Shown here: positions 1 to 64,000 of the stretch, piece by piece
How the letters are laid out: the number at the start of each line of letters is the position of its first letter
Position numbering within the stretch: position 1 is the first letter of the stretch
Assembly: GCA_001443395.1 (NCBI GenBank)
Contig: LDXK01000001.1
Coordinates: 32,001 to 96,000 of the forward strand
Reading direction: 5' to 3'
From: a candidate division WWE3 bacterium CSP1-7
GTDB taxonomy: Bacteria > Patescibacteriota > WWE3 > 9FT-COMBO-53-11
Length of the DNA stretch: 64,000 bases
Made by a program: the position numbers and the translations under genes
Notes under the pieces: generated by a model
Seen by the model: the letters and a program-made list of their open reading frames with translations, nothing else
The model's database searches: none
Told to the model about the DNA's origin: nothing

Positions 1-697
1 TCCCCCCCGATATCACCGCCGCCAGGAAACCGTAGATCGCCCCCTGGATAATGAACGGCAGGCGAACATAGTTTTTGGTGGCGCCGAGGAGCGCCATAAT
101 CTCGATCTCCTCTTCCATCGAGTGGATGATCAACCCCACCGTCGTCAGGACCACGACCACCGAGATTCCCGCAAAAAGCACAACCAACGCGAGCAGGGCC
201 ATCCGGGTAACGTTCACCAAATTCTTAAAACGTTCCACCACATCCTGATAGAAGGCCACCTCCTCCACCAGATCATTTCCTTTGAAAAATTCGGCGATGC
301 CGGGAAGATCTTCCAAACTATCAGTGCGGACATCTAAACTAGCCGGCAGGACATTGGTCGGAATTCCTTCCAGGAGCTCGGGCTTGTCCTTAAACTGCTC
401 CGAATAAAGCGCAAAAGCTTCGTCCTTGGAGGTGTAGACCACCTCTTTTACCCCCGACCGTTGGAGAAGTTCATTCCGAATCGAAAAAATCTGGTCCTCG
501 GTGGCGTCGTCTTTGAAAAAGGCTGTCACCAGCGCCCGGGACTCGTAGTAATCCAGAATCTTTCCCGCCCCGAAAGCAAAAAGAGCTAAGGCGGAAGTCG
601 CCCCAAAAGTGAGCGTAATCACCAAGACCGTGGTTAACGAAAGACCACCGTGGCGGGTAATTCCTAAAATGGCGTTGCGCAATATTCTACGAAGCAT
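1..697 (-). CDS. ftsX: Cell division permease FtsX (3' end outside window)
   Basis: Hand translation from ATG 697: MLRRILRNAILGITRHGGLSLTTVLVITLTF...EIEIMALLGAT...PFIIQG; directly follows ftsE. Confidence 0.9.
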   Translation of the reverse strand, partial: MLRRILRNAILGITRHGGLSLTTVLVITLTFGATSALALFAFGAGKILDYYESRALVTAFFKDDATEDQIFSIRNELLQRSGVKEVVYTSKDEAFALYSEQFKDKPELLEGIPTNVLPASLDVRTDSLEDLPGIAEFFKGNDLVEEVAFYQDVVERFKNLVNVTRMALLALVVLFAGISVVVVLTTVGLIIHSMEEEIEIMALLGATKNYVRLPFIIQGAIYGFLAAVISGG

Positions 698-1367
698 ATT
701 TTCCTTTCTTTTGATCCTTGACGACTTTCCCCTTATCCAAACCGATCACGCGCCGGCCAAGCCGGTTCACGATGTCGGCGGCGTGGGTCGCCACCAGAAC
801 GGTCGTGCCCATCTCGTTGATCTTCTCCAACAGCTTGATCGCCGACCAAGCGCTGTCGGGATCGATGTTGCCGGTGGGCTCGTCCGCAATCAGGATCTTG
901 GGTTCGGGAGCGAGGGCCCGCGCAAACGCCAGCCGCTGCCGCTCTCCTCCGGAAAGCTGGTAGGGAAAGTGGTGCATTCGATCCCCCAATCCCACCAGAG
1001 ACAGGACGTGCGGCACTACCTCTTTGATCTCCGAATCGGGCCGGCCCAGGACTTCCAGCGCCAACGCGACGTTTTCAAACGCGGTTTTCTCCGGAAGAAG
1101 TTTGTAATCCTGATGGACCACTCCCAACTCTCGCCGGTGTTGGAGAAGTTCCTGGCCGAACAGATTCGCCACGCTCCGGCCGCTCACCTCTAGTTCTCCC
1201 TCGGTCGGAATTTCCTCCCGAGTTAGAAGCCGAACCAGGGTGGTCTTCCCCGCCCCGGAAGGGCCGACAATGAAAAGAAATTCTCCGGGAGAAACTTCGA
1301 AAGAAACTTTCTCAAGCGCCGCCGTCCCATCGGGGTAGTGTTTGCTGACTTCTTGAAAATTTATCAT
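687..1367 (-). CDS. ftsE: Cell division ATP-binding protein FtsE
   Basis: GPSGAGKT Walker A, LSGGERQR signature, ADEPTGNID; adjacent to ftsX. Confidence 0.93.
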   Translation of the reverse strand: MINFQEVSKHYPDGTAALEKVSFEVSPGEFLFIVGPSGAGKTTLVRLLTREEIPTEGELEVSGRSVANLFGQELLQHRRELGVVHQDYKLLPEKTAFENVALALEVLGRPDSEIKEVVPHVLSLVGLGDRMHHFPYQLSGGERQRLAFARALAPEPKILIADEPTGNIDPDSAWSAIKLLEKINEMGTTVLVATHAADIVNRLGRRVIGLDKGKVVKDQKKGKYAS

Positions 1368-1813
1368 TTAAGTCGAACAAGATTGACAAACAAAATCTGC
1401 TCTTTTCCATCCGAACTGGAAACGACCACCCCTTCCACCGTGACCGAAGAATCTTTAAAGAAACCGACGTCGGTGCTCGTGCTCTTTAACAGGATCCGCT
1501 TGCCCTCTTCCAGTTCCAAGTAATAATCGGCGCCCTCCTTCGGCTCGCTCAATACTCTCACAACTCCCGTGTAGGAAGACAACTGATTGTCGCCATTGGT
1601 GGTCCCGGAATCCAGAAGAGGAGTGGCGGTGGGGGTGTAGGGGCTCAGAACGATTCCAAAAACTACTCCGAGGAGAGCGAAACCCAACGCCAGCGCCAAC
1701 ACCAAGAGGATAATCCGGCGGCGCGGCATGGCGGAAAGACGGCTCTCCGCGGTGGTGAAGGCGGTCTTGAAACGGGAGATAAATGGCGAAATTTTGGGCG
1801 GGACGTCGGCCAT
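1364..1813 (-). CDS. Hypothetical single-TM membrane protein
   Basis: MADVPPK start 7 nt after TATTAT; hydrophobic IILLVLALALGFALLGVVFGIVL segment; stop overlaps ftsE start. Confidence 0.65.
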   Translation of the reverse strand: MADVPPKISPFISRFKTAFTTAESRLSAMPRRRIILLVLALALGFALLGVVFGIVLSPYTPTATPLLDSGTTNGDNQLSSYTGVVRVLSEPKEGADYYLELEEGKRILLKSTSTDVGFFKDSSVTVEGVVVSSSDGKEQILFVNLVRLK

Positions 1814-1832
1814 CAAAAAAATAATAACACCT

Positions 1833-2843
1833 TTAAATAATCTCCTGCTTAAGTTCGGCCTCGATGAAAGAATCGAGTTCTCCGTCCAAAACAGAATCCG
1901 GATCCTTGGATTCAAAACCGGTGCGGAGATCCTTTACCTGCTTGTAGGGATGGAGAACATAGGAACGGATCTGGTTTCCCCAGCCGGGAGTGAGATACTC
2001 GCCGCGAAGCTGGGCTTCTTTCTGGCGGCGCTCTTCCTCCACCCGCGCAAACAGTTTTGCCTTGAGCAGTTTGAGCGCGATTTCCTTGTTTTTGGCCTGG
2101 TGCCGCTCGACCTGGCAGGTGACCACGATACCAGTTGGCTTGTGGCGAATCCGGACCGCAGTCTCCACCTTCTGGACATTCTGACCTCCCTTTCCGGAAG
2201 AGCGGAAAGTTCCTACTTCCAGGTCGTCATCCCGGATCTCGATCTCCGGGATCTCTTCCAAGAGCGGAATGACCTCCACCAGGGCGAAGGAGGTCTGGCG
2301 CAGATTCTGGGCGTTGAAAGGCGATTGGCGCACCAGCCGGTGGACGCCCGCCTCTCCTTTTAGGTAACCGAAGGCGAGGTTCCCCTTGATCTCAAAAGTC
2401 ACCGACTTGAATCCGGCTTCCTCCCCCGGGCTCTGCTCCAAAACAACCGTCTTCCAGCCCCGCCGCTCGGCGAGCCGCTGGTACATTCTCGCCAGCATCG
2501 CCACCCAATCCTGGGCTTCCGTTCCTCCCTGCCCCGAGTGGAGAGCGAGAATCGCATCGCTCTTGTCGTAGGGCGCGGACAGATAGGTTCTTAGCTCCAG
2601 CTTTCCCAGGAGTTCTTCCGCCATCTGGGACTCACCCACCTCGATCGCTAATTCCGTTTCTTCCACCTCGGCAATCTCCCGCTTTAGGTCGGCAATCTCC
2701 CGCATTACCTCTTGGGCCTTGAGATTGTCTTTCCAGAGGCCGGGGTGGGTAGACTGGGCTTCCAGGTCCCGCAGAACTCTCCTCTTCTCCTCAAAATCAA
2801 TTGTTTCTTTGATCTGTACTAAGCGTTTTTTAAGGTCATTCAT
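1833..2843 (-). CDS. prfB: Peptide chain release factor 2 (no programmed frameshift)
   Basis: SPF anticodon-mimic motif, GGQ motif, WGNQIRSYV. Confidence 0.96.
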
Positions 2844-2884
2844 TTTTATTTCTCTAAAAATGCTAGGTCGTTTCTTCGGCCGTC
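2841..2884 (+). mobile_element. Type A mini-cassette at clp-prfB junction
   Basis: CATTTTTA..TAAAAATG-CTA-GGTCG tttctt CGGCC-GTC|CATTTTTATTT; 11-bp duplication 2841-2851 and 2885-2895. Confidence 0.8.
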
Positions 2885-2889
2885 CATTT

Positions 2890-5463
2890 TTATTTGCTCA
2901 AGAAATCGAGATCGAGGGTGACGGTCTGCCCTTCTTTGATTTCACCGGTCAGAAGTTTGGTCGCCAACCGGGACTCCACCATATCCTGCATCACCCGGGT
3001 CAGGGGCCGGGCTCCCCACTCCGGAGCATAACCCATTTCGGCAATTTTAGCCGTAAACTCGGGGGTCGCCACAAGCTTGATGCTCTTGGCGGCCAAGTCT
3101 TTCTCCAATCCCTTGATCTTCAACTTGACAATCTTGCCCAGGTTCTCCTGGGAGAGCGGTTTGAAAATCATCACCCCATCGAACCGGTTCAAGAGTTCCG
3201 GCGGGAAAATACTTCGGATGTGCTCGAGGAATTCCTTCTTAAAATCCTCCACTCCCCGCCCCGCCATTAATTGGTCCTGGATGTATTTGGTGCCGGCGTT
3301 GGAGGTGGCGATGATGATGGTGTTGGTGAAGTCCACCGTTACGCCCCGGCCGTCGGTCAACCGCCCATCGTCGAAGACCTGCAGGAAGAGGTTGAGGATC
3401 TGGGGATGGGCCTTCTCAAACTCGTCCAACAGAACCAGAGAAAACGGTCGCTGGCGGATCGCTTCGGTGAGCTGGCCGGGTTCGACGCTCCCGGTTCCCG
3501 GGGGCGAACCGATCAGGCGGTAGATGTTCTTTAGGTCGGCAAACTCCGACATGTCCACCCGCGCCATCGCCTCTTTGTCCCCGAAATAGTGCTTGGCGAG
3601 GACCTTGGAGAGCTCGGTTTTTCCCACCCCGGTCGGTCCCACAAACAGGAAAGTGGAAATCGGTTTGTCTTCTTCGCGAATGCCGGCCCGCGACCGCCGC
3701 AGCGCATCGGCCACTCCCTTCACCGCTTCTTCCTGATTGATCAGTTCGGTGTGAATCCTCTCCTCCAGATTGAGAAGTTCCTTCGCCTCTTTTTGGGTGA
3801 TTTTGGTGACCGGAACTTTGGTTTTCTCGGAGACTAGAACGGCAATTTCCTCCTCTCCTACCACTCCTCCTCCGGTGTTCTTCTTCGCCAGGACCGCTTC
3901 CTCCAGAAGATCGATCGCCTTATCGGGCAGAACCCGCTCGTAGATCAACCGATCGGACATCTCCACCGCCGCGCGGATCGCCGGAAAAACAATCCGCACC
4001 GGCTTATGTTCTATCCGACTTGTCTTCTCCATCGCCTGCAACTGATACTCCAAAATCTCCAGGCTGTCTTCCCGCGTAGCCGCCGGCACCTCCACCAGCT
4101 CGAAAACCGCCGAAAAAGCATCGTTCGGTGAGATATATTTTCGGTAGTTCTCCCAAGAAGTAGCGCCGATCAGTTGGAGTTTACCGGTTTCAAGATGGGG
4201 ACGGAGAGAGTTGAAGATAAAGGAGGTCTGCGCCTCCGCTCCCGAAAGGATCAGATTGTGAATCTCGTCAATGAAGAGAACAATGCCACGGGAGATCTCG
4301 ACCTCATTCAGAATTTTTTGGATCCGTTCTCCCAACTCCCCTTCCGTCGGCGTCCCGGCCACCAGTGATCCGACGTCCAACTGAATAATCCGCCGGCCCT
4401 GGAGGGACACAAAGCGGGAACCCCGAACAACTTCCTGGGCAATTCCTTCCACCAGAGAACTTTTTCCCGAACCGGGCGGCCCAACCAAGAGGGCGTTGGC
4501 CTTTCGTTCCCGCGCCAAGATTCGGGCCGTTTCCTCGAGCGGCTTCTGCTTACCGATCATCAGTTTCAGCCGGCCGGCGGCGGCCTCCTTGGTCAAATCG
4601 ATGGAAAAAGTATCCAGGGTCGGGGTAACTCTTCCCGTCCAACCGCGATTGACGCCGCCAATCGGCCCCACCTCGTAATCGTCTTCCCAAATGAAGGGAA
4701 ACCGGACCCAATCTCTCCGTCTCTTCTCCCAGAGCAGAGATTGCTTAGCATCTTCCGATTTTTCCCCCGCGAGGCTGAGGGCCGCCGCCAGAAAATGAGA
4801 TGGGGAGATCGAGCTGAACTTGAGCGAGAAAGCCAGATCGTAGGCCCCCTTATAGATGTCTTTCAGAGGAGTGTCTTTGAGCCTCAGGGGGTCGAACTCC
4901 CCCACCCCGGTCCGGAAGAGAAATTCCCGGCCGGACTTTCCCCGAGCGAGTTTCCGGAATAACCGCGGCGGGTCTTTCACCGAAAGGATTGCCCAGCGAG
5001 CCGATTTGTGGACAAAATCCAGAAAATAAAACTTATCCTCCCAGGGACCGGTGATCTCGAGATGGGAACGTCCCATCCGCTTATAAAAAGCCAGAACCCC
5101 GGCGACCGCAAAAACCATCAGGGCGATGGAGGGGTAGTTAAAGAAGAGCCAAAACGGGAAGAGGAACCACAGCAAGAAAAAACCCAGGATGCCGACCGCC
5201 CCCAGGACGACGGCGATCGCCCCGATCAGCAACCGGACGAGACGAAAAGGAAAACCGAGAATTCTCCCGAAAAAGGTGTAGTCGCCGAACAGAGGGATAA
5301 AGAGAAGACGCGCCATCAAAGTCGTGGCCGTGATCTGGTCCAGATAAACAATTACCCGCCAAACGGTCCGGGTAAAATAGCGCACCCCTTCGACAAACCA
5401 AAAATAAGGCAGGTAGAGAAGCGCCTGGACCAGGTAAGAAGTTTCCGAAACTGCCCGATTCAT
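2890..5463 (-). CDS. ClpA/ClpB-family double AAA+ ATPase with N-terminal TM region
   Basis: [13 protein letters not shown] and [26 protein letters not shown]; hydrophobic N-terminal ~130 aa. Confidence 0.9.
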
Positions 5464-5482
5464 TGTTTTAATAATACAGGAC

Positions 5483-5848
5483 TTAACGCGCCAGCCAGAA
5501 AGAAACCAGGAAGAGCAGAATCAGGTGAAAGGACTGGTCGACGCCGAGGAGAAGCCAGACCGGCACGTCCTTCTCCGCCACCTTTTTGATCCGGCGGAGC
5601 CACCAGAACTCGAAGCGGCGGTTATCCAGGAGAGCGTGGGTCACCGCCAGGAACAAGGTCGCCCAAAATGCCTTCATAAAATCAACTCCAGCCAGGTAGA
5701 GCGCTCCAAAAGTAAAGATATGGTAACTAGCGACGTGCACCAAAAGAGGCGCAAAGTGCTTGGACTTCTCGTTCGCCATCCAATAGGTTTGGATAATCCA
5801 ATCGCCGATCAGATGGGCGATCAAAAGATAAATAAATATCTGGGCCAT
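5483..5848 (-). CDS. DUF3307-family membrane protein
   Basis: AHLIGDWIIQT...H...THALLD...DQSFH His/Asp pattern. Confidence 0.8.
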   Translation of the reverse strand: MAQIFIYLLIAHLIGDWIIQTYWMANEKSKHFAPLLVHVASYHIFTFGALYLAGVDFMKAFWATLFLAVTHALLDNRRFEFWWLRRIKKVAEKDVPVWLLLGVDQSFHLILLFLVSFWLAR

Positions 5849-5876
5849 TAATTCATATTATCTCAACACCTGGTAA

Positions 5877-5934
5877 GACGGCTCGGTTAAAGCCGAACCT
5901 AGTTATCCAGCACTCTCAAGAAAGTGCTGGATAA
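5877..5934 (-). mobile_element. Type A mini-cassette at secA 3' end
   Basis: TTATCCAGCACT..AGTGCTGGATAA-CTA-GGTTCGGC ttta ACCGAGCC-GTC|TTACCAG. Confidence 0.8.
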
Positions 5935-8411
5935 TGACACTTTTTCCATTTCTTTCCGGAACCACACCAGCAGGGATCGTTGCGGCCGAGCTTTGCAGCT
6001 TTGGGATTATCGCTTGGGGCCGGTGGCAGGACGCTCGCATCCGTCTCCTGTCCCAGATTCGCGGTGGGATGATGCAGTGCCACCGGCCGCGGCTGCGGCA
6101 GCGAAACCCGCTCCTTCCTCTTGATCTCGATCCGTTCCAACCGCTGGGCAAACGTCGACCAAATTTCGTTGATGAGGCGGTCAAAGAGCAGACGGGCTTC
6201 GTTCTTGTATTCCACCAGCGGGTCGCGGCCGCCGTATCCCCGCAGACCAATTCCCCGCCGCAGCTCATCCAACGTGTCGATGTGCTCGACCCAGAGAATG
6301 TCGAAAGATTGGAGAGCCAGCTGCTGGACAATTTTCAACCAATCCGCCGCGAATTCCTTGTGGTATTTTTCCCAAATCTCTTCGATTTTAGTGGAGTAGA
6401 GGGAAAGCTTGGAGAGCAGGAAAGACGACATTTCCTCTCCCCCACCCAGGATTTTTCTTCTGATGGTATAGGCAATATCCCGGTGTTTGTTGACGACGTC
6501 GTCATACTCGACCAGGTGTTTCCGCAGGTCGAAGTTGTAGCCCTCCACCCGTTTCTGGGCGCTCTCGATCGCGCCGGAGACGATCCGGCTCTCCAGGGGA
6601 ACATCCTCGGCGATACCGAATCGGTCCATCACTCTCTCCACCATCGCTCCGCCGAAAATCCGCATCAGATCATCCTGAAGCGCGACAAAAAAGCGGGATG
6701 ACCCGGGGTCCCCCTGCCGACCGGAACGGCCCCGCAGCTGGTTGTCGATGCGGCGGGATTCGTGCCGCTCGGTCCCGATCACGTGCAAACCGCCCAAATC
6801 GACGATTCCTTTCTCCAGCTTGATGTCCACCCCCCGCCCCGCCATGTTCGTCGCCACCGTCACCGCTCCCCGCTCACCCGCTTTGGCAATGATCTGCGCC
6901 TCCTTCTCATGCTGTTTGGCGTTCAGGAGTTCGTGGGGAATATTTTTGCGCTTGAGGAGTTTAGAGAGAAGCTCGTTCTTCTCGATGGATGTGGTTCCCA
7001 CCAGGACGGGCTGGCCCCGGCGGTGGCATTCGTCAATTTCGTTTGCGACCGCTTGAAACTTGCCGGTGACGGTCTTGTAGACCACGTCGGAATGGTCCTT
7101 CCTGATCATCGGTTCATGGGTCGGAATTACCACCACCTCCAGCTTGTAGATGCGGGAAAACTCTTCCGATTCGGTCGCCGCGGTCCCGGTCATGCCGGCC
7201 AGTTTTTGGTACATCCGAAAGTAGTTCTGAAAAGAGATCGTCGCCATCGTCTTACTCTCTTTTTGGATCGCCACTCCCTCTTTGGCCTCAATCGCCTGGT
7301 GCAGACCTTCGGAGTAGCGCCGGCCCATCATCAGCCGCCCGGTGAATTCGTCGACAATAATCACCTGGCCCTCTTTAACAATGTAGTCTCGATCCTTTTG
7401 GTAGAGAGTGGCGGCCTTGAGCGCCTGTTCGACGTGCCGGACGGTTTCAAAATCCTTCTCATAGAGGTTGGGTATGCCCAGCATTCTTTCCAGCTTCCGC
7501 AGACCAACTTCGGTCAGCGTCACGGAGCGGGATTTCTCGTCCATCGTGTAATCCGTCTTGGACACCAGATCGTTAACCAACTTCGCAAAATCGTAGTAGC
7601 GCTGGGTAGCTTCTTCCTGGGGAGCCGAGATGATCAAGGGAGTACGGGCCTCATCAATCAAAATCGAGTCCACCTCGTCCACAATCGCAAAGTGGTGCGC
7701 CCCCTCCTCCTCTCGGCCATTGACCTGCACGATCTGGGATGGGTCGTAGACCATGTTGTCGCGGAGATAATCGAAACCAAACTCGTTGTTGGTACCGTAG
7801 GTGATGTCGGCTTGATAGGCCTCGCGGCGGGAGACCTCCCGAAGATACTTTCCTTGCCCAAGCTGCATTTCCTCCGGTGTGCTGTCCTCTGCCACTAACT
7901 CCTGACTACTGGCTACTGGCTCAAAAAGATACGCCTTTTCGTGGTTCAAGCAACCCACCGACATCCCGAGCGCGTGAAAGATCGGCCCCATCCATTCGGC
8001 GTCCCGGCGCGCCAGGTAATCATTGACCGTAATCAGATGGACCCCCTGCCTCCCCAACGCATTGAGGTAGAGCGCCAGGGTCGCCGAGAGAGTTTTGCCC
8101 TCTCCGGTTTTTTGCTCAGCGATCTTTCCCTGGTGGAGAATTGCACCAGCGATCAACTGAACATCGTAGGGACGCATTCCAGTGGTTCGGGATGATGCTT
8201 CCCGTACCGCGGCGAAGGCCTCGGGAAGAAGCTGATCAAGAACCTCACCTTTTTCCAAACGCTCGCGAAATCCCACCGTTTTTTCTTTTAGTTTGGCGGG
8301 GGAAAGTTTTTTGAATTCAGGTTCCAGAGAATTTATTTTGACGACCGCCGGCCGGATGCTGCCGATCTCGCGCTCGTTGAAATCAAAGATTTTGGTGATG
8401 AAGGAAAACAT
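5916..8411 (-). CDS. secA: Preprotein translocase subunit SecA
   Basis: KTGEGKT, DEVD, TNMAGRG, QLRGRSGRQGDPG, C-terminal GRNDPCWCGSGKKWKKCH. Confidence 0.98.
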   Translation of the reverse strand: MFSFITKIFDFNEREIGSIRPAVVKINSLEPEFKKLSPAKLKEKTVGFRERLEKGEVLDQLLPEAFAAVREASSRTTGMRPYDVQLIAGAILHQGKIAEQKTGEGKTLSATLALYLNALGRQGVHLITVNDYLARRDAEWMGPIFHALGMSVGCLNHEKAYLFEPVASSQELVAEDSTPEEMQLGQGKYLREVSRREAYQADITYGTNNEFGFDYLRDNMVYDPSQIVQVNGREEEGAHHFAIVDEVDSILIDEARTPLIISAPQEEATQRYYDFAKLVNDLVSKTDYTMDEKSRSVTLTEVGLRKLERMLGIPNLYEKDFETVRHVEQALKAATLYQKDRDYIVKEGQVIIVDEFTGRLMMGRRYSEGLHQAIEAKEGVAIQKESKTMATISFQNYFRMYQKLAGMTGTAATESEEFSRIYKLEVVVIPTHEPMIRKDHSDVVYKTVTGKFQAVANEIDECHRRGQPVLVGTTSIEKNELLSKLLKRKNIPHELLNAKQHEKEAQIIAKAGERGAVTVATNMAGRGVDIKLEKGIVDLGGLHVIGTERHESRRIDNQLRGRSGRQGDPGSSRFFVALQDDLMRIFGGAMVERVMDRFGIAEDVPLESRIVSGAIESAQKRVEGYNFDLRKHLVEYDDVVNKHRDIAYTIRRKILGGGEEMSSFLLSKLSLYSTKIEEIWEKYHKEFAADWLKIVQQLALQSFDILWVEHIDTLDELRRGIGLRGYGGRDPLVEYKNEARLLFDRLINEIWSTFAQRLERIEIKRKERVSLPQPRPVALHHPTANLGQETDASVLPPAPSDNPKAAKLGRNDPCWCGSGKKWKKCHYPALS

Positions 8412-8461
8412 CTACCTAAAAGGATACCTCATCTTCTATTTCACGATGTATAATTAGCGCT

Positions 8462-8968
8462 GTGGACACGATCGCCAAGACCAAGGAAATTGAAACTTTT
8501 CACAGCCCGACCTACGGGATCCTCACGATCAATCAGATAATCGCTCGAATTTCCGAATTCGTCCGAGCATTTCCCGACCAAAAGTACCGCATCATTATCG
8601 GCACCGACTCCCAGAGCCATAATGGCACCGGAGTTGATTTCGTCACCGCCCTGGTCGTCCATCGGGTGGGAGGCGGCGGAATTTATTTCTGGAAAGGGTA
8701 CAAAAAAACTCGTCCCTACACCCTCAAGGAGCGGATTTATGAGGAAGCGCTCACATCCCTGGAATTCGCCAATGAATTTATTTTCCATCTCAAGGGAGCG
8801 GAAGAGCTTCTGCAGATCGGACTCGAGATCCACGTGGACATCGGAGAAAACGGCAAAACCAGGGAGATGATCGCCGAAGTTGTCGCAATGATCAAAGGAA
8901 ACGGATACGAAGTTAAGACCAAGCCGGATTCCTTTGGCGCCTCAAAAGTGGCCGACCGCCATACCTAA
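8462..8968 (+). CDS. RNase H-like YkuK (DUF458) family protein
   Basis: IIIGTDSQ, GGGIYFW, IYEEA, EIHVDIG, KPDSFGASKVAD. Confidence 0.85.
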   Translation: MDTIAKTKEIETFHSPTYGILTINQIIARISEFVRAFPDQKYRIIIGTDSQSHNGTGVDFVTALVVHRVGGGGIYFWKGYKKTRPYTLKERIYEEALTSLEFANEFIFHLKGAEELLQIGLEIHVDIGENGKTREMIAEVVAMIKGNGYEVKTKPDSFGASKVADRHT

Positions 8969-8999
8969 TCGATAGGTCACTTTCCCCGCCGCGATTTTC

Positions 9000-9017
9000 A
9001 TATATAGTATACTATAT
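9000..9017. promoter_or_regulatory. AT-rich palindrome ATATAGTATACTATAT between convergent genes
   Basis: Perfect 16-bp palindrome 9002-9017; 16-bp identity with 47146-47161. Confidence 0.45.
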
Positions 9018-9035
9018 TAAATTGTGAAATCTCTT

Positions 9036-9809
9036 TCAGACCAACAGAGAAAGTAGGAGGGTCGTTCCTAGCAGGATCCGGTAAACAGCGAAGGGGATGA
9101 GCGAGAAGCGGTTGAGAATACCGAACAAAACCCGGATCGCCAGCAGACCGACAACAAAAGATGTCGCAATCCCGACCGCAAAGCTGGACCAATCGTTTGC
9201 CAAAACTCCCTCTCGATAGACCGAAAAAACCTCCCAAAACCCGGCCGCAAAAACAATCGGCAGAGAGATAATAAAAGAGAAGCGCGCCGCCGCCTCCCGC
9301 TTTATTCCTCTTCCCATCCCGGCGAGGATGGTGATCCCGGAACGAGAGACTCCCGGAATCAGCGCCAGAGCCTGCGCCAGGGCAACCGCAAAAATATCCG
9401 GGACGGTGAGGTTTTCCCTTTTCACGTTCTCCCTCCGATACCACTTCTCCACCACCAGCATCAGGAGAGCAATCAAGACCAGCATCCCCGCTACCAGAAC
9501 CGCGCTCCGAAAATTTTGACTGATGAAATCCTCCCCAAAGAGCCCGATCAGACCGACCGGCACCGAAGCCAGGGCGATCATCGCAATCTTGCGCCACTGC
9601 CGTTCTACCAAAAGTGAAATCCAGTCGCGGGCGAAGAAGACCAGCAGCGCCGCCGCCGTTCCCAGGTGCAGGGCAGCGTCAAAGGAGAGGGGGTGGGGTG
9701 CCCAACCGAAAAGCTGGGGAATGAGGATCAGGTGGCCTGAGGATGAGATCGGCAGGATTTCCGTTAACCCCTGGACAATTCCCAAAACTACCGCTTGATA
9801 AATCGGCAT
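9036..9809 (-). CDS. uppP: Undecaprenyl-diphosphatase UppP/BacA
   Basis: QGLTEILPISSSGH and PGVSRSG motifs. Confidence 0.95.
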   Translation of the reverse strand: MPIYQAVVLGIVQGLTEILPISSSGHLILIPQLFGWAPHPLSFDAALHLGTAAALLVFFARDWISLLVERQWRKIAMIALASVPVGLIGLFGEDFISQNFRSAVLVAGMLVLIALLMLVVEKWYRRENVKRENLTVPDIFAVALAQALALIPGVSRSGITILAGMGRGIKREAAARFSFIISLPIVFAAGFWEVFSVYREGVLANDWSSFAVGIATSFVVGLLAIRVLFGILNRFSLIPFAVYRILLGTTLLLSLLV

Positions 9810-10255
9810 CACCAGACCGGGAAAATCTCGTGAAGGGCCTTAAAAAATCCGGCCACAACCACCCCGACCAAAAGACCTCCCAGGATATCCACCGGATAGT
9901 GCACCCCGACCATTACTCTCCCAAACCCCACCGCCACCGCCAGAAACAGGATAGCCGTCCCGGGTATTTTCTCGGTAAAGAAAACCGCCGAACCCAGGGC
10001 CGCCAGAAGGGTCGTGTGGCCGGAAGGGAAAGAACCGTAGAAATCGCGCTGGGCCACTTCAATCAGAGGTTGAAACCCTTCCGCCACAAACGGCCGGGGG
10101 ACGGAGAGAAAAGTTTTCAGAGCTTCCGAAAGCGCGAAGGCCACCACGACAGTAACCAGAATTCGAACCAGATCGTGCCTCTCCCGCCGCACCCAGAGGT
10201 ACGGGACGGCCAGAAACGCGAGATAGGGAAGATACACGGCTAAAAAAATTGCCAT
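9809..10255 (-). CDS. PAP2-family phosphatase (BcrC-like)
   Basis: K...PRP, SFPSGH, GRVMVGVHYPVD. Confidence 0.9.
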   Translation of the reverse strand: MAIFLAVYLPYLAFLAVPYLWVRRERHDLVRILVTVVVAFALSEALKTFLSVPRPFVAEGFQPLIEVAQRDFYGSFPSGHTTLLAALGSAVFFTEKIPGTAILFLAVAVGFGRVMVGVHYPVDILGGLLVGVVVAGFFKALHEIFPVW

Positions 10256-10256
10256 T

Positions 10257-10931
10257 TCAGCGACAGATAAAGAGAAAATTCCCTCCCATCCCTCCCAAAA
10301 AACCGGGGAGAGGAATTTTCACCACCTCAACCTTAGCAAATACCCGCCCCAGCAACGCGCCAAACTGGGAGTGTGAAAATCCGCCGGCCCGATTGATTAC
10401 TATCAAACCATTCGGGTTTGCAATTCGCCTTAGGTGGCGCAAAAACTGTTCTTCATTGAAATGCAAAGGAAAATTTCCCCCCAGATAGGCGTCCACAAAA
10501 ACCAGATCAAACGGCTCCCCTTGGTGAGAAGAGACGTACTCTCCCCCATCGCCGGTGATGATCTCAAGATTTGGAATCTTGTCCAAGTCGAAAAACTGCC
10601 GGGCAATCTTGAGGATCTCTTCATCGATCTCCACTCCCACCATTTTCAATCCGGGGAATTTTCGCGAGAGAAGATGGAGAATTGTGCCCCCGCCGACCCC
10701 GATCACCACCGCCCGGCCGGGATTGGCAAGACGGGAAGAAACTTCTTCCACTGCCTTGTACCAGTAGCGCTGGGGCAGATCCGGGGTGTTGATCGAAACG
10801 GACTGGGGATAACCCCCAACTTCCAAAACCAAACCGCCATTTTTTTCCCAAACGTTAATTTTCCCGCTGAGGGGAGAGGAAGTCGAGTGGACGACCTTGG
10901 GGTTAGCGCCGAATAATGTTCTTACCGACAT
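10257..10931 (-). CDS. Spermidine-synthase-like SAM-dependent methyltransferase
   Basis: VIGVGGG, GVEID, GDG, FDLVFVDAY; start uncertain, overlaps serS end. Confidence 0.8.
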   Translation of the reverse strand: MSVRTLFGANPKVVHSTSSPLSGKINVWEKNGGLVLEVGGYPQSVSINTPDLPQRYWYKAVEEVSSRLANPGRAVVIGVGGGTILHLLSRKFPGLKMVGVEIDEEILKIARQFFDLDKIPNLEIITGDGGEYVSSHQGEPFDLVFVDAYLGGNFPLHFNEEQFLRHLRRIANPNGLIVINRAGGFSHSQFGALLGRVFAKVEVVKIPLPGFLGGMGGNFLFICR

Positions 10932-12141
10932 AGGGAACAAGAACCTTAGGGACTTCGATCGAACCGTCTTCCTGTTGGTAGTTTTCCAGGATGGAGACCA
11001 GAGCTCGCGAAGTCGCAACCGCCGTCCCATTTAAGGTGTGAACAAATTCCGTGGTTCCATCACCTTTGCGGTATTTGATGTTAAGTCGCCTTGCTTGGTA
11101 GTCGGTGGTGTTGGAGGTGGAGGTCACCTCTCCCCATTCTCCTCGACCCGGCATCCAGGATTCCAAATCAAATTTGCGATAAGCCGCCGCTCCTAAGTCG
11201 CTGGCCCGAATATCCACCACCCGGTAGGGTAGCTTCAGACCGCGAAAGATTTTTTCTTCCAATCCCAAAAGATACTCGTGCAGGCGCTCCGAATCCTGGG
11301 GGCGGCAGAAGATAAACATCTCCACCTTCGAAAATTGATGCACTCGGTACAAACCCTTGGAGAATTGGCCGTAACTGCCCGATTCCCGGCGGAAGCAGTG
11401 CGAAAATCCGGCGTATTTCAAAGGAAGGCTCTTCTCCTCCAGGATCTGGCCGGCTTGGTATCCCCCCAGTGTGATCTCGGCAGTGCCGATCAAGCCCAGA
11501 TCTTCTCCTTCGACGTTGTAGATATTGGACTCGGGGCCGCGGGGAACGAAGCCAACCCCGTCGATAATCTCCTCCCGCGCCAGGTCGGGAGTAACAAACG
11601 GCGTGAAATCCTCTTTCAGAAGAAGGTCAAAAGCATATTTGATCAGGGCAAATTCGAGAAGTACCGCCTCGTTCTTGAGGTAGTAGAATTTGGAACCGGC
11701 GACCCGCGCCCCGGCATCAAAATCCACCAGGTCCAACTTTTTGGCCAACTGTTCGTGGTCGAGCGGCTTGAATTTCAGTTTCGCCGGCCGATCGGCGCGG
11801 AGGATTTTGTTGTCCTCCTCCTTAAAACCGCGCGGGGTCTTAGGGTGGATCAGGTTGGGAATCTGTCTGAGAATTTTTTCGAGCTGTTCCTCCAGGTTTT
11901 TTAGCTGGGGCTCGAGATTTTTTAGCTCGGCTTTGATATCGGTCGCCCGTTTGATCACCTCGGCAGACGGCTTCCGGCTGAGCTGGTTTCTCTCGGCGCG
12001 CAGCTCCTCAACCCGGGAGCGGATTTCCGACCGAGCCTTGGCCAGGGCGGGAACGTTAACGACGTCAACCTTCATCCCCCGCTCTTTGATCGTCTTTTTT
12101 ATTTCTTCGAGATTTTCCAAGACAAATTTGGGATCAAGCAT
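10903..12141 (-). CDS. serS: Serine--tRNA ligase
   Basis: GTAE, FRRE, GLYRVHQF, EVTSTSN, HTLNGT. Confidence 0.97.
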   Translation of the reverse strand: MLDPKFVLENLEEIKKTIKERGMKVDVVNVPALAKARSEIRSRVEELRAERNQLSRKPSAEVIKRATDIKAELKNLEPQLKNLEEQLEKILRQIPNLIHPKTPRGFKEEDNKILRADRPAKLKFKPLDHEQLAKKLDLVDFDAGARVAGSKFYYLKNEAVLLEFALIKYAFDLLLKEDFTPFVTPDLAREEIIDGVGFVPRGPESNIYNVEGEDLGLIGTAEITLGGYQAGQILEEKSLPLKYAGFSHCFRRESGSYGQFSKGLYRVHQFSKVEMFIFCRPQDSERLHEYLLGLEEKIFRGLKLPYRVVDIRASDLGAAAYRKFDLESWMPGRGEWGEVTSTSNTTDYQARRLNIKYRKGDGTTEFVHTLNGTAVATSRALVSILENYQQEDGSIEVPKVLVPYVGKNIIRR

Positions 12142-13598
12142 TATTTCTCCGGACGCAGGGTCGGAAACAGGATCGTGTCTTTGAGAGAAGGCTGATTCGT
12201 TAAAACGGCAGTCAGACGGTCAATTCCCAAGCCCCATCCCGCGGTCGGGGGCATTCCGTACTCCAAGGCCCGGATGTAATCTTCGTCCAGGGCTTCGTGC
12301 TCCGCCTTGCCCTTATCGCCCAGTTTCTCTGATTCCTGCCACCGCTCCGCTTGGTCAATTGGGTCGTTGAGCTCGTTGTAGGCGTTGATTAGCTCCTCCC
12401 CTGCCACCAAAAGTTGGAAAGAGGCGGTTTTGCGGGGGTCGGCCGGCAATCGCTTGGCTAAAGAAACAAACTCTGCTGGCCGTTCCGTCAGGAACAGCGG
12501 TCCCTCCAACCCGGGCCGGGTGGTTTGCTTATAGAGGGCGTCCAAAACCGCCCCGTACCCTACCGGCCGCCGCTCTTCCAGGACAATCCCGTGCTCTTTA
12601 ATCGAGCGCTGGAGCTTTTCCTCAGAATCCGCTCGATCGATGTCGATGCCGGTCGCCTTGAGAATTGCCTGCCGATAGGTAATTCGTTTCCAAGGGGGTT
12701 TGAAATTCAGCTTTCGGCCCTGATACTCAAGCACGAGCGAGCCACCAATCTCCTTCAACAGCGAGGCGAACATCTCCTCGGTGAATTCCATCAGCTTCTT
12801 GTAATCCGCATAGGCCCAGTAGAATTCCAGCATGGTGAACTCCGGATTGTGGGAGCGGTCGATTCCTTCGTTCCGAAAATCGTGGCCGATCTCGTAAACC
12901 TTCTCCATCCCTCCCACGATCAACCGCTTGAGGTAGAGCTCGTCGGAGATGCGAAGGTAAAAATCTTTGTTGAGCGCCTCGTGATGGGTCACAAAGGGCC
13001 GGGCGCTCGCCCCGCCGTAGACGGGCTGCAGAACGGGGGTCTCCACCTCCGTAAATTCGTTCCGATCCATGAAAGCCCGCAGCGTCGATACAATCTTGGT
13101 GCGGGTATCAAAAACAGCCCGAACCTCCGGGTTCACCAGAAGGTCGATATAACGCTGGCGGTAGCGCTCTTCGATGTCGGTCAAACCGGATTTCGCCGGA
13201 AGCGAGCGGAGAGATTTTGTTAAAAGAACCAGATCCCCCGCCTCCACCGTCAGTTCCCCGGATTCGGTCTTGAAAGTCTTGCCGATCACTCCAATGAAAT
13301 CTCCGATATCCAAAAGGGCAATGATCTTCAGATTGGCAACGGACAATTTATCCGATCGGAAAAGAATTTGGATTTTTGCGCCCTGGTCCACTAAGTCGGC
13401 GAAGACAATTTTCCCGTGCTCGCGCCAAGCCATAATTCTTCCGGCGGTGACAACCTTTGTCCCCAGTTTTGCCTTTCGCACTTGAGAAATGGGGTGTTGG
13501 CGGTCAAAGAAAGAGAGATAGGGGTCTAAACCCAGAGCGCGGATTTTTTTGAGCTTTTTTAATCTTTCCTTGCGCAACTCTTCCAGCGGCCGCGGCAT
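12141..13598 (-). CDS. lysS: Lysine--tRNA ligase (class II)
   Basis: RYRQRY, GGASARPF, FRNEG, HNPEFT, YGMPPTAGWGLGIDR. Confidence 0.97.
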   Translation of the reverse strand: MPRPLEELRKERLKKLKKIRALGLDPYLSFFDRQHPISQVRKAKLGTKVVTAGRIMAWREHGKIVFADLVDQGAKIQILFRSDKLSVANLKIIALLDIGDFIGVIGKTFKTESGELTVEAGDLVLLTKSLRSLPAKSGLTDIEERYRQRYIDLLVNPEVRAVFDTRTKIVSTLRAFMDRNEFTEVETPVLQPVYGGASARPFVTHHEALNKDFYLRISDELYLKRLIVGGMEKVYEIGHDFRNEGIDRSHNPEFTMLEFYWAYADYKKLMEFTEEMFASLLKEIGGSLVLEYQGRKLNFKPPWKRITYRQAILKATGIDIDRADSEEKLQRSIKEHGIVLEERRPVGYGAVLDALYKQTTRPGLEGPLFLTERPAEFVSLAKRLPADPRKTASFQLLVAGEELINAYNELNDPIDQAERWQESEKLGDKGKAEHEALDEDYIRALEYGMPPTAGWGLGIDRLTAVLTNQPSLKDTILFPTLRPEK

Positions 13599-13632
13599 AA
13601 CAAAAGGAATTATAACGGATTACGGAAGAGAA

Positions 13633-14094
13633 TTATTTGATTCCCAAAACGTGATAGGTGAGTTTTCCGGCCGGGGCGTCGATCTCAACCTCTTCGCCCA
13701 CCTTTTTTCCTAAGAGAGCTTGGCCCAGGGGAGATTCGTGGGAAATCTTGCCGTCAACCGGGCTGGCCTCGGGTGCTCCCACGATCTGAAATTCCTGCTC
13801 TTCGCCGTCAATGTGGACCTTAACTCGGGAACCGACCTGGACTATTCCGGCCTTCTCCCCTTCCAACACCTCGACATTTTTGAGCAGTTCATCCAATTCG
13901 GAAATTCGACCTTCCACAAAGGCCTGTTCATCCCGAGCCGCGTCGTAGGCGGCGTTCTCGGTGATATCGCCCAGCTCCCGCGCCTTCTGCAGCTTTTCAG
14001 CCACTTCTTTACGGCGCAAATTGACCAGCTGGTCGTATTCCTCTTTTAAATTTTTGAGACCCTCGCGGGTCAAATAAACCTTTTCTTCTACCAT
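13633..14094 (-). CDS. greA: Transcription elongation factor GreA
   Basis: GDITENAAYDAA, ISHESPLGQAL. Confidence 0.96.
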   Translation of the reverse strand: MVEEKVYLTREGLKNLKEEYDQLVNLRRKEVAEKLQKARELGDITENAAYDAARDEQAFVEGRISELDELLKNVEVLEGEKAGIVQVGSRVKVHIDGEEQEFQIVGAPEASPVDGKISHESPLGQALLGKKVGEEVEIDAPAGKLTYHVLGIK

Positions 14095-14097
14095 CTT

Positions 14098-14128
14098 AAA
14101 AAAGAAACCCCCTTGTTTGGGGCGTTTC
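14098..14128 (-). terminator. Intrinsic terminator immediately upstream of greA start
   Basis: GAAAC-G-CCCC aaacaa GGGG-GTTTC followed by TTTTTT. Confidence 0.65.
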
Positions 14129-14142
14129 AAACTGACGCTTGA

Positions 14143-14171
14143 ACTCTAACAGACTAGAGGACCAAAGTCAA
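14143..14171 (-). promoter_or_regulatory. Sigma70-type promoter for greA
   Basis: TTGACT-17bp-TAGAGT with TG extended -10. Confidence 0.6.
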
Positions 14172-14270
14172 AGCGAAAATCCCTCCCAGAACCAAGACCA
14201 CGAGAACGAAAGAACAACTCTTCGCAAAGTCGTTGATCATATCGTTGATCGCGTCAGCAAAGTCTTTCAT
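14154..14270 (-). CDS. 38-aa small single-TM protein (below ORF-track cutoff)
   Basis: MKDFADAINDMINDFAKSCSFVLVVLVLGGIFALTLVL*; GAGG just upstream of ATG. Confidence 0.5.
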   Translation of the reverse strand: MKDFADAINDMINDFAKSCSFVLVVLVLGGIFALTLVL

Positions 14271-14344
14271 TACCTCGATGATATCAAATAGAACAAGGGT
14301 AACCAAGGTAAAAACCTTTTAAAATGGTTGAATACTACCAACTG

Positions 14345-15382
14345 TTACCAGTTCCCAAGACCTTTTCTCAAAGGACTCATATAGTCAATGACTCCGTACT
14401 CACCGCATGGGTCACTAGCTATCTCTTGGATAATGGCAAATTCGCCCCAAATCTCTTTCCCTATTTCCTTATCGTCAGCTGTATACCAAGTTCCACTATC
14501 CAACACAGCATCAGACGGGGGAGCGATTATCTTTACAAAATCGCTCACTGTACAAGTTGGGTGCGCAGCCGTTCCGGTTGTGGCAGTCCATGTTCCCGAT
14601 TGGCTCGCATTGCTCCATGTACCACCCATTGTTCCATCTGGATCGATAGTACCCAAGGCGTCTACATAGTAGCTAGAACCATCATATGCGACACGGAAGT
14701 CTATTGTATCTCCGGTGACAGTTCCATCTACAATCCACGTAATACTGTAGGGAGAACCTGACGGGTACCCCCCTGTTCCGGTAAAAGTTCCGTCGGTTGC
14801 CGTTACCGTCATGTCATGAGCATACAGGCTTCCCAGGTAGTTGAACGAAAGTACATAACTTCCTGTGATGTTCCATTCGCTTCCTGTATAGGTTCCCGTC
14901 GCATGATTTGTTAACCACGCTCCGCTTCCTTTGTATGGGGTTGAACGATCCAGCGCACCATCCTCGTTGCAATCCTTGTTGGCTAACCAGGCATCGTTCC
15001 ATTTCATCTGCAACTGGACATTCCTAAACGGCCATACCCAATGACTTGCCGCACTTGAATTTTCTGCCAAGTATGTAGCGTCGTCACCAGTGTACGGGGG
15101 AAGAGCTGACCCGGGTCGTCCCAGATATGCGTTCGCATAACTACCGTTGAATATGTGGGCTTGGTAGTTATATCCAAAAACGTCGTATCCAGTGGTGTAA
15201 TTTATTTCATCCAAGAAGTGTCCCGTTGGATAAGGTATATTGCCATCCACAACATAACGACAATTATCAATGGTTTTTGCCGCGAGAGACGGTTTGGTTC
15301 CGGTAAGAGCGAAGAGACCAAGCGTCAGGGTTAGAAGAGCACTGAACCCAACCGCTAGCGCCAAAAATTTCTTAATATTCAT
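14345..15382 (-). CDS. Secreted beta-rich hypothetical protein (AT-richer than neighbours)
   Basis: Signal peptide MNIKKFLALAVG...SLAA; strong RBS GGAGAGGGGGTGA; DCNEDGALD motif. Confidence 0.8.
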   Translation of the reverse strand: MNIKKFLALAVGFSALLTLTLGLFALTGTKPSLAAKTIDNCRYVVDGNIPYPTGHFLDEINYTTGYDVFGYNYQAHIFNGSYANAYLGRPGSALPPYTGDDATYLAENSSAASHWVWPFRNVQLQMKWNDAWLANKDCNEDGALDRSTPYKGSGAWLTNHATGTYTGSEWNITGSYVLSFNYLGSLYAHDMTVTATDGTFTGTGGYPSGSPYSITWIVDGTVTGDTIDFRVAYDGSSYYVDALGTIDPDGTMGGTWSNASQSGTWTATTGTAAHPTCTVSDFVKIIAPPSDAVLDSGTWYTADDKEIGKEIWGEFAIIQEIASDPCGEYGVIDYMSPLRKGLGNW

Positions 15383-15425
15383 TTGTTTCTCACCCCCTCT
15401 CCTTTGATAAACCAAAAACTCGAAT

Positions 15426-15448
15426 AAAAAATCCGCTCGAGAGCGGAT
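15426..15448 (-). terminator. Intrinsic terminator within leader of the secreted-protein gene
   Basis: ATCCGCTC-TC-GAGCGGAT-TTTTT. Confidence 0.65.
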
Positions 15449-15540
15449 GATAGATTCCCTATGGTGGGCGTGAAGCGATTTTCGTCTTGCTTCATCAGTT
15501 GGATAGTACAACAAATTCTCTTAAGTTATCAAAGTGTTGC

Positions 15541-15615
15541 TGGTGGCCCCAAGGGGAGTCGAACCCCTCTTTTAGCGTTGAGAACGCCATGTCCTAACCA
15601 CTAGACGATGGGGCC
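15541..15615 (-). tRNA. tRNA-Glu (CTC)
   Basis: GGCCCCA acceptor stem, TGGCG-TTCTCAA-CGCTA anticodon arm, GGTTCGACTCC, encoded CCA. Confidence 0.96.
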
Positions 15616-15624
15616 GGAACAGTC

Positions 15625-15670
15625 CAATTATAAGCAGAGCTTGTAATTGCTAGCGATTCCGATCGCTTCT
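15625..15670 (+). mobile_element. Type A mini-cassette (variant end) duplicating the tRNA-Glu -10 box
   Basis: CAATTATAAGC-aga-GCTTGTAATTG-CTA-GCGAT tccg ATCGC-TTCT|CAATTATAAC. Confidence 0.7.
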
Positions 15671-15696
15671 CAATTATAACCTACGGGAAAGATAAA

Positions 15697-15990
15697 TCAG
15701 GCCTTTTCTTCCTTGAGAAACTCACCGGCGACGAGCGTGACCAGAGCGAGAAAGGTCGAAACCCCAACAAAGGACAAGAAAACCGTAAAAATCTTTGACA
15801 GATCAGAGGAGGGCAGTAGTTCGGCGTGACCGATCGTAATCAGAGTCGTCGAGGAAAAATAAAAGGAATCCACCAGGCTCCAACCCTCCGCCAAATAGTA
15901 GAAAAGAGTCGCCGCCAAAAGAAGGAAGACAAAGAAAAGGGAAATGATCAAAAAGTCCGCTTTGAACGTCCGACGGTGCTTAATCAGCAT
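15697..15990 (-). CDS. Minimal 2-TM potassium-channel-family pore protein
   Basis: EGWSLVDSFYFSSTTLITIGHAELLP pore helix and filter region between two TM helices. Confidence 0.85.
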   Translation of the reverse strand: MLIKHRRTFKADFLIISLFFVFLLLAATLFYYLAEGWSLVDSFYFSSTTLITIGHAELLPSSDLSKIFTVFLSFVGVSTFLALVTLVAGEFLKEEKA

Positions 15991-16010
15991 AAAAGTATGC
16001 TAGCAAAATT

Positions 16011-16376
16011 TCAACCTCCCAGTGCGTCTCGAAGCGCCTTTAGAGGCAGGAGAGCGCACTCGGTCCGCGAGGTTGTCAGCGAACCGCCAAACCAAGAGAT
16101 CACATCTTTCTCACTCACTCTGGCCAACTCTTCCGTAGTCATCCCCTTGATTTTTTCCGTGAGCATGGAGGCGGCCGCCACCGAAACCGTGCAAGCATTC
16201 GCTTGGAAGGCAACCTCGGAAACCCGCGCCGGTTTGCCTCCCATCTTGATCTGCAGATCCAGCGTATCGCCGCAGAGAGGATTGGCGGCGTGAAATTCAA
16301 AGGTGGGACTAGCCACTTTTCCCTGGTTGCGGGGATGGCGGGCGTGATCCAGGATTTCTTCGCGGTAGATGTCCAT
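16011..16376 (-). CDS. sufU: SufU/IscU-like Fe-S assembly protein
   Basis: YREEILDH, NPLCGD, ACTVS, RTECA. Confidence 0.92.
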   Translation of the reverse strand: MDIYREEILDHARHPRNQGKVASPTFEFHAANPLCGDTLDLQIKMGGKPARVSEVAFQANACTVSVAAASMLTEKIKGMTTEELARVSEKDVISWFGGSLTTSRTECALLPLKALRDALGG

Positions 16377-16378
16377 CG

Positions 16379-17617
16379 TTAAACTTTCAGGATCTTTTTG
16401 GCTTTTCCGATTGCCTCCACCAGCACATCAATTTCAGAAGTGGTGTTGTAAAAAGCAAAGCTGGCCCGGGCGCTGGCGTTGATCTTCAGATGGGTGTGGA
16501 GGGGCATGGCGCAGTGGTTTCCGGAACGCACCGCCACTCCTTCCTGGTCCAGAACGGTCGCTAGGTCGTGGGGGTGGATCCCGGCCACGTTGAAAGCGAT
16601 CACTCCTCCCCGATCCTCGGAATTTTGAGGACCGTAGATCGTCAGACCAGGAACCGCCGCCAGCTTTTCGAAAGCGTACTCCAAAAATTCCTCTTCGTAG
16701 TGCCGAATGTTCTCCATTCCCACGGATGATAGATAATCGACCGCCGCTCCCAACCCGATCACCGGCGCAATGCTGGGAGTACCGGCCTCAAACGTGTAGG
16801 GAGCGTCTTTGAAGGAGGACTCGCGGAGGGAGACCTCCTTAATCATCTCCCCTCCTCCCAGGAACGGAGGCATCCGCTCCAGAATTTCCGCCCTCCCCCA
16901 CAGCCCGCCCGTACCGGTCGGCCCCATCATTTTGTGGCTCGAAAAGGCGTAGAAATCGCAGCCCAAACTTGCCACGTCCACCGGCAGATGAGCCACCGCC
17001 TGCGCTCCATCAACTAAGACGGTCGCCCCCGCTTCATGAGCAACTTTGGCGAGATTCTTAACCGGGTTGACGGTGCCCAAAACATTGGAAACGTGCACGA
17101 AAGAAACCAGCTTGGGCCGCAGCCGGCGGATCGCTCCCTCGGGGTCTTCCAGGTACCCCGCGGCGGTGACTGGAACAAACTCCAGATTGAGCTTCTTGCG
17201 CTGGGCCAGAAACTGCCAGGGGACCAGATTGCTGTGGTGCTCCATCAGCGTGAGAAGGATCGTGTCTCCCTCCTTGAGAAACTTCTCTCCCCAGGAGTAA
17301 GCCACCAAATTGATCGCCTCGGTTGTTCCGCGGGTGAAGATGATCTCGGCCGGATTTCGGGCCCCAATGAACTTGGCCAACTTGCCCCGAGAACCTTCGT
17401 AAGCCGCCGTTGCTTCTTCCGCCAACAGATGAATTCCTCGATGGACATTCGCGTTGTACCTCTCGTAGTAATCACTAATAGCGTTAATCACCGATCGGGG
17501 TTTTTGGGTGGTGGCGGCGTTATCGAAGTAGACCAGAGGCTTGCCGTGCACCTTTCGGTGCAGGATCGGAAAATCGGCGCGGATTTTCTTGAGGTCGAGC
17601 GAATTAGATTTCGACAA
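16379..17617 (-). CDS. sufS: Cysteine desulfurase SufS
   Basis: DNAATTQKP, DGAQ, SSHKM, RSGNHCA. Confidence 0.96.
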   Translation of the reverse strand: MSKSNSLDLKKIRADFPILHRKVHGKPLVYFDNAATTQKPRSVINAISDYYERYNANVHRGIHLLAEEATAAYEGSRGKLAKFIGARNPAEIIFTRGTTEAINLVAYSWGEKFLKEGDTILLTLMEHHSNLVPWQFLAQRKKLNLEFVPVTAAGYLEDPEGAIRRLRPKLVSFVHVSNVLGTVNPVKNLAKVAHEAGATVLVDGAQAVAHLPVDVASLGCDFYAFSSHKMMGPTGTGGLWGRAEILERMPPFLGGGEMIKEVSLRESSFKDAPYTFEAGTPSIAPVIGLGAAVDYLSSVGMENIRHYEEEFLEYAFEKLAAVPGLTIYGPQNSEDRGGVIAFNVAGIHPHDLATVLDQEGVAVRSGNHCAMPLHTHLKINASARASFAFYNTTSEIDVLVEAIGKAKKILKV

Positions 17618-17909
17618 GGATGTCTTCTCCTTCCACCTTCACCGGATAGGTCGTAATCGGAACTGTCGCCGGCAGAAAACGAACCGCCCCGCTCTTAACG
17701 TCGAAGCGGGAACCATGGCAGGGACACTCCACCTCTTGCCCAACCAAAGAACCTTCTCCTAAGGAACATTGGGCATGGGTACAGGTGTCATCAATCGCAA
17801 AAATTTCCGAGCCGATGTGCACCAGCGCCAATTTTTTACCGCCGGCGGAGAGAGTATGGATCTCTCCCTCGGGAATATCGGCGATTTTGGCAATTTTAAT
17901 CCAAGGCAT
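17604..17909 (-). CDS. Rieske-type ferredoxin
   Basis: CTH...CPCH Rieske ligands. Confidence 0.92.
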   Translation of the reverse strand: MPWIKIAKIADIPEGEIHTLSAGGKKLALVHIGSEIFAIDDTCTHAQCSLGEGSLVGQEVECPCHGSRFDVKSGAVRFLPATVPITTYPVKVEGEDILVEI

Positions 17910-18426
17910 AGCTGATAACTTTCTCTAGCTTCGATCCTAGCTTTTTGTCTTCCTCATCTGCAACGGCTTTCCCGAGAAATCCGGCTATCAAAAGCCGTTC
18001 GGCCTCCGCTTGGTCCAATCCCCGGCTTTTCAAGTAGAAGAGCTGTTCCTCGTCCACCCCCGAGGAGGTAGCCGCGTGAGAAGCCCGCACCTCGTCGGCT
18101 TCTATCTCGAGGTAAGGGAGAGCCTCGATCCGCGCCTCCTTCCCCAGAAGAAGCGTGCGTTCCTCCAGAAAATCGTCCGACCCCTGCGCCTTCTTTTTGA
18201 TTTTGATTAGTCCGCTGACCCGGGCGGTGGCGCGGTCCCGAAGCACTCCCCTCACCGTGACCCGGCCTCTAGTTTTGGGAGCGGTGTGGATCGCGGAAAC
18301 GTCCAGATCGATCCGGTCATCGCCTTTGCCGGCGAAAACGATGACCAATTCTTCTTCTTTCCCAACCCGGTTGAGACGCAGGACAATTTTTCGGCTTGTG
18401 TTACCAAAAATAGGAACAAGAATCAT
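17896..18426 (-). CDS. sufD: Short SufD (C-terminal core only)
   Basis: PYLEIEADEVRASHAA, EEQLFYLKSRG; ATG overlaps sufB stop. Confidence 0.85.
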   Translation of the reverse strand: MILVPIFGNTSRKIVLRLNRVGKEEELVIVFAGKGDDRIDLDVSAIHTAPKTRGRVTVRGVLRDRATARVSGLIKIKKKAQGSDDFLEERTLLLGKEARIEALPYLEIEADEVRASHAATSSGVDEEQLFYLKSRGLDQAEAERLLIAGFLGKAVADEEDKKLGSKLEKVISYALD

Positions 18427-19817
18427 CCCACACTTCCTTCCATCTCCAACTCTATTAGTCGATTCAATTCCACCGCGTATTCCAGAGGCAGGACCTTGAT
18501 GATTGGTTCGATGAAGCCGTTCACCACCATCCCCACCGCTTCTTCGGCAGAGAGCCCCCGGCTCTGCAGATAGAAGAGCTGTTCCTCGCCCACCTTCGTC
18601 ACCGTGGCTTCGTGCGCCACCGAAGACTGCTTCTCGTTGATCTTCATCGTCGGGTAGGTATCGGAACGGGACTGGGGATCTAAAATTAAGGCATCGCACC
18701 GGACATTGGCGCGGGAACCAACCGCACCGGGATTAATCTCCAGCAATCCCCGGTAACTGGTACGTCCCCCACCCCGGCTGATGGACTTAGAGGTGATGAC
18801 GGAGGAGGTGTAAGGCGCGGCGTGGATGGCCTTCGCGCCGGCGTCCTGGTGCTGACCGGAATCGGCATAGGCCAGGGACAGGACCTCTCCCCGCGCTCCC
18901 TTTCCCATCAGGTAGACCGAGGGATACTTCATCGTGACCTTGCTCCCCAGGTTACCGTCGATCCACTCCATCACTCCGTCCTCCCCCACCCAGGCCCGTT
19001 TGGTGACGAGGTTGTAGACGTTGCGGCTCCAGTTCTGGATGGTGGTGTAGCGGACCCTCGCTCCCCTCTTGACGATGATCTCCACCACCGCTGAGTGCAG
19101 GGAATCGGTCGAATAGACCGGAGCGGTGCACCCCTCGACGTAGTGGACGAAACTGCCTTCCTCCGCGATGATCAGCGTTCTCTCAAACTGTCCCATGCTG
19201 CGGGCGTTGATGCGGAAGTAGGCCTGGAGAGGGAGGGGAACTGAGACTCCCCGAGGCACGTAGACGAACGATCCCCCGCTCCAAACGGCGGAGTTAAGCG
19301 CTGCGAACTTGTTGTCCAGCGGAGGGATGAGTGTGCCAAAATACTCTCGGACCAGGTCGGGATGCTTCGAGAGCGCTTCGTCCATTCCCAGGAAAATGAC
19401 CCCTAGCTTCTCCAAATCCTCCCGCAGGGTACCGTAGATAACCTCGCTGTCATACTGCGCTTTCAATCCCGCCAGGTACTTCCGCTCCGCCTGCGGGACA
19501 CCGATCCGCTCATAGGTTTTGCGGATCGAATCCGGAACCTGCTTCCAACTCTTTGCTTGTTTACCGGTGGGACGAAGATAATAGTAGAGGTCGTCGAATT
19601 TTATCCGAGAGAGGTTCGCACCCCAGCCGGGGAGGGATTTCTTCTCGAAAATGCCGAGAGAGCGGAGCCGAAAATCTCGCATCCAGGCTGGTTCTCCCTT
19701 AATCGCCGACATCTCCTCCACCACTCGGGAGGAGAGTCCCTTCTGGGCCTTAAAAGAGTGCTCCTCAGGATAGGAGAAACCGAAGCGATAGGGTCGGGTG
19801 GGTAAACTCTTGGTCAT
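18423..19817 (-). CDS. sufB: Fe-S cluster assembly protein SufB
   Basis: GQFERTLI, YVEGCTAP, LHSAVVE, HEAT, EYAVELNRL. Confidence 0.97.
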   Translation of the reverse strand: MTKSLPTRPYRFGFSYPEEHSFKAQKGLSSRVVEEMSAIKGEPAWMRDFRLRSLGIFEKKSLPGWGANLSRIKFDDLYYYLRPTGKQAKSWKQVPDSIRKTYERIGVPQAERKYLAGLKAQYDSEVIYGTLREDLEKLGVIFLGMDEALSKHPDLVREYFGTLIPPLDNKFAALNSAVWSGGSFVYVPRGVSVPLPLQAYFRINARSMGQFERTLIIAEEGSFVHYVEGCTAPVYSTDSLHSAVVEIIVKRGARVRYTTIQNWSRNVYNLVTKRAWVGEDGVMEWIDGNLGSKVTMKYPSVYLMGKGARGEVLSLAYADSGQHQDAGAKAIHAAPYTSSVITSKSISRGGGRTSYRGLLEINPGAVGSRANVRCDALILDPQSRSDTYPTMKINEKQSSVAHEATVTKVGEEQLFYLQSRGLSAEEAVGMVVNGFIEPIIKVLPLEYAVELNRLIELEMEGSVG

Positions 19818-20524
19818 TTGAAAGATTTGTAACCGTCTTTTTCCAACTTCTCCGCCAGTTCTTCTCCGCCGGTGGCGGCGATCCGGCCATCAATCAAAAC
19901 GTGGACATAATTGGGGTTAAGGTACCTGAGAATTCGCTGATAGTGCGTGATAATTAGAACCCCCGTCCCCGCCTCCGCCAAAAACCGAATGCTCGCCGCG
20001 ATCATTTTCAGCGCGTCCACGTCCAAGCCGGAATCGATTTCGTCAAAGATAGCGAATTTCGGCCGCAGCGCCAACGCCTGCAGGACCTCACTGCGCTTCT
20101 TCTCGCCTCCGGAGAGATCGAGATTGACGGTTCGCCTCAGAAAACTCTCTTCTAATCCCACTCGAGGCATCGCCTCGTTCAAGCCCGCCAGAACATCCAT
20201 CGCCGCCGTTCCCTTCTTCGCCGTTTTGATGAGGTTGAAGAGGGAAACTCCCTCAATTCCCACGGGGTATTGAAAGGCCAGAAAGAGACCGGCCCGGAAG
20301 CGTTTTTCGGGAGAAAGAGAGGAGAGATTCCGTTGACCCAAGAGGATCCGTCCCGATACCGAATAACCGGGATGCCCGGCCAGCGCCAGCGCCAGGGTTG
20401 ATTTGCCGGAACCGTTTGGACCCATCAGAGCGTGGATCTCGCCGGGGCGGATTACCAGATCCACTCCCTGCAGAACCCTTTTGCTGCCCACGGAAACTTT
20501 TAGGTTACGGACTTCTAATTTCAT
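19814..20524 (-). CDS. sufC: Fe-S assembly ATPase SufC
   Basis: GPNGSGKST, LAFQYP, SGGEKKR, DSGLDVD, ITHYQRIL. Confidence 0.96.
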   Translation of the reverse strand: MKLEVRNLKVSVGSKRVLQGVDLVIRPGEIHALMGPNGSGKSTLALALAGHPGYSVSGRILLGQRNLSSLSPEKRFRAGLFLAFQYPVGIEGVSLFNLIKTAKKGTAAMDVLAGLNEAMPRVGLEESFLRRTVNLDLSGGEKKRSEVLQALALRPKFAIFDEIDSGLDVDALKMIAASIRFLAEAGTGVLIITHYQRILRYLNPNYVHVLIDGRIAATGGEELAEKLEKDGYKSFK

Positions 20525-20814
20525 ATAAAACCGAGCTGGGCCCGAGCCTCCCTCGACATCATCTGCATATTCCAGGGCGGAACCCAGACCACCGAGACCA
20601 AAGCCTTAGCCACGCCGGGAACGCCCCGCGCCGCTTTTTCAATGTCCTTAATCATTTTCGGAAGGTAGGGGCAGAAGGGGGTGGTCGGCGACATGGTAAT
20701 CCGGGCCTCTCCTCCATTAACGGTTACTCTATAGATCAGGCCCAGGTCCACGACATTTATCCCCAGCTCGGCATCATCCACTTTTTTTAAGGCCTGCAAG
20801 ATCTTATTTTTCAT
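20521..20814 (-). CDS. sufT: DUF59/SufT Fe-S maturation factor
   Basis: DAELGINVVDLGL, TTPFCP, PPWN..MS. Confidence 0.88.
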   Translation of the reverse strand: MKNKILQALKKVDDAELGINVVDLGLIYRVTVNGGEARITMSPTTPFCPYLPKMIKDIEKAARGVPGVAKALVSVVWVPPWNMQMMSREARAQLGFI

Positions 20815-20818
20815 GGAA

Positions 20819-21241
20819 CTATACCGGAATCAGCTTGTGCGGATTACCGGAAATCAGATCGGCCAGGGTCACTCGCTGGAGCGTCTTGTGCAGGTGGCGC
20901 TGAAGAACCTCCCAAAACCCCCGGGTAGCGCAATCGGAAAGAGAGCACTGGGAATCCTGGCAGGGAACGGTCTGCAGAGGCCCCTCCAGAACTTCCAAAA
21001 TCTCCACCAAACTTATCATTTCCGGGCGCCGCGTCAGCAGGTAGCCGCCGTGACGACCGCGCTGGGCGGTCAACAGCTGTGATTTTTTCAAGTCAAAGGC
21101 GATCTGTTCCAAGAAGGTTAGCGGGAGACGGCAGGAAGCAGCAATTTCCGAAAGAGAATGGGGTTTTTTGTCCAGATCTTTGGCGAGAGATGCCATTAAG
21201 AGAATCCCATAGTCTCCGCGAGAAGTGAGCAATCTTGGCAT
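20819..21241 (-). CDS. Rrf2-family (IscR-like) regulator
   Basis: FLEQI, RGRHGGY, three Cys in CQDSQCSLSDC; first gene of suf operon. Confidence 0.92.
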   Translation of the reverse strand: MPRLLTSRGDYGILLMASLAKDLDKKPHSLSEIAASCRLPLTFLEQIAFDLKKSQLLTAQRGRHGGYLLTRRPEMISLVEILEVLEGPLQTVPCQDSQCSLSDCATRGFWEVLQRHLHKTLQRVTLADLISGNPHKLIPV

Positions 21242-21250
21242 TTCAAATAA

Positions 21251-21280
21251 ATTATTACTAAAACAGTAATGATTAGTCAA
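21251..21280 (-). promoter_or_regulatory. suf promoter with overlapping Rrf2-type inverted repeat
   Basis: TTGACT -35, then ATTACT-GTTTT-AGTAAT inverted repeat running into the -10 region. Confidence 0.6.
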
Positions 21281-21330
21281 TTAACCAATAACTAGAGGAG
21301 GTAGTTGACTGGTGGAATTTCCGATAATTG

Positions 21331-21357
21331 GTGCTGTCTTCGCTCCGCTCGGTTGCA
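21331..21357 (+). repeat. Type C element
   Basis: GTGCTGTCTTCGCTCCGCTCGGTTGCA, near-identical to 37990-38017 and related to 61276-61303. Confidence 0.65.
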
Positions 21358-21398
21358 ATTTTTCTTTGCAAAAGTAGTGATAAAATTAGTGCGTCCAT

Positions 21399-21472
21399 TG
21401 CGGGATGGTGCAACGGTAGCACGGTGGACTCTGAATCCATTAATCTTGGTTCGAATCCAAGTCCCGCAGCCA
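21399..21472 (+). tRNA. tRNA-Gln (CTG)
   Basis: TGCGGGA/TCCCGCA acceptor, GTGGA-CTCTGAA-TCCAT anticodon arm, GGTTCGAATCC, CCA. Confidence 0.96.
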
Positions 21473-21505
21473 TTCGACTCTGGTTCGACAAGCTCACCAT
21501 CACTC

Positions 21506-21766
21506 ATGGCCTATTTTGTCTACATTCTTCGCACTTCCTCAAATACCCTCTATACGGGTCAAACTGACAATCTGGAACGCAGACTCAAAGACCATAGGGA
21601 GAAATCTTCTAGATCTGCAAAGTATATACGGTATTTCCCTTCTTTTGATCTGGTCTACACAGAAACATTTCCTTCAAGAATTGAAGCGATGCGAAGAGAA
21701 CTTCAACTCAAACGATGGTCAAAAGCTGAAAAGGAAGCCCTGATCTATAATCGGAGGAGTATTTGA
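21506..21766 (+). CDS. Small GIY-YIG nuclease (UPF0213/YhbQ-like)
   Basis: YFVYILR...LYTG.T..LERR..DH, AKY, EAMRRE.QLK. Confidence 0.9.
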   Translation: MAYFVYILRTSSNTLYTGQTDNLERRLKDHREKSSRSAKYIRYFPSFDLVYTETFPSRIEAMRRELQLKRWSKAEKEALIYNRRSI

Positions 21767-21767
21767 T

Positions 21768-22730
21768 ATGTTAATTGATGAGGTAACGATTAAAGTAAAT
21801 GCCGGTAATGGTGGAAGGGGGGCAGTTGCGTTCAATAAGACTTTAATGAGCCTAGGGCCGACAGGCGGAAGCGGCGGCAGGGGCGGCAGCGTTTATTTTG
21901 AAGGTGTTTCTGACTTAAACTCACTAAGTAGATTTAGATATAAGAAAAATATAAATGCTGATAATGGCGCGGTTGGAGGGGGACAATTTCGTGACGGTCC
22001 AGACGGAGAGGATCTGACGATAAAAATTCCTGTCGGAACTGTAATCTCTAAAATAGAGACAAACGAAACTGAAGAAATATTAAAAGTTGGCGATAAGATA
22101 TTAATTACAAAAGGCGGTATTGGTGGAAAAGGGAATTTTCTCTTCCGGTCTTCTACAAATACTTCTCCAAAGCAGTTTCAGGAAGGCCTGCCCGGCGAAC
22201 ACACCACCGTAAAACTGGAACTTAAACTTATCGCCGATGTAGGTTTTATCGGTTTACCGAACGCCGGGAAATCCAGTTTGTTGAATGAACTCACCAAAGC
22301 ACAAAGTAAGGTCGCGAATTACCCTTTCACAACCTTAGAACCAAATTTAGGAGCATATTATGAAATTATACTTGCGGATATTCCGGGACTTATCGAAGGC
22401 GCGTCTTCCGGCAAAGGATTGGGAATAAAATTTCTTCGCCACATTGAGCGCACAAAGATACTTTTCCATTTAATTTCCGCGGAATCGGAAAGTCCAGTCA
22501 AAGATTACAAAACAATCAAGAATGAGCTCGAAACTTACAGTAAGGAACTCATAAAGAAAACCGAGTACGTATTTCTAAGTAAGAGCGATATGGTAGAACC
22601 GGAAGATCTGAAGAAGAAAATTACTAAGATAAAGAAAATTAATAAAAATGTTTTCCCAGTTTCGATTCATGACTGGGAAAGCTTAAATAAAGTAAAAAAG
22701 ATTTTAAACGAGATTAAGGCGAAAAAATAA
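21768..22730 (+). CDS. obgE: GTPase ObgE/CgtA (no C-terminal extension)
   Basis: Gly-rich Obg domain, GLPNAGKS, YPFTT, DIPG, FLRHIER, SKSD. Confidence 0.95.
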   Translation: MLIDEVTIKVNAGNGGRGAVAFNKTLMSLGPTGGSGGRGGSVYFEGVSDLNSLSRFRYKKNINADNGAVGGGQFRDGPDGEDLTIKIPVGTVISKIETNETEEILKVGDKILITKGGIGGKGNFLFRSSTNTSPKQFQEGLPGEHTTVKLELKLIADVGFIGLPNAGKSSLLNELTKAQSKVANYPFTTLEPNLGAYYEIILADIPGLIEGASSGKGLGIKFLRHIERTKILFHLISAESESPVKDYKTIKNELETYSKELIKKTEYVFLSKSDMVEPEDLKKKITKIKKINKNVFPVSIHDWESLNKVKKILNEIKAKK

Positions 22731-22809
22731 GAAGGTCCTAGACCGACACGCACAGTCCACTCGACATACTACAGGATATGTGGTACAGTTTAATCTCCTC
22801 TTGTGATAG

Positions 22810-22888
22810 ATGAATACCGAGCTCTTCTAACGTATCTCGATGGTTCATCCGCACTGAGATATTAGAAAAAGCTATTAAGGTATTCATG
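22810..22888 (+). promoter_or_regulatory. Long 5' UTR hairpin burying RBS and AUG of the DEAD-box helicase
   Basis: ATGAATACC/GGTATTCAT, AGCT/AGCT, TTCTAA/TTAGAA, TATCTC/GAGATA nested pairings; TCGACA-17-TACAGT promoter upstream. Confidence 0.65.
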
Positions 22889-24094
22889 CGTCATTACTCC
22901 CGTAGACCGAGAAAACAAAATATCGGCGGCCCGAAGGCGTTTTATAACGGCCGACCCATTCGCTTCCCAAGGGATCAAGGCGCTTATATCAATCCCGAAA
23001 GATTCATTAATAAAGCCCTAGTTCAGGCGGACCAAGCTGATTTCGTGCCGCAACACCAATTTAAGGACTTCCCTTTGGAAGAGAGATTGCAACTCAATAT
23101 CAAAGCCCGAGGTTACACGGATCCGACTCCGATTCAAGATGCGGCTATTCAACCGATCTTAGAGGGCAAGGACCTGATTGGGTTGGCTAACACCGGCAGC
23201 GGCAAGACCGCCGCCTTTCTATTACCAATACTGCACCATTTAAGACAGTTCCCTTATCAAGAAGCGGCGGTTTTGGTTTTGGTCCCAACCAGAGAACTGG
23301 CAGCTCAGATCGACGAAGAATTTAAAGTTTTCGCCTGGGGTCTTAAACTCTATTCTGCGCTATGTGTTGGGGGAGCAAGTATAAATCGGCAGATCGCAGC
23401 TCTTAATCGCCGCCCCCAAGTCATCATCGGTACTCCAGGACGTCTTACGGACCTGTTCGACCGAGGAGTGCTGCGGTTGGACGGGATTCGGATTCTAGTT
23501 TTGGACGAGGTCGACCGAATGCTCGATATGGGATTTATTAGAGAAATTAGATTCTTGATAGCTCAACTACCAAGGGAGCGCCAGTCGCTCTGTTTTAGCG
23601 CCACAATGCCAACAGAGATCGAACAGTTAATGAGGGAAATGATGGTTAATCCCGTTACGGTATCAGTCAAAACGGGATTGACCAGCGAATTTATCGAGCA
23701 AGACGTCATCCAAGCTTCATCTAAAGAGCAGAAGATCGAAATCCTAAATGGGCTTCTGCACCAGCCCGATTTTGAAAAAGTCCTCGTTTTCGGAAGAACA
23801 AAATGGGGAGTCCAGGAGCTAGCCGATAGCTTATCGGCGCTGGGCCACTCGACCGAATCAATTCACGGCAATAAGTCGCAACCACAGCGTCAGCGCGCCC
23901 TAAGATCCTTTAAAGAAAACCGCGTCAAAGTGCTTATCGCGACCGATGTCGCCGCCCGCGGGCTGGATATCCCCGACGTCAGCCACGTCATTAACTTTGA
24001 TCAGCCCAATACTTACAACGATTATATCCACCGGATTGGTCGAACTGCCCGAGCCGGTAAGCAGGGTAAAGCCCTGACTTTTGTTTCTAGCTAA
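22886..24094 (+). CDS. DEAD-box RNA helicase (RhlE-like)
   Basis: PTPIQ, TGSGKT, PTRELA, TPGR, DEVD, SAT, ARGLD, HRIGRTAR. Confidence 0.96.
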   Translation: MRHYSRRPRKQNIGGPKAFYNGRPIRFPRDQGAYINPERFINKALVQADQADFVPQHQFKDFPLEERLQLNIKARGYTDPTPIQDAAIQPILEGKDLIGLANTGSGKTAAFLLPILHHLRQFPYQEAAVLVLVPTRELAAQIDEEFKVFAWGLKLYSALCVGGASINRQIAALNRRPQVIIGTPGRLTDLFDRGVLRLDGIRILVLDEVDRMLDMGFIREIRFLIAQLPRERQSLCFSATMPTEIEQLMREMMVNPVTVSVKTGLTSEFIEQDVIQASSKEQKIEILNGLLHQPDFEKVLVFGRTKWGVQELADSLSALGHSTESIHGNKSQPQRQRALRSFKENRVKVLIATDVAARGLDIPDVSHVINFDQPNTYNDYIHRIGRTARAGKQGKALTFVSS

Positions 24095-24170
24095 TGCATA
24101 GAGATATAATTGGTCCCGACCAACACGCTGAGTCATTCGACTCTGGTTCGGTGGTATAATTATTATAGGT

Positions 24171-24809
24171 ATGATTAAGAAAATTTTGATCTGGGCAGTT
24201 TTAATTTTAGGTCTAGCCGGGGCAACCTGGGGAATGGCGAAACTCGCCAGTGCCCCTAGTGGCAAAGCCGCCACTCTGGCAAACGCCGTTTCCGATTCCG
24301 ACTGGATCAGGGGGAAAAGGGGCGCCAAGGTTGTGCTAGTGGAGTACAGCGACTTTCAATGCCCGGCCTGCGCCTTTTATGCGCCGATCGTGAACAGTAT
24401 CATGGAAGAGTTCGGGGACAAAATCGCTTTTGTATATCGCCACTTCCCGCTCCCCCAACACAAGCAAGCTGAGTTGGCGGCCCGGGCGGCGGAAGCGGCC
24501 GGAAAACAAGGCAAGTTCTGGGAAATGGCCGATCTGATTTTTGTGAATCAAAAAGACTGGGCCGAAAAAAGCAATGCGCGGGAAACTCTCGTTTCCTACG
24601 CTCAACTCCTAAATCTGGATATGAATCGATTTGGAACGGAACTGGATTCCGCCGCGGTTAAAAAGGAGATCGAGAGCGATTACCTGAGCGGGGCCGCTAT
24701 CATCGACTACACTCCCACCTTCTTCCTGAACGGAGAGAGAATTCAAAATCCCCAGAGCTACGACGCTTTCCGCGAACTCATTATCCAGAAACTCAACCAA
24801 AATCCTTAA
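24171..24809 (+). CDS. Membrane-anchored DsbA-family oxidoreductase
   Basis: EYSDFQCPAC, RHFPL, TPTFFLNG. Confidence 0.92.
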   Translation: MIKKILIWAVLILGLAGATWGMAKLASAPSGKAATLANAVSDSDWIRGKRGAKVVLVEYSDFQCPACAFYAPIVNSIMEEFGDKIAFVYRHFPLPQHKQAELAARAAEAAGKQGKFWEMADLIFVNQKDWAEKSNARETLVSYAQLLNLDMNRFGTELDSAAVKKEIESDYLSGAAIIDYTPTFFLNGERIQNPQSYDAFRELIIQKLNQNP

Positions 24810-24898
24810 GCTCGTCCGCTGAGCGATATAGATTATCTCTCCCAATAAAAGGTAAAGTTATAGGAGATGTTACTCAAATCAAGAGGGGGTGATTTTTG

Positions 24899-25375
24899 AT
24901 GACGAATTGGCAGAAGACAACGCTTCTCCTCCTGAGGTTAGCCCTGGGTTGGGTTTTCCTCTACGCCGGCCTCACCAAGGTTCTCAGTCCTGATTGGACC
25001 GCCGCGGGGTATCTCAAAGGGGCGAAAACCTTCACCGATCTCTACCAGTGGTTCGCCGCCGACGCCAACATTGGCTGGGTCAGCTTCCTTAACCAGTGGG
25101 GACAGGTGCTGATCGGGGCCGCGATGATCCTGGGAATAGGAGTCCGAATTGCCTCCTGGGGCGGAGCCCTGATGATGCTTTTGTACTACTTCCCGGTCCT
25201 AGTTTTCCCCAAAATCGGGGCGAACAGCTACCTGGTGGACGAGCACATCATCTATGCGCTGGTTTTCTTGGTCTTCGGAGCGCTAGGAGCACAGAGCACT
25301 TGGGGAGTTTCCGCTTGGCTGAAGAGCAAGGGTTTGCTCCAAAAACCGGCTTGGTTGGCTAGGATACTGGGTTAG
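24899..25375 (+). CDS. DoxX-family membrane protein
   Basis: LRLALGWVFLYAGLTK, four hydrophobic segments, VDEH; RBS GAGGGGGTGA. Confidence 0.85.
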   Translation: MTNWQKTTLLLLRLALGWVFLYAGLTKVLSPDWTAAGYLKGAKTFTDLYQWFAADANIGWVSFLNQWGQVLIGAAMILGIGVRIASWGGALMMLLYYFPVLVFPKIGANSYLVDEHIIYALVFLVFGALGAQSTWGVSAWLKSKGLLQKPAWLARILG

Positions 25376-25383
25376 GAAAAATG

Positions 25384-25426
25384 GACGGCCGCCTATGGCG
25401 ACCTAGCATTTTGAAGAAACAAAATG
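25384..25426 (-). mobile_element. Type A mini-cassette at ndh start
   Basis: CATTTTG..CAAAATG-CTA-GGTCGCC ata GGCGGCC-GTC|CATTTTT. Confidence 0.8.
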
Positions 25427-26593
25427 AAAACAGAAAACATTGTTATCCTGGGCGGGGGCTTTGGTGGTTTTAGGACGGCCCTGAACCTAGAGAGGTCTCT
25501 CCGAAGAGATCGCCGGTATCGGATCATCCTAATCGATCAGAATACGTTCCACCTGTACACCGCCAGCTTGTACGAGGTGGCGACCGGAGAGCTTTCTCCC
25601 CGGTGTGTCCTCCTTCCTTTTCATCGCTGTCTCGACCACAAAAAAATTGATTTCATTAATGCGACCGCTACCGAGCTCGATCCGGTTAAAAAGATCATCA
25701 AAACCAGTTCCGGCGATCAAATCCCCTACTGGAAGCTGGTTTTCGCTTTGGGAGGTGACACCGAAGATTTCGGCATTCCGGGCGTGACTCAATTCGGCTT
25801 GGGGATAAAATCGGTTACCGACGCGGAGCGGATCCGCCAAAACCTGGCCCGTTGCGCCGTCACCAAGGGACAAGCGGTTAAGGTCGTCGTGGGCGGGGGC
25901 GGATTCGCCGGAGTTGAAGTGGCCGGGGAACTCACCGGATACCGCGGTTGTCCGGTCGAGGTGACGGTGATTGAAGCCGCTCCTCGAATCCTGAGCGGGC
26001 TTCCGGAAATAATTTCCAAAACCGTGTCCCAGAGACTCAATCTTCTCGGAGTAAAAATCACCACCTCCTCGCCCATCAAAGAAGTCGGGTCGGATCGAAT
26101 CCTTCTCGCCACCGGACGGGAAATCTCCTACGACGTCTTGATTTGGACGGCCGGGGTGCGGGGATCGCGTTTCCTAAACCCGAATGTTTTTCCGCTCGAT
26201 AAAAAGAAGGCTCTGGTCGTGGATCGGTATCTCCGCGTCAAGGGGTTCGAGGATATCTTCGTGGTGGGTGACAACGCCGCCACGGGAGTAGCTTGGACCG
26301 CCACCAAAGCTGAGGCGGATGGCAGGATCGCGGCCCGCAACATCGTCGCCCAGGTTCGCAAAAAGCCCCTGAGGGCTTACCGAGTCTTCGAACCGCCGTT
26401 CATTATCCCGGTCGGGAGAAATTGGGCAATCGCCAAGGTCGGTTCGATGATCTTCTGGGGAAGACCCGCTTCAATCCTCAAAGATTTAGTGCTTTTCAAC
26501 TACCTGATCAAAATTGTGCCAATTTGGAAGGCCTGGAAAATCTGGTGGCGGGGGGAATCCGAGGCACTGGAAATCAAGCGGCCCGTTTCCTAA
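25424..26593 (+). CDS. ndh: Type II NADH dehydrogenase-like FAD oxidoreductase
   Basis: GGGFGG and GGGFAGVEVAGE dinucleotide motifs, WTAGV, IFVVGD. Confidence 0.88.
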   Translation: MKTENIVILGGGFGGFRTALNLERSLRRDRRYRIILIDQNTFHLYTASLYEVATGELSPRCVLLPFHRCLDHKKIDFINATATELDPVKKIIKTSSGDQIPYWKLVFALGGDTEDFGIPGVTQFGLGIKSVTDAERIRQNLARCAVTKGQAVKVVVGGGGFAGVEVAGELTGYRGCPVEVTVIEAAPRILSGLPEIISKTVSQRLNLLGVKITTSSPIKEVGSDRILLATGREISYDVLIWTAGVRGSRFLNPNVFPLDKKKALVVDRYLRVKGFEDIFVVGDNAATGVAWTATKAEADGRIAARNIVAQVRKKPLRAYRVFEPPFIIPVGRNWAIAKVGSMIFWGRPASILKDLVLFNYLIKIVPIWKAWKIWWRGESEALEIKRPVS

Positions 26594-28032
26594 TCCAACT
26601 CGAGGATTTTTAACGCTCCCGCGATCCGGCTGACCGTCTTTTCCTTACCCAAAACATCCATGCACTCGAAGAGAGGAGGAGAAACGGCCTGTCCCGTCAC
26701 GGCAACTCTCAAGAGCATGAATAGTTCCGGGGCTTTCCACCCTTTTTCTTGGGACAGTCCTCGCGCCTCCTCTTCCAACCGCCCTGTCCTCCAGTCGTCC
26801 TCCTTCTCGAATCGGGCCAGAGCCTCCCTCAGTTTTTCCGCCGCCGATCCGGCCGATCCTCCCTGCTCGGCCAACTCTTCTTTGGTCCAAGCCACATCAT
26901 TGAAGAAAAATCCCGCCAGGCCTTCAAACTCCCCCAACTTCTTGATTCTTTCCTTAACCAAAGGCGAAATCTTCTGCAGGATCTCGGGGTCGACGTCTAA
27001 ACCGCGGTATGTTTTTAGGTATTCTCCTAACTTTTCCGCAAGCGTTTGATCCCCCAAAGCCCGGATGTATTCCCCATTCATCCAATCAAGTTTCTCTCGA
27101 TCAAAAACCGGGGCGGTCGGGGAAATGCGACGCAAGTCGAGCTTCTCCACCAATTCCTCAATCGAGAAGATCTCCTTCCCTTGCGGATGGGACCAACCCA
27201 AAAGCGCCAGGAAATTCAACAGGGCTTCAGGCAGATATCCTTCTTCCTTAAATTCGAGGATTCCCACCGATCCATGTCGTTTGGAAAGTTTGGCCCGACT
27301 CGCTTCCCTCAAGACCGGGAAGTGGGCAAATTTCGGCGGCTCCCATCCAAAGGCTTGATAAAGCAGAATGTGCTTGGGAGTGGAAGAGATCCATTCCTCG
27401 CCACGCAGCACATGAGTTATCCCCATTAGATGGTCGTCCACCACCACCGCCAGGTGATAAGTCGGATAGCCGTCCGATTTGATGAGAACCTGATCGTCCA
27501 GAACACTGTTCTCAAAGCCGATTTCGCCACGAATCAAATCGGCAAAAGATGTCCTCCCCTCTTCCGGAACTTTGAGCCTGATGACGAACTTCTCTTTTTT
27601 GGCCCGGGCGGCCGCAGCTTTGGGATCAATTTTCCGGCAGAATCGGTCATAGCGGGGCGAGAGACCTTTCTTCTGGGCCTGCTGGCGGACCTCCTCCAAA
27701 CGGGCCTCGCTGCAGAAGCAGTAATAGGCGTGGTCGTTTTTGACCAAATCCGCGGCGTGCTCCAGATAGATGGGCAAGCGCTCGGACTGGCGAAGAGGGC
27801 CTTCATCCCAACCAAAACCCAACCAAGTCAACGCCTCCAAGATCTGGCCCTCGGCCTGGGGCAGGAAGCGAGCCCGGTCCGTGTCTTCAATCCTCAAGAT
27901 AAATTTCCCATGGTTTTGCTTTGCCCAAGCCCAATTAAAGAGCGCGACATAGGCGGTGCCGACGTGGGGGGCGCCGGTGGGCGAAGGGGCGAGGCGCGTT
28001 TTGATCGCCGAAGATTCTTTTTTCGCCTTCAT
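26590..28032 (-). CDS. gltX: Glutamate--tRNA ligase
   Basis: APSPTG.PHVG, RIEDTD, KLSKR; start chosen 8 nt after TAAGAT (alternative 28050). Confidence 0.96.
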   Translation of the reverse strand: MKAKKESSAIKTRLAPSPTGAPHVGTAYVALFNWAWAKQNHGKFILRIEDTDRARFLPQAEGQILEALTWLGFGWDEGPLRQSERLPIYLEHAADLVKNDHAYYCFCSEARLEEVRQQAQKKGLSPRYDRFCRKIDPKAAAARAKKEKFVIRLKVPEEGRTSFADLIRGEIGFENSVLDDQVLIKSDGYPTYHLAVVVDDHLMGITHVLRGEEWISSTPKHILLYQAFGWEPPKFAHFPVLREASRAKLSKRHGSVGILEFKEEGYLPEALLNFLALLGWSHPQGKEIFSIEELVEKLDLRRISPTAPVFDREKLDWMNGEYIRALGDQTLAEKLGEYLKTYRGLDVDPEILQKISPLVKERIKKLGEFEGLAGFFFNDVAWTKEELAEQGGSAGSAAEKLREALARFEKEDDWRTGRLEEEARGLSQEKGWKAPELFMLLRVAVTGQAVSPPLFECMDVLGKEKTVSRIAGALKILELD

Positions 28033-28092
28033 CTGAAGAAATCTTAACATTTTCCCGGAAGAAGAGGGGGGAATTTTGATAGACTTGAGAGG

Positions 28093-29187
28093 ATGAATCT
28101 CTACGAATTTGCCGCTTTCGTCCGGCGGGCCATAATCTACCTCGCGCTGGGAATCGCCGCGGCAGTCATCCTGTACTTTCTCTATAAACTGGCGGTAAAC
28201 ATCTATCTCACCATCTATCCCCCACCCGAAACTCCCCCCACGGTGGGGTTCGGAAAACTGCCAAAGCTAAGGCTCCCATCTCTGGAGATTAAAGGAAAAC
28301 CGGCCTACATTTTGGAAACGGCCACCGGCCAGCTGCCGCAGTTCGACGACCGGGCCAATGTGGTGGCGATGAAACCAAGCCAGCCGACGCTTCTAGGAGA
28401 ACAGAAGGCCCGAGAACTGGCGCGGGCGCTGGATTTTGGCGGGGAAGGAGACCTGAGCTCCGATAAGAAATTTCTCACTTTCCGAGATGCCACCGACGCC
28501 CGCACTCTCACCGTAAATGTCACCAACCAAAACTTCACTCTCACCACGACTTTCGCCCGGATCAGCACTCTTCCCAAAGGGTCGGCCCCTTCCGGGCCGG
28601 AAGCGATCCAGGAAGCGCGGGATATCTTGTCCCGCCTCGGGCTGCAGAAGTTCGGTTTTGAAGCCGGTAACCAAACCACCTCCTTCCGAGTGGCCAACTC
28701 ACAGGGAATTGCCGCGGCCGGATCGCTCTCGGAGGCGCATTTCACCGAAGTGGACTTCTTCCGCTCCTTAACTGAAGTCGGTGACCAAAATTACCCGATC
28801 GTGCCGACCGATCCCAAGAAAGGCCTCATCCAAGTTTGGGTGACCACCGGACTTAAGCCGGAAATCAACAACATCCTGGGGGTTACCTACAACGCCCAGG
28901 AAACCGAGATCGATAAAACCCAGGTGGAAACTTATCCCATCGGCGATGTGATGGCGAACTGGGAGGAAATCAAGTCCGGCCAGGGAACGGCTTACGTGGG
29001 GTCGGCGGAAGACTTAAGCACCGTCCAGATCAATTCGATCACCCTAGCGTACTTCGACGATGCCGTCCACCAGAACTATCTGCAGCCGATCTACGTTTTC
29101 TCCGGCGTTGCCAAAACCGTTAGCAACAAGGAAGTGGAATTCGTGGCTTATTCGCAGGCGGTTTCCGGAGATTGGCTAGAAGAATAA
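28093..29187 (+). CDS. Hypothetical N-terminally anchored extracytoplasmic protein
   Basis: TM helix then PPTVGFGKLP...YLQPIYVF; long ORF filling the gap. Confidence 0.8.
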   Translation: MNLYEFAAFVRRAIIYLALGIAAAVILYFLYKLAVNIYLTIYPPPETPPTVGFGKLPKLRLPSLEIKGKPAYILETATGQLPQFDDRANVVAMKPSQPTLLGEQKARELARALDFGGEGDLSSDKKFLTFRDATDARTLTVNVTNQNFTLTTTFARISTLPKGSAPSGPEAIQEARDILSRLGLQKFGFEAGNQTTSFRVANSQGIAAAGSLSEAHFTEVDFFRSLTEVGDQNYPIVPTDPKKGLIQVWVTTGLKPEINNILGVTYNAQETEIDKTQVETYPIGDVMANWEEIKSGQGTAYVGSAEDLSTVQINSITLAYFDDAVHQNYLQPIYVFSGVAKTVSNKEVEFVAYSQAVSGDWLEE

Positions 29188-29189
29188 CG

Positions 29190-30500
29190 TTAGAGGTGGT
29201 GATCCACTCGTTTCATATCGCGGGGGAAGAGGCTGGCTTCCCGAATATTTGCTAGTCCCAAAGTCTGCATCGTCACCCGCTCCGCGCCGATCGCAAATCC
29301 CCCGTGAGGTGGCATCCCGTATTTGAAAGCCTGCAAGTAGAGCTCAAAATCTTTCGGATCATTTCCCCACTTCTTGATATTGGAAACCAGTTTGTCGTAC
29401 TCGTGAATCCGCTGTCCCCCCGTCACCCACTCCAACCCCCGGCCCAGCAGGTCAAAGCTCAGAGTAAGTTCGGAATCATCCGGGTCGGGATGAACATAAA
29501 AAGGTCTTTTGGAGGTGGGAAAATGGGTGATAAAAACCATCTCCGAACCGTGTTTCTTTTTTGCCCATTCGCAAATGTCTTTTTCATCCTCGGGTGAGAG
29601 GTCCGGATCGCCACGGACGTCCCGGCCGGTCTCTTTGAAAATGACTTCCTGCGCCTCTTGCAATTTCAAACGAGGAAAGTGGGTCTTGTAAACCGGCAGC
29701 GTGGCCGAATAAAGAGCCATCTCTTCCTGACAGTTCTCCTTTATCCCCTTGAATATTCCCAAAGTCACTTTTTCGGCCAGGTCCAACAGGTCCGTCCAGT
29801 CCTCCAGGAATCCCATCTCGCAATCCAGGCTCACATACTCGGAGAGGTGGCGGGTTGTTTCGGAAGGTTCGGCCCGAAAGGCTTTGGTAACCGTGAAATC
29901 CCTCTCGAAAACTCCCACCATGATCTGCTTGTAGAGTTGGGGGCTCTGTCCCAAAAAGGCCTTTTTGTCATAGTACTCGACCGGGAAAACCTGCGCTCCC
30001 CCCTCGGTAACCGAAGGAACAATCGTCGGAGCCTGGAACTCGGTAAAATCCAAACCCTTCAGGATCTGGCGAAAGGAACTCACGATCACCTCTTGAACCT
30101 TGAAGATCGCTTTTACTTTGGGATGCCTAAGGGTGAGCGGACGGTAATCCAAGAGAGTCGGGAGTTCCACGTCGAGTTTCTCTTTGGTGATATCAAACGG
30201 AAGCTCTTGGGAGTGCGCCAAAACATCAATCTTGGAAACTTTCACCTCAACTTTTCCGGTCGGAAGGTGGGGGTTGATATTCTTTTCTCCTCTTTCTTTG
30301 ACCTCGCCGTTAACCCGAATCACATCTTGAACGTTGAGAACGGCGGCATCCTCACCGCAAACGAGCTGGGTAATTCCCGTCCGGTCAATCAAATCGATAA
30401 AGATCAGCTTTCCGTGATCGCGGCGGTTGTAAACCCAACCGGATAGGCAAACTTTTTTTCCAATTTTCTCGGGAGTTTCCGCGGAGAGTGTTCTTTCCAC
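29190..30500 (-). CDS. aspS: Aspartate--tRNA ligase, short archaeal/eukaryal-like type (probably non-discriminating)
   Basis: 436 aa, GQSPQLYKQ, FRAE, RHLSEY, GGQRIH, YGMPPHGG, FPRD; no GAD insertion. Confidence 0.9.
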   Translation of the reverse strand: MERTLSAETPEKIGKKVCLSGWVYNRRDHGKLIFIDLIDRTGITQLVCGEDAAVLNVQDVIRVNGEVKERGEKNINPHLPTGKVEVKVSKIDVLAHSQELPFDITKEKLDVELPTLLDYRPLTLRHPKVKAIFKVQEVIVSSFRQILKGLDFTEFQAPTIVPSVTEGGAQVFPVEYYDKKAFLGQSPQLYKQIMVGVFERDFTVTKAFRAEPSETTRHLSEYVSLDCEMGFLEDWTDLLDLAEKVTLGIFKGIKENCQEEMALYSATLPVYKTHFPRLKLQEAQEVIFKETGRDVRGDPDLSPEDEKDICEWAKKKHGSEMVFITHFPTSKRPFYVHPDPDDSELTLSFDLLGRGLEWVTGGQRIHEYDKLVSNIKKWGNDPKDFELYLQAFKYGMPPHGGFAIGAERVTMQTLGLANIREASLFPRDMKRVDHHL

Positions 30501-30514
30501 GCTCTAATGATAAC

Positions 30515-31918
30515 TTATCCGCGCACCATCTTCTCAATTTCCGAACGGGCCTGTTCGGTTTTGACAAACCGGAGCCAATCCGGCGAGGGTTTCCGGCCTT
30601 TGGCCGTAATAATCTCTATCATCTCACCGGTTTTGAGCGGGTAATCAAGGGAGACCACCTTGCCGTTTGCCTTGGCGCCGGCGCACTGCCGGCCGATCTG
30701 GGTGTGCACCGCAAAGGCAAAATCAACCGGGGTCGCGCCCTTCGGCAGAACCTTGACGTCTCCCTTGGGGGTGAATACAAAAACGCGGTCAGGAAAGAGA
30801 TCCAGCTCTCGGCCCTTCCCCCAGACCAAGAGAGACTTGATGATCCTGATCCTCTCCTCAGCGGTAACGTGCCGGTCTCCTTTTTCTTTGTAGATGGAAT
30901 GCGTCGCCAGGCCATACTCGGCGACCTCGTGCATCGGCCCCGTCCGGATCTGGATCTCCACCGGATGCTGATTCACTTCAAAGACCGCGTGGAGAGATTG
31001 ATAGCCATTGACCTTCGGATTAGCGATGTAGTCATCGAAGAGTTCGGGAACCTCCTTCCAAAGCCGGCGGACAATATCCAAAACTCGGTAGCAATTTTCG
31101 ACTGTATCGGTAACAACCCGCAGTCCCAACACATCAAAAAGACGGCCGCCGGGATGGCTCTTGTAGCGGGTCATCTTCCGGTAAACTCCAAAGAGGTGCT
31201 TGGTGCGGCTGGTGATTTCAACCGGAATGCTTTGATGATGGAGCTCCGTGGAAATCTTATCGGAAACCAGATCGACAACCCGGGACATTTTTTCGCTCTC
31301 CGACCGAACGGCGCTCTTGATACTTTCAAACTCGCGAGGGTGAAGAATCTCGAATGCCTGGTCCTCCATTTCGGACTTGAATCGGTAGAGCCCCAATATC
31401 TCCGCTAGCGGCGCCCAAATGTCAAAAACTTTCTGGGCGGATATTCTCCGCTCCTCCTCCGTCAGGACCGAGGAAGTGCGCAGGTTGTGGATCTTATCCG
31501 CCAGGCGAATTATCATCACCCGCGGATCATGAATCGAAGCCAGGATCAGGTGGCGGAGGTTTTCCCAGTCTTTCCCCTTGCCGATTTCCACCCGCCCGCT
31601 CGCCGCCCGGACCACTGTCAATCCGTCAACCAGCGCTGCGATCTCTTCATTGAACTCTTTTGCCAGCATCTGCCGGTCGATGTCGCTCTCTTCGAGAACA
31701 TCGTGAAGGAGCGCCGCCGCCAACGTCACCGAATCGACCCGATAATCCGCCAGATAATCGGCGGTTTTGAGAAGATGGGCGATCTCATCCTCGCCGTTCC
31801 GGCGCTTCTGCCCCAGGTGAGCCGCTTCCGCAAAAGCGTAGGCGTGGCGGACCAGATCCAGATCCACACCCTGGTCATACTCTTGATGTTTTTTCAAAAG
31901 AGTGTCCAAGTTCACCAT
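30515..31918 (-). CDS. rel: RelA/SpoT homolog (HD + synthetase + TGS, no ACT)
   Basis: LLHDVLE, LADKIHN, DYIANPKVNGYQSLH, EIQIRT, FTPKG...DFAF.VHT. Confidence 0.93.
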   Translation of the reverse strand: MVNLDTLLKKHQEYDQGVDLDLVRHAYAFAEAAHLGQKRRNGEDEIAHLLKTADYLADYRVDSVTLAAALLHDVLEESDIDRQMLAKEFNEEIAALVDGLTVVRAASGRVEIGKGKDWENLRHLILASIHDPRVMIIRLADKIHNLRTSSVLTEEERRISAQKVFDIWAPLAEILGLYRFKSEMEDQAFEILHPREFESIKSAVRSESEKMSRVVDLVSDKISTELHHQSIPVEITSRTKHLFGVYRKMTRYKSHPGGRLFDVLGLRVVTDTVENCYRVLDIVRRLWKEVPELFDDYIANPKVNGYQSLHAVFEVNQHPVEIQIRTGPMHEVAEYGLATHSIYKEKGDRHVTAEERIRIIKSLLVWGKGRELDLFPDRVFVFTPKGDVKVLPKGATPVDFAFAVHTQIGRQCAGAKANGKVVSLDYPLKTGEMIEIITAKGRKPSPDWLRFVKTEQARSEIEKMVRG

Positions 31919-31957
31919 TGCAGAATAAGCTTAACTCAAAGGTTAACGATTTCAATG

Positions 31958-31997
31958 GACGGCTCGGCTATGCCGAACCTAGCATTCCGGAGGAATG
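31958..31997 (-). mobile_element. Type A mini-cassette in recJ 3' end (translated)
   Basis: CATTCC-tcc-GGAATG-CTA-GGTTCGGC ata GCCGAGCC-GTC|CATTGA. Confidence 0.8.
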
Positions 31998-33614
31998 TGA
32001 AAGTTTTACATCCCGCGCTTTCAAGGTGATGCTTTCCTTACCTTGCCAGGATTCAATCTGAGGAGTGTAGGCAAAATCAATGGTCTGGCCGCGAGCCAAC
32101 GGTTGGGTGGCGTTAAACCACAAAACCTCAAATCCCGGGGCGACCCCCAGCTTGAGGTGGTTCTTCCCGCGCCCCACTTTTTTGACCTGTAAAACAGTTG
32201 CGCCCTCGGCCAGAAAAACCGGTTCGGGATTATCAACTCCGTGAGGAGAGAAATCCTGCAGTTCTTTAACCAACCCGGAATCAATCATCTCCAACGGAAG
32301 GGGGAAGTCAATCTTGAGAACGGGACGCGGGTCTAGTTTTGACAATTCCGGGTCGGCGTTTTTACGGACGGTTTTTATAAACTCTTCCAGTTTCTCGGTT
32401 CTGATCGTAAAACCGGCGGCGGCGGCGTGACCGCCAACATCCTCCAATAATTTGCCCGCTCCGCGCAAAACATCCACAATATTTAAACCGTTAACCGAAC
32501 GGGCGGAGCCTTTGGAGAAATCCTTGCCTTGGGAGATCACGATCGCCGGCCGACCGTACTCCTCGACAATTTTGCCGGCTACCAAACCGATGATTCCCTC
32601 ATGCCAGGAATCGTGATGGATGACAATCAGTCCTTCCTCGCCCTCTACCAATCCCTTGGCGTGGTCGAAGGTATGCACCGTCAGTTCCTGCCTCTCGGTG
32701 TTGACTCGATTGAGAACCTGAGCCAGCTGGTGAGCCCGGGTAGGATCGGTAGTGCACAGGAGGCGCAGCGCCTCAATCCCGTGTTTGAGCCGGCCGACCG
32801 CATTGATCCGCGGGCCAAACACCCATCCCGCCGCGTAGCTTCCCAGTGTTCCCGGCTTAAGGCCGGCAATCTCCGCCAGAGCCAGCAGGCCGGGACGCTC
32901 CAACCGGTTAAGCACCTCAAATCCGGATCTCACCAGCGAGCGGTTCGCTCCCAGAAGCGGCTGCAGATCCGCCACCGTGGCGATCGCCACGAGATCAAGA
33001 CTAGGGTCTAGGGAATAGGGTTTAGGGGGTAGCTGAGATGCCAGCAACCAGGCGATGCCGGTGCCGCAGAGGGCAGTGGTGTGGACAATGGCGTAGGCCT
33101 TCGGTAATTTTCGGGGTTTGAGGTGGTGGTCGGTGATGATCAGATCAGCTCCCAATTCTTTGATCAGGTCCGCCTCCGCCCCGGCCGTTATTCCGGAGTC
33201 GACTGTGATAATCAAACGGCAACCCTCCCCCACCAGTTTTTTGATTGCGGCGGCGCCCAGGCCGTACCCCTCCTCAAAACGGTCGGGAATGTGGGGAAGG
33301 GCTTTTGCCCCCAGTCCGTACAACGTTTGCCACAGAACCGCGGTGGCGCAGATACCATCCACATCGTAGTCCCCCCAGACAATAATCTTCTCCCCTTTTT
33401 GAATGGCGGTTTTGATTCGAGAAACAGCGCGGTTGAGCTGGTCTTGATCAAGATCGGAAAAATACTTGGCGGATTGGGCAATCAGATCGCTTGGTTTGGG
33501 AGGGGTGAAGAATTCCTCCTGGTTCTTGATTCCCCTATTACCGAGAAGAGTTCTTTTGATTTCTTCCAGATTATCCGGCTTCCGGTCGCTAACCAATTCC
33601 CATCGTTTTTTCAT
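31968..33614 (-). CDS. recJ: ssDNA exonuclease RecJ
   Basis: GDYDVDG, TVDSG, TDHH, PRINAVGR, GSARS, GGHAAAAG. Confidence 0.96.
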   Translation of the reverse strand: MKKRWELVSDRKPDNLEEIKRTLLGNRGIKNQEEFFTPPKPSDLIAQSAKYFSDLDQDQLNRAVSRIKTAIQKGEKIIVWGDYDVDGICATAVLWQTLYGLGAKALPHIPDRFEEGYGLGAAAIKKLVGEGCRLIITVDSGITAGAEADLIKELGADLIITDHHLKPRKLPKAYAIVHTTALCGTGIAWLLASQLPPKPYSLDPSLDLVAIATVADLQPLLGANRSLVRSGFEVLNRLERPGLLALAEIAGLKPGTLGSYAAGWVFGPRINAVGRLKHGIEALRLLCTTDPTRAHQLAQVLNRVNTERQELTVHTFDHAKGLVEGEEGLIVIHHDSWHEGIIGLVAGKIVEEYGRPAIVISQGKDFSKGSARSVNGLNIVDVLRGAGKLLEDVGGHAAAAGFTIRTEKLEEFIKTVRKNADPELSKLDPRPVLKIDFPLPLEMIDSGLVKELQDFSPHGVDNPEPVFLAEGATVLQVKKVGRGKNHLKLGVAPGFEVLWFNATQPLARGQTIDFAYTPQIESWQGKESITLKARDVKLSHSSGMLGSA

Positions 33615-34514
33615 TTAGGGAAGTCGGAGAACCCCCCGCCAACCATGCTTGACCGAAAGCTTGTGCCAAACCACCAGAAGCGGGGCGGCGGTGAAGGTAG
33701 AAGAATAGGTCCCCGAGACCGTTCCCACCAGGAGAGCAAAAACGAACCATTTCAGAGTCTCGCCGCCCAGAGCAAAGAGGGCCAGAAGCATAAAGATGAT
33801 CGTCAAGGAATTATTGAGGGAGCGAACCATCGTCTCTCCCACCGCCTGATCCACGGCTTCCTCGAGATCGAGGTTGGCATTGCGGCGAATTTCCCTGATC
33901 CTGTCAAAAACGACAATCGTGTCATGGACCGAAAAAGAAAGAGTAGTGAGAACTGCGGTCACAAAAAGAGTTCCGATTTCGACTCCGGCGAAGCGGCCGA
34001 GCAGGGAAAATACTCCGAACAGGACCAAAGTGTCGTGAAACATCGCCAGAATTGCAGTCGCCCCGTATGCCAAATTCTTGAAGCGATAGGCGACGTAGAG
34101 CAGGATGGCCAGGGTCGCCAGGACAACGGCAAAAGCCGCCTTGCGAAGCAGTTCCGTCCCCAGGCGCGGGCCCAGAGTCTCAAAACGAATCTCCGTAAAA
34201 TCGCCGATCCTCTCTTTCAAAGCTGCGGCAATGGTCTGCTTTTGAGAAGAATCCACCACAGCGGTTTTGATCAACAACCGATCCTCCGCCGCGGTCTGGA
34301 TTTCCACCGGCAGCTTTTCGACTTCAAATACGCTCTGAACCACTTCAATTCCGGAAGAAACTCGATCGCTCGCGACCTGAATTTCCCAGAGAGTACCTCC
34401 GGTGAAATCGATGGAAGGTTTGAGACCGAAAGAAATTAAGGAAACTAACCCCGGCAGGATCACCGCCAGGGAGACGAGGAAAAACAGCAATTTATAGCGC
34501 ATAAACTTGAGCAT
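33615..34514 (-). CDS. secF: Protein translocase subunit SecF
   Basis: IDFTGG, HDTIVVFDRIRE, GTYSS. Confidence 0.95.
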   Translation of the reverse strand: MLKFMRYKLLFFLVSLAVILPGLVSLISFGLKPSIDFTGGTLWEIQVASDRVSSGIEVVQSVFEVEKLPVEIQTAAEDRLLIKTAVVDSSQKQTIAAALKERIGDFTEIRFETLGPRLGTELLRKAAFAVVLATLAILLYVAYRFKNLAYGATAILAMFHDTLVLFGVFSLLGRFAGVEIGTLFVTAVLTTLSFSVHDTIVVFDRIREIRRNANLDLEEAVDQAVGETMVRSLNNSLTIIFMLLALFALGGETLKWFVFALLVGTVSGTYSSTFTAAPLLVVWHKLSVKHGWRGVLRLP

Positions 34515-34515
34515 T

Positions 34516-35823
34516 TTAGCGATAAAAAACCCGCACGAGCGTCCGCGTCACCAAAACACCGGTGAAAAGCGAAAGCAAAACTCCCAAACCCAGAGTCAGC
34601 GCAAATCCCCGCACCATCCCCGAAGTCACCAGGAAAGACCAATCAAAAGGGTTGAAAAGGATTGAGACCGTCGCCAGCGTCGCCAGGTTCGCATCGCGAA
34701 TCGAATCCCAGGCCCGTCCAAATCCCAACTCCATTGCCGTCTTGAGATCCTTCCCCCACCGCCGTTCTTCCTTGATCCGCTCAAAAACCAGGATGTTCGC
34801 GTCGACCGCCATCCCGACGGAAAGAATAAATCCGGCAATCCCCGAGAGAGTTAGCGTAACCGGAATCAACTTGTAGATCGCCAGTGTGAGAGTGCCGTAG
34901 ATCGCCAACGCAATGGCGGCCAGCAAACCCAATCGGCCATAGTTTCCCACCATGAAAAGAAGAACCAACACCAACCCGGCCAATCCCGCTACCACACTTT
35001 TCTGAAGCTCCTGCTCCCCCAGCGTCGGGCCGATCTGGCGCCTCTCTAAAACCGAAATAGGGGTCGGCAGGGCTCCGGCATTCAGCTGGGCCACGAAGCG
35101 GCGGGCCTCCTCCAGGGTGAAAGTGCCGGTGATCACGGCGCTTCCGCCGGAAATCTTTCCCTGCACCGTCGGGGCAGAGAGAACCGCCCCGTCCAAAAAA
35201 ATCGCCAGCGGCTGGCCGATGTTTCGGGCCGTGATCTCCTCAAACTTCTTCGCCCCCGCAGCGGTAAAGGTCAGACCGATCTGGGGATTGCCGTTCGTGC
35301 TGTCAAATTGGAGATCCGCTTTTGCCAAATCTTTGCCGGTCAATCCGGTAGTGACAAAATTATCCCCTTCCCGAAAGGGCTGCCCCTCGGTATCCTCGGG
35401 TTGCAATTTCGCTTCGCGAAAGTCGAGCTGGGCGGTCGACCCGATAAGCGCCAGGGCTTCTTCAGGGTTGGTGACGCCGGGAAGTTCCACAATTATTCGG
35501 AAAGATTCTCCCAGTCGAGAAGTCTGGACCGTCGGTTCCGCCACCCCCAGAAAATCAACTCTCCGCTCGATCACCGCCCGGGCACTCTCCAAGGCCGAGG
35601 GACGATCGGCCGAGGAAACACCGGACATTTCCGCTTCCAAAACCAGCTGCAAACCACCCTGCAAGTCCAACCCGCGGCGGAGGGTAAAATCGTAGGGAAA
35701 ACTCCGGTCAAAAAGGCGAATCTCACCTTTCCCATTCCACAAAAATCCGCCGGCGGCCACGATCGCCGCCAAAATAGTCAATAAAATAATTACCAGAAAA
35801 ATCCGAATCGGGGTTAACTTCAT
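34516..35823 (-). CDS. secD: Protein translocase subunit SecD
   Basis: GLDLQGG, GALP, IGPTLG, GMAVDANILVFERIKEE. Confidence 0.96.
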   Translation of the reverse strand: MKLTPIRIFLVIILLTILAAIVAAGGFLWNGKGEIRLFDRSFPYDFTLRRGLDLQGGLQLVLEAEMSGVSSADRPSALESARAVIERRVDFLGVAEPTVQTSRLGESFRIIVELPGVTNPEEALALIGSTAQLDFREAKLQPEDTEGQPFREGDNFVTTGLTGKDLAKADLQFDSTNGNPQIGLTFTAAGAKKFEEITARNIGQPLAIFLDGAVLSAPTVQGKISGGSAVITGTFTLEEARRFVAQLNAGALPTPISVLERRQIGPTLGEQELQKSVVAGLAGLVLVLLFMVGNYGRLGLLAAIALAIYGTLTLAIYKLIPVTLTLSGIAGFILSVGMAVDANILVFERIKEERRWGKDLKTAMELGFGRAWDSIRDANLATLATVSILFNPFDWSFLVTSGMVRGFALTLGLGVLLSLFTGVLVTRTLVRVFYR

Positions 35824-36008
35824 CTTTGTTTTTTCTCAACTGCTAGAGGAAGCTGCCGGACCGACGGGAAACTAAAAGTGATTTCTCCTTTGACATAATT
35901 AATCGATACTTCCACCGGATCACCAATTCTGAGGTTTAAAACTTTGATGAAATCCGCAGGCAAAGTCACCGCCGCGGAGTTTCCGGTTTGGATGATCTTT
36001 TTTGCCAT
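35820..36008 (-). CDS. AbrB/MazE/SpoVT-type DNA-binding protein
   Basis: KIIQTGNSAAVTLP...L.IGD.V. Confidence 0.85.
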   Translation of the reverse strand: MAKKIIQTGNSAAVTLPADFIKVLNLRIGDPVEVSINYVKGEITFSFPSVRQLPLAVEKKQR

Positions 36009-36033
36009 CGCTCCAATGATAGCAGACAAAACT

Positions 36034-36696
36034 CTAGATCGAGAGGTAATTATCCGGTCCCGTGGTCAAGACAACTTTGGGCTGGAGGAGAGCGTTGATA
36101 ATCAACGGGTCGCGCCGCTTCTTCAGCTCATCAAACTCTTTTTCCGAAAGAACCGCGTAGTTGATCTCATTGCCCCGGTGCTTCTCTTCTTCTTTGACAA
36201 CAACGGAGATCTTTGACACCGGAATCCGGCCCACTATCAGGATATCGATGTCATTTGGTCCGGCTGTCCTTCCTAGAAGGAAGGGAATCGAAACAAAAGC
36301 GAACTTGATGTCGCGGCTGTTCCGGCCAAGCAGAGCCTTTCCCAGACCCTCCTCTTTCACCACCAACCCCAGGACCTCCCCCAAAAGAGGAAAATCATGG
36401 CGCAGCTGGTAATAAATTCGGTTCTTCTGGGGGTTGGGCTGCAGCATCCCCAGTCCGGTTAAGTTTTCCAGTTCCCGCCGCACCGCATTGATCTCGGTCC
36501 CCACCCGACGAGTGATCTCACGGACGTGATACGAAACCGCCGGGCGCAGCAGAAAAAGCTTTAGAATATCCACCCGCACCTGCGAAACAAAAAGCTTCTT
36601 CAGAGCACCGGCGGCCGAAGCCAGACTCCGCCCTCCTCCAGATCGCGTTCGGCGAGTCGTTCTTGTTGTTTTTCGGCCAGGTTTAATTAAAGCCAT
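36034..36696 (-). CDS. Winged-HTH regulator fused to nucleotidyltransferase-like domain
   Basis: YHVREITRRVGTEINAVRREL HTH; DIDILIVG...EINY MNT-like core. Confidence 0.75.
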   Translation of the reverse strand: MALIKPGRKTTRTTRRTRSGGGRSLASAAGALKKLFVSQVRVDILKLFLLRPAVSYHVREITRRVGTEINAVRRELENLTGLGMLQPNPQKNRIYYQLRHDFPLLGEVLGLVVKEEGLGKALLGRNSRDIKFAFVSIPFLLGRTAGPNDIDILIVGRIPVSKISVVVKEEEKHRGNEINYAVLSEKEFDELKKRRDPLIINALLQPKVVLTTGPDNYLSI

Positions 36697-36713
36697 TCAT
36701 CTTCACCCCCTCC

Positions 36714-36754
36714 CAATTTTTCTTAAAAATTGCTAGCCCGCTTAGGCGGGCGTC
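36714..36754 (+). mobile_element. Type A mini-cassette after DUF3048 stop
   Basis: CAATTTTT-ctt-AAAAATTG-CTA-GCCCGC ttag GCGGGC-GTC|CAATTA. Confidence 0.8.
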
Positions 36755-36757
36755 CAA

Positions 36758-37912
36758 TTATTTAGGAATAATCTCGATCCAAGTTAAGCCTCGGTTGAAA
36801 TTAATTTCGGTGCTCTTCCCCCGCTTGTAGAACTTCATTCGGGCGGAAACAGACGACCGTTTCCAAGTCCCCAAAATTTTGACCCCGTCCAGGTAGATCT
36901 CGGCATTCCCCTGCCCCGTTGTGGTGTAGAGGAGATGGCCTGTTCCGTCCCCGGCCGAGCGCTGGGAGACGTGCGCCAGGACGATGTTTTTGGCGGAGAG
37001 TTGTTTCTTGGTGGCCTGGTCGAGGTGCTTGGCTCCCCCTTGAAAACGGAGGTAGGAATTCGTGGTCCGATCGTAGCGCCATTCTCCCTTGTAGGCCACC
37101 GGGTAGCCCCAGAAACTGAAGGAAATTTTTTGGGCCTTTGGCCGCTGGGCGTAGGGCGATTCCGCCTTGAACTTCCATTGGGAGAAGTTGGGTAAAGTGT
37201 TTGTTCCCTGGTAGAGAGATTGGCCGGCGTTCCAGAGCTTCTGGGTGGAGGTGTAATTGATGTGAGATAGCACCATCCCCCCATTGAAAAGGACATTGCC
37301 GCCGAAGGTGAAGGTAGAGGAACCGAGCCGAAACTGATCGAGATCCAGAACCCCGTGACCGGCAATGTAGTCGTAGATGTTGGCCGGCGAACCATGGGTG
37401 GAAGCTCCGCCGACATGGGCATAGTAGGCCGGAAACTGGAGCGCCCATTGAATGAAATAGACCCGGGAGGAGCGGACGGGTCCGATCTTGGGCACACTCT
37501 GACCGTGAAAGACCGCCAGAAATCTCGTGATGCCGCCCTCGGCCACCGCCTCGTAGATCTGGTCGGCCTTCTGCAGCCCAAACTGATAACGCCGGGCTAG
37601 CGAGTGGTTATCGATCATCACCGCCAGGGGGCGCTTCTTCTGCCAGAACTCGGCCTCACTCTCCGAGTAAAAAGTCCCGCTGATCGGCTGGACAGTTTCT
37701 TTTATCGCGGGATCGGCGAGGGCCACCGCGGGTTTGTTATCGGCGCCTCCCAAAGGATTAATGAACGGGAGGGAAAAATACTGGGCGAGGAGAAGGTATC
37801 CCCCGCCGGCCGTAAAAACAAAAAGGAACCATCCCGTCAGAAGAATTCCGCGGCGATGGTTTCTCAGGAATCCCACGAAATTAGACCAATATTTACTCAA
37901 TCGTTCACGCAT
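36758..37912 (-). CDS. DUF3048 (YerB-like) membrane-anchored protein
   Basis: RPLAVMIDNH, EGGITRF, IGPVRSSR, HVGG. Confidence 0.88.
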   Translation of the reverse strand: MRERLSKYWSNFVGFLRNHRRGILLTGWFLFVFTAGGGYLLLAQYFSLPFINPLGGADNKPAVALADPAIKETVQPISGTFYSESEAEFWQKKRPLAVMIDNHSLARRYQFGLQKADQIYEAVAEGGITRFLAVFHGQSVPKIGPVRSSRVYFIQWALQFPAYYAHVGGASTHGSPANIYDYIAGHGVLDLDQFRLGSSTFTFGGNVLFNGGMVLSHINYTSTQKLWNAGQSLYQGTNTLPNFSQWKFKAESPYAQRPKAQKISFSFWGYPVAYKGEWRYDRTTNSYLRFQGGAKHLDQATKKQLSAKNIVLAHVSQRSAGDGTGHLLYTTTGQGNAEIYLDGVKILGTWKRSSVSARMKFYKRGKSTEINFNRGLTWIEIIPK

Positions 37913-37989
37913 CACGCTTTACTGGACTAGTAACCTCAAATCGTACCCTTTCATTACTCAATGTAACAAGATTGGAATCGGGGTTGCAA

Positions 37990-38046
37990 GTGCTGTCCTC
38001 GCTTACGCTCGGTTGCACTAATTACTCGCTAGCGCTGCGTCATTAG
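37990..38046 (+). repeat. Type C element with flanking stem
   Basis: GTGCTGTCCTCGCTTACGCTCGGTTGC-ACTAAT...ATTAGT. Confidence 0.65.
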
Positions 38047-38056
38047 TTCCGAGAAG

Positions 38057-38098
38057 GACGGCTTGGCTACGCCAAACCTAGCCTTAGCTTTGCTAAAG
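38057..38098 (-). mobile_element. Type A mini-cassette in promoter of 38106 gene
   Basis: CTTTAGC-aaa-GCTAAGG-CTA-GGTTTGGC gta GCCAAGCC-GTC|CTT. Confidence 0.75.
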
Positions 38099-38105
38099 TT
38101 AAACC

Positions 38106-38399
38106 GTGGCTAAGAAAACCCGCCAAGAGAAGGATCTGGCCCGGCTCCGTCGGCAGATAGAAGTGCTAAGGGCCCAAAACAGCGAGCGTTCCCATGACTA
38201 CTCCCCTCCCCCGCGGGAGGTGCAAGAAGAAAGCAAGCCGGGAAAATCTACGGAACCACCGATCAAGAATTTGGAAATCAGAAAAGTCGCCCCTAAATTT
38301 ATTAAAGCCGATCTGCTCAAAACCATCGTCCTCTCTTTGGCGGCGCTGGCAGTTATCGCCGCTTTATATCTGTTGCGCAATCAAATTCCTTTCCTCTAG
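38106..38399 (+). CDS. Hypothetical protein with C-terminal TM anchor
   Basis: Basic N-terminus, hydrophobic C-terminal helix; GTG 6 nt after TG-c-TAAAGT. Confidence 0.7.
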   Translation: MAKKTRQEKDLARLRRQIEVLRAQNSERSHDYSPPPREVQEESKPGKSTEPPIKNLEIRKVAPKFIKADLLKTIVLSLAALAVIAALYLLRNQIPFL

Positions 38400-38422
38400 A
38401 GTTCTTCTCTCGGTCGGTATTG

Positions 38423-38470
38423 GACAAGAAGTACAATCCCGGCCTAGAGTTCTTCCCTAGGCCGGTATTG
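38423..38470 (-). mobile_element. Degenerate type A cassette with recoded comM 3' end
   Basis: QYRPREEL* encoded twice (38444-38470, 38396-38422); junction GTC|CAATAC; inner hairpin lost. Confidence 0.8.
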
Positions 38471-39976
38471 GAGAGCCTCGGCGACGTGTTCGGGAAGAAT
38501 ATTGGAAACTCCGCCCAGGTCGGCAATTGTTCGAGCAACTTTCAGAACTTTGTGGTAAGCCCGAGCTGACAACGCCATTTGAGAAACGGCCTGCCGGATC
38601 AATGTCTGCGCTTCTTCGGTTGCCTGGCAATAAACTTGGACCTCTTTGGATGAGAGCTCTCCATTGCTGTAAATCCTCTTACCCCGGTACCGCGCCAGTT
38701 GAATATCGCGGGATGCCTGAACCCTCTGCCGAATAATCCGGCTAGACTCTCCTTGCCGGCTTCTATCATCCTGCATCAATTTCTCCGTCTTCACTGCCGG
38801 AACTTCAACGTGAAGATCAATTCGATCCAAAATTGGACCGGATATTTTCTTCTTGTACTGCGATATCTGGTGAGCGGTGCAAGTACAGTTCCGCCGCGGG
38901 TCGCCGAGATACCCGCAGGGGCAGGGATTCTCCGCCGTCACCAAAATAAACTTAGCCGGAAAAGCAATCGTCCCGGCCGCCCTCGAGACCGTCACGATCC
39001 CGTCTTCCAACGGCTGCCGCAACGCCTCCAAAACGTGGCGGGGAAACTCCGGAAATTCATCCAAAAATAGTATCCCCCGATGAGAAAGAGAGATTTCTCC
39101 GGGAGAGGGATGAGTCCCTCCCCCGATCAGACCAATCCTAGAGGTGGTGTGATGGGGAGAACGAAAAGGCCGCCGCTTTATCAGTGCTTCTCCGACGGGG
39201 AGATTTCCCGAGATGGAATAGATCTTGGTAACTTCCAACGCCTCGTCCGGAGTGAGCTGCGGCAAGATCGAGGGCAACGATCGCGCCAGGAGAGTCTTTC
39301 CGGCTCCGGGAGGACCGGATAACCGAAGGTTATGACCGCCGGCGGCTGCAATTTCGAAAGCCCGTTTTGCCTGTTCCTGGCCAAGAATATCGGAAAAATC
39401 AAAATCCGCTTCTTCTTCCCCAATCAAATCAGCGATTTCGGCGGTCTCGGCGTGGCTAATCAATTTCAATCCTAGGAAGTGCTGGATCAAATCATAGAGA
39501 GTTGGAACCGGGTAAACCTGAACCCCATGCACCAGCGAAGCTTCCGCCGCATTGGCAGCCGGCAAAAATATCTTTCGGATCCCCTCTTCTTTGGCAAGAA
39601 GGGCCGCCGGCAGCACTCCCGGGGTGTGGCGAAGAGAACCATCCAGAGAGAGTTCCCCTAAGACCATAATTTCTTCCGATTTTAGATCAATCTGGCCGGA
39701 AGCAATCAGAATTCCCATCGCAATCGGCAGGTCATAATAGGAGCCTTCTTTCTTTAAATCGGCGGGAGCAAGATTAACGGTGATTCGGTAGTCGGGAAAA
39801 TCGGCCTTGGTATTAACGATCGCCGAACGAACTCTTTCGCGGCTTTCTTCCACCGCTTTATCAGGCAGGCCGACAATCGTAAAAGCGGGGAAACCGCGTT
39901 TCTCAATATCCACCTCAACTTTTACCGGAATGGCGTTCAGACCGACCGTGGCCGCGGAAATAACTTTCGCCAGCAT
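38444..39976 (-). CDS. comM: ComM/YifB Mg-chelatase-like AAA+ ATPase
   Basis: VGLPD, NLAPAD, GPPGAGKT, RPFRSPHH, NPCPCG, DRID. Confidence 0.95.
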   Translation of the reverse strand: MLAKVISAATVGLNAIPVKVEVDIEKRGFPAFTIVGLPDKAVEESRERVRSAIVNTKADFPDYRITVNLAPADLKKEGSYYDLPIAMGILIASGQIDLKSEEIMVLGELSLDGSLRHTPGVLPAALLAKEEGIRKIFLPAANAAEASLVHGVQVYPVPTLYDLIQHFLGLKLISHAETAEIADLIGEEEADFDFSDILGQEQAKRAFEIAAAGGHNLRLSGPPGAGKTLLARSLPSILPQLTPDEALEVTKIYSISGNLPVGEALIKRRPFRSPHHTTSRIGLIGGGTHPSPGEISLSHRGILFLDEFPEFPRHVLEALRQPLEDGIVTVSRAAGTIAFPAKFILVTAENPCPCGYLGDPRRNCTCTAHQISQYKKKISGPILDRIDLHVEVPAVKTEKLMQDDRSRQGESSRIIRQRVQASRDIQLARYRGKRIYSNGELSSKEVQVYCQATEEAQTLIRQAVSQMALSARAYHKVLKVARTIADLGGVSNILPEHVAEALQYRPREEL

Positions 39977-40035
39977 TTTGCCACCAGCATAACACCGATC
40001 TAGGGAATTTCAAGACCCCGTGATAAAATGTAGAT

Positions 40036-40392
40036 GCGTAGGAAATCGGACGATCGCTCGCCTTAAAAGCGAGAGGAAAGTCCTGACTCCTTAGAGCAAG
40101 GGTTGGGCCGCAAGGTCCGACGGGTGACTGCTGGTGGTCCGAATCGAAAGAATTCGGACACGGGTCTCGAATTAACGAGACCCGAGAGCAACAGAGACGA
40201 GCTTGGATCTAAACCGCAAGGCATGATTCAAGAGTGAAACGGGCAATCCCACCTGGAGCAATCCACGAACGCACCTTAGGCTGCTCGCCGATGCTTTTGA
40301 TGACAAATTTTGGCCAACAAAGGCAGGGTGCAAAGATGGAGCTTAGAGAGATGATCGTCTAAAACAGAATCAGGCTTACTGGTTTCCTGCGC
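40036..40392 (+). ncRNA. rnpB: RNase P RNA
   Basis: GAGGAAAGTCC (40073) and ACAGAATCAGGCTTA (40364) P4 strands; P1 GCGTAGGAAATC/GGTTTCCTGCGC; TG-a-TAAAAT upstream. Confidence 0.93.
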
Positions 40393-40430
40393 AAGAAAAC
40401 GTCCCGCTGAAAGCGGGGCTTTTTCGTTTT
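40393..40430. terminator. Terminator after rnpB, probably bidirectional
   Basis: CCCGCT-ga-aAGCGGG hairpin flanked by A-rich and T-rich tracts. Confidence 0.65.
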
Positions 40431-41424
40431 ACCTTCGGGAGTGGTTCCAATCGAGGATGTCGCGAGCAATAATGCTCAAAAGAATGGCCGACGGAATGGA
40501 GAGCACCGCTCCGCCGATGCCGAAAAGCTGGGCGCCGGCAAAGATAATGACCAGGGTAATCAGCGGAGAAAATCCGATCGCCCGCCCCATCACGTTCGGC
40601 ACGATCAGGGAATTTTCAAGCTGCTGCACGATCAGATAGAGACCGAGAATCCAAACTCCCAGCCAAAAAGAGGTCCCAAAACCGACCAGAAGGGCCGGGA
40701 TCGAGGAAAGAACCGGTCCGATGGTCGGCACCACCTCCAAAAGCCCGGCGATCACCGCCAGCGGAAGAGCATATTCCACTCCCAGCGCGAGAAGGCCCAA
40801 GTAAACCATTACCCCCACCACGACCATCAACAGCAACTGGCCCCTCAACCAACCTCCCAACTGCTTTTCCATCGATTCCACAATCCGCTGGAACCTAATC
40901 CGAGAGTGCGAATTGAGCATCGCGGCAAATCTTCCCTTTAGGTTCTCCCAATCCAAGAGAACATAAAACGTGAGGAAGAGAACGGTAATCACGAAGAGGG
41001 CGTTGGAAACGATTGCTCCGGCGATCGACAGGATGTTAGCTGAGAGCAGGGTGGCCTGCGAAACCAGCTGCTGTTGAAGTTCGCTCGCAAACGGGATCGG
41101 CCCGATCTTCTCGAGAAAGGGCCCGAGGAAATTGGGAAGATTGACGATAAACCTTCCCGTCTGATTTATCAACGGAGTAAAGCCGTAGGCCGTTAATCCC
41201 AGCAATAGTGCCAGAAAAAAGAAAAATACAAAAAAGACTCCGATCGGGCGAGGGAGGCGCAGTTTCTTCAATTTCACCACCAGAGGATCGAGAGCCAGAC
41301 TCAGAGCAAGGGCGATAAAAACCGCCACCACCACCAGCTTGATCTGGATCAGTACCCAAGTTATCGCCAGCAGAGCGATACCGATGACAATTGTTCTCGG
41401 AGTGACTTCGTAGCGTTTGTCCAC
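40429..41424 (-). CDS. AI-2E family transporter
   Basis: Multi-TM, GGWLRGQ, VPTIGP, QQLENSLIVPNVMG. Confidence 0.9.
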   Translation of the reverse strand: MDKRYEVTPRTIVIGIALLAITWVLIQIKLVVVAVFIALALSLALDPLVVKLKKLRLPRPIGVFFVFFFFLALLLGLTAYGFTPLINQTGRFIVNLPNFLGPFLEKIGPIPFASELQQQLVSQATLLSANILSIAGAIVSNALFVITVLFLTFYVLLDWENLKGRFAAMLNSHSRIRFQRIVESMEKQLGGWLRGQLLLMVVVGVMVYLGLLALGVEYALPLAVIAGLLEVVPTIGPVLSSIPALLVGFGTSFWLGVWILGLYLIVQQLENSLIVPNVMGRAIGFSPLITLVIIFAGAQLFGIGGAVLSIPSAILLSIIARDILDWNHSRR

Positions 41425-41454
41425 GTCAGATCAGTTTAGCAAAAGAAACCATAA

Positions 41455-41733
41455 TCACTTGCCCTCAATCGTCTTTTTCAGGCCAACCCCCGCGATGAAA
41501 GCCGGGGTGAGGTGTTCAGGAATCTGCACCCGTTGGCCGGTGCGGGGAACTTTTCCCAGCCGCGCCTTTCTCTTTCGAACCTCGAAAGTCCCAAAACCGG
41601 TGATCGTGACCCGCTCCCCATTCGCCAAACCTCGCCCAATCACTTCCAAGAAAGAATTCACAATCCGTTCGGTCCGAGCAAAGGGTAGGCCGATTTCCTT
41701 AGCGACATCGTAAACAACGGCGGTTTTGTTCAA
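41455..41733 (-). CDS. hup: HU-family DNA-binding protein
   Basis: MNK, ITGFGTF, R.G.VPRTG, PAF.AG. Confidence 0.92.
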   Translation of the reverse strand: MNKTAVVYDVAKEIGLPFARTERIVNSFLEVIGRGLANGERVTITGFGTFEVRKRKARLGKVPRTGQRVQIPEHLTPAFIAGVGLKKTIEGK

Positions 41734-41734
41734 A

Positions 41735-42550
41735 TTAGTTCACCTCCAAATCAACTCTCTCTATCCTTTTTAGCTCATTGTTGAGGGAAAATTCAAGAAG
41801 AACCGCCCGAAAAACCGCCGGACCTTTTTCCACCCATTCGAACGGTTCGGCCGTTCCATCCTTAAGGCGATCAATAATTACCCGAGGCTCAACTCCCAAA
41901 ACGGAATCCCGGGCCCCGGTCATCCCAATATCGGAAACGTATCCCGTCCCCTCAGGCAGGATCGTCGGATCGGCGGTGGGGACGTGGGTGTGCGTTCCCA
42001 AAACGGCGGCCACCCGGCCGTCCAGAAAGAAACCCATGGCCCGCTTCTCACTGGTCAGTTCGGCGTGGAAATCAACGAAGACCATCTCTGCGGAAATTTT
42101 CTTCAACAACTCATCCACGGCATGGAAGGGATTCGCGACATCACCGGCGAGCCAGGTATTTCTTTTATCACTGGCGAGTTTTTCCCCCAGAAATTCCCAA
42201 CCCAAGAGGCTCACAATGGCGACCTTTTTCCCGCCTATCTCAACAATCTTGGAACCCACACCGGGCGTTGCTTCCGGCAAATTTGCCGGCCGGATGACCG
42301 GGACGGCGGGATCAGAGAAGGGCTCATTCGGATCAAGGTAAAAAATATGGTCGCCGGAAGTGAAGAGATCAACTCCTGCTTTCTGAAGTTCGCGGAGATG
42401 TTCGATTTTGGCCCCCCGGCCGTGGGTTACGTTCTCGGCGTTTGCCACCGCAAAATCGATCTTTTCTTTTTTCTTGAGATTAGGGAGAAGCTGCTCAACC
42501 GCGGCTCGGCCAATTTTTCCGACAACATCGCCGATGAAAAGAATGCGCAT
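41735..42550 (-). CDS. ymdB: YmdB-like metallophosphoesterase
   Basis: FIGDVVG, NAEN, DFHAE.TSEK, GTHTHV, D.GMTG. Confidence 0.93.
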   Translation of the reverse strand: MRILFIGDVVGKIGRAAVEQLLPNLKKKEKIDFAVANAENVTHGRGAKIEHLRELQKAGVDLFTSGDHIFYLDPNEPFSDPAVPVIRPANLPEATPGVGSKIVEIGGKKVAIVSLLGWEFLGEKLASDKRNTWLAGDVANPFHAVDELLKKISAEMVFVDFHAELTSEKRAMGFFLDGRVAAVLGTHTHVPTADPTILPEGTGYVSDIGMTGARDSVLGVEPRVIIDRLKDGTAEPFEWVEKGPAVFRAVLLEFSLNNELKRIERVDLEVN

Positions 42551-43773
42551 TAGACTTGGGATTCAAACCGAGCTTCGCGGATCACGACCACCCTTACTCC
42601 TCCCGGTGTGACAACTTGATCCTTAATCCGCTTGCCGATCTCCTGGACCAACTGCGCCGAACGTTCATCGGAAACCTCCCCGGCCTTCACGATCACTCGA
42701 AGTTCCCGGCCGGCGGTAATCGCATAGGCATCATCAACTCCGGAAAAAGACTTGGCGATGTTTTCCAGGTCGGTCACTCGTTTGACGTACCCCTCAATAT
42801 CCTCGTAACGAGCTCCGGGACGGGAGCCGGAAATGGCATCGGCGATGTAAACCAATTCGGCTTCGATCGATTTCTTTTCCTCCCGGCCGTGGTGGGAAGC
42901 CGCCGCGTTGACCAGTTTTTCCGGAAATCCAAAACGTTCCAGAATCTTTCTGGTCAAGATGTCATGGGGCTCACCGGATTCGGAGGTTGCCACCTTGCCG
43001 ATGTCGTGAAAAAGAGCCGCGGCCTTAGCGAGCTCCACATCCGCCCCCACCTCCGCCGCCAGATAACTCACCAGCTTAACCATTTCCAGAGAGTGCTTCG
43101 CCAGATTTTGACCGTAGGAGGTCCGAAACTTGAACCGGCCTAAGAGCTCAACAATCCCGCCGGGCAGCCCTCCCAAGCCTGTTTCCAACGCCAGCTGTTC
43201 TCCTTCGCGGCGGATCTCGTGATCGATGTCACCTTTAACCGAGGAAACGACGGTTTCGATGTTCTCGGGCTGGAAGCGATCCTCCTTGATGAGCCGTTCC
43301 AGGGAGAGACGAGCGATGTGCCGGCGGACCGGGTCAAACGAGGAAATCCGCACCGCTTTCGGAGATTCCTCCAAGTCCAACTCCACTCCCGTCGCCCGTT
43401 CGAAAGCCCGGACGTTGCGGCCCTCCTTGCCGATGATTTTGCCCTTCCAATCTTCGGATGGAAGCTCCACCACCGAAACGGTAAATTCCGCCACGTAGGA
43501 AGTGGCAGCGTGCTCCATCGCAGAAACGAGAATGTCGCGGCTGCGATCCTCCGATTCCGCTTTGATCTGCTCCTCCACCTCAGCCATCCGCTGCGCTTTC
43601 TCATTCACCAACTCCTGGTCCAACTCCTTGAGAATCATCTTGCGCGCATCTTCCCGCGATAACGCGGCCGACTTCTCGAGCTCTTTCAGGTATTTTTCTT
43701 TCAGTTGTTCGACGGAGAGATTATCCGGAGACTCCGGACTTTCCGAAGGGTCTTTGATTTTTTTGTCTTTCAT
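42550..43773 (-). CDS. rny: Ribonuclease Y (no N-terminal TM helix)
   Basis: KH GKIIGKEGRN, RTSYGQN, HDIGK, DAISGSRPGAR. Confidence 0.93.
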   Translation of the reverse strand: MKDKKIKDPSESPESPDNLSVEQLKEKYLKELEKSAALSREDARKMILKELDQELVNEKAQRMAEVEEQIKAESEDRSRDILVSAMEHAATSYVAEFTVSVVELPSEDWKGKIIGKEGRNVRAFERATGVELDLEESPKAVRISSFDPVRRHIARLSLERLIKEDRFQPENIETVVSSVKGDIDHEIRREGEQLALETGLGGLPGGIVELLGRFKFRTSYGQNLAKHSLEMVKLVSYLAAEVGADVELAKAAALFHDIGKVATSESGEPHDILTRKILERFGFPEKLVNAAASHHGREEKKSIEAELVYIADAISGSRPGARYEDIEGYVKRVTDLENIAKSFSGVDDAYAITAGRELRVIVKAGEVSDERSAQLVQEIGKRIKDQVVTPGGVRVVVIREARFESQV

Positions 43774-43812
43774 TTTGGTTTACCAAAATGCTAGGGCGTT
43801 TCTGCGCCCGTC
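43771..43812 (+). mobile_element. Type A mini-cassette at rny start
   Basis: CATTTTGG-ttta-CCAAAATG-CTA-GGGCG tttctg CGCCC-GTC|CATTTTTT. Confidence 0.8.
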
Positions 43813-43838
43813 CATTTTTTTGCATCCTTCTTTGTAAA

Positions 43839-44861
43839 TTATACCTTTTCCCGGATCGCTTCCTCGACTTGAGAGCTCAGCTTGGAATCCTTCACGAACA
43901 TTTCCCGAGTGGCGTCGCGGCCCTGCCCCAGTTTTTTACCCTTGAATTCGTACCAGGTCCCGGTTTTGGAAAGAACCTCCAACTTCTCGCCCCAATCAAC
44001 GATTTCCCCCACCCGATCAATTCCCTCGTTGAAAATCAGATCAAATTCGGCCTGGCGGAAGGGAGGGGCAACCTTGTTCTTAACCACCTTCACTCGGACG
44101 CGCGAACCGACCGCTTCCTCCCCCTTCTTGAGGGTTGCGATCCGGCGGATATCCAACCTCACCGAAGAATAAAACTTCAGCGCCAATCCCCCCGGAGTCG
44201 TTTCCGGGTTGCCGAAGAGCACCCCGATTTTTTGCCGGATCTGGTTGGTGAAAACCATCGTGCAGTTTGTTTTGGAGAGAATGCCGGCCAGCTTTCGCAA
44301 CGCTTGGGACATCAACCGAGCCTGTCGACCCAAGTGCAGATCCCCCATCTCTCCCTCAATCTCGGCTTGCGGAGTAAGGGCCGCCACGGAATCGATCGCG
44401 ACCAGGTCCACCGCCCCGGAACGAACCAAGGTTTCGGCAATCTGCAGAGCCTGTTCCCCGGTGTCGGGTTGGGAGAGCAGCAGGTCATCCACGTTAACCC
44501 CCAACTTCTTCGAATAATCCGGGTCCAGGGCGTGTTCGGCATCAATAAACGCAGCGGTTCCGCCCGCCTTTTGAACCTGGGCGATGATGTTCAAGACGAG
44601 GGTCGTCTTTCCGGATGCTTCAGGACCAAAGATCTCTGTGACTCTCCCTTTGGGAACCCCCCCGATCCCTAGGGCAATATCCAAACCCAAGGAACCGGTG
44701 GAAATCGCCGCCACCCGGCCGGCATGAGAGGCAATGGATTCACCCAACTTCATAATCGAACCGCGACCGAAAGATTTTTCGATCTGCTCGATCGCGCTTT
44801 CCAGCGCGCGGGTTTTTCCGGAGGAAGGAGATTCGGTGGTTTTTTCTGAAGCTTTCGGCAT
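43839..44861 (-). CDS. recA: Recombinase RecA
   Basis: [32 protein letters not shown]; TTGCAA-17-TACCAT promoter 7 nt before ATG. Confidence 0.98.
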
Positions 44862-44925
44862 CCTCTTGATGGTAATGCCTTTAGGGATAGATTGCAAATG
44901 AAAAAGGAGCTAGATTTGATGTCAT

Positions 44926-45357
44926 CTAGCCCCTCACAAACATCTCCACTGCCAGCTGCACCAGTTGAGACTTGATTTCGGCCGTCATTTGGCGTGAGAG
45001 CAGTCGATAGGCGGGATGTTTCATCGCCACCACCGGCACACTGATCGCCATCGACGCCACCGCTCTCTGCGCCACGCTCCCGCATGTCAGAACCACACTG
45101 GGCTGGATGCGGTGAATGACTCGCCTCAGGTGCACCAAATCGGCCGGAAAAACTCCATCGGGAGAATCGGCCAAGGTAGGATTGGCGTTGCAGACCTTCA
45201 CTTCGAAGATATCGGTCGGCAGCGCTTCCTGGAGACGAATCCCGGTGCGCGACAGCCACAGTTCCCGGCGCCACACCCGAGGATTCCAACCGTTCGAGAG
45301 TCCTCCCTTGCGCCAAGGGCACTGGAGGACGACCAGGAGGACGGGCTTCGACTTCAT
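44926..45357 (-). CDS. Small uracil-DNA-glycosylase-superfamily-like protein
   Basis: VLQCP...SRTGIRL...VVLTCG..A...HPAYR follows the UDG-fold motif order; pattern recognition only. Confidence 0.55.
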   Translation of the reverse strand: MKSKPVLLVVLQCPWRKGGLSNGWNPRVWRRELWLSRTGIRLQEALPTDIFEVKVCNANPTLADSPDGVFPADLVHLRRVIHRIQPSVVLTCGSVAQRAVASMAISVPVVAMKHPAYRLLSRQMTAEIKSQLVQLAVEMFVRG

Positions 45358-45704
45358 TCCGAGTACCCTTCGTAGACGAAGAAACGGAGCACCGTGACTC
45401 TGTCGTGCCACGTCAAATCCGGATAGCGATGCCGGAGAGACTCCGCCAGGAGATAGAGATCCGAGAACCCCAGCTCCTTGACGTCCTCTTCGGGAACCTC
45501 GGCGAGGGAACAGGAATTCCGATTCCTCAAAACCGAATGGAAACCGTCTTCATCCCGATCGACCAGCACCACCGAATCGAACAGTTTCAGATCAGACTCG
45601 CCGGCAACGAGCACCGTGACCTCAATCCCAGGCTCCAGCCGCTCCTTCGAACGGATGACGGAACCATCCCCGAGACGGATCCTGGAAGTCTTGTCCGCAG
45701 GCAT
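45354..45704 (-). CDS. Hypothetical protein
   Basis: Strong RBS GGGGAGGGG; stop overlaps next ATG. Confidence 0.65.
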   Translation of the reverse strand: MPADKTSRIRLGDGSVIRSKERLEPGIEVTVLVAGESDLKLFDSVVLVDRDEDGFHSVLRNRNSCSLAEVPEEDVKELGFSDLYLLAESLRHRYPDLTWHDRVTVLRFFVYEGYSE

Positions 45705-45792
45705 CGCCCCTCCCTTTCCCCTTGTTTTTAGGACTTAAGTATATCCGGGAAAGTGGAAAATTCAAGGGAGAGAGGATAGAATTGGAGAAGCT

Positions 45793-45857
45793 TCGGGGCG
45801 TAAGGCCTTGCTTCGCAAGGACCATGCCCCCCGATTCGCCGTGCTCATCGGGGCGTA
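45793..45857 (+). mobile_element. Type B cassette duplicating the tRNA-Pro 5' end
   Basis: TCGGGGCG-TAA-GG-CCTTGC ttc GCAAGG-A-CC-ATGCCCCCGA...TCGGGGCGTA. Confidence 0.6.
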
Positions 45858-45923
45858 GGTCATCGGTAGACCGCTCGCATGGGGTGCGAGAGGTAGTGGG
45901 TTCAATTCCCGCCGCCCCGACCA
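45849..45923 (+). tRNA. tRNA-Pro (GGG)
   Basis: CGGGGCG/CGCCCCG acceptor, CTCGC-ATGGGGT-GCGAG anticodon arm, GGTTCAATTCC, CCA. Confidence 0.95.
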
Positions 45924-45944
45924 GATTAATCCCAGTTTGAAAGG

Positions 45945-46550
45945 TTAAGCCTTAAAGTTCTCTTCAACCTGATCCCAATTCACGACGTTCCACCAGGCCT
46001 CGATGTATTCCGGCCGGCGGTTTTGATACTGGAGATAGTAGGCGTGCTCCCAGATGTCCAAACCCAAGAGGGGGGTTAGACCCTGGGAAAGAGGCGAATC
46101 CTGGTTGGGGGTTGGCACGACCGAAAGTTTTCCGTCCCCGCTTTTGACCAACCAAGCCCAACCGCTCCCAAAAATCGCCGCGGCAGCATCGCTGAATTTC
46201 TTTTTGAAATCTTCAAAACTGCCAAATTCACTCTTGATGATACCCCCCAGATCACCGCTTGGCTCCCCTCCCCCACTTTTTTTCATCATCTTCCAGAAAA
46301 GCGAGTGGTTAAAGTGTCCCCCACCGTGATTGCGCACCGCGGTGCGAATATCTTCGGGAATCGAATTTAGGTCCTTGAGCAAGTCCTCTAGGGATTTGGG
46401 TTGCAGATCGGGGTATTTTTCCAGAGCCTTGTTCAGCTTCTCCACGTAAGTGGCGTGATGCTTGTCGTGGTGAATCTGCATCGTCTGGGCGTCAATGTAC
46501 GGTTCCAACGCGTCGTAGCTGTAGGAAAGGGGTTGGAGTTCGAAGGCCAT
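45945..46550 (-). CDS. sodA: Superoxide dismutase (Mn-type signature)
   Basis: [26 protein letters not shown]. Confidence 0.95.
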
Positions 46551-46588
46551 TGTTCTACTACTTAACACACTTTTGGCTTAAAATACAA

Positions 46589-47128
46589 ATGATGAAGCGA
46601 ATTTTTCTCGCCGTACCGGTCACTCAAAAGATTATCAGAGAATTGGCAAAAGAAATTGAGAGGCTCAAGAAATCATTACCTGATTGGGAAATAAAATGGG
46701 TCACACCGGAAAATCTTCACATCACTCTCGTTTTCTTTGGCTGGGTTAAAGAAGATCAGATAAAAAATCTCAAGACCGAGATCGAGGCATTGGTTCCAAA
46801 ATCCACACCGTTCCAAATCACGACCGGCAAATTATTCCTAAAAGTAAGACCACTATGGCTCGAAATTGAACAAGGTCGAGAGGAACTTAATCGACTCGCT
46901 GAGGAAATAGGACATCAACTGACCATTAAAGGTTCGCTCAAGGAAGAACGCGGATTCTACCCCCACCTCACTTTAGGGCGGGTTAAGAAGCGAGGCAAGA
47001 TCAAACTACCGTTGGTTCATGAAGAATTTTCTTGGAAAGCAAATCGATTAGTCCTCTACGAAAGCAGATTTGTCCGCAAACAGCGCGTTTATGAGGAGTT
47101 ATTCCCATTCCCTTTGAAAGGGAATTAA
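46589..47128 (+). CDS. thpR: RNA 2',3'-cyclic phosphodiesterase (2H family)
   Basis: Two HxT motifs (LHITL, PHLTL); MKRIFLAV. Confidence 0.9.
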   Translation: MMKRIFLAVPVTQKIIRELAKEIERLKKSLPDWEIKWVTPENLHITLVFFGWVKEDQIKNLKTEIEALVPKSTPFQITTGKLFLKVRPLWLEIEQGREELNRLAEEIGHQLTIKGSLKEERGFYPHLTLGRVKKRGKIKLPLVHEEFSWKANRLVLYESRFVRKQRVYEELFPFPLKGN

Positions 47129-47145
47129 AACAGGCCTGTTTTATT

Positions 47146-47161
47146 ATATATAGTATACTAT
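47146..47161. promoter_or_regulatory. Second copy of ATATATAGTATACTAT palindrome
   Basis: Identical to 9000-9015, again between convergent genes. Confidence 0.45.
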
Positions 47162-47223
47162 TAGATAACGGGGCTTGACTAGAGCAGTTTTGGCAGTTCT
47201 ATCCTTTAGCGCTTGGAATATTG

Positions 47224-47315
47224 GACGCGACCTTGTCGCTAGAAATTTTGCGAAGCAAAATTTAACGGCCGCGGACGCATCCTAGCAGTATTCTTCGCTA
47301 ACGCTTCGAATACTG
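47224..47315 (-). mobile_element. Two tandem type A cassettes at rpsI 3' end
   Basis: Units 47264-47315 and 47224-47263; QYSKR* encoded twice. Confidence 0.85.
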
Positions 47316-47702
47316 TGGCCGCTTGCGGGCTTTCTTGAGGAAATATTTCTTTCTCTCTTTTTCGCGGGGGTTGCGAGTCATCAAGCCGGCATCGCGCAAT
47401 GGCTTGCGCAGGTCTCCATTGAAAAGGACGAGAGCTCGGGAAATTCCCAAGACGATAGCGTCCAATTGACCAACCTTACCTCCCCCCTCCGCCCGGGCAA
47501 CAAAGTAAAATTTATCTTCCGTTCCGGTCGCTCTGTAAGGCAAAACCAACTTGGCTTGGAAAGAATCAATCGGAAAATATTTAGAAACGGGGGTGCCGTT
47601 CACAGTTGATTCCCCTTTTCCGGCGAACAACCGGACCGTGGTGGTCGCTTCCTTCCTTCGGCCGATCGCTTGATAAAATTTTCCTTGCTTTTTTTCTGAC
47701 AT
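47298..47702 (-). CDS. rpsI: 30S protein S9
   Basis: GRRK, GGG..GQ, ERKK, PQYSKR. Confidence 0.97.
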   Translation of the reverse strand: MSEKKQGKFYQAIGRRKEATTTVRLFAGKGESTVNGTPVSKYFPIDSFQAKLVLPYRATGTEDKFYFVARAEGGGKVGQLDAIVLGISRALVLFNGDLRKPLRDAGLMTRNPREKERKKYFLKKARKRPQYSKR

Positions 47703-47745
47703 TTTATTTCTTTAAAATGCTAGGTTCGGCGTTAGCCGAGCCGTC
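47700..47745 (+). mobile_element. Type A mini-cassette at rplM-rpsI junction (translated as L13 tail)
   Basis: CATTTTA..TAAAATG-CTA-GGTTCGGC gtta GCCGAGCC-GTC|CATTTT. Confidence 0.8.
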
Positions 47746-48162
47746 CATTTTTACCTTACCGATCATCTCCCCTTCTTCCCCGGGGTACACGAATAGCCGG
47801 GTGATCATTCTACTGCCAAGTTTGTTCTTGGGCAGCATTCCCAACACCGCATGGCGGATAATCTCCTGCGGCCGCCGCTTCCTTAACTCTCCTAGATTCT
47901 CCGATTTTAATCCGCTCGGGTACCCGGAGTAGCGGAAGTAGCGCTTTTGGGTTTCTTTCTTGCCGGTTACCTCAATTCTGGCCGCATTTTTAACGACAAC
48001 GTAATCTCCCTGGTCGAGATAAGGAACCCAATCCGTTTTCTCCTTTCCAATTAGGAGTCGGGCAATTTTGGTCGCCAGGCGACCCAGGACCTGATCTTTG
48101 GCATCGAAGAGGTACCAACTTCGTTCGACTTTATCTTCACTTCGCTTTTGCGGTTTTGGCAT
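47704..48162 (-). CDS. rplM: 50S protein L13
   Basis: LGRLAT, GDYVVV.NA, YSGYPSGLK, GMLPKN. Confidence 0.96.
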   Translation of the reverse strand: MPKPQKRSEDKVERSWYLFDAKDQVLGRLATKIARLLIGKEKTDWVPYLDQGDYVVVKNAARIEVTGKKETQKRYFRYSGYPSGLKSENLGELRKRRPQEIIRHAVLGMLPKNKLGSRMITRLFVYPGEEGEMIGKVKMDGSANAEPSILKK

Positions 48163-48553
48163 TTTTTGTTCCTTTCTTGGTAGGCTTTTTCACGCTCCCA
48201 GTTTTAGCTACCACCTTCGGCTTTGCTTTCGCCGGTTTGATCTCTTCGACAAATTCCACCCGCGCCTGCGGTGCCCGGTCGCCGCGCCGATAGGAGAGTT
48301 TAACAACTCGGACGTAGCCCCCGATCCGTTGGCTGAATTGGGGAACAATCTGGTCGATGAATTTCTGCGCCGCTCCCTTCTTGGTAAAAAGCGCCAGGGC
48401 CTTCCGCCTGGTAACAAGATTCAAATTTTTGGAACGCGAAATTAGTCGGTCAATTTCCCGTTTGAGAGCTTTTGCCTTGGCTTCGGTTGTGACAACTTTT
48501 TCGGAAGAGACCAGAGAGGTGAGGAGTTGGCGCATCGGTGACGATCCTTTCAT
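48137..48553 (-). CDS. rplQ: 50S protein L17
   Basis: TTEAKAK, GGYVRV, RRGD.A; follows rpoA. Confidence 0.92.
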   Translation of the reverse strand: MKGSSPMRQLLTSLVSSEKVVTTEAKAKALKREIDRLISRSKNLNLVTRRKALALFTKKGAAQKFIDQIVPQFSQRIGGYVRVVKLSYRRGDRAPQARVEFVEEIKPAKAKPKVVAKTGSVKKPTKKGTKNAKTAKAK

Positions 48554-48556
48554 AAC

Positions 48557-49321
48557 CTATTTCTTCTTTGAGGAGGCGCGCTTTTTGGTTGCTTTCTTGG
48601 GCTTTCCCGCCACCGCTTTCGCTTTCGGTTGAGAAGGAGATTTTTCAGGGAAAGAAGTGGCAATTTTCTCGAAGTAGCTCCTGATAAATTCCGCGGCTTG
48701 GCCGAGAGCCCGCGCCGGTTTAATGGTCCCATCGGTGGTCACTTCCAGAATCAATCGTTCAAAATTTGTTTTTCTTCCAACCCGCGCTCCTTCTGTCGAA
48801 AAAGCAACTTTTAACACCGGGGTGAAAATGGAATCCAGTGGGATTACGCCAACTTTACCGCGCTCGCGCTCTTCGGCCGGCTTGTACCCTACCCCCTTCT
48901 CGATCAGCAGGGAGAGTGAAAGCTTGGAATCTTTATCGGTCAAAGTAGCAATCTTGAGATCGGGATTAACCACCACCAGTTCCGAACTGGCTTTGATATC
49001 ACCAGCGGTGATTGTTTTCTTCCCCTTCACCTCAATGATTCCTTCGACCGGCCCGTCACCCCGGAGATTGAAGCGGATTTTTTTGAGATTCAAGATAAGT
49101 TCCACCACATCTTCCCTGATTCCCTTGATGGTGGTGAAGGGATGAGTCACTCCTTGAATGCGGACTTCGGCCACGGCTGCTCCCGGGAGAGAGGAGAGCA
49201 AAACTCTCCGCAAAGCGGTTCCCATAGTAACTCCGTAACCCTCCGGAAGAGGTTCGATCACAAATCGACCCAGATCTCCGGTTTCCTTTTCAACTTTTAT
49301 CCCAAATTCCAGTGGTTCCAT
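48557..49321 (-). CDS. rpoA: RNA polymerase alpha (NTD plus basic tail)
   Basis: EPL..GYG.T.G.ALRRVLLSS.PG, DSIFTPV, TDGTI. Confidence 0.95.
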   Translation of the reverse strand: MEPLEFGIKVEKETGDLGRFVIEPLPEGYGVTMGTALRRVLLSSLPGAAVAEVRIQGVTHPFTTIKGIREDVVELILNLKKIRFNLRGDGPVEGIIEVKGKKTITAGDIKASSELVVVNPDLKIATLTDKDSKLSLSLLIEKGVGYKPAEERERGKVGVIPLDSIFTPVLKVAFSTEGARVGRKTNFERLILEVTTDGTIKPARALGQAAEFIRSYFEKIATSFPEKSPSQPKAKAVAGKPKKATKKRASSKKK

Positions 49322-49333
49322 TATCTTGAATAG

Positions 49334-49376
49334 GACGCCCGCCTCAGGCGGACTAGCTATCCGCTAACGCGAATAG
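49334..49376 (-). mobile_element. Type A mini-cassette at rpsD 3' end
   Basis: CTATTCGC-gtta-GCGGATAG-CTA-GTCCGCC tga GGCGGGC-GTC|CTATTCAAGATAA. Confidence 0.85.
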
Positions 49377-49945
49377 TATTCGATCACCATCTTCTCGTTG
49401 ACCTCGGGACCAATTTCTTCCCGAGCCGGAAAGGCGGCGATCCTGGCAATCATTTCCTTCTTGTCCACTTTTATCCAGGAAGGACGGATCACTTCATCGT
49501 AAATGATTGCACCTTTTTTAGCAAAGGTAATTTTATCACCAACCGCAACCAAAAGCGACGGGATCGTCACTCGCCTTCCATTCACCTTCACCAAACCGTG
49601 GGCCGCCATCTGTCGAGCGTGCGGACGAGTGCTGGCAAAACCGGCACGGTAGAGCACGTTGTCCAACCGCCGTTCCAAAAGCTGGAGCAAGACTTCCCCG
49701 GTTTTTTCTTTACTGCCAAGGGCATTCTTGAAATAGCGTTGGAACTGTCCTTCCCGAACCCCATAGATCCGTTTGGCCTTCTGTTTTTCGCGAAGCTGAA
49801 GACCATACTCGGAAAGGCGACGACGGAAAGCACCGTGCTGACCGGGAGCGGACATCCTCGTTTTGACCGGACAATTGTCGCGGCCGCAGAGCGGAACGCC
49901 TTCGCGCCGGCAGAGTTTGTGGGTGGGACCGGTGTATCTACCCAT
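49364..49945 (-). CDS. rpsD: 30S protein S4
   Basis: SEYGLQLREKQK, LERRLDN, IEYYSR. Confidence 0.97.
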   Translation of the reverse strand: MGRYTGPTHKLCRREGVPLCGRDNCPVKTRMSAPGQHGAFRRRLSEYGLQLREKQKAKRIYGVREGQFQRYFKNALGSKEKTGEVLLQLLERRLDNVLYRAGFASTRPHARQMAAHGLVKVNGRRVTIPSLLVAVGDKITFAKKGAIIYDEVIRPSWIKVDKKEMIARIAAFPAREEIGPEVNEKMVIEYYSR

Positions 49946-49982
49946 TTAAACGCGTCTCCTGTTCTTGGGACGGGGGCCATTG

Positions 49983-50101
49983 GACGGCTCGCCTGCGGCG
50001 AACCTAGCAATGTCCCGCTTACTGTCTCCGAACTGAAATTTTGTCATAGTATTTTCTTTATCCATTACACTCTTCGGCGGTTCTTTGGCCGCGGGCCATT
50101 G
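49983..50101 (-). mobile_element. Type A cassette with recoded rpsK 3' end
   Basis: [11 protein letters not shown] encoded twice (50065-50101, 49946-49982). Confidence 0.9.
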
Positions 50102-50436
50102 TGGGGGATCGGGGTCACATCGGTGATCGCTGTGACTTCCAGCCCACCAACTTTTAAGGCTTTGATCGCGGAATCGCGGCCGGGTCCCGGCCCCTTTACC
50201 AAAACAGAAACTTCTTTAACACCCAATTGACGGGCGGATTTCGCGATGGCCTCGGCGGCTTGAGAAGCGGCAAAGGGAGTCGCCTTTTTGGTTCCTTTAA
50301 AACCGGCCGTCCCCGCCGAGCCCCGCACGATCACTCCCCCGACCTCCTCCCCGATTGTAATCAACGTGTTGTTGAAAGTGCAGGTGATGTGGGCTACTGC
50401 TCTTTCCGGTATTTTGCGTTCTTTCTTTTTTGACAT
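50065..50436 (-). CDS. rpsK: 30S protein S11
   Basis: [28 protein letters not shown]. Confidence 0.97.
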
Positions 50437-50477
50437 TTTTTGTTTATTCAAAATGCTAGGTCGTTTCTTCGGCCGTC
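50434..50477 (+). mobile_element. Type A mini-cassette at rpsM-rpsK junction
   Basis: CATTTT..AAAATG-CTA-GGTCGTTTCTTCGGCC-GTC|CATTA; core identical to the 2841 and 57694 copies. Confidence 0.8.
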
Positions 50478-50479
50478 CA

Positions 50480-50884
50480 TTAGGTCTTTTCGGACTTCTT
50501 CGCCGCGATCGCGGACTTGCTCGTTCCGGCAATCGCCATCTTCCGACCTCTTCGGGTGCGGGCATTGGTCTTGGTTCTCTGCCCCCGCACCGGCAAACCC
50601 CGGGCGTGTCTCATTCCTCGATAGGACCCGATCTCTTGGAGACGCTTAATATTATTAGCCGTTTCGGCTGCCAGTTCTCCCTCCACCCGGTAACCGCTCT
50701 TCTGAATTACCTCCCTAATCTTACCAACCTGTTCCTCCGAGAGATCTTTGACACGGATCTCGGGTGACACTCCGGCTTCCGCGATAATTTTTTTGGCCAA
50801 AGTGGTACCGATCCCCCGGACGTAGGTGAGGGCCACCTCCACTCGCTTTTCAACCGGTAAATCAACTCCTTCAATTCTTGACAT
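50480..50884 (-). CDS. rpsM: 30S protein S13
   Basis: [29 protein letters not shown]. Confidence 0.97.
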
Positions 50885-50906
50885 TTTTATCTTTTAATCA
50901 TCCTTG

Positions 50907-51004
50907 GACTGTCCTCGCTAAAGCTCGGTTGGACGGTCGCCTTAGGTGACCTAGCAATCTCTCTACACTCGATTGTACAAACATAGTTCTTATAGTCATC
51001 CTTG
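50907..51004 (-). mobile_element. Stacked cassettes at rpmJ 3' end
   Basis: CAAGGATGA duplicated (50996-51004, 50898-50906); internal type A unit plus type C-like unit, each ending GTC|CAA. Confidence 0.75.
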
Positions 51005-51109
51005 TCTCTGTTTGTGCTTGGGATTCTTGCAAACGACGTAGAGACGCCCCTGGCGCTTAATAATCTTGCAATCTCTGCAAATTTTTTTAACTGATGCTCT
51101 AACTTTCAT
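50996..51109 (-). CDS. rpmJ: 50S protein L36
   Basis: Hand translation [37 protein letters not shown]. Confidence 0.96.
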
Positions 51110-51143
51110 TTTCTTTTGAAAGATAGCGATTTCTCATCGCGTC
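51103..51143 (+). mobile_element. Type A mini-cassette (ATA variant) at rpmJ start
   Basis: CTTTCA..TGAAAG-ATA-GCGAT ttctc ATCGC-GTC|CTTTCAT; ATGAAAG duplicated. Confidence 0.75.
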
Positions 51144-51155
51144 CTTTCATCGTTT

Positions 51156-51398
51156 CTATTTGCTTCGGTAAACAATTCTTCCCCGATTGGGATCGTAGGG
51201 GGATAACTCCACCCGAACCGAATCACCAAGAAGAACTTTGATGCGGTGGATGCGCATCTTCCCGGAAATATGAGCGAGAACCTCCCGGCCCTCCTCCAGC
51301 TCAACCCGAAAAAGAGCATCAGGCAGGGTTTCTTTGACAATCCCGCTCAGTTCCGCTCTTTCTTTCTTTCCAGAAGAGAAACCCTTTGTTTTTACCAT
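51156..51398 (-). CDS. infA: Translation initiation factor IF-1
   Basis: [25 protein letters not shown]. Confidence 0.96.
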
Positions 51399-51408
51399 AT
51401 CAATCCTG

Positions 51409-52191
51409 TTAGGTCAACCCGCTCGACTCACTTCGTTCGCTCAGGGTTAAGATTTCCGGTCCTTTTTCAGTTATTGCCACCGTGTGTTCAAAAAGACCGC
51501 TCAAGCTCTTATCGACGGTTTCCACCGTCCAGCCGTCGGCGGCGATCTGGAGATCTCGACCCCCCTCAGTATAAATCACCTCGACCGCCAACGCCATTCC
51601 TGCGGAAATTTGGGGATTTGGTCCCGCCATCACCAAGCAAGGAATCTGGGGATCCTCGTGCAGGTCTTTCCCTACTCCGTGTCCCACCAGCGTGTCCACC
51701 GGGGTGTAACCGGCGCCCTCGATACCTTTCTGAATGGCAGCGGAGATATCGAGAATGCGGTTGCCCTCCCGAGCTTCGGCAATTGCCTTCTTCAGCGCCT
51801 CTTCTCCGGCCCGAAGGAATTTGGTCTTGGCGCGCGGCGCTTTCTGTTCGTCGCCAATGTAGACCGTCCAGGAGGCGTCGGTGTTGAATCCTTGGTAGAA
51901 AGTCCCCAGGTCGACACTCAAAATATCTCCTTCCTTGAGTTTTTGAGAGGTGGGAATCCCATGGACAATTCCCTCGTTGACGTTCAGGCAGGTCGCAAAA
52001 TGGTAGCCCTTAACCCGCTCAAACGCCGGTGTCCCCCCGCCTTGAATGATCCCCTCCCGGGCAATCTTTTCCAAATCCAAAAGAGAGGTTCCCGGCCGGG
52101 CCTGCCGCAGCACATCCTGAAGAGCGGCGGCGGTGATGCGGCCACCCTCCCGCATAGCTTGGAAATCTTCCTTACTCTTTATCGTAATCAT
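51409..52191 (-). CDS. map: Methionine aminopeptidase type I
   Basis: [25 protein letters not shown]. Confidence 0.96.
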
Positions 52192-52226
52192 CAAAAATTC
52201 AACGGGGTGGTTGGGTATCCAAGAGA

Positions 52227-52493
52227 TTAAAGACCGGGGACTTTCATGTTCATCAACATCCCAGATAGTTTCTTGGAAACTTCCTTTTGCGATTCCTTTA
52301 TCGCTTTGTTGAAAGCCTTCTTGAGATCATCACGCTTCTCTCCGTCGACGGTAATCTCTTGGATCTCCTGGTCGCCTCGAATCCTAATTTGGATATCCCC
52401 TTCAGAAACGTCGACCACAATCTGCTCCATCTCGGACTTCATTTTCTGGCCCTGCTTCCGAAGCTCATTCAATTGTTTCATCTGTTCAAACAT
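52227..52493 (-). CDS. YbaB/EbfC nucleoid-associated protein
   Basis: MFEQMKQL..LRKQ..KM, I.IRGDQEI..I.VDG, AFNKAIK. Confidence 0.8.
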   Translation of the reverse strand: MFEQMKQLNELRKQGQKMKSEMEQIVVDVSEGDIQIRIRGDQEIQEITVDGEKRDDLKKAFNKAIKESQKEVSKKLSGMLMNMKVPGL

Positions 52494-52530
52494 GCTGTTT
52501 AACTATACCCTATCCCCTATACCCTGGTCT

Positions 52531-53793
52531 CTAGAGATACCCCTCATATTCCCGCACCGACAACTCCCCCTCCAGCTGGCGGAGAGTCTCCAGAACCACC
52601 GAAACCACAATTAGAATTCCGGTTCCCCCTAGCGCAAAAGCCGTTACCCCGGTGACCGCCGCCCCCACCGAAGGAAGAACGGCAACCAGTCCCAAAAAGA
52701 TGGCGCCGAAGAAAGTCGTCCGGGAGATGATTCGATCAATAAAATCCTTCGTTGCCATTCCCGGCCGGATACCAGGAATAAAACCGCCCCTCTTTTGCAA
52801 GTTTTCGGCCAAATCTTTTGTATTAAAAACCACTGCGGTATAGAAGAAAGTGAAAAGAAAGACCGAAACAAAATAGACCAGGTTATAGAATAAACCGTTC
52901 GGCGAGAAAAGCTTGATAATTTCGGCAGAAATAAGCTGAATCTGGGGGTTGGCCACCCCGCTCAAGTAACGCGCGATGGTCGGAGGAATCAAAACCAAAG
53001 AAACCGCAAAAATGATCGGGATCACTCCGGCTTGATTAATACGAAGCGGAAGAAAACTCTGGGCGCCGGCATTCGGTCCGCGGACCGCATACTGGATAGG
53101 AATCCGGCGAACGGCCTCATTGATCAGCACCACCGCGGCAAATAGACCCAGGAGGAGTGCCAGGAAGAGAAACAAGTTGGCTACCTGGCCCGCCGTCAAC
53201 GCCGTCAGAGACTGCGCCAGGGAGAGAGGGTAGCCGGCGGCAATTCCGACAAAAATCAGGAGGGAAATCCCATTTCCGATCCCCCGCTCGGTCAGGAGCT
53301 CACCCAACCACATCATAAAGAGTGATCCGGCGGAGAGCGCAAAAATCAGGGCCACAAGGGAGAGCGGTGATAGCGCCGTGACCACTCCCTGCTGGCGAAG
53401 CAGAAAAAAGAATCCGTAACCCTGCAGAATCGAAAGCGGCAGGGTAAGCAGCCGGGTGTATTGATTGATCTTCGCCTGACCCCATTCCCCCTCTTGAGAG
53501 AGCTCTTTAAGTTTGGGAAACCCAAAAGTCAGAAGCTGAAAAATAATGGAGGCGTTGATATAGGGAGCCAGTCCCAGAGAAACCACGGAAAAATTCTCCA
53601 TTGTTCCTCCCGAAAATGCGGAAAGAAGTCCGAGAAGAGCATTTCCAGCGAAGAGCTGACGAAGCTGAACGCGATCAACTCCCGGAAGAGGAACGTGGGC
53701 CAGGAACCGAAAGACGACAATTGCCAGAACCGTAAAAATTATCCGGTTCCGTAGTTCCTTTTGGTACCAAATTCGCTTTAAAGCTTCAATCAT
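52531..53793 (-). CDS. secY: Preprotein translocase SecY
   Basis: [40 protein letters not shown]. Confidence 0.97.
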
Positions 53794-53996
53794 TTCCGCG
53801 AACGGACAGTTCCCCGCCGCGGCAAGCGGCGCGCCAACGGAATCTGACCCCCCTCGAAAGAGGAGCGAACCCGATTGCGAACCTTCTGGCCCTTTGCTCC
53901 TCGGCCGGTCGTATGTCCCCCCTTACCGGACCCGTAACCGCGACCGACTCTTTTTTTCTTTCCTTTTACAATCCTCGTGAGTTCATGCAGTTCCAT
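53790..53996 (-). CDS. rplO: 50S protein L15, N-terminal part only (68 aa)
   Basis: RVGRG.GSGKG.T.GRG.KGQ..R, FEGGQ.PL.RRLP; stop overlaps secY ATG. Confidence 0.88.
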
Positions 53997-54468
53997 GATT
54001 TTTGCTTAAAATCTTCAAAGCCTCAATCGTCGCTTGGGCGTTCGCCATCGGGTTGTTCGTTCCCAGAATCTTAGCCGAGACATCCACCACTCCCGCCAGA
54101 CCCAGAATATTCCGAACTACACCCCCCGCGATCAAACCGGCCCCTCGCGGCGCCGGCATCAACAGAAGGCGGGCGGCCCCTTGTTTGAGCGTAATCCGGC
54201 GCGGCAGTGTTGATTCTCGCATTACAATCTGGAAAACATTCTTCTTGGCTTTGGAATTGGCCTTGACAATCGCCGACCGCAGGTCCCCCGCCTTTCCGTA
54301 ACCCAAACCAATCTTGCCATTTCTATTTCCCACCGCCACCAGGGCGGTAAATCCGATTTTGTCGCCACCCTTAATCTTTTTCGCAACCCGGTTCACTACC
54401 AGAACTTTGTCGACAAACTCGCCCGGTTGAGTGATCTCGGATTGACTTCTAAATCTCGTTCTTTCCAT
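53983..54468 (-). CDS. rpsE: 30S protein S5
   Basis: [26 protein letters not shown]. Confidence 0.96.
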
Positions 54469-54469
54469 T

Positions 54470-54814
54470 TTAAAAATCCAAACCTCCTGCGCGCGCACCC
54501 TCCGCTACCATCCTAACGCGACCGTGGTAGGCGTATCCCCGGCGATCAAAAACTACTTTCTTAATCTTAGCTTTCAGTGCCTTCTCGGCCAACTCTTTGC
54601 CCACAGCGGAAGCCCGTTCGCTCTTCTGGCCGCTTTGGAGCGTGAGATCGGCAGCCGAAACCAGTGTTGCCCCTTTTTCGTCGTCAATCAACTGGGCGTA
54701 GATGTGCTTACCGGACCGAAAAACACTAAGACGAGGCCTCTGGGCCGTCCCAAAAATACGGCTTCTCCCCCGCCGAATTCTTTTTTCCCGTTGAGAATCG
54801 TTTTTGTTTATCAT
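54470..54814 (-). CDS. rplR: 50S protein L18
   Basis: [21 protein letters not shown]. Confidence 0.96.
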
Positions 54815-54816
54815 GA

Positions 54817-55362
54817 TCAAGCTCCCCCTCCCGCGGCCGCCTTAACCACCTTCCCCTGCTTGCGGCGGACAACCTCTCCGGCGTAGCGAATCCCTTTGCC
54901 CTTGTATGGTTCGGGCGGGCGAAGCTTGTGAAGCTGGGCCGCCGTTTGGGTCACCACCGCCTTGTTTATCCCCGTCAACTTGATTTTGGTACTGTCGGTC
55001 ACTTCTACCGCCACCCCTTCCGGTATTTTAAATTCCACCGGATGCGAGAAACCCAGAGAGAGTTTTAGCCCCAGGGCGACCTTTTCGGCCCGATAACCCA
55101 CTCCCACCAGCTCCAGCTCTTTGCTGAATCCCTGGCTAACTCCCTCAACGGCATTGCGAACCAGCGCAAAACCCAAGCCATAAACCCGCGCCGGAACGGC
55201 CGCCGCCGCCGAAAAACGCAGCTCTTGATCCATCACTACCGCCTGCACTCCCCTGGGAAGATCAACCGAGAGCTGACCCAACGGACCGGAGACCCCGACG
55301 ATTTGACCTTCGACGAGGACACTTACACCTTCCGGCAATTTAATCGGTTTCTTTCCAATCAT
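54817..55362 (-). CDS. rplF: 50S protein L6
   Basis: [28 protein letters not shown]. Confidence 0.96.
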
Positions 55363-55368
55363 AGCGTC

Positions 55369-55743
55369 TTACCAAATCTCCCCGACCAACTCCCCACCCA
55401 ACTTCTTCTTCCGGGCTTGCTTGTGAGTCAGAATTCCCTCGGGAGTGGAGATGATAGCAATTCCCAACGGCGGTTTTTGAATTTCTCGCCAGGAAACATA
55501 CCAGCGGGCTCCGGGCTTGGAGAGCCGGCGAACGTTTTCCAGTTTGGGGCTCTGCATGGACAGGAAAAAGTTTTTCCCTTTCTGTTCTTTGAATTTTCGC
55601 ACCTCTCCCAGGTATCCCTCCGCCACAAAAAGCTTGGCGATCTCTTCTTTGAGCCGCGAATACGGGACAACAATCTCACTGCGACCAGCGAGGACCGCGT
55701 TTCGGAGTCGGGTGAACATGTCGGCGATTGGATCGGTTACCAT
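55369..55743 (-). CDS. rpsH: 30S protein S8
   Basis: TDPIADM.TRLRNA, SKPG.R.Y, IISTP.G, GGE. Confidence 0.96.
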
Positions 55744-55922
55744 GATGCCTTCCTTACTCCCGGCAACTCGCCCCGGGAAGCCAACTCTCGAAAACAAATT
55801 CGGCACATCCCGAATTTACGGATATAGGCACCCGACCGACCACAGATGCTGCACCGATTGTAGCCGCGGGTTTTGAACTTCGGCTCTCTTTTGTGTCTTT
55901 CAATCCAACTCTTTTTAGGCAT
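55737..55922 (-). CDS. rpsN: 30S protein S14 (Zn-binding type Z)
   Basis: RCSICGR...[18 protein letters not shown]. Confidence 0.96.
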
Positions 55923-55924
55923 TT

Positions 55925-56458
55925 TTAGTCGCGAAACGGCATCCCCAACTCCTTGAGAACTCGGTGAGCTTCATCATCCTTATTGGCGCTGGTGGCAATG
56001 GTAACTTCCAAACCACGAATCTTGCCAACTCTGTGAGGGTCGATTTCCGGAAAAGCAGTGTGCTCCACAATCCCGATGGTCAGGTTGCCATGGCCGTCAA
56101 AGCTCTTTCGGGAGATCCCCTTAAAGTCCCTGGTCCGGGGCAGAACCACTCTGATTAGCTTCTCGAGGAAGTCCCACATCCGGCGTCCCCGCAAGGTAAC
56201 CGCCAAACCCACAATATCGCCCCGGCGAATCGCAAAGGAAGCGATTGCTTTTTTGGCGGCCCGGAAAGAGGGTGTCTGGCCGGCAATCATAGCGACCTCC
56301 TCTTTGACCTTCGCCAAAACCTCCTTTTCCTCTCTCTCTTTACCAACGCCGACATTGACGACAATCTTGGTTACTCGGGGAACAGCGTACACATTCCCCT
56401 TGCCAAGCTCTCCCTTAAGCTTTGAAGCAACTTCTTTTTGATAGATTTCTTTCAGCAT
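55925..56458 (-). CDS. rplE: 50S protein L5
   Basis: KIVVNVG, IAGQ.P, VTLRG, LPR.RDF.G. Confidence 0.96.
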
Positions 56459-56459
56459 T

Positions 56460-56759
56460 TTATTTTTTGGCCTTCTTATCCACACTCGCTCCGCATTGCC
56501 GACAGTTTCTGGAACCGGTCAGACGAGAAACTTTTTTGCACTTTGGGCAGACCACCCCCACTTTGGACGCCCAGAAAGGAGCCTCCGCCGCCACAATCCC
56601 CCCGGCCGAATCCTTGGTCTTTTTTGTGAAGCGCTTGAGCATGTTTATGCCCGCCACCACGATCTTTCTCTCTCCGAGAATCACTCGGAGGACATCTCCC
56701 TCCCGGCCCCGATCCTTGCCCGAGAGAACCCTGACCGTATCGCCTTTCTTAATTTTCAT
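56460..56759 (-). CDS. rplX: 50S protein L24
   Basis: KKGDTV.VLSGKDRG; alternative start 56780. Confidence 0.94.
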   Translation of the reverse strand: MKIKKGDTVRVLSGKDRGREGDVLRVILGERKIVVAGINMLKRFTKKTKDSAGGIVAAEAPFWASKVGVVCPKCKKVSRLTGSRNCRQCGASVDKKAKK

Positions 56760-56787
56760 GCCAATCTTCGTATTCTGCATCTGGCTC

Positions 56788-57156
56788 TCAAAAAACCTCG
56801 GTCGCCAAAGAGGCGATCTTCTTAAACCCCCGCTCCCGCACCTCTCGGGCAATCGGTCCGAAGACTCGGCTCCCTTTAGGATTGCCCTGATTGTCAATCA
56901 CCACTCCGGCATTATCGTCAAAGCGAATGTAGGAACCGTCCGGCCGGCGGACCTCTTTTCTCGTCCGAACAACGACGGCCCTCTCAATCCCGTGGTCCTT
57001 GACGGCACCGTTGGGATCGGCTCCCCGAATCGCAACCGATACCGTATCACCCAGATAGGCGATGCGGCTCGAGCCCCGACGAGGAATTCCGATCACCCGC
57101 AACTTTTTTGCTCCGGAATTATCGGCGGCGACCAGCATTGTTTCGCGTTGAATCAT
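56788..57156 (-). CDS. rplN: 50S protein L14
   Basis: ADNSGAK, IRFDDNA, R.FGP.AREV. Confidence 0.97.
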   Translation of the reverse strand: MIQRETMLVAADNSGAKKLRVIGIPRRGSSRIAYLGDTVSVAIRGADPNGAVKDHGIERAVVVRTRKEVRRPDGSYIRFDDNAGVVIDNQGNPKGSRVFGPIAREVRERGFKKIASLATEVF

Positions 57157-57488
57157 TTCTTCGACCCCTTTCTCCGCCGACTTACGGTTTTCTTGGCACC
57201 TTCTGTCTTGATTTTCTCCTTGGCTACTGGCTCCTGGCTCCTAGCGACTGATTTCCCATCCAATTCCACCACCACCCACCGCTTTGTTTTTGAGATGGGC
57301 CGGCTCTCCTCGATCGTCACCGATTTCCCAACCGGAGCGTCTCCGTCTGCCACGTGAACCAAGTAAACCTTAGAAGTCAGGATGCGCTTCCGGTAGCGGG
57401 GGTGATGAAAAACCCGCACCACCTCCACCGCCACGGTGTTCTTGCCACTGATTCTTTTGATTATCCCTTTAAGCTTTTTTCTTGCCAT
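57153..57488 (-). CDS. rpsQ: 30S protein S17
   Basis: HP.Y.K, V.IEESRPISKTKRW. Confidence 0.94.
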   Translation of the reverse strand: MARKKLKGIIKRISGKNTVAVEVVRVFHHPRYRKRILTSKVYLVHVADGDAPVGKSVTIEESRPISKTKRWVVVELDGKSVARSQEPVAKEKIKTEGAKKTVSRRRKGSKK

Positions 57489-57705
57489 TTTGTTTCTCTA
57501 CCAAAACTTCCTTCAGAATTTCTTTCTCACCCATAGCCGTCATCACCCGCGCCGCCTCCCGCCGTTTTTTGCTAATCGTGGAGGTGTCGGCCAAGGAACC
57601 GATCGCCCGCTTGCCGCGGAGCTGGGAAATCTCCGCCTGCGTCTCCGCCAAAACCTTGCGGAGCTCCTTCTCCTCTTTTTCGCGAAACTCTTTCATTTTG
57701 CTCAT
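57469..57705 (-). CDS. rpmC: 50S protein L29
   Basis: Position after rplP; RRE.ARV.T. Confidence 0.88.
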   Translation of the reverse strand: MSKMKEFREKEEKELRKVLAETQAEISQLRGKRAIGSLADTSTISKKRREAARVMTAMGEKEILKEVLVEKQNGKKKA

Positions 57706-57739
57706 TTTTTCAAAATGCTAGGTCGTTTCTTCGGCCGTC
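57694..57739 (+). mobile_element. Type A cassette with replacement rpmC 5' end
   Basis: Old ATG AGC CGT ATG (57740-57751) versus new ATG AGC AAA ATG (57694-57705). Confidence 0.8.
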
Positions 57740-57747
57740 CATACGGC

Positions 57748-58152
57748 TCATTTCTTGACAATCTTCGTGGCGAGAGGCAACTTGGCCGCCGCCAATTTTA
57801 GGGCCTTCTCGGAAAGCTCCGCGGGAACACCGGAAATCTCAAGCAGGATCCGTCCCGGTTTGATTTCGGCCGCGTAGTGGTCTACTGCCGATTTTCCTCC
57901 CCCCATCCGAATTTCCGCCGGCTTTTTGGAAACCGGTTTGTCGGGGAAGATCCTGATCCACAACTTTCCCCCTCTTTCCGTGTATCCCCGAATAACCTTT
58001 CGAGCCGCCTCAATGTGCCGGGAGGAAAGATTCCCTTTTGTCAGGGCTTGCAGACCGTATTCCCCAAAGGAGACCTCGCTGCCACGCCAGGCCTTGCCCT
58101 TGATCCGGCCGCGAAAACGTTTTCTGAATTTTGTCTTTTTTGGTAACAGCAT
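57748..58152 (-). CDS. rplP: 50S protein L16
   Basis: [26 protein letters not shown]. Confidence 0.97.
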
Positions 58153-58155
58153 TTT

Positions 58156-58788
58156 TTAATCCTTGTTCAGCTCACCTCGGAAAACCCAAACCTTAACTCC
58201 AATTTTTCCGTAGCGCGTGGAGGCAAAACGGCCGGCAAAATCGATATCGGCTCTCAGAGTGGAGAGCGGGATCGATCCGCGCGAAATCTTTTCTCTTCGC
58301 GCAATCTCGGATCCCCCCAATCTCCCGGCCGCCTCGATCTTTACCCCCTTTGCTCCCCGACTCATCGACTCCTCGACGATCTCATTCAAAACTCTTCGAT
58401 ACTGACGCCCCCGCCGCTCCAGAATATTCACCACCCGGTCCGCCAGAAGAGCCGCGGAGGTGGCCGGCGATTTGGATTCGACGATATCCAGCTCCACCGG
58501 GACTTCCAGAATTCTTGTCAGTTCTACCTTGAGGAGCTCGGCGCCGCCGCCGCCCCGGCCGATGACCAAACCGGGCTTGGCCACAATCACGACCACTTTA
58601 ACCTTTGATCCGGAACGTTCGATCTCGATGTCCTCCAAACCCGCTTCTATAAGCCTCGCGGCGAGGAAACGGCGGATCCGCGAGTCCTCTCCGGCGTTCT
58701 TGGCGTAATCCCGATCGCTAAACCAGCGCGAGCGCCACGGCAGAAAAGTGCCCGTTCTCAGAGATTTGGGACTCAGCTTATGACCCAC
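58156..58788 (-). CDS. rpsC: 30S protein S3
   Basis: GHK..P..LR.G, PG.VIGRGG, GRLGG.EIAR, PL.TLRADID; GTG after GGAG. Confidence 0.96.
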   Translation of the reverse strand: MGHKLSPKSLRTGTFLPWRSRWFSDRDYAKNAGEDSRIRRFLAARLIEAGLEDIEIERSGSKVKVVVIVAKPGLVIGRGGGGAELLKVELTRILEVPVELDIVESKSPATSAALLADRVVNILERRGRQYRRVLNEIVEESMSRGAKGVKIEAAGRLGGSEIARREKISRGSIPLSTLRADIDFAGRFASTRYGKIGVKVWVFRGELNKD

Positions 58789-59209
58789 TGTTACTCCTTT
58801 CATCTCTATCAGCGATCTTCTTTAGAACGACCATTAGATGGGTGGAGGGGCTGATAATCATTCCGCGCGATCCCCGGGATTTCGGGTCCACTCGCCGCCG
58901 AAAGGTAGGTCCCTTGTCCGCCCGAACTTCCGCCACCAACCAGGTTTCTTTATCGAAACCGGCTCCGGCGTTGGCAGAAGCGGAGTGGAGAACATCGGCC
59001 ACCGTTTCGCCGCCGCGGGTACCGCTGAACTTCAGGATAGTTTCGGCTACAACCACCCTCTTGCCGCGGATCAAGCGCGCGAAATCCCGGACTTTGGTCG
59101 GGGTAATCTTCAGGTAGCGACCAATAGCCCGCGCTTCCGTCTTTGCGGGAGCGACCGGAACCGCCGGTACCGATTTTTCTTTTTTGTCTTTAATCTTTGT
59201 TTTTTCCAT
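58778..59209 (-). CDS. rplV: 50S protein L22
   Basis: P.KVR..A.LIRGK, SA.ANA, GP..RR..P.SRG. Confidence 0.94.
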   Translation of the reverse strand: MEKTKIKDKKEKSVPAVPVAPAKTEARAIGRYLKITPTKVRDFARLIRGKRVVVAETILKFSGTRGGETVADVLHSASANAGAGFDKETWLVAEVRADKGPTFRRRVDPKSRGSRGMIISPSTHLMVVLKKIADRDERSNSGS

Positions 59210-59502
59210 TAGACTCTTCCCTCCGAGAGGGTCGCCTTGACCCCTTTTGCCCCATGCTTCCGGAAGGTCCGCGTCGGGGAAAACTCTCCCAAATGATGTC
59301 CCACCATCGCCTCGACAATTTTTACCGGGATGTGCTCTTTTCCGTTGTAAACCGCAATCGTTAACCCCACCATTTCCGGGGAAACTTGGGAAGAGCGCGA
59401 CCAGGTTCGAATCGGCTCGTTGCTACCGGCTTCTTTGGCCCGCAAAACCTTTTTCATCAATTTTGGCTCGATAAACGGCCCTTTTTTGTTACTTCGGCTC
59501 AT
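59209..59502 (-). CDS. rpsS: 30S protein S19
   Basis: [24 protein letters not shown]. Confidence 0.97.
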
Positions 59503-60248
59503 CTTTTCTTTTTCCTCAATACAATGTAACGATCGGTATGAAAGCGCTTCCGCGTCTTCTTGCCCAGAGTGGGTTTACCCCAAGGAGTTTTGGGACCGGG
59601 CATTCCGATTCCGGAACGGCCTTCTCCCCCTCCGTGCGGATGGGAGGACGGATTCTGCGCCACTCCCCGCACCGTGGGCCGAATCCCCATGTGCCGTTTG
59701 ATCCCAGCCTTCCCGTATTTTCTCAGCTTGCGCTCCACTCCCGCCAAACGGCCGACCGTCGCCCAACAATCTTTAAATATGCGGCGAACTTCTCCGGAGG
59801 GCATCTTTAGGTGGACGAACTCATCCTCCCGCGCCACCACCACCGCGGCCGAACCGGCCGTCCGGACAAACTGCGCTCCCCTTCCGGGGATGAGCTCGAC
59901 GTTGTGAACCTCGGTTCCCACCGGAATCTTGCCGATCGGCAGGGCATTCCCGGTTCGGATCGGGGCGGAATCATCACTGACCACCTGGTCCCCGACCTGG
60001 AGCTTCTCCGGCTGGAGAATAAACCGCCGCTCTCCGTCTTTGTAGACCAGCCGAGCGAGATTGGCAGAGCGGTTGGGGTCGTACTCGAACAGCTCCACCC
60101 GCCCCGGCAGTCCGCGCTTATCGCGTTTAAAGTCTATCACCCGATAGAGCCGTTTGGCGCCTCCGCCGTGGTGGCGAGTCGTTACTTTTCCGAGGCTCCG
60201 CCCCACCGCCCGCTTTCGGCCAAATTTTAGAGTCTTTGGTTTGGTCAC
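59499..60248 (-). CDS. rplB: 50S protein L2 (short N-terminus)
   Basis: [32 protein letters not shown]. Confidence 0.97.
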
Positions 60249-60544
60249 TTTTCTTCAAAAAACTCAATCTTCCCCTCCGACAAAGTCACCAAGGCCTTTT
60301 TAACCGCACTCTGTTCCGCCCGCACCGGTCGCTTTTTGGGTGTCCGCCAGCGAGTCTCTTTTCCGGGAGTGCGAATAATGGCGACCTTCGCCACTTTGGT
60401 TCCTTTGTGAAGAAGCTCGACCGCCGCGGCCACATCTTTCTTCGTGGCCTGAGGCGCAATCTCAAAAAGATATTTTCCCTGACGGGCCTGGGCGTAGCCC
60501 TTTTCCGAAACCACCGGCTTTTTTAAAACTTGATAGATGTTCAT
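60245..60544 (-). CDS. rplW: 50S protein L23
   Basis: PVVSEK, ATK.DV..AVE, KKALVTL. Confidence 0.92.
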   Translation of the reverse strand: MNIYQVLKKPVVSEKGYAQARQGKYLFEIAPQATKKDVAAAVELLHKGTKVAKVAIIRTPGKETRWRTPKKRPVRAEQSAVKKALVTLSEGKIEFFEEK

Positions 60545-61260
60545 CGCTTCTTGCTCTTTGTCTTTCGCTTAGGGCCAACCGTCTTTTTTACTACTTTCAC
60601 TGGCTTTATCGCCTTTACCACTTTTACCGTCTTTCTTTTCTCCGTCAATCTCTCCTTGAGCTTCCCAATGCTTTCCTGGAAAAAAACCAGATCGCCGGAG
60701 TTGAGAACCTCATAGGGATTCAGGTTCCCCACCAACTCCACCGTCGCGTCCGCCAGATTCCGGAAGGAACGGAAGACATTGGTATTCATTTCAGGAACGA
60801 CCACCAAAGCTTTCCGAGTTTTGAGTTTCGCCAAAAGCTGTTGGGCAACGGCGGTTTTCGGCTCTTTGAAAACTGGGTCCACGACCACCCAAACCCTTTC
60901 CGCCGCCGCTTTGGCAGAGAGTGCCGACCGTAACGCCAAGTCCTTAACCTTTTTGGTCAGAAGCGCCTCAAAGGTGCGAGGCCGGGGACCAAAGGTTATC
61001 CCCCCGCCAACCCAAATCGGAGAACGAACCGAACCGTGCCGCGCCCGCCCCGTGCCCTTCTGGGCCCAGGGTTTGCGTCCCCCACCGGAGACCTCACCCC
61101 GAGTCTTGGTGGCCACCGTTCCGGCCCGCTGGATGTTCCGATAGACGTGGATGTACTGACGCAGGACCGTGAGGTTTGGCTTCACTCCAAAGATATCCTC
61201 CGGCAGTTCAATCTTCTTTTCGGTTTTTACTCCCTTCGCGCTATAGATACTAACTTTCAT
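60541..61260 (-). CDS. rplD: 50S protein L4
   Basis: [29 protein letters not shown]. Confidence 0.97.
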
Positions 61261-61309
61261 GGTCTTTTCATGAAATTGCAACCCCCTTTAGCGGGGACAG
61301 CACTCTCAT
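61252..61309 (-). mobile_element. Type C cassette with replacement rplD 5' end
   Basis: ATGAGAGT-GCTGTCCCCGCTAAAGGGGGTTGC-AATTTCAT..ATGAAAGTT (MRV versus MKV). Confidence 0.65.
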
Positions 61310-61836
61310 TGTTTTTTCTCCTCTTCCTTAACTTCTTCCTTCGAACTCTCGGTTCCCGGCGCGGCTTTTTCCGCCGGCGGAATCTCGCTCTCCGTTACGG
61401 TCTCGCCGGGTTCGTAAAATATCGTTAGATTACTCAGCCGCGGGCCGGGAAGAGCTCCCGAGATCCTGGCGATTTTCTTCTCGGTATCCACCTCCACCAC
61501 CGATAATCCCGGCACCGTCACCTGCTCCCCACCCATGCGGCCGGCCATCCGCTTGCCGCGATAGACTCGGCCGGGAGTGGTTGTGCCGCCGATCGAACCT
61601 GGAGCGCGCCCCTTGGTCGAGCGGCCGTGGGTTGCCGGCATTCCTGCAAAACCGTGGCGCTTCATCACTCCGGCAAAGCCCTTTCCCTTGGACGTTCCCA
61701 CCACTCTAACGGGCGTCCCGGGGGTAAAATCGGCCGGAATCTCCGTCAGCGAAACCGCGGTCACAGGAACAACTCTCCCGTCGGGCGAGAAAACCTGACC
61801 CATATCCAATTTTCGAGCTTCGATTTTGTTAGTCAC
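61306..61836 (-). CDS. rplC: 50S protein L3 (internally shortened)
   Basis: [36 protein letters not shown]. Confidence 0.94.
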
Positions 61837-61992
61837 AAAAAAAGCCGCTGCTCAAGCGGCCAAAAAGTCAGCGAGTTATTAGCACTAGCCAGCCGTATCC
61901 CGAGAACCCGCCTGCCGACTGCTGTCTGCTGTCTTTGTGAAACGCTTGGGCATTAACGAAGAGATAATAACAGAAGAAATCAAGCTTAGCAA
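61837..61992 (-). promoter_or_regulatory. rplC promoter and structured leader ending in a terminator
   Basis: TTGCTA-17-TATTAT; GCCGCT-tgagc-AGCGGC-TTTTTTT directly before GTG. Confidence 0.65.
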
Positions 61993-62054
61993 CAGTGAGG
62001 ATCATTTTCGAGTAAAACGAGAAAAGAGGGTTGGTGAGCCCTTAGCGAACCGCC

Positions 62055-62363
62055 CTACATCTTCACCTCTACCCCGACGCCGGCGGGGAGATCGAGGTTG
62101 GAGAGTTCATCAATGGTTTTGGGGGTGGGTTCTTCGATATCGACCAGCCTTTTGTGCGTTAGGATTTCAAACGATTCGCGGGAACGCTTGTCGATGTGAG
62201 GGGAACGGATCACAGTAAAAATCTCCCGTTCTGTCGGGAGTGGGATGGGGCCTACGACCTTGGCGCCGGTGCGAATCGCCGCATCGACAATCTTCTCCGC
62301 GCTGCGGTCAATCACCCGGGCGTCGTAAGCTTTTAAACGAACTCTAATCCTTCCTTTTGGCAT
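62055..62363 (-). CDS. rpsJ: 30S protein S10
   Basis: LKAYD, GPIPLPT, RSPH..K.SRE.F, LPAGV. Confidence 0.97.
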
Positions 62364-62400
62364 GAAACGTGCTACTTACCCTAGTCGGCGGGAGATCAGG

Positions 62401-63591
62401 TTACTTGATAACCTTGGAAACGACTCCCGCTCCCACTGTGTGCCCTCCTTCGCGAATTGCGAAGCGCACACCCTCTTCGAGAGCAATCGGCTGAATCAGT
62501 TTTGCCGTAACTTTGACGTTGTCACCCGGCATCACCATCTCCACCTCTTTGGGAAGAGTAACCTCGCCCGTTACATCGGTGGTCCGCAGGTAGAACTGCG
62601 GCCGATAGCCGGTGAAGAAAGGAGTGTGGCGCCCGCCTTCCTCTTTGGAGAGAACGTAGACCTCGGCCTCAAACTCGGTGTGGGGAGTAATCGAACCGGG
62701 AATCGCCACTACCTGACCGCGCTCGATATCGTCCCGCTCAATTCCGCGGAGAAGAAGACCGACGTTGTCACCGGCCTGAGCTTCATCCAACGATTTGCGA
62801 AACATCTCTACTCCGGTCACGACCGTCTTTTTTGTATCCTTTAGACCGACCAACTCAACTTCATCGTTTACCTTGATCTTGCCACGATCGACGCGACCGG
62901 TCGCAACTGTTCCTCGGCCCTTGATGGAGAAAACATCTTCCACCGGCATCAGGAAAGGTTTGTCCAGATCGCGTACCGGAGTGGGAATGTAGTCATCGAC
63001 TGCTTTCATTAACTCTTCGATGCTCTTGAGAGCCTCGGCGTCACCGTCGAGGGCTTTCAAGGCGGAACCACGAATCACCGGAACTTTGTCACCCGGGTAT
63101 TCGTACTTGCTCAGGAGCTCCCGAACCTCAACCTCCACCAGGTCGATTAGCTCCTTGTCGTCAACCATGTCCACTTTGTTGATGAAAACGACAATCGCCG
63201 GCACGTTCACCTGGTGCGCCAAAAGAATGTGCTCCCGGGTTTGCGGCATCGGGCCGTCCGGAGCAGAAACAACCAAAATCGCCCCATCCATCTGAGCGGC
63301 GCCGGTGATCATATTCTTAATGTAGTCGGCGTGTCCCGGAGCGTCGATGTGAGCGTAGTGGCGCTTCTCGGTTTCGTATTCGACGTGAGAAATGTTAATG
63401 GTAATCCCACGTTCCTTTTCCTCGGGAGATTTGTCGATATCTTCAAACTTATAAAACTCCGACATCCCCTTGGTGGAAAGGTATTTGGTGATGGCCGCGG
63501 TAAGGGTGGTCTTCCCGTGGTCAACGTGGCCGATTGTGCCCACGTTTACGTGGGGTTTGGTTCTTTCAAATTTCTTTGCTGCTTCTGCCAT
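62401..63591 (-). CDS. tuf: Elongation factor Tu
   Basis: [30 protein letters not shown]. Confidence 0.99.
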
Positions 63592-63602
63592 TGGACTAGT
63601 AG

Positions 63603-63631
63603 ATGTTAGAGCTTAATGCTAAGTATGTCAA
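63603..63631 (-). promoter_or_regulatory. Sigma70-type tuf promoter
   Basis: TTGACA-17bp-TAACAT. Confidence 0.7.
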
Positions 63632-63692
63632 GCCCCTTGTTTCCCCCCAGAGATGATTTTCTGCGCCACGTTCTCCGGAACCTTCTCGTAAT

Positions 63693-63830
63693 AAGGCTTC
63701 TCGCTAACGCTCAGGAACCTTGTCCGCCTCTGGCGGATAAGGCTTCTCGCTAACGCTCGAAGACCATCTTACTCACGCTTCCCACCGGAAATGATTTTTG
63801 AGGCAACACTTTCCGGGACGCGTTCGTAAT
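63693..63830 (-). mobile_element. Two tandem type B cassettes with replacement fusA 3' end
   Basis: TAAGGCTTCTCGCTAACGCTC twice around TCCGCC-tct-GGCGGA; fusA C-terminus duplicated at 63628-63692. Confidence 0.8.
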
Positions 63831-64000
63831 GAGATGGTTCAATGTTAAAAGTTCCTCTTCCCGATGTCAAGGAACGAATGGTAGTGGCGTAGCCAAAAAT
63901 TTCGGCCAGCGGCACAATTGCTTTGATGACCTGGGCATTGCCGCGCGAATCCGTTCCCTGGATCTGTGCCCGCCGGGAAGAGAGGTCCCCCATCGTTTCC
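63769..64000 (-). CDS. fusA: Elongation factor G (3' end only)
   Basis: [27 protein letters not shown]...HY. Confidence 0.95.

Follow-up and report, generated by a model that had tools for sequence, protein, structure and literature searches.

The window analysed here is a 64,000-nt stretch of contig LDXK01000001.1 from the candidate division WWE3 bacterium CSP1-7, and all coordinates are positions within it. It carries a series of short repeat units of 36–69 nt (median 44) that lie at or near genes such as prfB, secA, recJ and rny, several ribosomal-protein genes and tRNAs (Table 1). Each unit follows the layout X-loop-X'-NTAG-hairpin-CGTC|X, in which X' is the reverse complement of X. The original prediction had listed 18 such units; 16 of them display this layout, while the remaining two are a unit with a damaged tail and one from which the core has been lost, and a unit could be reconstructed at 17 of the 18 listed coordinates. 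The unit listed at 50907 does exist, but its true span is 50932–50975, nested in a second core type. Aberrant ends occur at 15625 and 47264, which close with TTC and GTT, respectively, in place of GTC, and at 51103, which opens with ATA. The second core type (core-2) has the same layout as the first (core-1) and its own invariant loop.

Table 1. Repeat units and one candidate nuclease gene in the window, with the state of the site in related genomes
Position	Strand	Feature	Relatives and remarks
2841..2884	+	core-1 unit, start type, gives prfB start codon	no unit in G002 or G003
5877..5934	-	core-1 unit, end type, gives secA last codons and stop	
15625..15669	+	degenerate core-1 unit (TTC tail), 10 nt 5' of tRNA; X holds TATAAT-like box	weak model match, E 0.07
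21325..21364	-	core-2 unit, 5' of tRNA	
21506..21766	+	86-aa GIY-YIG nuclease gene, directly behind tRNA	candidate only
25384..25426	-	core-1 unit, start type, oxidoreductase gene	G001 and G002 each with a stack of two; G003 and G007 without unit
31958..31997	-	core-1 unit, recJ 3' end	40-bp indel vs G002
36714..36754	+	core-1 unit, intergenic, breaks strand rule	present with altered stems in G002, G003; absent in G001, G007
37984..38024	-	core-2 unit	
38057..38098	-	core-1 unit in 5' leader, adjoins core-2 unit	
38423..38470	-	duplicated comM/yifB end carrying X hairpin; core hairpin lost	48-bp indel vs G001 and G003
43771..43812	+	core-1 unit, start type, rny	G003 has the same unit, G001 has two and G002 lacks one
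47224..47315	-	two stacked core-1 units, rpsI end, duplicated recoded C-terminus	
47700..47745	+	core-1 unit, start type, rpsI	common to G002; G001, G003 without
49334..49376	-	core-1 unit, first hairpin encodes last rpsD codons (YSR, stop)	43-bp indel vs G002; stack of four in G003
49983..50101	-	core-1 unit, 94-nt cargo: synonymously recoded rpsK C-terminus and downstream DNA	
50434..50477	+	core-1 unit, start type, rpsK	other core hairpin at site in G002
50932..50975	-	core-1 unit inserted into core-2 hairpin (50908-50931)	
51103..51143	+	core-1 unit (ATA tag), gives rpmJ start	
57694..57739	+	core-1 unit, start type, rpmC	46-bp indel vs G002
61270..61309	+	core-2 unit	indel vs G002
63690..63770 (approximate bounds)	-	tandem units, probable third core type, 3' end of gene starting past window	

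Strict CTAG-hairpin-CGTC cores number 14 in the window against 0–1 in 20 simulations, and 67 in the genome against 3–7 in five order-3 Markov genomes. A covariance model, run on the window as had been proposed, returned 16 matches, many of which are its own training rows; the two models used were both trained on rows rich in GC. The claim that CTA and GTC are near-invariant needs adjusting: T-A-G and C-G-T-C are invariant, whereas the first tag base varies (CTA 167, TTA 26, GTA 13 and ATA 11; n = 217), with the GTAG tag more frequent in genome G042. The internal loop of the core is 3 × 3, again with invariant bases. Core-1 was recovered in 10/10 family genomes and in one outlier; an unrelated genome of 38% GC has units of its own, and its congener is empty at the compared site. 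A pattern search of metagenomes yielded covariance-model matches in 18 among the 80 listed of 115 stretches, and in viral contigs a single pattern match, which lies inside a coding stretch and was taken as chance. The metagenome stretches that were read have housekeeping-gene surroundings, as in the family genomes.

Pairing statistics bear out the predicted DNA-level folding of one strand, as G.T pairs outnumber A.C pairs by 56 to 7 in 124 distinct core hairpins. The same strand comparison gives 16 versus 6 GNA triloops and 9 versus 1 GNRA tetraloops, and given the latter the G.T bias does not separate DNA from RNA. X' covaries with its target: positions 2 and 3 of the pairing, which played no part in row selection, are Watson-Crick in 177 and 169 of 217 rows, against 101.5 ± 6.2 and 85.2 ± 6.5 after shuffling. 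The pair counts of alignment A1 (92% paired; covariation 0.77 versus 0.19) are biased toward structure because its rows were picked for pairing, and the shuffled test is therefore the fair one. As had been anticipated, the unit's own copy is the better partner of X' in 88 of 128 cases and the downstream copy in 14, with no difference in 26. Since copies are related, such counts do not equal independent events.

The insertion site is likewise biased. CA or CT directly follows the core in 164 of 210 cases against a background of 16%, with the exact cut falling somewhere within the shared X, and the base before the first X is A or T in 90% (n = 147). The most frequent start triplets of X are CAT (50), CAA (31), CTT (19) and CTA (11; n = 140), and the flanking repeats run from 3 to >30 nt. 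Genome-wide, crude gene calls place 21 of 49 units over a called gene terminus on their upstream side, 27 in intergenic or unassigned positions and one within a gene (1/49 versus 76.5% for random sites). Start-type rows open at least 60 codons in 67 of 79 cases, against 937 of 2991, and start-type units carry a purine-rich stretch and a new ATG. The original prediction went further in holding that X is always a functional end, which is overstated genome-wide and fails in the window at 36714, 38057 and 50932, where start or last codons are lacking on the expected side; its rule that units at gene ends read co-directionally and those at starts oppositely has exceptions as well, such as the intergenic unit at 36714. 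Gene-end placement is better read as short-motif targeting combined with purifying selection than as recognition of gene ends; in the model favoured below, most intragenic insertions would be purged, and the bias would follow from this selection.

Comparison with relatives revealed the precise X-guided gain and the empty alleles that had been predicted. The congener G002 is empty at 23 of 36 sites and shares 12; 10 of its empty sites are clean unit-length indels with one X left. Stacked units and head-to-head double-core dumbbells are present, and positions at rpsK, rpsD, rpsI, rpmJ and tRNAs are repeatedly occupied across the family. In runs X7 and X5, a near-identical contig carries a G002-like empty allele at 37993–38115, lacking both the core-1 unit at 38057 and its core-2 neighbour. 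Direct repeats flanking a hairpin delete by slippage, so precise loss is possible without an enzyme. Recoded replacement ends, also foreseen, were seen in several genera, at sites that are conserved. Of the 11 codons in the two rpsK ends of the window, 7 differ, all of these changes being synonymous, and between G000 and G002 rpsK differs in 28 of 102 codons upstream of the site and in 7 and 9 of 11 downstream. A search for long cargo returned gene ends only, three kilobase-scale repeats being pairs of separate units or chance, and none of the 228 cores belongs to a core-1 unit with an enzyme gene as cargo. CGTC|X circle junctions were not found in the assembled contigs of four runs; contigs drop rare forms, and absence is thus not implied.

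A search for a co-occurring enzyme had been proposed, but no tyrosine recombinase, Y1 or GIY-YIG gene tracks the element. A tyrosine recombinase is found class-wide (57/61 genomes, with at least one in 10/10 family genomes), whereas the element is nearly family-restricted, and 3 of 18 recombinase loci have a core-1 match. No integron integrase scored above cut-off; the one PF00589 match, in a genome 80% complete, is XerC/D-like and falls under every NCBIfam cut-off. GIY-YIG genes occur in 51/61 genomes, and the protein encoded in the window is 40% identical to an NTS-flanked homolog. Small GIY-YIG genes of the family lie beside tRNAs in 22 of 26 cases, several with duplicated tRNA ends, and 4 of 26 loci have a core-1 match within 300 bp, a figure confounded by tRNA targets. 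Y1 genes are present in 57/134 class genomes and were not found in the element-bearing G002, G005, G006 and G042 (81–90% complete); a core-1 match accompanies 1 of 11 Y1 loci, at a distance of ~1 kb. The Y1 gene of G000 has subclass-2.1-like motifs and its own palindromes, which counts against it as the mover. Searches of G000 for DUF559 and reverse transcriptase returned none, and reading 236 of its soluble proteins by eye gave no enzyme candidate; in G042, 40 of ~120 contigs and one locus held no gene with anomalous identity to the genus.

We consider it probable that the units move, non-autonomously, as circles of single-stranded DNA whose 3' end is fixed and whose 5' end is chosen by the guide, and that they insert at W|C(A/T). 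The NTAG-hairpin-CGTC core would set the 3' end of the folded element, and the X' arm, directly 5' of the core, would act as a self-encoded guide. At excision X' would pair with the element's own first bases, closing a dumbbell circle; at insertion it would pair over 3–14 nt with a chromosomal strand that matches it (W|C followed by A/T), leaving X on either side. Units that survive purging would sit between genes or at termini, giving a new start region or new last codons. Should X' pair further upstream at excision, a gene end could be captured in the circle and carried to the same site in another lineage. The chemistry of strand transfer would fall to a putative trans-acting enzyme, for which another protein type, or none at all, is a tentative first choice; an HUH/Y1-type enzyme is a doubtful candidate, a GIY-YIG nuclease working with host repair an unlikely one, and a tyrosine recombinase rather more unlikely.

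Among the alternatives, the one that survives best, itself unlikely, regards the units as an ordinary REP/SRM-type family that owes its spread to an Ssn-type nuclease or a REP transposase, with the duplicated X and guide arm as by-products of cut-and-repair and no guided circle. A tag with invariant T2-A3-G4 stands 5' of a short perfect hairpin, and the adjoining CA/CT correspond to C|A and C|T, the sites of group-3 TnpAREP (PMC8266576); GTC and CTAG bracket the X:X' duplex as they bracket the NTS stem (PMC11893778), and the tRNA-linked GIY-YIG genes described above suit the same reading. SsnA, however, needs both stem sequence and structure and cuts upstream of its motif, whereas the stems here vary freely; the Y1 genes have subclass-2.1 motifs and palindromes of their own and rarely adjoin core-1, and the preference of X' for its own copy over the target counts against in-place repair, which does not predict it.

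Improbable, and more so, is a process with no dedicated enzyme, in which hairpin-bearing single strands, for example from natural transformation, would enter by fork template switching through X microhomology, slippage would delete them and homologous recombination would swap alleles. The enzyme searches that found none, the exact tandem stacks and the empty allele in the two runs, which fits allele exchange, favour such a process, and single-strand invasion driven by microhomology has been described (10.1101/2024.07.02.601687); yet it leaves unexplained the invariant 3 × 3 loop bases, the fixed 3' junction, the W|C(A/T) bias and the invariant loop of the second core. Domesticated regulatory hairpins, vertically inherited and acting in translation start control, mRNA processing or termination, would account for the start regions brought by start-type units and for the sites common to G002. 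We regard them as very unlikely: the wobble-favoured strand is antisense at starts, unit lengths modulo 3 divide 25/15/23, the old ATG has no fixed stop position, the congener is empty at most sites, and Rfam gave only tRNAs at gathering threshold and nothing relevant to E 5 in 43700–51300. Frame statistics also rule out translational bypass or a leader-peptide role, and hairpin-ribozyme loop A was ruled out on sequence.

Equally far-fetched are integron-like cassettes whose folded site a resident tyrosine recombinase would recognise and recombine in the manner of IntI at attC. The long hairpin with an unpaired central loop and adjoining crossover would fit, homology 3' of the cut suits tyrosine recombinase chemistry, and the recombinase is present throughout the family. 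IntI, moreover, puts cassettes at short genomic GWT sites (10.1101/2022.09.11.507474). Against this, the R-box consensus and an IntI above cut-off are absent, the recombinase is class-wide with core-1 at few of its loci, and the core arm is only 5–8 bp. Type IA topoisomerases follow a C(-4) rule, which misfits the target side, where C stands at -4 in 22%.

Returning to guided circles, the units may tentatively be viewed as minimal DNA-guided mobile elements of a new class. They would be single-stranded dumbbells of 40 nt in which protein-binding cores are interchangeable and the guide is freely reprogrammable, moved by a putative undescribed strand-transfer enzyme and capturing and exchanging termini of essential genes and tRNAs between lineages, with the tRNA-linked GIY-YIG cassettes perhaps their gene-carrying form. 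The units bear on the spread of REP-type repeats, of which CGTC repeats have been reported to have no transposase of their own (PMC3733652). In the present genomes, insertion boundaries, turnover and the target rule are directly readable, which makes this spread testable with short oligonucleotides. If the guide model is true, these streamlined genomes harbour a natural DNA-programmed insertion system of very small size, by which translation starts and the final codons of ribosomal-protein genes get rewritten, and an uncharacterised strand-transfer enzyme would be indicated.

In our best model, the elements descend from REP/NTS-type hairpins yet fall outside REP, NTS, attC and MITE membership. 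We found no described family like this, in line with the original prediction, which rightly set attC and GTAG-REPs aside as families but dismissed REPs too quickly, since the NTAG tag-hairpin-CGTC tail reproduces the NTS/CGTC layout in circularly permuted form and the CA/CT next to it are group-3 REP transposase cut sites. CGTC REPs and the Neisseria NTS-SRM with SsnA (PMC3733652; PMC11893778) similarly have a duplex flanked by CGTC and CTAG-like sequence, one active single strand, high-copy intergenic placement and small GIY-YIG genes in the same genomes. In the permuted units here, a second hairpin joins the flanks, the target provides one side of the duplex, the stems are free in sequence, and the unit duplicates X and replaces gene ends; CGTC sits 3' of the core hairpin rather than 5' of its own AT-starting 8–9 bp stem, and the canonical NTS layout has only 5 matches in G000, mostly chance-like. 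GTAG REPs with group-3 TnpAREP (PMC8266576; PMC6006769) likewise carry their tag on the 5' side of a short perfect hairpin, with CA/CT at the junction. Unlike them, the units have an NTAG tag (mostly C, with G at the hairpin foot in only 13/217), a fixed CGTC tail and a guide arm, and occur singly or in tandem, inverted pairs not being the rule; a cognate repeat-flanked transposase gene was not found, core-1 standing at 1/11 Y1 loci. Peel-and-paste IS200/IS605 elements, including engineered IS608 with extended target pairing, are also single-stranded and select targets by DNA-DNA pairing; in the engineered form this lies upstream of the cut (PMC5934647), whereas the natural 3–14 nt guide of the units would pair on the folded strand, on the 3' side of the cut. 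In place of the two subterminal hairpins and fixed tetranucleotide guide and target of IS200/IS605 and PATEs, the ~44-nt units have one core, a guide and target that covary, and no transposase gene. MITE-like terminal inverted repeats and fixed-length target duplication are lacking, the ends being X and CGTC. Integron attC sites have conserved RYYYAAC and GTTRRRY boxes; here X varies. With integron cassettes, attC/attG and SALINs (10.1101/2022.09.11.507474) the units have in common a strand-specific folded single-stranded site, to which the G.T bias points, an own start that pairs with the own end, short genomic insertion motifs and stacking. They differ in that R boxes are not conserved, the integrase is absent, gene cargo is rare and a different guide means a different target. 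Integrative islands restore the 3' end of tRNA and protein genes, and as in the units, the target gene end is duplicated and element-supplied; the units, by contrast, are 40–120 nt long, lack an integrase and use both starts and ends at dozens of sites per genome.

Minimal guide-bearing hairpin elements form a real, active family in the genome carrying the window (G000; 572 kb, 80% complete; probably of a CPR/Patescibacteria lineage; class relatives span 0.4-1.4 Mb). The original prediction had listed 18 such units in the window, whose gene content is housekeeping and ribosomal. We could rebuild a unit (general layout X-loop-X'-NTAG-hairpin-CGTC|X, in which the guide arm X' is the reverse complement of X) at 17 of the 18 coordinates; the comM unit (38423) no longer has its core. 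A count of strict cores (CTAG-hairpin-CGTC, core-1) gave 67 for the genome, where Markov simulations produced 3-7, and 14 for the window, where they produced 0-1. Unit length ranged from 36 to 69 nt, with a median of 44 (161 cases), and an Rfam search of the window recovered tRNAs only. A second core type, core-2, has an internal loop unlike that of core-1 and a compensatory stem pair, with the layout in common, and near 63.7 kb there is probably a third. Units also occur in stacks, up to four at rpsD in family genome G003, and head-to-head units give double-core dumbbells. In G002, the closest genome, one such dumbbell lies near each of the two tyrosine recombinase genes.

Locations of associated features (C, contigs of G000; L, individual loci)
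Feature	Location	Remark
Symmetric double-core dumbbell	G000 C3 51653-51716	two opposite-orientation cores on one common X/X' duplex
Symmetric double-core dumbbell	G000 C5 18196-18257	same arrangement
Symmetric double-core dumbbell	L041 578-672	same arrangement
Symmetric double-core dumbbell	L047 19447-19513	same arrangement
Small GIY-YIG genes	window 21399-21766; L080-L105	several between duplicated tRNA ends, with hairpins, without integrase
Y1 transposase genes, subclass-2.1-like	L001 1130-1200; L004-L013	between short AACCC/GGGTT palindromes
Second Xer-like recombinase, class-wide	G000 C3 55484-56374 (L002)	98% identical in G002
Four-helix-bundle-like gene	G000 C5 14592-14948	
rpsK-rpsD and rpmJ-rpsM junctions	L018, L031; L028	AT-rich low-complexity repeats, CAATTAT-type, GAATTT-type
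Allele on X7/X5 contig	window 37993-38115	G002-like, both units missing
Weak Rfam signals and reverse-strand match	window 45792-45921	around tRNA 45849-45920

Guide pairing was assessed on a set of 217 distinct cores drawn from six genomes and identified by Watson-Crick pairs only, with flanks ignored. At positions 2-6 downstream of CGTC, X' paired in 177, 169, 139, 124 and 95 cores, far above the shuffled expectations of 101.5, 85.2, 111.2, 76.3 and 62.5, and pairing was close to chance from position 8 on. At position 3 of the core hairpin, T.G was present in 91 of these cores and C.A in one. Strand-specific folding, originally proposed from several G.T mismatches, is borne out by the wobbles in 124 distinct core hairpins (G.T 56, A.C 7); since G.T exceeds A.C, the NTAG-to-CGTC strand is the folding strand. 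This strand is antisense at gene starts, which favours single-stranded DNA over mRNA. Unit copies are related, and the counts given here and for the cores above therefore overstate independence.

Target choice is biased: in 164 of 210 cases the two bases following the core were CA or CT, compared with 16% after any CGTC, and A or T immediately preceded the first X in 90% of 147 single units. One of 49 units lay within called genes, against 76.5% of random sites, while 21 overlapped a called gene terminus and 27 were intergenic or unassigned. Among 79 start-type rows (units at gene starts, a few overlapping), 67 opened a frame of at least 60 codons; for background sites the figure was 937 of 2991. 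Unit length showed no frame preference. The reported rule that units read with the gene at 3' ends and against it at starts is explained by geometry: whichever gene lies upstream on the folded strand retains the X of the element itself, and this X forms the end of a sense gene or the start of an antisense one. The rule is not universal, with exceptions at 36714 and in one unit of G042, a non-family genome of the same class.

A covariance-model scan for core-1, which scored up to 49 candidates in each genome, matched all 10 genomes of the family. In the rest of the class it matched 2 of 124 genomes (G042 with five hits, the second genome weak) and, weakly, 1 of 150 phylum genomes. Core-2 was found in 9 of the 10 genomes of the family; one of the 124 other class genomes gave a weak match and none of the 150 phylum genomes did. 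G042 (38% GC) bears units within ribosomal genes of its own; at the one site compared, its congener has none. Between G000 and G002, 67 clusters were tested (24 not aligned, 1 at an edge, 42 aligned); removing four chance hits in coding sequence and merging two pairs left 36 sites, judged by hand. Twelve were occupied in both genomes, one differed in copy number and 23 were empty in G002, 10 of these being clean unit-length indels with a single X left, the empty alleles that the original prediction had called for. The rny unit (43771) is present in G000, G001 and G003 and missing from G002, so occupancy does not track overall similarity. A near-identical contig in sequencing runs X7 and X5 lacks the 38057 unit, and its allele there is a sign of exchange within the population. 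Contigs assembled from reads, which drop rare forms, contained no circle junction.

At the C-terminal site of rpsK, five genomes carry a unit (G000, G001, G006, G007, G008) and three are empty (G002, G003, G004); rpsD, rpsI and rpmJ ends, and also tRNA 5' ends, are duplicated in several genomes. The two rpsK ends of G000 differ at 7 of 11 codons, every change synonymous. Relative to G002, 28 of 102 upstream codons differ, but the downstream copies differ at 7 of 11 and 9 of 11. It follows that each copy evolved as a working end, and two different lineages would be the simplest setting; recombination of whole alleles could leave the same pattern of recoded ends. In G006 both copies are nearly identical, as expected of fresh local capture. 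A close copy of the AT-rich junction repeat is common to G002 and G007, which belong to different genera.

Among Y1, Xer-like and GIY-YIG genes, proposed earlier as possible partners, we identified no co-occurring enzyme. Y1 genes, present in 57 of 134 class genomes and not found in four element-bearing ones, have subclass-2.1 motifs and palindromes of their own; in the G000 Y1 gene the first four codons are duplicated and recoded, with a core-2 unit in between. The Xer-like recombinase is encoded by 57 of 61 genomes; GIY-YIG genes are present in 51 of 61. The usual tyrosine recombinase motif is HxLRH, and the class-wide second Xer-like recombinase has NDLRH instead. Small GIY-YIG genes reach nine copies per genome across the class. 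Within the family 22 of 26 adjoin tRNAs, and in a sample of 25 from the rest of the class 5 do. Repeats of at least 11 nt flank 10 of the 26 family genes, some involving tRNA ends and some neighbouring tRNAs or hairpins only. These tRNA-linked genes are candidate enzymes with the same replace-the-end logic. At locus L420 (genome G016), canonical NTS-like hairpins lie on both sides of a GIY-YIG gene, which shows that the class has true Ssn-SRM pairs as well. Contig C7 of G000 (58% GC, phage-like genes, nothing matching in G002) could represent a prophage or a contig binned in error.

We propose that the core would set the 3' end of the element and X' the 5' end through pairing; once excised the element would be a dumbbell, and its insertion where a target pairs would restore X at either flank. 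Were an upstream site used instead, a gene end would be captured. The data establish the layout, the folding strand, the target bias, the turnover and the recoding; the circle and the chemistry of movement are what we infer here. The mechanism is testable, and its enzyme is missing.

The core resembles group-3 REPs in its tag and hairpin; their transposase relies on T2, A3 and G4 of the tag for cleavage at C|T and C|A (PMC8266576). Viewed as a GTC/CTAG-flanked duplex, the core is a permuted NTS, whose nuclease needs the flanks and also stem sequence (PMC11893778). Other reports describe CGTC repeats without a transposase (PMC3733652), subclass-2.1 Y1 genes without REPs (PMC6006769), extended target pairing only as IS608 engineering (PMC5934647) and IntI placing cassettes into GWT sites (10.1101/2022.09.11.507474). 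No description of the unit layout was found in the literature searched, which was thin on subscription journals and without Ssn/Y1 supplements listing motifs by genome. The guide-bearing hairpin elements are derived from REP/NTS-type parts and stand outside every tested family.

Follow-up and report, generated by a model that had tools for sequence, protein, structure and literature searches.

Why does the gene for ribosomal protein S9 (rpsI) carry its own end twice in this genome, and what are the hairpins that stand between the two copies? An earlier note on the window, i.e., the whole stretch of 64,000 nucleotides that was analyzed, had described two cassettes stacked in tandem at the rpsI end, each self-complementary to its own start, and had read them as independent cassettes that accumulated at one site. 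The description is correct: On the minus strand from 47315 to 47206, the live end of rpsI, which encodes QYSKR and a stop codon, is followed by two hairpin units and then by a second QYSKR-stop (Table 1). Both units have perfect arms (8/8 paired positions in unit 1 and 9/9 in unit 2), and both inverted repeats were also reported by a repeat-finding scan. The last six codons of rpsI, a gene with homologues in 40 of the 41 genomes examined, lie inside unit 1. The second QYSKR-stop, which the note had likewise pointed out, shares 14 of 18 bases with the live CAG TAT TCG AAG CGT TAG, and all four differences are either synonymous or exchange one stop codon for another. The two copies are 92 nt apart and hence in different reading frames. 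Translational hopping over the unit and in-frame reading of the old copy were dropped as candidates because translation already stops at the new copy and the two copies do not share a frame. The conserved signal, given in the note as CTA, had to be corrected to CTAG plus CGTC.

The G+C-rich piece of unit 1 forms no clean hairpin by itself; when 171 nt were folded as RNA, its partner was the end of unit 2 (z = -1.5, not significant), and unit 2 may therefore be nested within unit 1 instead of merely following it. Behind the old rpsI end, a third CTAG looks like the trace of an older, eroded unit. At the matching place, an intact arm and CTAG are found in G003, a genome of the same genus, and in G008, a genome of another genus; the displaced rpsI ends of these two differ from that of the present genome (G000) by synonymous changes only.

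Table 1. Features of the rpsI locus and further units in the window (coordinates of the window; parts of the minus-strand units are given in reading direction).
Feature	Position	Strand	Remarks
rpsI (ribosomal protein S9)	47298-47702	-	134 aa, ends ...KKARKRPQYSKR-TAG (ORF calls)
2H-phosphoesterase-like ORF	46550-47128	+	neighbor converging with rpsI
Unit 1	47264..47315	-	perfect inverted repeat; carries the working QYSKR-stop
Unit 1, arm X	47315-47308	-	CAGTATTC
Unit 1, loop		-	14 nt; contains the stop codon at 47300-47298
Unit 1, arm X'	47293-47286	-	GAATACTG; 8/8 complementary to X
Unit 1, CTAG	47285-47282	-	
Unit 1, G+C-rich piece	47281-47267	-	15 nt
Unit 1, GTT	47266-47264	-	
Unit 2	47224..47263	-	perfect inverted repeat; without gene-end cargo
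Unit 2, first arm	47263-47255	-	AAATTTTGC; followed by loop TTC (3 nt)
Unit 2, second arm	47251-47243	-	GCAAAATTT; 9/9 complementary (tight hairpin 47263-47243)
Unit 2, CTAG	47242-47239	-	
Unit 2, 5-bp hairpin	47239-47227	-	GCGAC-aag-GTCGC
Unit 2, GTC	47226-47224	-	
Displaced older rpsI end	47206..47223	-	CAA TAT TCC AAG CGC TAA (QYSKR-stop); outside the rpsI frame, untranslated in it
Possible third, decayed unit	47167..47205	-	X'-like arm remnant, CTAG 47182-47179, 9 nt, GTT
rpsI start unit	47700..47751	+	CATTTT (antisense ATG), 8-nt loop, AAAATG, CTAG, GC hairpin, CGTC, CATTTT
Unit core at rpsD 3' end	49334..49356	-	43-nt insert relative to the G002 empty site
Unit core at rpsK 3' end	49983..50007	-	displaced old end 49982-49946
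Displaced last 9 codons of comM-like gene	38396..38443	-	behind X' arm; no CTAG core
Further core TG-CTAG-hairpin-CGTC-CA	50454..50479	+	motif scan
Further core	2861-2886	+	motif scan
Further core	5877-5902	-	motif scan
Further core	25382-25408	-	motif scan
Further core	31956-31984	-	motif scan
Further core	36731-36756	+	motif scan
Further core	38057-38081	-	motif scan
Further core	43789-43814	+	motif scan
Further core	50930-50956	-	motif scan
Further core	57716-57741	+	motif scan

A BLAST search with a 121-nt stretch of the locus against its own genome returned the self-match only; the family to which the units belong emerged only from scans for motif and structure. We defined its core by the flanks as TGCTAG-N11-22-CGTCCA and used the reversed motif as control. 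The core occurs 37 times in G000 (572 kb in 7 contigs, 80% complete) against one occurrence of the control, 18, 40, and 49 times in the three congeners of G000, and 12, 2, 1, 7, 4, and 17 times in six other genera of the family. The family is also the limit of its distribution: Among 31 genomes from other families of the class, 27 have no core and four have a single copy, with controls of 0-2. Public records with the core are titled Patescibacteria or Saccharibacteria. In G000, CTAG is followed by a hairpin and GTC or GTT at 72 of 1412 CTAG strand-sites (5.1%), compared with 0.8-2.0% for 13 other tetramers, and 49 of the 72 end in CGTC. These 49 units show G at position -1 (39 units), C at +1 (42 units), and A at +2 (33 units), and their flanks are complementary at 3.9 of 6 positions versus 1.6 with the arm shifted. 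Units typically measure about 45 bases (range 40-130 nt) and contain no ORF. Their core GC hairpins mostly have stems of 5-7 bp and loops of 3-6 nt and come in many stem variants in which pairing is kept. Most X/X' hairpins are perfect, with loops of 2-5 nt, and are confined to a single locus; other units have loops of 14-60 nt. The earlier note had suggested looking for unit 2 elsewhere, and here the answer is divided: Its architecture and core class recur, its hairpin sequence is peculiar to the rpsI locus and was found nowhere else in nine to ten family genomes with up to 3 mismatches allowed.

The units are placed at gene boundaries. Judged by crude ORF calls, 30 of the 49 lie with their X side within -20 to +60 nt of a boundary, compared with 9.6% of 5000 random positions; they are found at 18 protein starts, 8 protein ends, and 4 tRNA 5' ends. 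Some units lie inside reading frames, and the same insert architecture recurs at unrelated genes, tRNAs, and 5S rRNA. Start-type units run antisense to the gene and read CATTTT, an 8-nt loop, AAAATG, and CTAG onward. The rpsI gene is flanked by family units at both its ends: Its start unit, present in G000 and G002 and absent from 8 other family loci examined, is read through by rplM, which thereby gains 14 residues, and the loop of this unit gives TAAAATG, i.e., the rplM stop and the rpsI start. Elsewhere, some units merely lengthen an ORF, such as a 549-aa gene that is extended by 9 residues. At tRNA-Gly and tRNA-Leu, units repeat the first 7-18 tRNA bases unchanged.

How often is a gene end duplicated as in rpsI, and which of the two copies is the original? 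Among the 1752 ORFs of at least 80 aa in the whole genome, five have their last five residues and stop repeated within 400 nt downstream, namely rpsI, rpsK, a comM-like gene, a penicillin-binding-protein-like gene, and a 243-aa ORF; the control upstream of starts gave 0. Four of the five are laid out as gene, X, remaining codons, stop, X', CTAG, GC hairpin, and GTC, followed by the old versions of X, codons, and stop. In the comM-like gene, the arm and the GTC are present and the CTAG core is missing; its displaced end QYRPREEL-stop differs from the live end by 3 synonymous changes. The displaced end of rpsK adjoins the ATG of rpsD and has 7 of 12 codons respelled, and rpsD has a new end TAT TCG CGT TAG and an old end TAT TCA AGA TAA, which still overlaps the rpoA ATG. 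In five unit-linked end pairs, which were pre-selected for at least 70% residue identity, 43 codons contain 25 synonymous differences and 1 non-synonymous difference, and 25 of the 33 base changes fall on third positions. Random placement of 33 changes yields on average 20.8 non-synonymous codons; one or fewer was obtained in 0 of 20,000 simulations. The pre-selection qualifies this result, although, as the empty upstream control shows, chance produces no pairs of this kind. The end copies of GAPDH also show conservative residue changes (ALVEHVVRVGNLISK versus ALVEHVIRVGSLIKA), as orthologues do. Old and new end copies thus differ like diverged orthologues.

A target-site duplication that was made in place and then decayed neutrally is ruled out by these synonymous differences, since a dead copy under neutral decay would change at all codon positions, and by the empty rpsD end of G002: This end, TAC TCA AGA TAA, equals the downstream copy of G000 with 1 difference and is unlike the upstream copy. 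This comparison points to the downstream (old) copy as the native one at rpsD. The ends that the units supply to rpsD in G000 and G003 are similar (TCG CGT/CGG TAG) and unlike the native ends of their hosts. At the 243-aa ORF, both G000 and G002 carry a unit, whose core is 23/23 identical while the coding flanks have diverged: The live copies differ in 8 codons, with X' changed along with X, the displaced copies differ in 6 codons, all synonymously, and the live copy of G000 is nearest to the displaced copy of G002 (4 differences).

Further evidence comes from the relatives, which carry stacks of other heights and thereby support the accumulation of independent cassettes that the earlier note had proposed. 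At the rpsI end of G003, four CTAG units stand with three copies of QYSKR-stop, and one more unit lies atop the homologue of unit 1; G008 has three copies, and G004 has two full 14-codon copies and a decayed third. The displaced ends of G008 and G004 are longer (14 codons). In G003, the homologue of unit 1 (42/52 bases) adjoins a different hairpin unit, so units 1 and 2 do occur apart; that they never occur separately was the outcome that the note had named as speaking against it. By eye, no extra copy of the rpsI end was seen in G005, G006, G007, and G009 (4 of 9 family members) or at 20 class-level loci examined; G002 and G001 are unscorable here, as their contigs end inside the rpsI end and inside the second copy, respectively. 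Alleles with 0 or 1 unit, which the note had envisaged in population reads, were not seen at the rpsI array in the contigs of four runs. Contigs of three of these runs bridge the array in the same two-unit form, although contigs cannot reveal rare variants, and those of the fourth end on either side, at 47086 and 47356. The few contig joints close to the array are short-sided (21 nt); they probably stem from other copies.

The junction of rpsD and rpoA was compared in six genomes: G002, G001, and G009 have no unit, G000 and G008 have one, and G003 has four, of which three are identical tandem units. All three empty sites consist of a clean overlap, ...TCA AGA TAATG. Three genomes have three different GC hairpins at this same rpsD site, and G008 has two rpsD end copies that show no difference over 19 nt, including the hairpin. 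Between rpsK and rpsD, a unit is present in G000, G001, and G008 and absent from G002, G003, and G009. For G002, the comparison covered almost the whole genome, and 50 of the 72 motif sites of G000 have both flanks on one G002 contig. Of these 50 loci, G000 has the longer version (by 18 nt or more) at 26 and G002 (by 21 nt or more) at 11, and the remaining 13 do not differ in length; among 153 motif-free control gene boundaries, 27 are longer in G000 and 76 have equal length. Clean inserts of G000 relative to empty sites of G002 measure 42, 43, 45, 48, and 49 nt; one 45-nt insert within a gene has no X match at its target. In the leader of the 5S rRNA, the upstream arm corresponds to the native sequence of G002 at 12/12 positions and the downstream copy at 9/12. 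Across genera, a 37-nt piece comprising the displaced rpsI end and the arm is identical at 36/37 positions between G003 and G008, compared with 285/405 for their rpsI genes. Because of this match, the empty rpsD end of G002, and the copies at the 243-aa ORF, the data point to units that turn over fast and pass between lineages together with their cargo.

Which strand folds, and which enzyme might act on it? In four rpsI-end units, 85% of the X/X' cells pair compared with 21-38% in slid controls, and 3 of 12 pairs have changed in both X and X' with pairing retained, a count that covers four rpsI-end sequences only. In 67 oriented GC hairpins, G.T pairs outnumber A.C pairs by 39 to 6, irrespective of the direction of the neighboring gene. 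The folding strand is therefore the one with CTAG before and CGTC behind the hairpin; this suggests single-stranded DNA or an RNA of the unit itself, not host mRNA, as the molecule that folds. G000 encodes a single RAYT-like Y1 (HUH) transposase of 215 aa with HUH and Tyr motifs recognizable by eye (Pfam 33.8 bits at a cut-off of 23; NCBIfam 56.9, below the cut-off of 80). This gene is flanked by no units and only by a private palindrome upstream, which was rejected as a dispersed repeat since it is not dispersed. Relatives of the gene occur in 25 of 41 genomes, many of them unit-free, and G002, with 40 units and 83% completeness, gave no match. The one tyrosine recombinase of G000 is Xer-like (72 bits versus the 265-bit integron-integrase cut-off) and looks like a housekeeping Xer protein. 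RVT_1, OrfB_IS605 (TnpB), Resolvase (serine recombinase), and IS110 transposase were not found in the 80%-complete genome. Neither position nor distribution ties the RAYT-like or the Xer-like candidate to the units, co-occurrence of the RAYT-like gene with them being weak; the RAYT-like protein would be the best candidate and the Xer-like one the second.

We lean toward the interpretation that the units are REP-like, CGTC-tagged miniature mobile elements that insert beside an arm-like sequence and carry a replacement gene terminus. The top strand of such a unit consists of X, the loop, X', which is fully complementary to X, and then CTAG, a G+C-rich hairpin of short length, and CGTC; the second copy of X behind CGTC, usually beginning with CA, would be the target's own. 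The unit would land beside a short X-like target, a few codons or bases at most from the start or end of a gene, and its loop would resupply what the insertion removes: the last codons and the stop at 3' ends, an ATG and a new leader at 5' ends, or the first bases of a tRNA. In this way, the gene would be kept whole and the old terminus displaced outward as an untranslated relic. If another unit then struck this X again, or the CGTC junction of a unit already in place, a stack would grow in which the newest unit adjoins the gene. At rpsI, this would give unit 1 with the working QYSKR-stop, the cargo-less unit 2 behind or within it, and finally the old QYSKR-stop. The units would move between genomes with their cargo, presumably with the folded top strand as single-stranded DNA in the active form, X' as guide to the target, and an enzyme supplied in trans that performs the cutting. 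Two parsings are conceivable: Either [X, loop, X', CTAG, hairpin, CGTC] is inserted 5' of the target X, which suits the better pairing of X' with the upstream X in every cargo unit, or [loop, X', CTAG, hairpin, CGTC, X] is inserted 3' of the native X, which suits the 5S leader, where the upstream X is the native sequence of G002. Either way, we propose that the target is picked by its likeness to the arm of the unit and that the loop replaces what is cut off.

A further step, to which we attach distinctly less confidence and which we put forward as a tentative idea, is that insertion is guided by base pairing: X' would read the target, and an altered X' would retarget the unit and reset the length of its cargo. 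If this were true, a selfish element of 45 nt would harmlessly colonize essential genes, namely those for ribosomal proteins, tRNAs, and 5S rRNA. With its spare gene end it could pass from genus to genus by homing, and the stack left behind would be a dated fossil record. The system would also offer the first visible insertion mechanism for CGTC-type REPs and amount to a very small, naturally retargetable insertion module. Under the favored interpretation itself, the scar of an insertion, with the target on both sides, its complement within the unit, a substitute terminus in the loop, and the old terminus farther out, lets one read from the sequence alone by what rule the units insert, in which order the events took place, and that the origin is horizontal. 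It also shows a way in which a mobile element can reside in the termini of a minimal genome's essential genes and do no harm, and it explains why assemblies of these genomes often break, and C-termini are oddly extended, at the borders of genes.

Some of the observations count against the favored interpretation. Neither candidate enzyme is tied to the units, the pairs of gene ends were pre-selected, the ORF calls are crude, and the G+C-rich piece of unit 1 is no clean hairpin. The 45-nt insert within a gene has no X match, the rpsI array has the same form in three runs and shows no movement within the sampled populations, the locus-unique hairpins, including that of unit 2, would fit arms copied from the target equally well, and the identical rpsD end copies of G008 look as if they came from a self-templated duplication. 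One can imagine that a generic CTAG-hairpin-CGTC core is inserted by copying, that X' and the direct target copy are made in place, and that nothing gene-specific travels; the synonymous differences would then have arisen later, when homologous recombination with DNA of unit-free relatives overwrote one copy. The perfect hairpins with their short loops, the native upstream arm in the 5S leader, and the three different GC hairpins at one rpsD site would agree with this. It would require, however, a separate recombination event for every respelled locus in G000 and is opposed by the unit-borne rpsD ends of G000 and G003, which match each other and not the native ends, and by the cargo-plus-arm piece shared almost completely between genera; moreover, loops of 14-60 nt are hard to produce by snap-back copying. 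We regard this scenario, together with the recombination it involves, as rather unlikely, though it would explain the many unique, perfect hairpins.

An improbable reading is that the host keeps the units as punctuation of gene borders in RNA or DNA, with a role in processing, termination, translational coupling, or supercoiling, and that their variation reflects ordinary turnover. Their enrichment at gene boundaries, the TAAAATG supplied by the rpsI start unit, the invariant core of the 243-aa ORF unit between diverged coding flanks, and the view that REPs act in mRNA stability and termination, as stated in the accessible text of PMC3733652, would be in line with it. The G.T asymmetry, however, tracks the strand of the unit and not the direction of transcription; the terminator and promoter scan detected neither a terminator-like site nor a promoter in 47206-47315, and the unit hairpins are followed not by a run of T, as in an intrinsic terminator, but by CTAG or CGTC-CA; an Rfam covariance-model scan of 46000-48500 with E up to 1 gave 0 matches. 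Likewise, the variation between 0, 1, and 4 units at a junction within an essential operon and the occurrence of units within reading frames argue against such a role, which would leave the displaced gene ends unexplained. Substituted 3' ends and piled displaced ends are also the classical signature of gene-end integrases, as in icd, tRNA, and tmRNA genes, and G000 has one tyrosine recombinase. The units could hence be relics of att sites, left behind by larger integrative elements that had the rpsI 3' end in their att site, integrated repeatedly, and were then almost wholly deleted; yet the clean borders of 42-49-nt inserts at five loci, the same small core at 37 places, the lack of a larger element at the junctions compared in five relatives, and the housekeeping appearance of the recombinase make this very improbable. 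Hardly credible, finally, is an origin without any element, by local slippage or palindrome-forming replication errors at the operon end. Quasi-palindromes can be perfected by template switching, and the stability of the folded region does not significantly exceed that of shuffles, but this reading is already contradicted by a core that is shared by 37 sites and confined to one bacterial family and by copies that differ at synonymous sites only; the identical insert architecture at unrelated protein, tRNA, and 5S rRNA genes speaks against it as well.

How do the units relate to known systems? REPs have been known for forty years; to our knowledge, their mode of insertion is still unclear and no transposase has been described for the CGTC class. 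It is this class of CGTC-tagged REPs that comes nearest to the units: According to the accessible text of Di Nocera et al. 2013 (PMC3733652), these REPs have 8-9-bp stems with 4-5-nt loops and are without a dedicated transposase. With the CGTC/GTAG REPs of that text, the units share a short G+C-rich hairpin, an unpaired CGTC tag (in 49 of 72 units; the comparison is one by description, and the orientation may differ from that of the published families), and a tail that begins with C(C)A. Both are present in tens of copies (here 37 cores against one control), form many subfamilies with compensating stem changes and G.T pairs, lie near or across gene ends and in some cases within genes, and have a tag that sometimes serves as stop codon (PMC3733652, accessible text). 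The units differ from the REPs of this text in being tagged on both sides, with CTAG before the hairpin and CGTC behind it, of which CTAG is not a described tag, in their shorter stems of 5-7 bp, and in their host, as Patescibacteria are not among the hosts it lists. Moreover, their core hairpin is always coupled to a second, locus-specific hairpin, and they come with replacement termini and displaced, respelled gene ends; in the accessible text of PMC3733652, the words "duplication" and "target site" do not occur, and such termini and ends are not mentioned. A doublet of hairpins, non-autonomy, and a single-copy RAYT-type Y1 (HUH) gene in the genome recall REPIN-RAYT systems. The two hairpins of a unit are, however, dissimilar, and the RAYT-like gene is not flanked by units and co-occurs with them only weakly, which sets the units apart; in addition, REPINs are described as vertically inherited, whereas the units seem to cross genera.

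Like IS200/IS605 elements and their miniature derivatives, the units have hairpin ends in single strands, fold in a strand-specific manner, and would insert at a short target paired with a guide beside the hairpin. IS200/IS605 elements use a fixed left-end target of 4-5 nt, produce no target duplication, and have a cognate TnpA, whereas the target of the units is variable, locus-specific, and repeated on both sides. Derivation from this family was rejected because no IS200-type TnpA beyond the RAYT-like ORF and no TnpB were found in the 80%-complete genome and the targets differ. Integron attC sites are likewise folded single-strand sites with structure conserved over sequence, and integron cassettes accumulate at one site with the newest first and join after the G of GTT or GTC. 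A cassette array was nevertheless rejected: There is no integron integrase, attI platform, or cassette ORF in evidence, the insertion sites are many, and only the junction between units 1 and 2 (GTTAAAT) happens to fit GTTRRRY. DDE-type MITEs, which have conserved terminal inverted repeats and a fixed-length target duplication, were rejected because the arms vary by locus and the target repeat can be as short as about 4 nt or as long as 16 codons, and TIGR-Tas arrays because the units are dispersed and self-matching.

In the handling of gene ends, the units recall the integrative elements that enter gene 3' ends and bring a substitute end, such as phage 21 and e14 in icd or islands in tRNA and tmRNA genes: In both, the element-borne end is spelled differently, the old end is displaced, and relics pile up. 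The units are, in contrast, 40-130 nt long and gene-free, apply one core to many target genes, and also occupy gene starts and the 5' ends of RNA genes. The literature searched, which included few subscription journals, contained no published description of such elements, and in none of it were replacement termini and displaced gene ends of this kind found. The principle of the substitute end as such belongs to the 3'-end integrases; here, the substitute end is provided by a gene-free unit of 40-130 nt.

Outside the window, the units of the source genome (G000, WWE3 bacterium CSP1-7) are also found at RNA genes: they sit at the 5' ends of tRNA-Leu, tRNA-Asn and, in two cases, tRNA-Gly, with the first 7-18 tRNA bases duplicated unchanged and the displaced 5' fragments left behind. 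The 5S rRNA gene has a 48-nt unit at its 5' leader; this unit is absent from the same-genus relative G002, and its upstream arm is identical to the native sequence of G002. A 191-aa ORF on the opposite strand contains a 45-nt, in-frame unit, which is missing from G002; at the target of this unit no arm match is seen.

Coordinates of the features in G000
Feature	Location	Coordinates
tRNA 5'-end units	contig C2, outside window	~55000-55300 and ~78050
tRNA 5'-end unit	contig C3, outside window	~33900
5S rRNA leader unit	contig C1, outside window	~126800-126900
191-aa ORF with 45-nt unit	contig C5, outside window	15770-15838
RAYT-like ORF with preceding palindrome copies	contig C1 (locus L033 1150-1944)	145880-146672
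comM-like site	window	38396-38443
rplM read-through of the unit at the rpsI start	window	47704-47751
ORF convergent with rpsI	window	46550-47128

Within the window, the rplM reading frame extends across the rpsI-start unit and gains 14 residues (…KVKMDGSANAEPSILKK), and the loop of this unit is the source of TAAAATG, which comprises the rplM stop and the rpsI start. This read-through arrangement is common to G000 and G002 and missing from the relatives G003 and G001. At the comM-like gene, a respelled displaced end follows an X' arm and GTC, with neither CTAG nor the G+C-rich hairpin; the site perhaps represents a unit whose core was lost.

The rpsD-rpoA junction of G003 (locus L048) carries a tandem run of three identical units together with a fourth of a different kind, an arrangement which suggests either that the unit targets its own arm or that unequal crossing-over took place. 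Contigs end inside or beside the rpsI-rplM unit arrays in three relatives (L003 on C9 of G002, L006 on C9 of G001 and L004 on C8 of G003); units seem to be a frequent source of assembly breaks in these genomes.

G000 encodes a single RAYT-like Y1 transposase ORF. Ahead of it, a perfect palindrome of 15 nt, found nowhere else in the genome, is present as two direct copies; the pair may constitute an operator. The ORF convergent with rpsI contains two H-x-T-L motifs, HITLVF and HLTLGR, a pair which by eye resembles that of 2H phosphoesterases of the LigT/ThpR type.

Follow-up and report, generated by a model that had tools for sequence, protein, structure and literature searches.

Several described systems share individual traits with the locus analysed here. 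REP sequences of Escherichia coli carry a conserved GTAG tetranucleotide at their 5' foot. PATEs, which derive from IS200/IS605, possess two subterminal hairpins, insert 3' of a fixed tetra- or pentanucleotide and leave no target duplication. Homology-facilitated illegitimate recombination combines one homologous anchor with a join at microhomology, adding foreign DNA and duplicating recipient sequence. When IMEs occupy the 3' ends of genes, one flanking repeat supplies the gene end, and decayed forms (CIMEs) are known, as described in PMC5704250. Here we report a segment at the rpsK/rpsD junction of an uncultivated Patescibacteria genome in which the proposed principle of import is known from such gene-3'-end integrative elements, and the dispersed hairpin form resembles REP or PATE elements. 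The combination of an imported gene end with a dispersed hairpin that has conserved feet was not found in a title-level literature search on REP/RAYT in Patescibacteria/CPR.

The window, a stretch of 64,000 nucleotides from a candidate division WWE3 genome (G000, a 572-kb assembly), holds rpmJ, rpsM, rpsK, rpsD and rpoA in this order on the minus strand (Table 1). The ribosomal protein S11 encoded by rpsK is 99% identical to that of the relative G002. An earlier note had claimed that the last 11 residues of S11 are encoded twice with different synonymous codons. This was confirmed, and its coordinates are correct, with the stranded copy at 49946-49981 and the preceding C at 49982. Seven of the 11 codons and nine of 33 nucleotides differ between the two ends, no residue is changed, and the stop codon is the same. 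Local alignment extends the full repeat to 43/44 nt (CAATGG...GTGTAATGGATA versus CAATGG...GTTTAAATGGGTA), and the repeat thus passes through the stop codon into the first codons of rpsD. Copy 1 (CAATGG...GTG TAA TGGATA) gives rpsK its used last 11 codons and stop, and also holds a vestigial rpsD-like start, ATGGATA. Copy 2 consists of the stranded rpsK end, with the same 11 residues and TAA, followed by the true rpsD start, ATGGGTA, so that its TAA abuts the rpsD ATG at 49945. A segment of 119 nt lies between the two AATGG sites, and 83 nt separate the coding copies. When five random substitutions were placed in the stranded copy, all were synonymous with P = 0.0007, and with ten substitutions this outcome was reached in 0 of 200,000 trials; a chance origin of the recoded identical ends is thereby excluded.

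Between the two copies lie a spacer and a hairpin core in which an outer stem (CATTG/CAATG) and an internal loop (CTA/GTC) enclose the inner stem GGTTCGCC-GCA-GGCGAGCC. A 39-codon open reading frame crosses the spacer and core in frame, continues into copy 2 and ends just ahead of the rpsD ATG. Its product matched no Pfam family, and it may serve as a translational relay from rpsK to rpsD. Five cores are present within the ribosomal operon stretch.

Table 1. Features of the rpsK/rpsD region and related inserts (positions are those of the window unless a locus or contig is named)
Feature	Position	Strand	Basis or remark
rpsK (ribosomal protein S11), including TAA stop at 50065-50067	50065..50433	-	ORF list and translation
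Upstream repeat copy (copy 1), 43 nt	50059..50101	-	Local alignment
Coding end of copy 1	50100-50065	-	AAT GGC CCG CGG CCA AAG AAC CGC CGA AGA GTG TAA
Cassette spacer	50013..50058	-	Contains CAAAATTTCAGTTCGGA, homologous to the gap-site cassette spacer
Hairpin core	49978..50012	-	Best match of model R1 in the genome, 45 bits, E = 1e-8
Downstream repeat copy (copy 2), 44 nt	49939..49982	-	Local alignment
Coding end of copy 2	49981-49946	-	AAT GGC CCC CGT CCC AAG AAC AGG AGA CGC GTT TAA
AGGAGA Shine-Dalgarno for rpsD, inside Arg codons of copy 2	49955..49960	-	Read from sequence
39-codon ORF	49946..50065	-	ORF list; ATG overlaps the rpsK stop (TAATG)
rpsD (ribosomal protein S4)	49364..49945	-	ORF list
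Sister cassette core between rpmJ and rpsM	50927..50959	-	Flanked by CAAGGATGAYTAWAAGA at 51004-50988 and 50906-50890
Start-type core on the strand opposite the genes, directly before the rpsK start codon	50451..50482	+	
Variant core with CGTCCT as 3' box, in the rpsD-rpoA spacer	49329..49361	-	
Telomere-like inserts	L007 (G001), rpsM-rpsK; L008 (G009), rpmJ-rpsM; L157 (G002), orthologue of C1:139990; G000, C1:238642-238666		

The duplicated end is present in reads as well as in the assembly. The stretch is contained in 20 public runs, four of which (X1, X2, X3 and X9) we examined as Logan contigs. The earlier note would have been contradicted by reads placing the two ends in different strains, and we looked for this signature. 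A 189-nt unitig in X1 and X3 matches 49937-50125 without differences; starting at the rpsD start, it crosses copy 2, the insert and copy 1 and reaches the body of rpsK. The same path is covered by overlapping shorter unitigs in X2 and X9. Breaks between unitigs fall at 49966/49967 and 50095/50096, the two repeat boundaries, and the depth of the bridging unitig (18.6) is lower than that of its flanks (41.6 and 28), which indicates that other alleles co-occur in the samples. One read variant has 1-nt deletions at 49993 and 49997, inside the hairpin. These breaks and unequal depths are what an assembly chimera of two strains could also leave, yet the bridging unitigs join both copies and the same architecture has been assembled independently in four other genomes, and we regard a chimera as having next to no probability. 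No empty-site joint was listed among the contigs of the four runs, where contigs sharing only 30 nt per side could be missed. At a loose end in X9 (window 50089), a contig shares CACAATGGCCCGCGGC with copy 1 and then diverges, reading ...NGPRRVKKKK; by its sequence this is read as another rpsK-end allele from the same habitat.

The core, which holds a perfect hairpin between GCTAG and CGTCCA, belongs to a repeat family with the format GCTAG - variable complementary stem - CGTCCA. The strict pattern GCTAGGT...CGTCCA occurs eight times in the window, where 0.02 were expected, and the 572-kb assembly has 16 occurrences; 35 copies came from a less strict scan for the structure. With a covariance model (R1) built on an alignment of 30 copies (A1), 59 copies were detected in G000 at E <= 0.01. 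Pairing in A1, which is biased for the inner helix by the criterion used to select copies and unselected for the outer helix, reached 87.5% of cells versus 61.1% in shuffles, and the covariation score was 0.644 versus 0.183, a value attained by 0 of 500 shuffles. The outer helix (CATTG or AAATG with CAATG or CATTT) is 89.3% paired, and four of its five pairs change on both sides. Since the stems vary and yet stay complementary, and the outer helix covaries, the core is predicted to form an outer stem, a 3x3 internal loop (CTA/GTC) and an inner stem-loop. A search of Rfam with the region gave no match at the gathering threshold and noise alone at E <= 10.

R1 matches occur in all ten genomes of the family and in none of 124 genomes from 17 other families of the class, a count to be read with the fact that R1 was trained on family sequences and that diverged relatives elsewhere could escape it. 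Matches to the pattern alone outside the family lack the hairpin and were set aside as chance. The four genomes of the window's genus carry 45, 46, 49 and 25 copies each, and genomes of other genera carry 20, 13, 10, 9, 3 and 1. The feature is thus real and is one instance of a lineage-specific cassette family.

Most cores in G000 lie at gene ends. According to a crude map of ORFs, 42 of 59 copies have a gene terminus close by on their left: in 26 this is an opposite-strand start codon at a distance of about 13-15 nt, and in 16 a same-strand stop codon at 0-40 nt, which puts the gene body on the left (GCTAG) side of the core. Measured against a mismatched-pair control, 13 of the 59 copies have flanking direct repeats above the 95th percentile and 10 above the 99th. 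These repeats are imperfect and vary in length (9, 11, 16-18, 28, 42-44 and 73 nt). Among the 13 above the 95th percentile, 10 have a right copy whose first letters are the CA of CGTCCA, a right junction fixed between CGTC and CA. By eye, the list of 59 copies gave no clear bias of core orientation relative to the direction of replication. At 47704-47750 in the window, the longest rplM ORF passes through a start-type core (C-terminal ...MDGSANAEPSILKK before the stop), and the gene call there may be extended by the repeat. Tandem arrangements also occur: at C2:55071-55150 of G000, two units of a 22-nt flank plus core, with unrelated stems, lie directly upstream of an opposite-strand tRNA gene whose anticodon, by eye, is CAG (Leu), and further two- or three-unit arrays are found at C2:36004, at C1:225866-225948 and in G009 (L118).

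We compared the rpsK site across the ten family genomes. A core and a second rpsK end are present in five (G000, G001, G006, G007 and G008); the site is empty in G002, G003, G004, G005 and G009, and at the seven loci of other families that we read. The second ends encode 11 residues in G001, where the first part of the site is hidden by an assembly gap, NGPRPKKRRRV and a stop in G006, NGPRPQKRRRV and a stop in G007, and 12 residues in G008. Whole inserts could be read in four genomes of four genera and measure 75-143 nt. The hairpin types are discordant with the host tree: the stem of G001 is common to G008, a member of another genus, and not to its congener G000. Core lengths at this site are 27, 27, 27, 30 and 24 nt in the five genomes, all multiples of 3. 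In G000, G008 (40 aa) and G007 (41 aa) the spanning ORF is uninterrupted; a TAG breaks it in G006, and in G001 it could not be read. The multiples of 3, together with an ORF open in three of the four readable genomes, leave room for translation of the stranded end. The two copies in G006 differ at only 2 of 33 nt. Long N runs in G001 (L007, L224) fall exactly at the rpsK and gap 3' ends, as expected if cassettes break short-read assemblies.

Other repeats were seen in the spacers of these operons. An unrelated element of about 90 nt (GAAAAATGATCAATTATCAATTA...CGACYGAAAGGAG) occupies the rpmJ-rpsM and rpsK-rpsD spacers of G002 (L002) and the rpsK-rpsD spacer of G007 (L009). It contains a conserved small ORF, MI[NK]YQL.INKYL...LRLKG.LNG, whose stop lies over the start of the next gene, and brings an AAAGGAG Shine-Dalgarno with it. 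A further type of dispersed repeat in the family consists of telomere-like palindromic inserts, in which runs of TAGGG/TTAGGG heptamers are followed by their complement (Table 1).

The same layout of real end, spacer, hairpin and second end is shared by rpmJ, gap and hrcA. At rpmJ-rpsM, QG and a stop are encoded twice in G000, and KQRQG and a stop twice in G003; the site is empty in G001, G004 and G005, and the downstream copy and spacer of G000 match the empty junction of G001. The gap gene of G000 ends in ...ALVEHVVRVGNLISK and a stop, followed by spacer, core and ...ALVEHVIRVGSLIKA with a second stop. This insert is filled in G000 and empty in six of the seven relatives with a gap match (G003, G004, G005, G006, G007 and G008), the site in G001 being an assembly gap. 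The downstream gap copy runs on into sequence syntenic with the region after the stop in G003; the two gap copies are 16/45 nt apart (pS = 0.70), and by eye no ATG, GTG or TTG leads in frame into the second. Within G000, the rpsK cassette is a sister of the gap cassette in both spacer and core, with one compensatory pair distinguishing the cores; this points to copying or homogenisation within the genome, a process that alone is unable to deliver a foreign rpsK end. At hrcA (C1:165860), LSQLLTELAPSF and a stop are encoded twice in G000 with seven synonymous differences, and G001 is empty. The hrcA repeat of G003 is 73 nt long and encodes 23 codons and the stop twice, with 17 of the 23 codons different and no residue changed; its right junction is displaced upstream by 31 nt, to a CAATTAT microhomology. 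In the rpsD-rpoA spacer of G003 (L003), TATTCGCGGTAGGCGAATA plus core is repeated in tandem as three identical units, which makes three occurrences of the rpsD end YSR and its stop; G000 has a single core, the variant one, at this place (Table 1).

Both copies of these repeat pairs carry the signature of purifying selection. Pooled over eight pairs (rpsK in four genomes, hrcA in two, gap and rpmJ), pS was 0.73 and pN 0.072, a ratio of 0.10. The earlier note had proposed protein-level selection on both copies, and these values bear it out, as does hrcA in G003. It had also taken the downstream copy to be ancestral, and two sets of observations support this. The AGGAG and the close stop/ATG junction that most empty sites display are retained in copy 2: AGGAG lies in the same Arg codons near the rpsD start in G002, G003, G004, G005 and G009, and in G000 it is present in copy 2 only. 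In addition, the downstream copies at rpmJ-rpsM, gap and hrcA are collinear with the empty sites of relatives. We infer that at rpsK copy 2 is the resident, ancestral end and that copy 1 was borne by the cassette from another lineage.

The proposal that a foreign end was imported from a different lineage fared differently at the two genes. At hrcA, the gene bodies of G000 and G002 agree at 494/547 nt (90%) and those of G000 and G003 at 446/547 (82%); the downstream copy follows suit (35/41 versus 30/41), whereas the upstream copy plus spacer reverses the order (38/53 versus 48/53) and the core is identical (25/25) in all three pairs. The downstream copy therefore tracks the host tree and the unit of upstream copy, spacer and core does not, which demonstrates horizontal exchange of this unit against a resident downstream copy. 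The downstream hrcA copy of G002 differs by 4/42 nt (our own count) from the allele that G000 and G003 carry upstream, which suggests a G002-like lineage as the donor. At rpsK, no donor allele of copy 1 was found among the relatives compared. Checked against the single rpsK end of G002, neither copy is close (25/33 for copy 1 and 22/33 for copy 2, versus 298/330 for the gene body), and identity alone does not mark copy 2 as native. S11 relatives from metagenomes proved unusable as filled or empty alleles, with the best at <= 61% identity. The import reading is thus supported for rpsK by analogy, with hrcA in G003, and not rpsK as had been thought, as its clearest case.

On this evidence we consider it probable that the 119-nt rpsK segment is an insertion cassette of the lineage-specific hairpin repeat family that brought a replacement gene end with it. 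The cassette would comprise (i) a replacement rpsK end of 11 codons, the stop and a vestige of the rpsD start, (ii) a spacer of about 45 nt and (iii) a structured core of about 35 nt, CATTG-CTA-G[stem-loop]C-GTC-CAATG. Inserted 33 nt before the original rpsK stop, it would have left rpsK to be completed by the cassette's own end, and the stranded original end would still provide the Shine-Dalgarno of rpsD and the stop/ATG junction. The left join is seamless and in frame and would be homologous, and the right join lies at the 3' foot of the hairpin on short microhomology (CAATGG at rpsK; CAATTAT at hrcA in G003). Two routes would fit such joins: one-sided (homology-facilitated illegitimate) recombination of competence-acquired DNA, with the 3' end set by the hairpin, or the action of a hairpin-specific single-stranded DNA enzyme such as the RAYT-like Y1 HUH protein encoded in G000.

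As regards the first route, G000 has a ComEC match of 177 bits, and PMC10187176 reports competence in Saccharibacteria. As regards the second, the Y1 HUH protein (L138:1297-1944, equal to C1:146028-146675) has 215 aa and the motifs NHFHLLL and Y..NP; it scores 33.8 bits against Pfam Y1_Tnp (cut-off 23) and 56.9 bits against NCBIfam RayT, below the 80-bit cut-off. Homologues were found in 49 of 134 class genomes, including six of nine family relatives, and the repeat in 10 of 134, so that co-distribution was discarded as a non-discriminating test; no homologue was found in G002, which carries 49 repeat copies and is 83% complete. A scan of 1.5 kb on either side of the gene found no cores, in G000 or at the G007 orthologue. 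The link between the HUH gene and the cassettes is weak. Upstream of the gene lie two copies of the hairpin AGGGGTTGAACCCCT, the sole two in the genome, and a lone GCCGTCCAAATG.

Set against the described systems, the cassettes combine traits of several. As with IMEs, ICEs and prophages in gene 3' ends (PMC5704250), the replacement end keeps the target intact, the old end becomes the second direct repeat and tandem accretion is possible. Unlike IMEs and CIMEs, the rpsK insert measures only about 120 nt and lacks a recombinase, the core is found in 59 dispersed copies, gene starts are also replaced in the opposite orientation, repeats range from 9 to 73 nt, and the right junction is set by the hairpin and not by an att core. 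Flanking repeats of the kind by which PMC5704250 defines CIMEs are present at rpsK; a recombination module or its traces and single-site specificity are absent (83 nt between the coding copies; 59 places). The cassettes share with REP/REPIN short dispersed imperfect palindromes outside genes, a 5'-foot tetranucleotide, lineage-specific expansion and a RAYT-like gene in the genome. Their boxes GCTAG and CGTCCA are invariant or nearly so, the tetranucleotide being CTAG and not GTAG, and, unlike in REP/REPIN, the stem varies from copy to copy between constant flanking boxes. No cognate RAYT gene was observed that is bordered by the repeats and shares their distribution, the RAYT-like gene of G000 having no cores within 1.5 kb. 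We know of no REP feature that corresponds to long imperfect flanking repeats carrying gene ends, at gene termini.

PATEs resemble the cassettes in being non-autonomous and dependent on single-stranded DNA hairpins, with a precise end a few nt beyond the hairpin foot; they differ in that the cassettes have one hairpin, flanking direct repeats (above the control's 95th percentile in 13/59) and a variable left boundary. The seamless left join and the right join at CAATGG or CAATTAT fit homology-facilitated illegitimate recombination, except that the illegitimate end of the cassettes always falls at the same position relative to the conserved hairpin, which implies a specific end-defining step. 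The imperfect repeats of variable length (9-73 nt) do not correspond to a classical DDE-type MITE, which has terminal inverted repeats and duplicates a target site of fixed length, and the boxes GCTAG and CGTCCA do not correspond to an integron attC site (RYYYAAC...GTTRRRY); the genome has one PF00589 match. A diversity-generating retroelement was likewise rejected, as the differences, read from the sequence, involve all four bases and are not adenine-specific; no RVT_1/reverse transcriptase match was found in the G000 genome, which is 80% complete.

The main alternative is duplication in place, in which insertion of the hairpin element produced a long target-site-like duplication of the rpsK/rpsD junction, the copies later diverged and copy 2 was kept as the tail of the relay ORF or as the rpsD initiation region. 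The near-identical copies in G006 and the three tandem units of rpsD end plus core in G003 indicate that duplication in place also occurs, and the Shine-Dalgarno inside copy 2, together with the TAATG-started ORF that is open into copy 2 in G000, G008 and G007 and with core lengths in multiples of 3, would give the second copy a function. A constraint from coupling or from the Shine-Dalgarno, however, needs no residue identity over 11 codons of which seven are recoded. The second gap copy, without an in-frame start, nevertheless shows a pS of 0.70, and the gap insert is absent from six of seven relatives although its copies are 16/45 nt apart. Duplication in place cannot create the incongruence at hrcA, and we consider it an unlikely origin of the rpsK segment.

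A decayed integrase-type element, in which a CIME-like attL-attR scar remained after a larger element had integrated site-specifically, its attP had brought the rpsK end and its interior was later deleted, would agree with reports of IMEs at the 3' ends of housekeeping genes, those for ribosomal proteins among them (PMC5704250), and with the one tyrosine recombinase in G000. It appears improbable given a core of about 35 nt present in 59 copies, some of them oppositely oriented at start codons, inserts of only 75-143 nt in the four readable genomes of four genera, repeats from 9 to 73 nt, no adjoining recombinase gene and tandem arrays of short flank plus core. Alternatively, the hairpin could act in the operon as a regulatory RNA or DNA signal, whether as promoter, terminator, processing site or S4-binding leader, beside which the gene-end duplicate is incidental. 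The fixed distance of about 13-15 nt from the start codon in 26/59 copies, one copy flagged as terminator-like on the motif strand and the five cores of the ribosomal operon stretch fit such a signal. Against it, presence varies at orthologous sites between genomes of the same genus, cores occur in both orientations relative to genes, in 15/30 copies the opposite strand has an A-C mismatch in place of a conserved T-G pair, Rfam gives no match, and the recoded duplicate gene ends would be left unexplained; we regard this possibility as very improbable. A sigma-70 promoter reading of the start-type copies was dropped, as a consensus scan does not flag the motif.

The import of a replacement end by a hairpin cassette, which remains our preferred reading, can be placed in a wider and more tentative one. 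Possibly, cassettes of about 50-120 nt are specialised for the ends of essential genes, carry a replacement terminus (the stop-proximal end or, in the other orientation, a leader and start codon) and spread with this terminus between related ultra-small bacteria, their right end being a conserved single-stranded DNA hairpin and their integration proceeding by one-sided recombination of competence DNA or through a RAYT-like HUH enzyme. A bolder extension would have the stranded rpsK end still translated as the tail of the relay ORF, preserving translational coupling in the operon.

The cassettes create spurious small ORFs, lengthen gene calls and break assemblies. Their hairpin, with its fixed 3' junction, offers a concrete test substrate for the RAYT-like proteins that are common in the class. 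If the reading is true, a selfish element too small for any gene settles in essential, coupled ribosomal operons by bringing with it the piece that it displaces. Each recoded duplicate gene end would then mark a transfer, and from such ends the exchange of DNA among lineages of uncultivated Patescibacteria could be read.

Follow-up and report, generated by a model that had tools for sequence, protein, structure and literature searches.

Integrative elements entering tRNA genes restore the 3′ end of the tRNA, while a displaced partial copy, which may differ from the restored one, stays alongside. In yeast mitochondria, the byps are short mobile hairpin inserts with a take-off word repeated at the end. 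REPs, as characterized in sections of PMC8266576, are 20–50-nt palindromes placed after a conserved tetranucleotide, mostly GTAG, alongside which TnpA-REP cuts at CT or CA; the same sections treat the spread of REP-like palindromes as a still open question. Target choice by IS608 is described in parts of PMC5934647 and PMC3201880 as base pairing with a guide adjoining the hairpin, and RPE-4 and RPE-6 were grouped with CGTC-tagged REPs in a section of PMC3733652.

The genome of the candidate division WWE3 bacterium CSP1-7 (G000; 572 kb, 80% complete) contains small elements that resemble REPs in having a short GC-rich palindrome (19–29 nt) with a conserved tetranucleotide on one strand (here CTAG, rarely GTAG), a frequent conserved stem mismatch, and dozens of copies, which are mainly intergenic. 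CA and TG dinucleotides are conserved beside the hairpin, as compared with the CT or CA cut by TnpA-REP (parts of PMC8266576 and PMC3733652), and a RAYT-like gene is present in the same genome. The elements resemble the IS200/IS605 group in their insertion directly 3′ of a short word, absence of terminal inverted repeats, precise empty sites, and an element end that repeats the target word; as described for IS608 in sections of PMC5934647, PMC3201880 and PMC8266576, sequence adjacent to the hairpin is complementary to both copies of the word. The analysis started from a 64,000-nt stretch of this genome (hereafter, the window), and we consider it very probable that these are insertion elements that rebuild gene ends.

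Results

Elements in the Window

In its own orientation, an element consists of GAC-G, a variable hairpin, C-CTAG, a segment X′, a spacer and a short word X, mostly NTG; X′ is an inverted copy of X, and the element lies directly 3′ of a host copy of X, its own end being X again. The unit between rplP and rpmC (57694–57751, minus strand) has old ATG codons at 57751–57749, which overlaps the TGA stop of rplP, and at 57742–57740, followed by a 22-nt hairpin core (57739–57718), X′ (CATTTTG, 57717–57711), an A-run, ATGAGCAAA and the ATG of MKEF... The new ATG codons are located at 57705–57703 and 57696–57694, the second being the native MKEF start, and the L29 profile match begins at residue 6 of the MSKM... 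form. This layout, with the old ATG on the rplP stop, the core and the new ATG, had been proposed in a preliminary description of the window and was found as described. Its claim that the 22-mer is identical at 2863, 50456 and 57718 was borne out by three exact matches in the window; a fourth copy, at 43791, has three mismatches, and 100 dinucleotide-preserving shuffles gave no match. At the other sites it had listed (2841, 25384, 43771, 47700, 50434 and 51103), an element of the same build lies directly upstream of a start codon. The downstream genes proved to be those of RF2, RNase Y, S9, S11, L36 and L29 as named there, whereas the gene called ndh matched only the general pyridine-nucleotide-disulfide oxidoreductase family.

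Related genomes are denoted below as G001–G004 and G007, of which G002 is the closest relative of CSP1-7. The prfB unit (2841–2887, minus strand) has the exact 22-mer core at 2863–2884 and an 11-nt direct repeat ending in ATG on either side. The rpsM–rpsK unit (50434–50480, minus strand) has the exact core at 50456–50477 and a tail ending in the rpsK ATG (50436–50434); this junction carries a different hairpin in G002 and none in G003. In the rny unit (43771–43815, minus strand), the core variant at 43791–43812 has three changes with which the stem stays paired, and two units are present at this site in G001. The rpsI unit (47700–47748, minus strand) combines a different hairpin (47720–47745) with the same CATTTT...AAAATG tail as in the others. 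The unit upstream of the oxidoreductase gene (25381–25426, plus strand) has its hairpin at 25384–25406. The infA–rpmJ unit (51103–51150, minus strand) follows the ATGAAAG of rpmJ, which recurs at 51109–51103; its hairpin (51123–51143) ends in TAT, not TAG, and the unit is also present in G002, together with a second element deeper in rpmJ.

The next three elements have the opposite orientation. The rpsK 3′-end element (49946–50101, plus strand; hairpin 49983–50007) lies between two copies of the final 11 rpsK codons with the stop (about 50066–50101 and 49946–49981), an arrangement common to G007; G002 and G003 have an element-free single C-terminal copy, and in G004, the junction is compact and without an element. 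The TTG-type element between rpmJ and rpsM (50932–50975, plus strand) has a roughly 16-nt repeat around the rpmJ stop on both sides, and the junction of rpsD and rpoA, with one element having X = TAG (49334–49376, plus strand), contains four units in G003. Elsewhere in the window, the following were found: a doublet (47224–47290, plus strand) with a first hairpin at 47224–47242, a linker hairpin and a second core starting with AAC; a TTG-type unit (36714–36757, minus strand) upstream of a GGAGG Shine–Dalgarno sequence and an ATG; an ATG-type unit (31955–31997, plus strand) with the tail CATTCCGGAGGAATG, antisense to the neighbouring genes; a unit with X = TAA (5877–5934, plus strand), the second hairpin of which has 12 bp; and a hairpin core with X = AAG (38057–38081, plus strand).

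Architecture of the Family

The 22-mer forms the hairpin core of a single subfamily within a much larger family of small insertion elements. Its genome-wide count, proposed earlier as a check, was 14 copies at no more than three mismatches, with 0 in the reversed-pattern control, and the strict motif TGGACG-hairpin-CTAGCA gave 37 matches in the 572 kb versus 1 in the control. The hairpin module from GAC to TAG is 19–29 nt long, with 5–8 Watson–Crick pairs and a loop of 2–7 nt (52 copies versus 10 in the control). Among these 52 copies, G precedes GAC in 46 and follows it in 50, and C precedes TAG in 50 and follows it in 40; that GAC and CTAG are so strictly conserved suggests that a protein recognises them. 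GTAG replaces CTAG in one of the 14 copies of the 22-mer family in CSP1-7 and in one copy in G002. The common form of the unit is 40–46 nt, with sizes of up to about 120 nt. Single units contain one conserved hairpin and a second, unrelated AU-rich one, two alike hairpins being found in doublets only; doublets and arrays are arranged head-to-tail, and tandem units fit self-targeting of the regenerated X.

Long direct repeats flank 13 of 74 copies versus 16 of 1457 mismatched controls; their lengths, from 3 to more than 40 nt, show no fixed target duplication. These repeat lengths, together with unit termini (GAC... and ...AAAATG) that are not inverted repeats, rule out a classical DDE-type MITE, and the conserved boxes known from integron attC and Xer-type sites do not match either. 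Family members occupy both orientations. According to crude ORF calls, nearly all copies lie between ORFs or at ORF ends, and no element inserted in the middle of a gene was found against the same calls. The strand of ATG-type copies follows gene orientation by necessity; the TTG-type copies, a small sample, lie mainly on one strand in each contig (plus in C1, minus in C2), although the two contigs have the same GC skew.

These dimensions bear on two readings in which the unit acts on expression of the downstream gene. As a portable promoter giving near-leaderless transcripts, the unit would use ATGGAC and TAGCAT as its −35 and −10 boxes, and both hexamers, judged by eye, look like sigma-70 boxes; however, the spacer is just 15–16 nt, varies in length with the hairpin and is the most conserved part, and the units sit in tight ribosomal-protein operons and in both orientations, so that this very improbable reading was rejected on spacing and context. 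The other reading is that the core encodes a conserved 10-residue leader peptide that controls the downstream gene by translation. The frame from the old ATG is indeed open through the core in the 22-mer subfamily, several core variants are synonymous, and the three doublets of this subfamily in CSP1-7 have spacings of 42 or 45 nt. The reading is nevertheless scarcely credible and was rejected because the lengths of the family-wide module (19–29 nt) span all three frames; moreover, many copies have an in-frame TAG after 7–8 codons, the seemingly synonymous changes are equally compensatory stem changes, and the ATG is absent at 2 of the 11 sites of the subfamily in CSP1-7.

Filled and Empty Sites in Related Genomes

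The family is confined to one bacterial order. The 22-mer was found in all four species of one genus, in 0 of the 6 other genera of the family and in 0 of 31 genomes of other families. The general motif had 37, 18, 40 and 49 matches in the four members of the genus (37 in CSP1-7 and 40 in G002), 1–17 matches in the six other genera, and matches at control level in other families. In viral contigs, no exact match to the 24-mer was found. Within the genus, copies of the 22-mer occur mostly at non-orthologous sites; thus, the cores are not fixed across distant relatives, as would be expected of a conserved regulatory RNA, and the idea of their spread stands.

The rplP–rpmC site is filled in CSP1-7 (one unit) and in G003 (two units), and it is empty in the closest relative, G002, as well as in G001, G004 and G007. 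A further 13 orthologous pairs of filled and empty sites were identified, 8 from relatives and 5 from metagenome contigs. In all 13, an insert of 40–46 nt lies exactly after the native start codon and ends in ATG, its boundary being ambiguous by the 3 repeated bases. These pairs and the rplP–rpmC pattern support the earlier notion of cassettes that move the native start codon away from its gene and bring a replacement. The preliminary description had missed the larger family, its two orientations, and its members in a tRNA gene and at the 3′ ends of genes. An element keeps its tail when it moves: the prfB unit of CSP1-7 is nearly identical to a unit at another site of G002.

An assembly artefact was ruled out by an independent contig of run X18, which covers 49937–53152 with one difference. 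Many contigs of four sequencing runs end at the repeats. Among the matches listed for these contigs, in which rare variants are dropped, no joint skipping an element was found.

Duplicated Gene Ends

The genes rpsK and rpmJ, a 150-codon ORF and tRNA-Asn are interrupted, each by an element with a duplicate of the gene end: the first 10–13 rpmJ codons, the last 11 rpsK codons, or nucleotides 1–18 of tRNA-Asn. Because the duplicated end is carried by the element, insertion inside essential genes is harmless. In rpmJ of G002 and G007, serial insertions have produced three starts. In the four coding duplicates (rpsK in G000 and G007, rpmJ in G001 and G007), 29 of the 30 differing codons are synonymous, including the Ser codons AGT, TCT and TCG, and neutral simulations gave p ≤ 0.005 for each duplicate. 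Copies of a gene end that differ at synonymous sites only would imply that the elements, with the ends they have captured, pass from one lineage to another or repeatedly leave and re-enter a site. The tRNA-Asn duplicate matches at 18 of 18 nt, and no element occupies this site in two other genera; in the sister species, the hairpins at this site are wholly different, while the tail and both 18-mers are conserved. Such a swap of the hairpin with the tail kept implies that, in addition to simple transposition, an exchange of some kind takes place.

At unique sites, X′ is a perfect complement of the local sequence over 8–14 nt and the tail is locally derived, which a fixed guide borne by the element does not explain. 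This and the hairpin swap at a fixed site are what would be expected if no dedicated transposase existed and the X–hairpin–X′–X pattern were made by host replication and repair: a nascent strand stalling at the GC-rich hairpin would fold back, copy X into X′, re-align upstream and recopy the gene end, and hairpins would be swapped between loci by template switching at TGGACG and CTAGCA microhomologies. The variable length of the direct repeats (3 to more than 40 nt), which a fixed target duplication would not show, and the fact that no associated enzyme was found also agree with this origin. However, past the ATG, the tail of a recent ATG-type insertion does not match the local flank, yet it is near-identical to a unit at another locus; the many synonymous differences are incompatible with duplication in place and decay of the unused copy; and the strictness of GAC and CTAG points to a protein. 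On balance, an origin in replication and repair is unlikely.

Pairing within the Units and Decoy Open Reading Frames

Pairing of X′ with the X downstream, in the new start region, reaches 5 bp or more in 60 of 74 copies, compared with 10 of 74 in controls; its pairing with the 5′ flank reaches 3 bp or more in 41 of the 74, compared with 20% in controls. From the displaced start codon runs a short decoy ORF, which usually stops before or at the new ATG; this was the case in 16 of 18 ATG-type copies, and all 8 in-frame cases were stopped. A 39-codon ORF bridges the rpsK stop (TAATG) and the rpsD start (TAAATG), and the same arrangement is present in G007. At C1:165865, where cross-species alignment did not bear out a 40-nt duplication up to the insertion point, a 14-bp pairing is preserved among the orthologues of G000, G002 and G003 by wobble changes and by changes on both sides of the stem. 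Since these compensatory changes affect a hairpin holding a start codon, it may have an RNA role.

All of these features would suit elements kept, whatever their origin, as cis-regulatory RNA, in which X′ would sequester the new start codon and Shine–Dalgarno region and the hairpin would be opened by pairing of X′ with the old start or by ribosomes on the decoy ORF, giving translational coupling or the translational switch that the preliminary description had suggested. Judged from the sequences, such maintenance is distinctly unlikely for the family, as close species differ in presence or absence at most sites; the target genes are functionally unrelated and include a tRNA gene, both orientations and 3′ ends; and the operon in G004 has the same genes and zero elements. 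The common AU stems are weak (sense-RNA z of −1.7 to −2.2), as were the folds of three units on both strands (z of −1.1 to −3.7), and the frequent C·A mismatch of the sense strand is a G·U pair on the opposite strand (24 of 52 copies). At the gathering score, the Rfam search of the window returned three tRNAs alone and no family matching the elements. The lack of an Rfam match, the site differences between sister species and the unrelated genes likewise speak against a conserved riboswitch or leader.

Candidate Mobilising Genes

CSP1-7 has one Y1_Tnp gene (C1:146028–146672; 33 bits versus a cut-off of 23), the nearest NCBIfam family of which is the REP-associated tyrosine transposase NF047646 (56.9 bits, below the cut-off of 80). 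No elements flank this gene in CSP1-7 or at seven homologous loci of other genomes. Homologues are present in 25 of 41 relatives, most of them without elements, and none was found in the 83% complete assembly of G002, which has 40 copies of the element. For the Y1/RAYT gene as the mobiliser, neither a physical nor a phylogenetic link to the elements was found. The two hairpin repeats upstream of the Y1 gene are local and unrelated to the family. A TnpB search found none. A tyrosine recombinase gene is located at C3:55532–56023, with an element (C3:55373–55398) about 130 nt beyond the matched stretch, a proximity judged to be due to chance. TIGR-Tas guide-RNA arrays, as presented in part of PMC12045711, are tandem arrays with box C/D-like motifs beside a Nop-domain Tas gene; they were rejected, with no Nop domain found in CSP1-7 (80% complete) and with copies that are dispersed singles.

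Discussion

The best reading, and a moderately probable one, is that the family consists of non-autonomous mobile elements of the REP or IS200/IS605 kind that regenerate gene ends. An ATG-type member lands directly after a start codon and regenerates the ATG together with an A-rich, Shine–Dalgarno-like leader. Spread would proceed through single-stranded DNA chemistry of the REP/RAYT or IS200/IS605 kind: an HUH tyrosine enzyme acting in trans would recognise the hairpin with its GAC and CTAG flanks, and X′ would serve as a guide pairing with the target X and with the element's own end. A unit of 43 nt would be too short for a double-stranded circle. By analogy with the known systems, an HUH-type single-strand mechanism is plausible, though somewhat short of probable.

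Several features differ from those of REPs. CTAG takes the place of GTAG as the tag; copies occur singly or in head-to-tail arrangement, whereas REP BIMEs and REPINs are inverted pairs; each copy has a second hairpin formed from inverted and direct copies of the flank; and the elements sit at start codons or in gene ends and rebuild them. A term search of the REP paper PMC3733652 found no "start codon", "target site" or "duplication". No REPtron was found in our data, the Y1 gene being unflanked and its distribution not tracking the elements. In contrast to IS200/IS605 elements, which have two similar hairpins at the left and right ends and show strand bias, our units have one conserved hairpin, and the TTG-type copies show no consistent bias in a small sample; no copy contains a transposase gene, TnpB was not found, guide-like segments reach 14 nt, and gene ends are captured. 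It should be noted that, in comparison with IS608, the guide-like stretch is 5′ of the hairpin only if the strand opposite the gene is the active one.

Three further systems share some of these features. Like the elements that integrate into tRNA genes, the present ones carry the end of the interrupted gene and leave the target gene functional; however, they are 40–120 nt long, have no integrase and restore 5′ and 3′ ends of protein genes, bare start codons and a tRNA 5′ end. A bypass insert of the T4 gene 60 type is also a short mobile hairpin insert after a "take-off" word repeated at its end (sections of bioRxiv 10.1101/2022.08.31.505936), whereas bypass is not needed here: in every case the downstream copy is complete and brings its own start or stop, the decoy ORF of the old start is stopped, and no mid-gene element was found. 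Rickettsia palindromic elements and MITEs are likewise small palindromic repeats, and in reduced genomes they can occur within genes, but they are in-frame inserts adding peptide segments, with terminal inverted repeats or other tags, and gene-end replacement is not described for them. In the literature, the supplements of the cited papers aside, we found no element that inserts after start codons and regenerates them and no palindromic repeats of such build in candidate-phyla-radiation bacteria.

A new class of mobile DNA, gene-end homing hairpins, can be put forward tentatively, as a doubtful proposal. Here, a structured 20-nt module with fixed GAC/CTAG flanks would integrate by a short word set by the adjacent complementary segment, carry captured ends (start codons, N- or C-terminal codons, or the tRNA 5′ end) between lineages and swap hairpins. 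Such an element could live inside the essential genes of a minimal genome; the hairpins sequestering start codons would be installed incidentally, and the host may use them for control. The enzyme may differ from the known REP or IS200 transposases.

The family offers a rare set of many precise pairs of filled and empty sites between close species, which reveal what inserts, where, and what comes along with it. If the complementary segment directs integration, the elements would represent a natural series of re-targeted single-strand insertion elements. For genome analysis, gene callers will be misled by the decoy start codons, by the short ORFs upstream of genes and by the duplicated ends, and the elements break assemblies. 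For the bacteria themselves, the family shows how a selfish element can spread through a genome that is very small and densely packed with genes: it occupies more than 10% of the gene junctions, those of ribosomal-protein operons among them, and leaves the genes unbroken, as each start codon or gene end interrupted by an element is replaced by that element.

Start-Codon Insertions in the Window and Their Empty Sites

The genes around the rplP–rpmC junction lie on the minus strand, and the unit found there (window 57751-57694, read in gene sense) comprises the TGA stop of rplP overlapping an ATG and, downstream, a second ATG followed by a 22-nt core that starts with GAC and ends with CTAG. On the 3' side of this core were CATTTTG with an A-run, ATGAGCAAA and, finally, the ATG of MKEFREKEE.... 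The junction was empty in the closest relative (species G002 of the same genus, ~83% identical), where the rplP stop was followed by five bases and the ATG of MKEF..., and likewise in G001 of the same genus and in G004 and G007 from other genera, while that of the congeneric G003 carried two tandem units. As reported in the preliminary description, the 22-mer was identical at three window sites (exact at 2863, 50456 and 57718), and a unit of the same build was present at every site listed there, with downstream genes encoding RF2, an oxidoreductase, RNase Y, S9, S11, L36 and L29. A further copy with three changes was located at 43791, and 100 shuffles gave no match. From the regenerated ATG, the RF2 gene ran as one 336-codon ORF without interruption (window 1833-2843, minus strand). 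An independent contig covered window 49937-53152 with one difference; thus, the arrangement of the elements is no artefact of this assembly. Independent contigs from public runs ended, or ran into other loci, exactly at hairpin cores (47716-47749, 50437-50479 and 57712-57752), the loose end at 50438 matching the rplT site on contig C2 of the source genome, which indicates that these repeats break metagenome assemblies.

The flanks of 22-mer-family sites from relatives were mapped onto the source genome, and both flanks were placed for 18 sites, of which four were filled, four carried a different hairpin element, eight were cleanly empty and two were unclear. The exact 24-mer occurred in 42 metagenome contig stretches representing 31 distinct contexts; in the source genome, three of these were filled, 18 fell at junctions without the 22-mer (11 with no element and seven with another hairpin element) and 10 were unmappable. 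At 13 distinct sites from relatives and metagenomes, the filled allele read start codon, unit, ATG and second codon, and the empty allele start codon and second codon; locus L089, empty in the source genome, was left out because its native start codon was unclear. The inserted unit was 40–46 nt long with the ATG at its end, and two distinct subfamilies had entered the same gene start in separate populations (loci L084 and L092). The filled and empty alleles at rplP–rpmC and these 13 further sites bear out the earlier proposal that the units are insertions supplying a new start codon. Each element follows a short host word (X, usually NTG), ends in X, and brings along a tail of its own or a duplicate of the gene end.

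In the source genome assembly (572 kb, seven contigs, 80% complete), 14 copies of the 22-mer were found at ≤3 mismatches (reversed control, 0), with head-to-tail doublets at 3 of 11 sites, the doublet linker being itself a hairpin. The size of the genome, together with source types such as groundwater, sediment and soil, suggests that the organism is probably of the candidate-phyla-radiation type. The three other species of the genus all contained the 22-mer (6, 14 and 12 copies), and it was absent from the six other genera of the family and from 31 genomes of other families, in line with the suggested spread rather than a core fixed across distant relatives.

Architecture of the Wider Family

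The element family extends well beyond the 22-mer subfamily. According to a hairpin scan, its general build in element orientation is X, GAC-G[hairpin]C-CTAG, X' (an inverted copy of X), a spacer and X. The strict motif TGGACG-N(8-24)-CTAGCA had 37 matches in the source genome (control, 1), 18, 40 and 49 in G001, G002 and G003, and 13, 17, 7, 4, 2 and 1 in G004, G009, G007, G008, G005 and G006 from other genera, respectively; other families of the class were at control level, and the order consists of one family only (10 genomes). Among 52 copies, GAC was preceded by G in 46 and followed by G in 50, and TAG was preceded by C in 50 and followed by C in 40 (control, 10 hits). The hairpin was variable (5–8 pairs, loop of 2–7 nt, whole module of 19–29 nt), and its third stem pair was a C.A mismatch in 24 of the 52 copies, that is, a G.T pair on the opposite strand. 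Among 74 copies, the triplet before GAC was ATG in 26 and TTG in 18. X' paired over ≥5 bp with the downstream X in 60/74 copies (controls, 10/74) and over ≥3 bp with the upstream flank in 41/74 (20% when flanks of different copies were combined); the second hairpin terminated at the start codon of an ORF ≥50 codons long in 24/74 copies.

The distance from the old to the new ATG was 37–58 nt in 18 single ATG-type copies, which fell into three phases (8, 6 and 4 copies). In-frame decoys were stopped in all eight cases, often at the TAG of CTAG, and in 16 of the 18 copies the decoy ORF ended before the new ATG or overlapped it. The rpsK element is read through by a 39-codon ORF (window 49946-50065, minus strand), which extends from an ATG overlapping the stop of rpsK to a TAA directly next to the rpsD ATG; its 41-codon counterpart in G007 was of the same build and shared the 11 S11-like C-terminal residues, its N-terminal part being unrelated.

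Tandem Units, Turnover and Rebuilt Gene Ends

Two identical units stood in tandem at locus L021 of G003 and three units at C3:71328 of the source genome, and locus L060 of G009 (502-644) contained a 3.1-copy array with a 46-nt period (hairpin and CAAC...GTTG tail) that precedes a GGAGG Shine-Dalgarno sequence. The antisense elements at the rpsD–rpoA junction of G003 (L055 2091-2239, minus-strand coordinates of the locus) were three identical 43-nt tandem units and a fourth with another hairpin; the source genome has one unit. Such tandems are consistent with re-insertion after the regenerated X. The hairpin at tRNA-Asn (GAC to CTAG) was common to the source genome and G003 and completely different in G002 and G001, although the tail and both 18-mers were conserved. 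At rpsM–rpsK, the hairpins differed between the source genome and G002, and G003 had none; the compact infA-to-rpsD stretch of G004 contained no elements. The rpmC–rpsQ junction held a full unit in G003, none in the source genome and, in G001 (L040), CCTAG with a short palindromic tail that terminates in ATG, and no hairpin; this remnant resembles a copy that has decayed or been deleted in part.

Long direct repeats surrounded 13/74 copies versus 16/1457 mismatched controls. In tRNA-Asn, the element follows nucleotide 18; an 18/18 copy of the 5' part lies upstream of it, and the tRNA on its downstream side is intact. This interrupted arrangement was present in all four species of the genus, and the tRNA was uninterrupted in G004 and G007. 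The last 11 codons and the stop of rpsK are present twice, on either side of an opposite-orientation element; this arrangement was also found in G007, and a single copy in G002 and G003. The rpmJ element follows ATGAAAG in the source genome and codon 10 in G001, and in both G002 and G007 the gene start is present in three copies, with two serial elements; at one position, the three starts of G007 have three different serine codons. In four coding duplicates taken together, 29 of the 30 codons that differed were synonymous, and random-substitution simulations gave as few amino acid changes in ≤0.5% of runs for each duplicate. An unused copy from in-place duplication would decay randomly; the almost exclusively synonymous differences therefore point to an element-borne copy from another lineage, or to an element cycling in and out and exposing both copies to selection. 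A counter-example was G003 at the site C1:165865, where several residues differ between the old and the new N-terminal peptide. Two near-identical units with a hairpin and CAACCTCGCTGGTG... tail, inside or beside ORFs of ~190 codons (source genome, C5:9072-9094 and C5:15816-15838), may mark a repeated gene that carries the element internally.

Possible Mechanism and RNA Role

Mobility may rest on single-strand DNA chemistry of the REP/RAYT or IS200/IS605 type, the preferred reading, since the unit, not long enough for a double-stranded circle, has neither inverted ends nor a fixed-length target duplication, contains on the strand opposite the gene a REP-like palindrome with a preceding tetranucleotide and CA beside it, and carries X' where an IS608 guide would be. 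The palindrome and adjacent CA are as in REPs, which likewise have a conserved tetranucleotide, mostly GTAG where the elements have CTAG (PMC8266576, PMC3733652), and the putative guide position resembles that of IS608 (PMC5934647, PMC3201880). Use of a downstream X-like word as the right end could capture flanking gene sequence and give longer tails. However, a single-strand mechanism leaves the long, locally derived X' segments and hairpin swapping unexplained, and two further points count against it: no clear strand bias of the elements was detected, and the one RAYT-like gene found in the source genome (Y1) had no link to the elements. An origin by host template switching is a serious rival. 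The region C1:145874-146672 (L037 1143-1941, outside the window) comprises the Y1 gene (215 aa) and, ~110 nt upstream of it, two direct copies of a 22-nt word, each with a perfect 5-bp hairpin; this word has no relation to the element family and was not found elsewhere in the genome. Searches revealed no TnpB or Nop domains (the latter in the 80% complete source genome), and viral contigs had no exact match to the 24-mer.

The elements are tentatively assigned to the REP or single-strand mini-element kind, membership in either family not being established: their palindrome fits, as does, apart from reading CTAG, their tag, whereas the REPtron and inverted pairing of REPs and the paired end hairpins of IS200/IS605 elements are not matched. 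Literature searches for an earlier description, and on how REPs and IS608 move, yielded neither elements inserting after start codons and regenerating them nor palindromic repeats built this way in these bacteria.

An Rfam search of the window gave no match to the elements at gathering score, and RNA folding indicated that their common AU stems are weak. At C1:165865, double-sided changes preserve a 14-bp pairing between X' and the new copy's start region in three species. Judging from sequence, the elements may also have a role as RNA.
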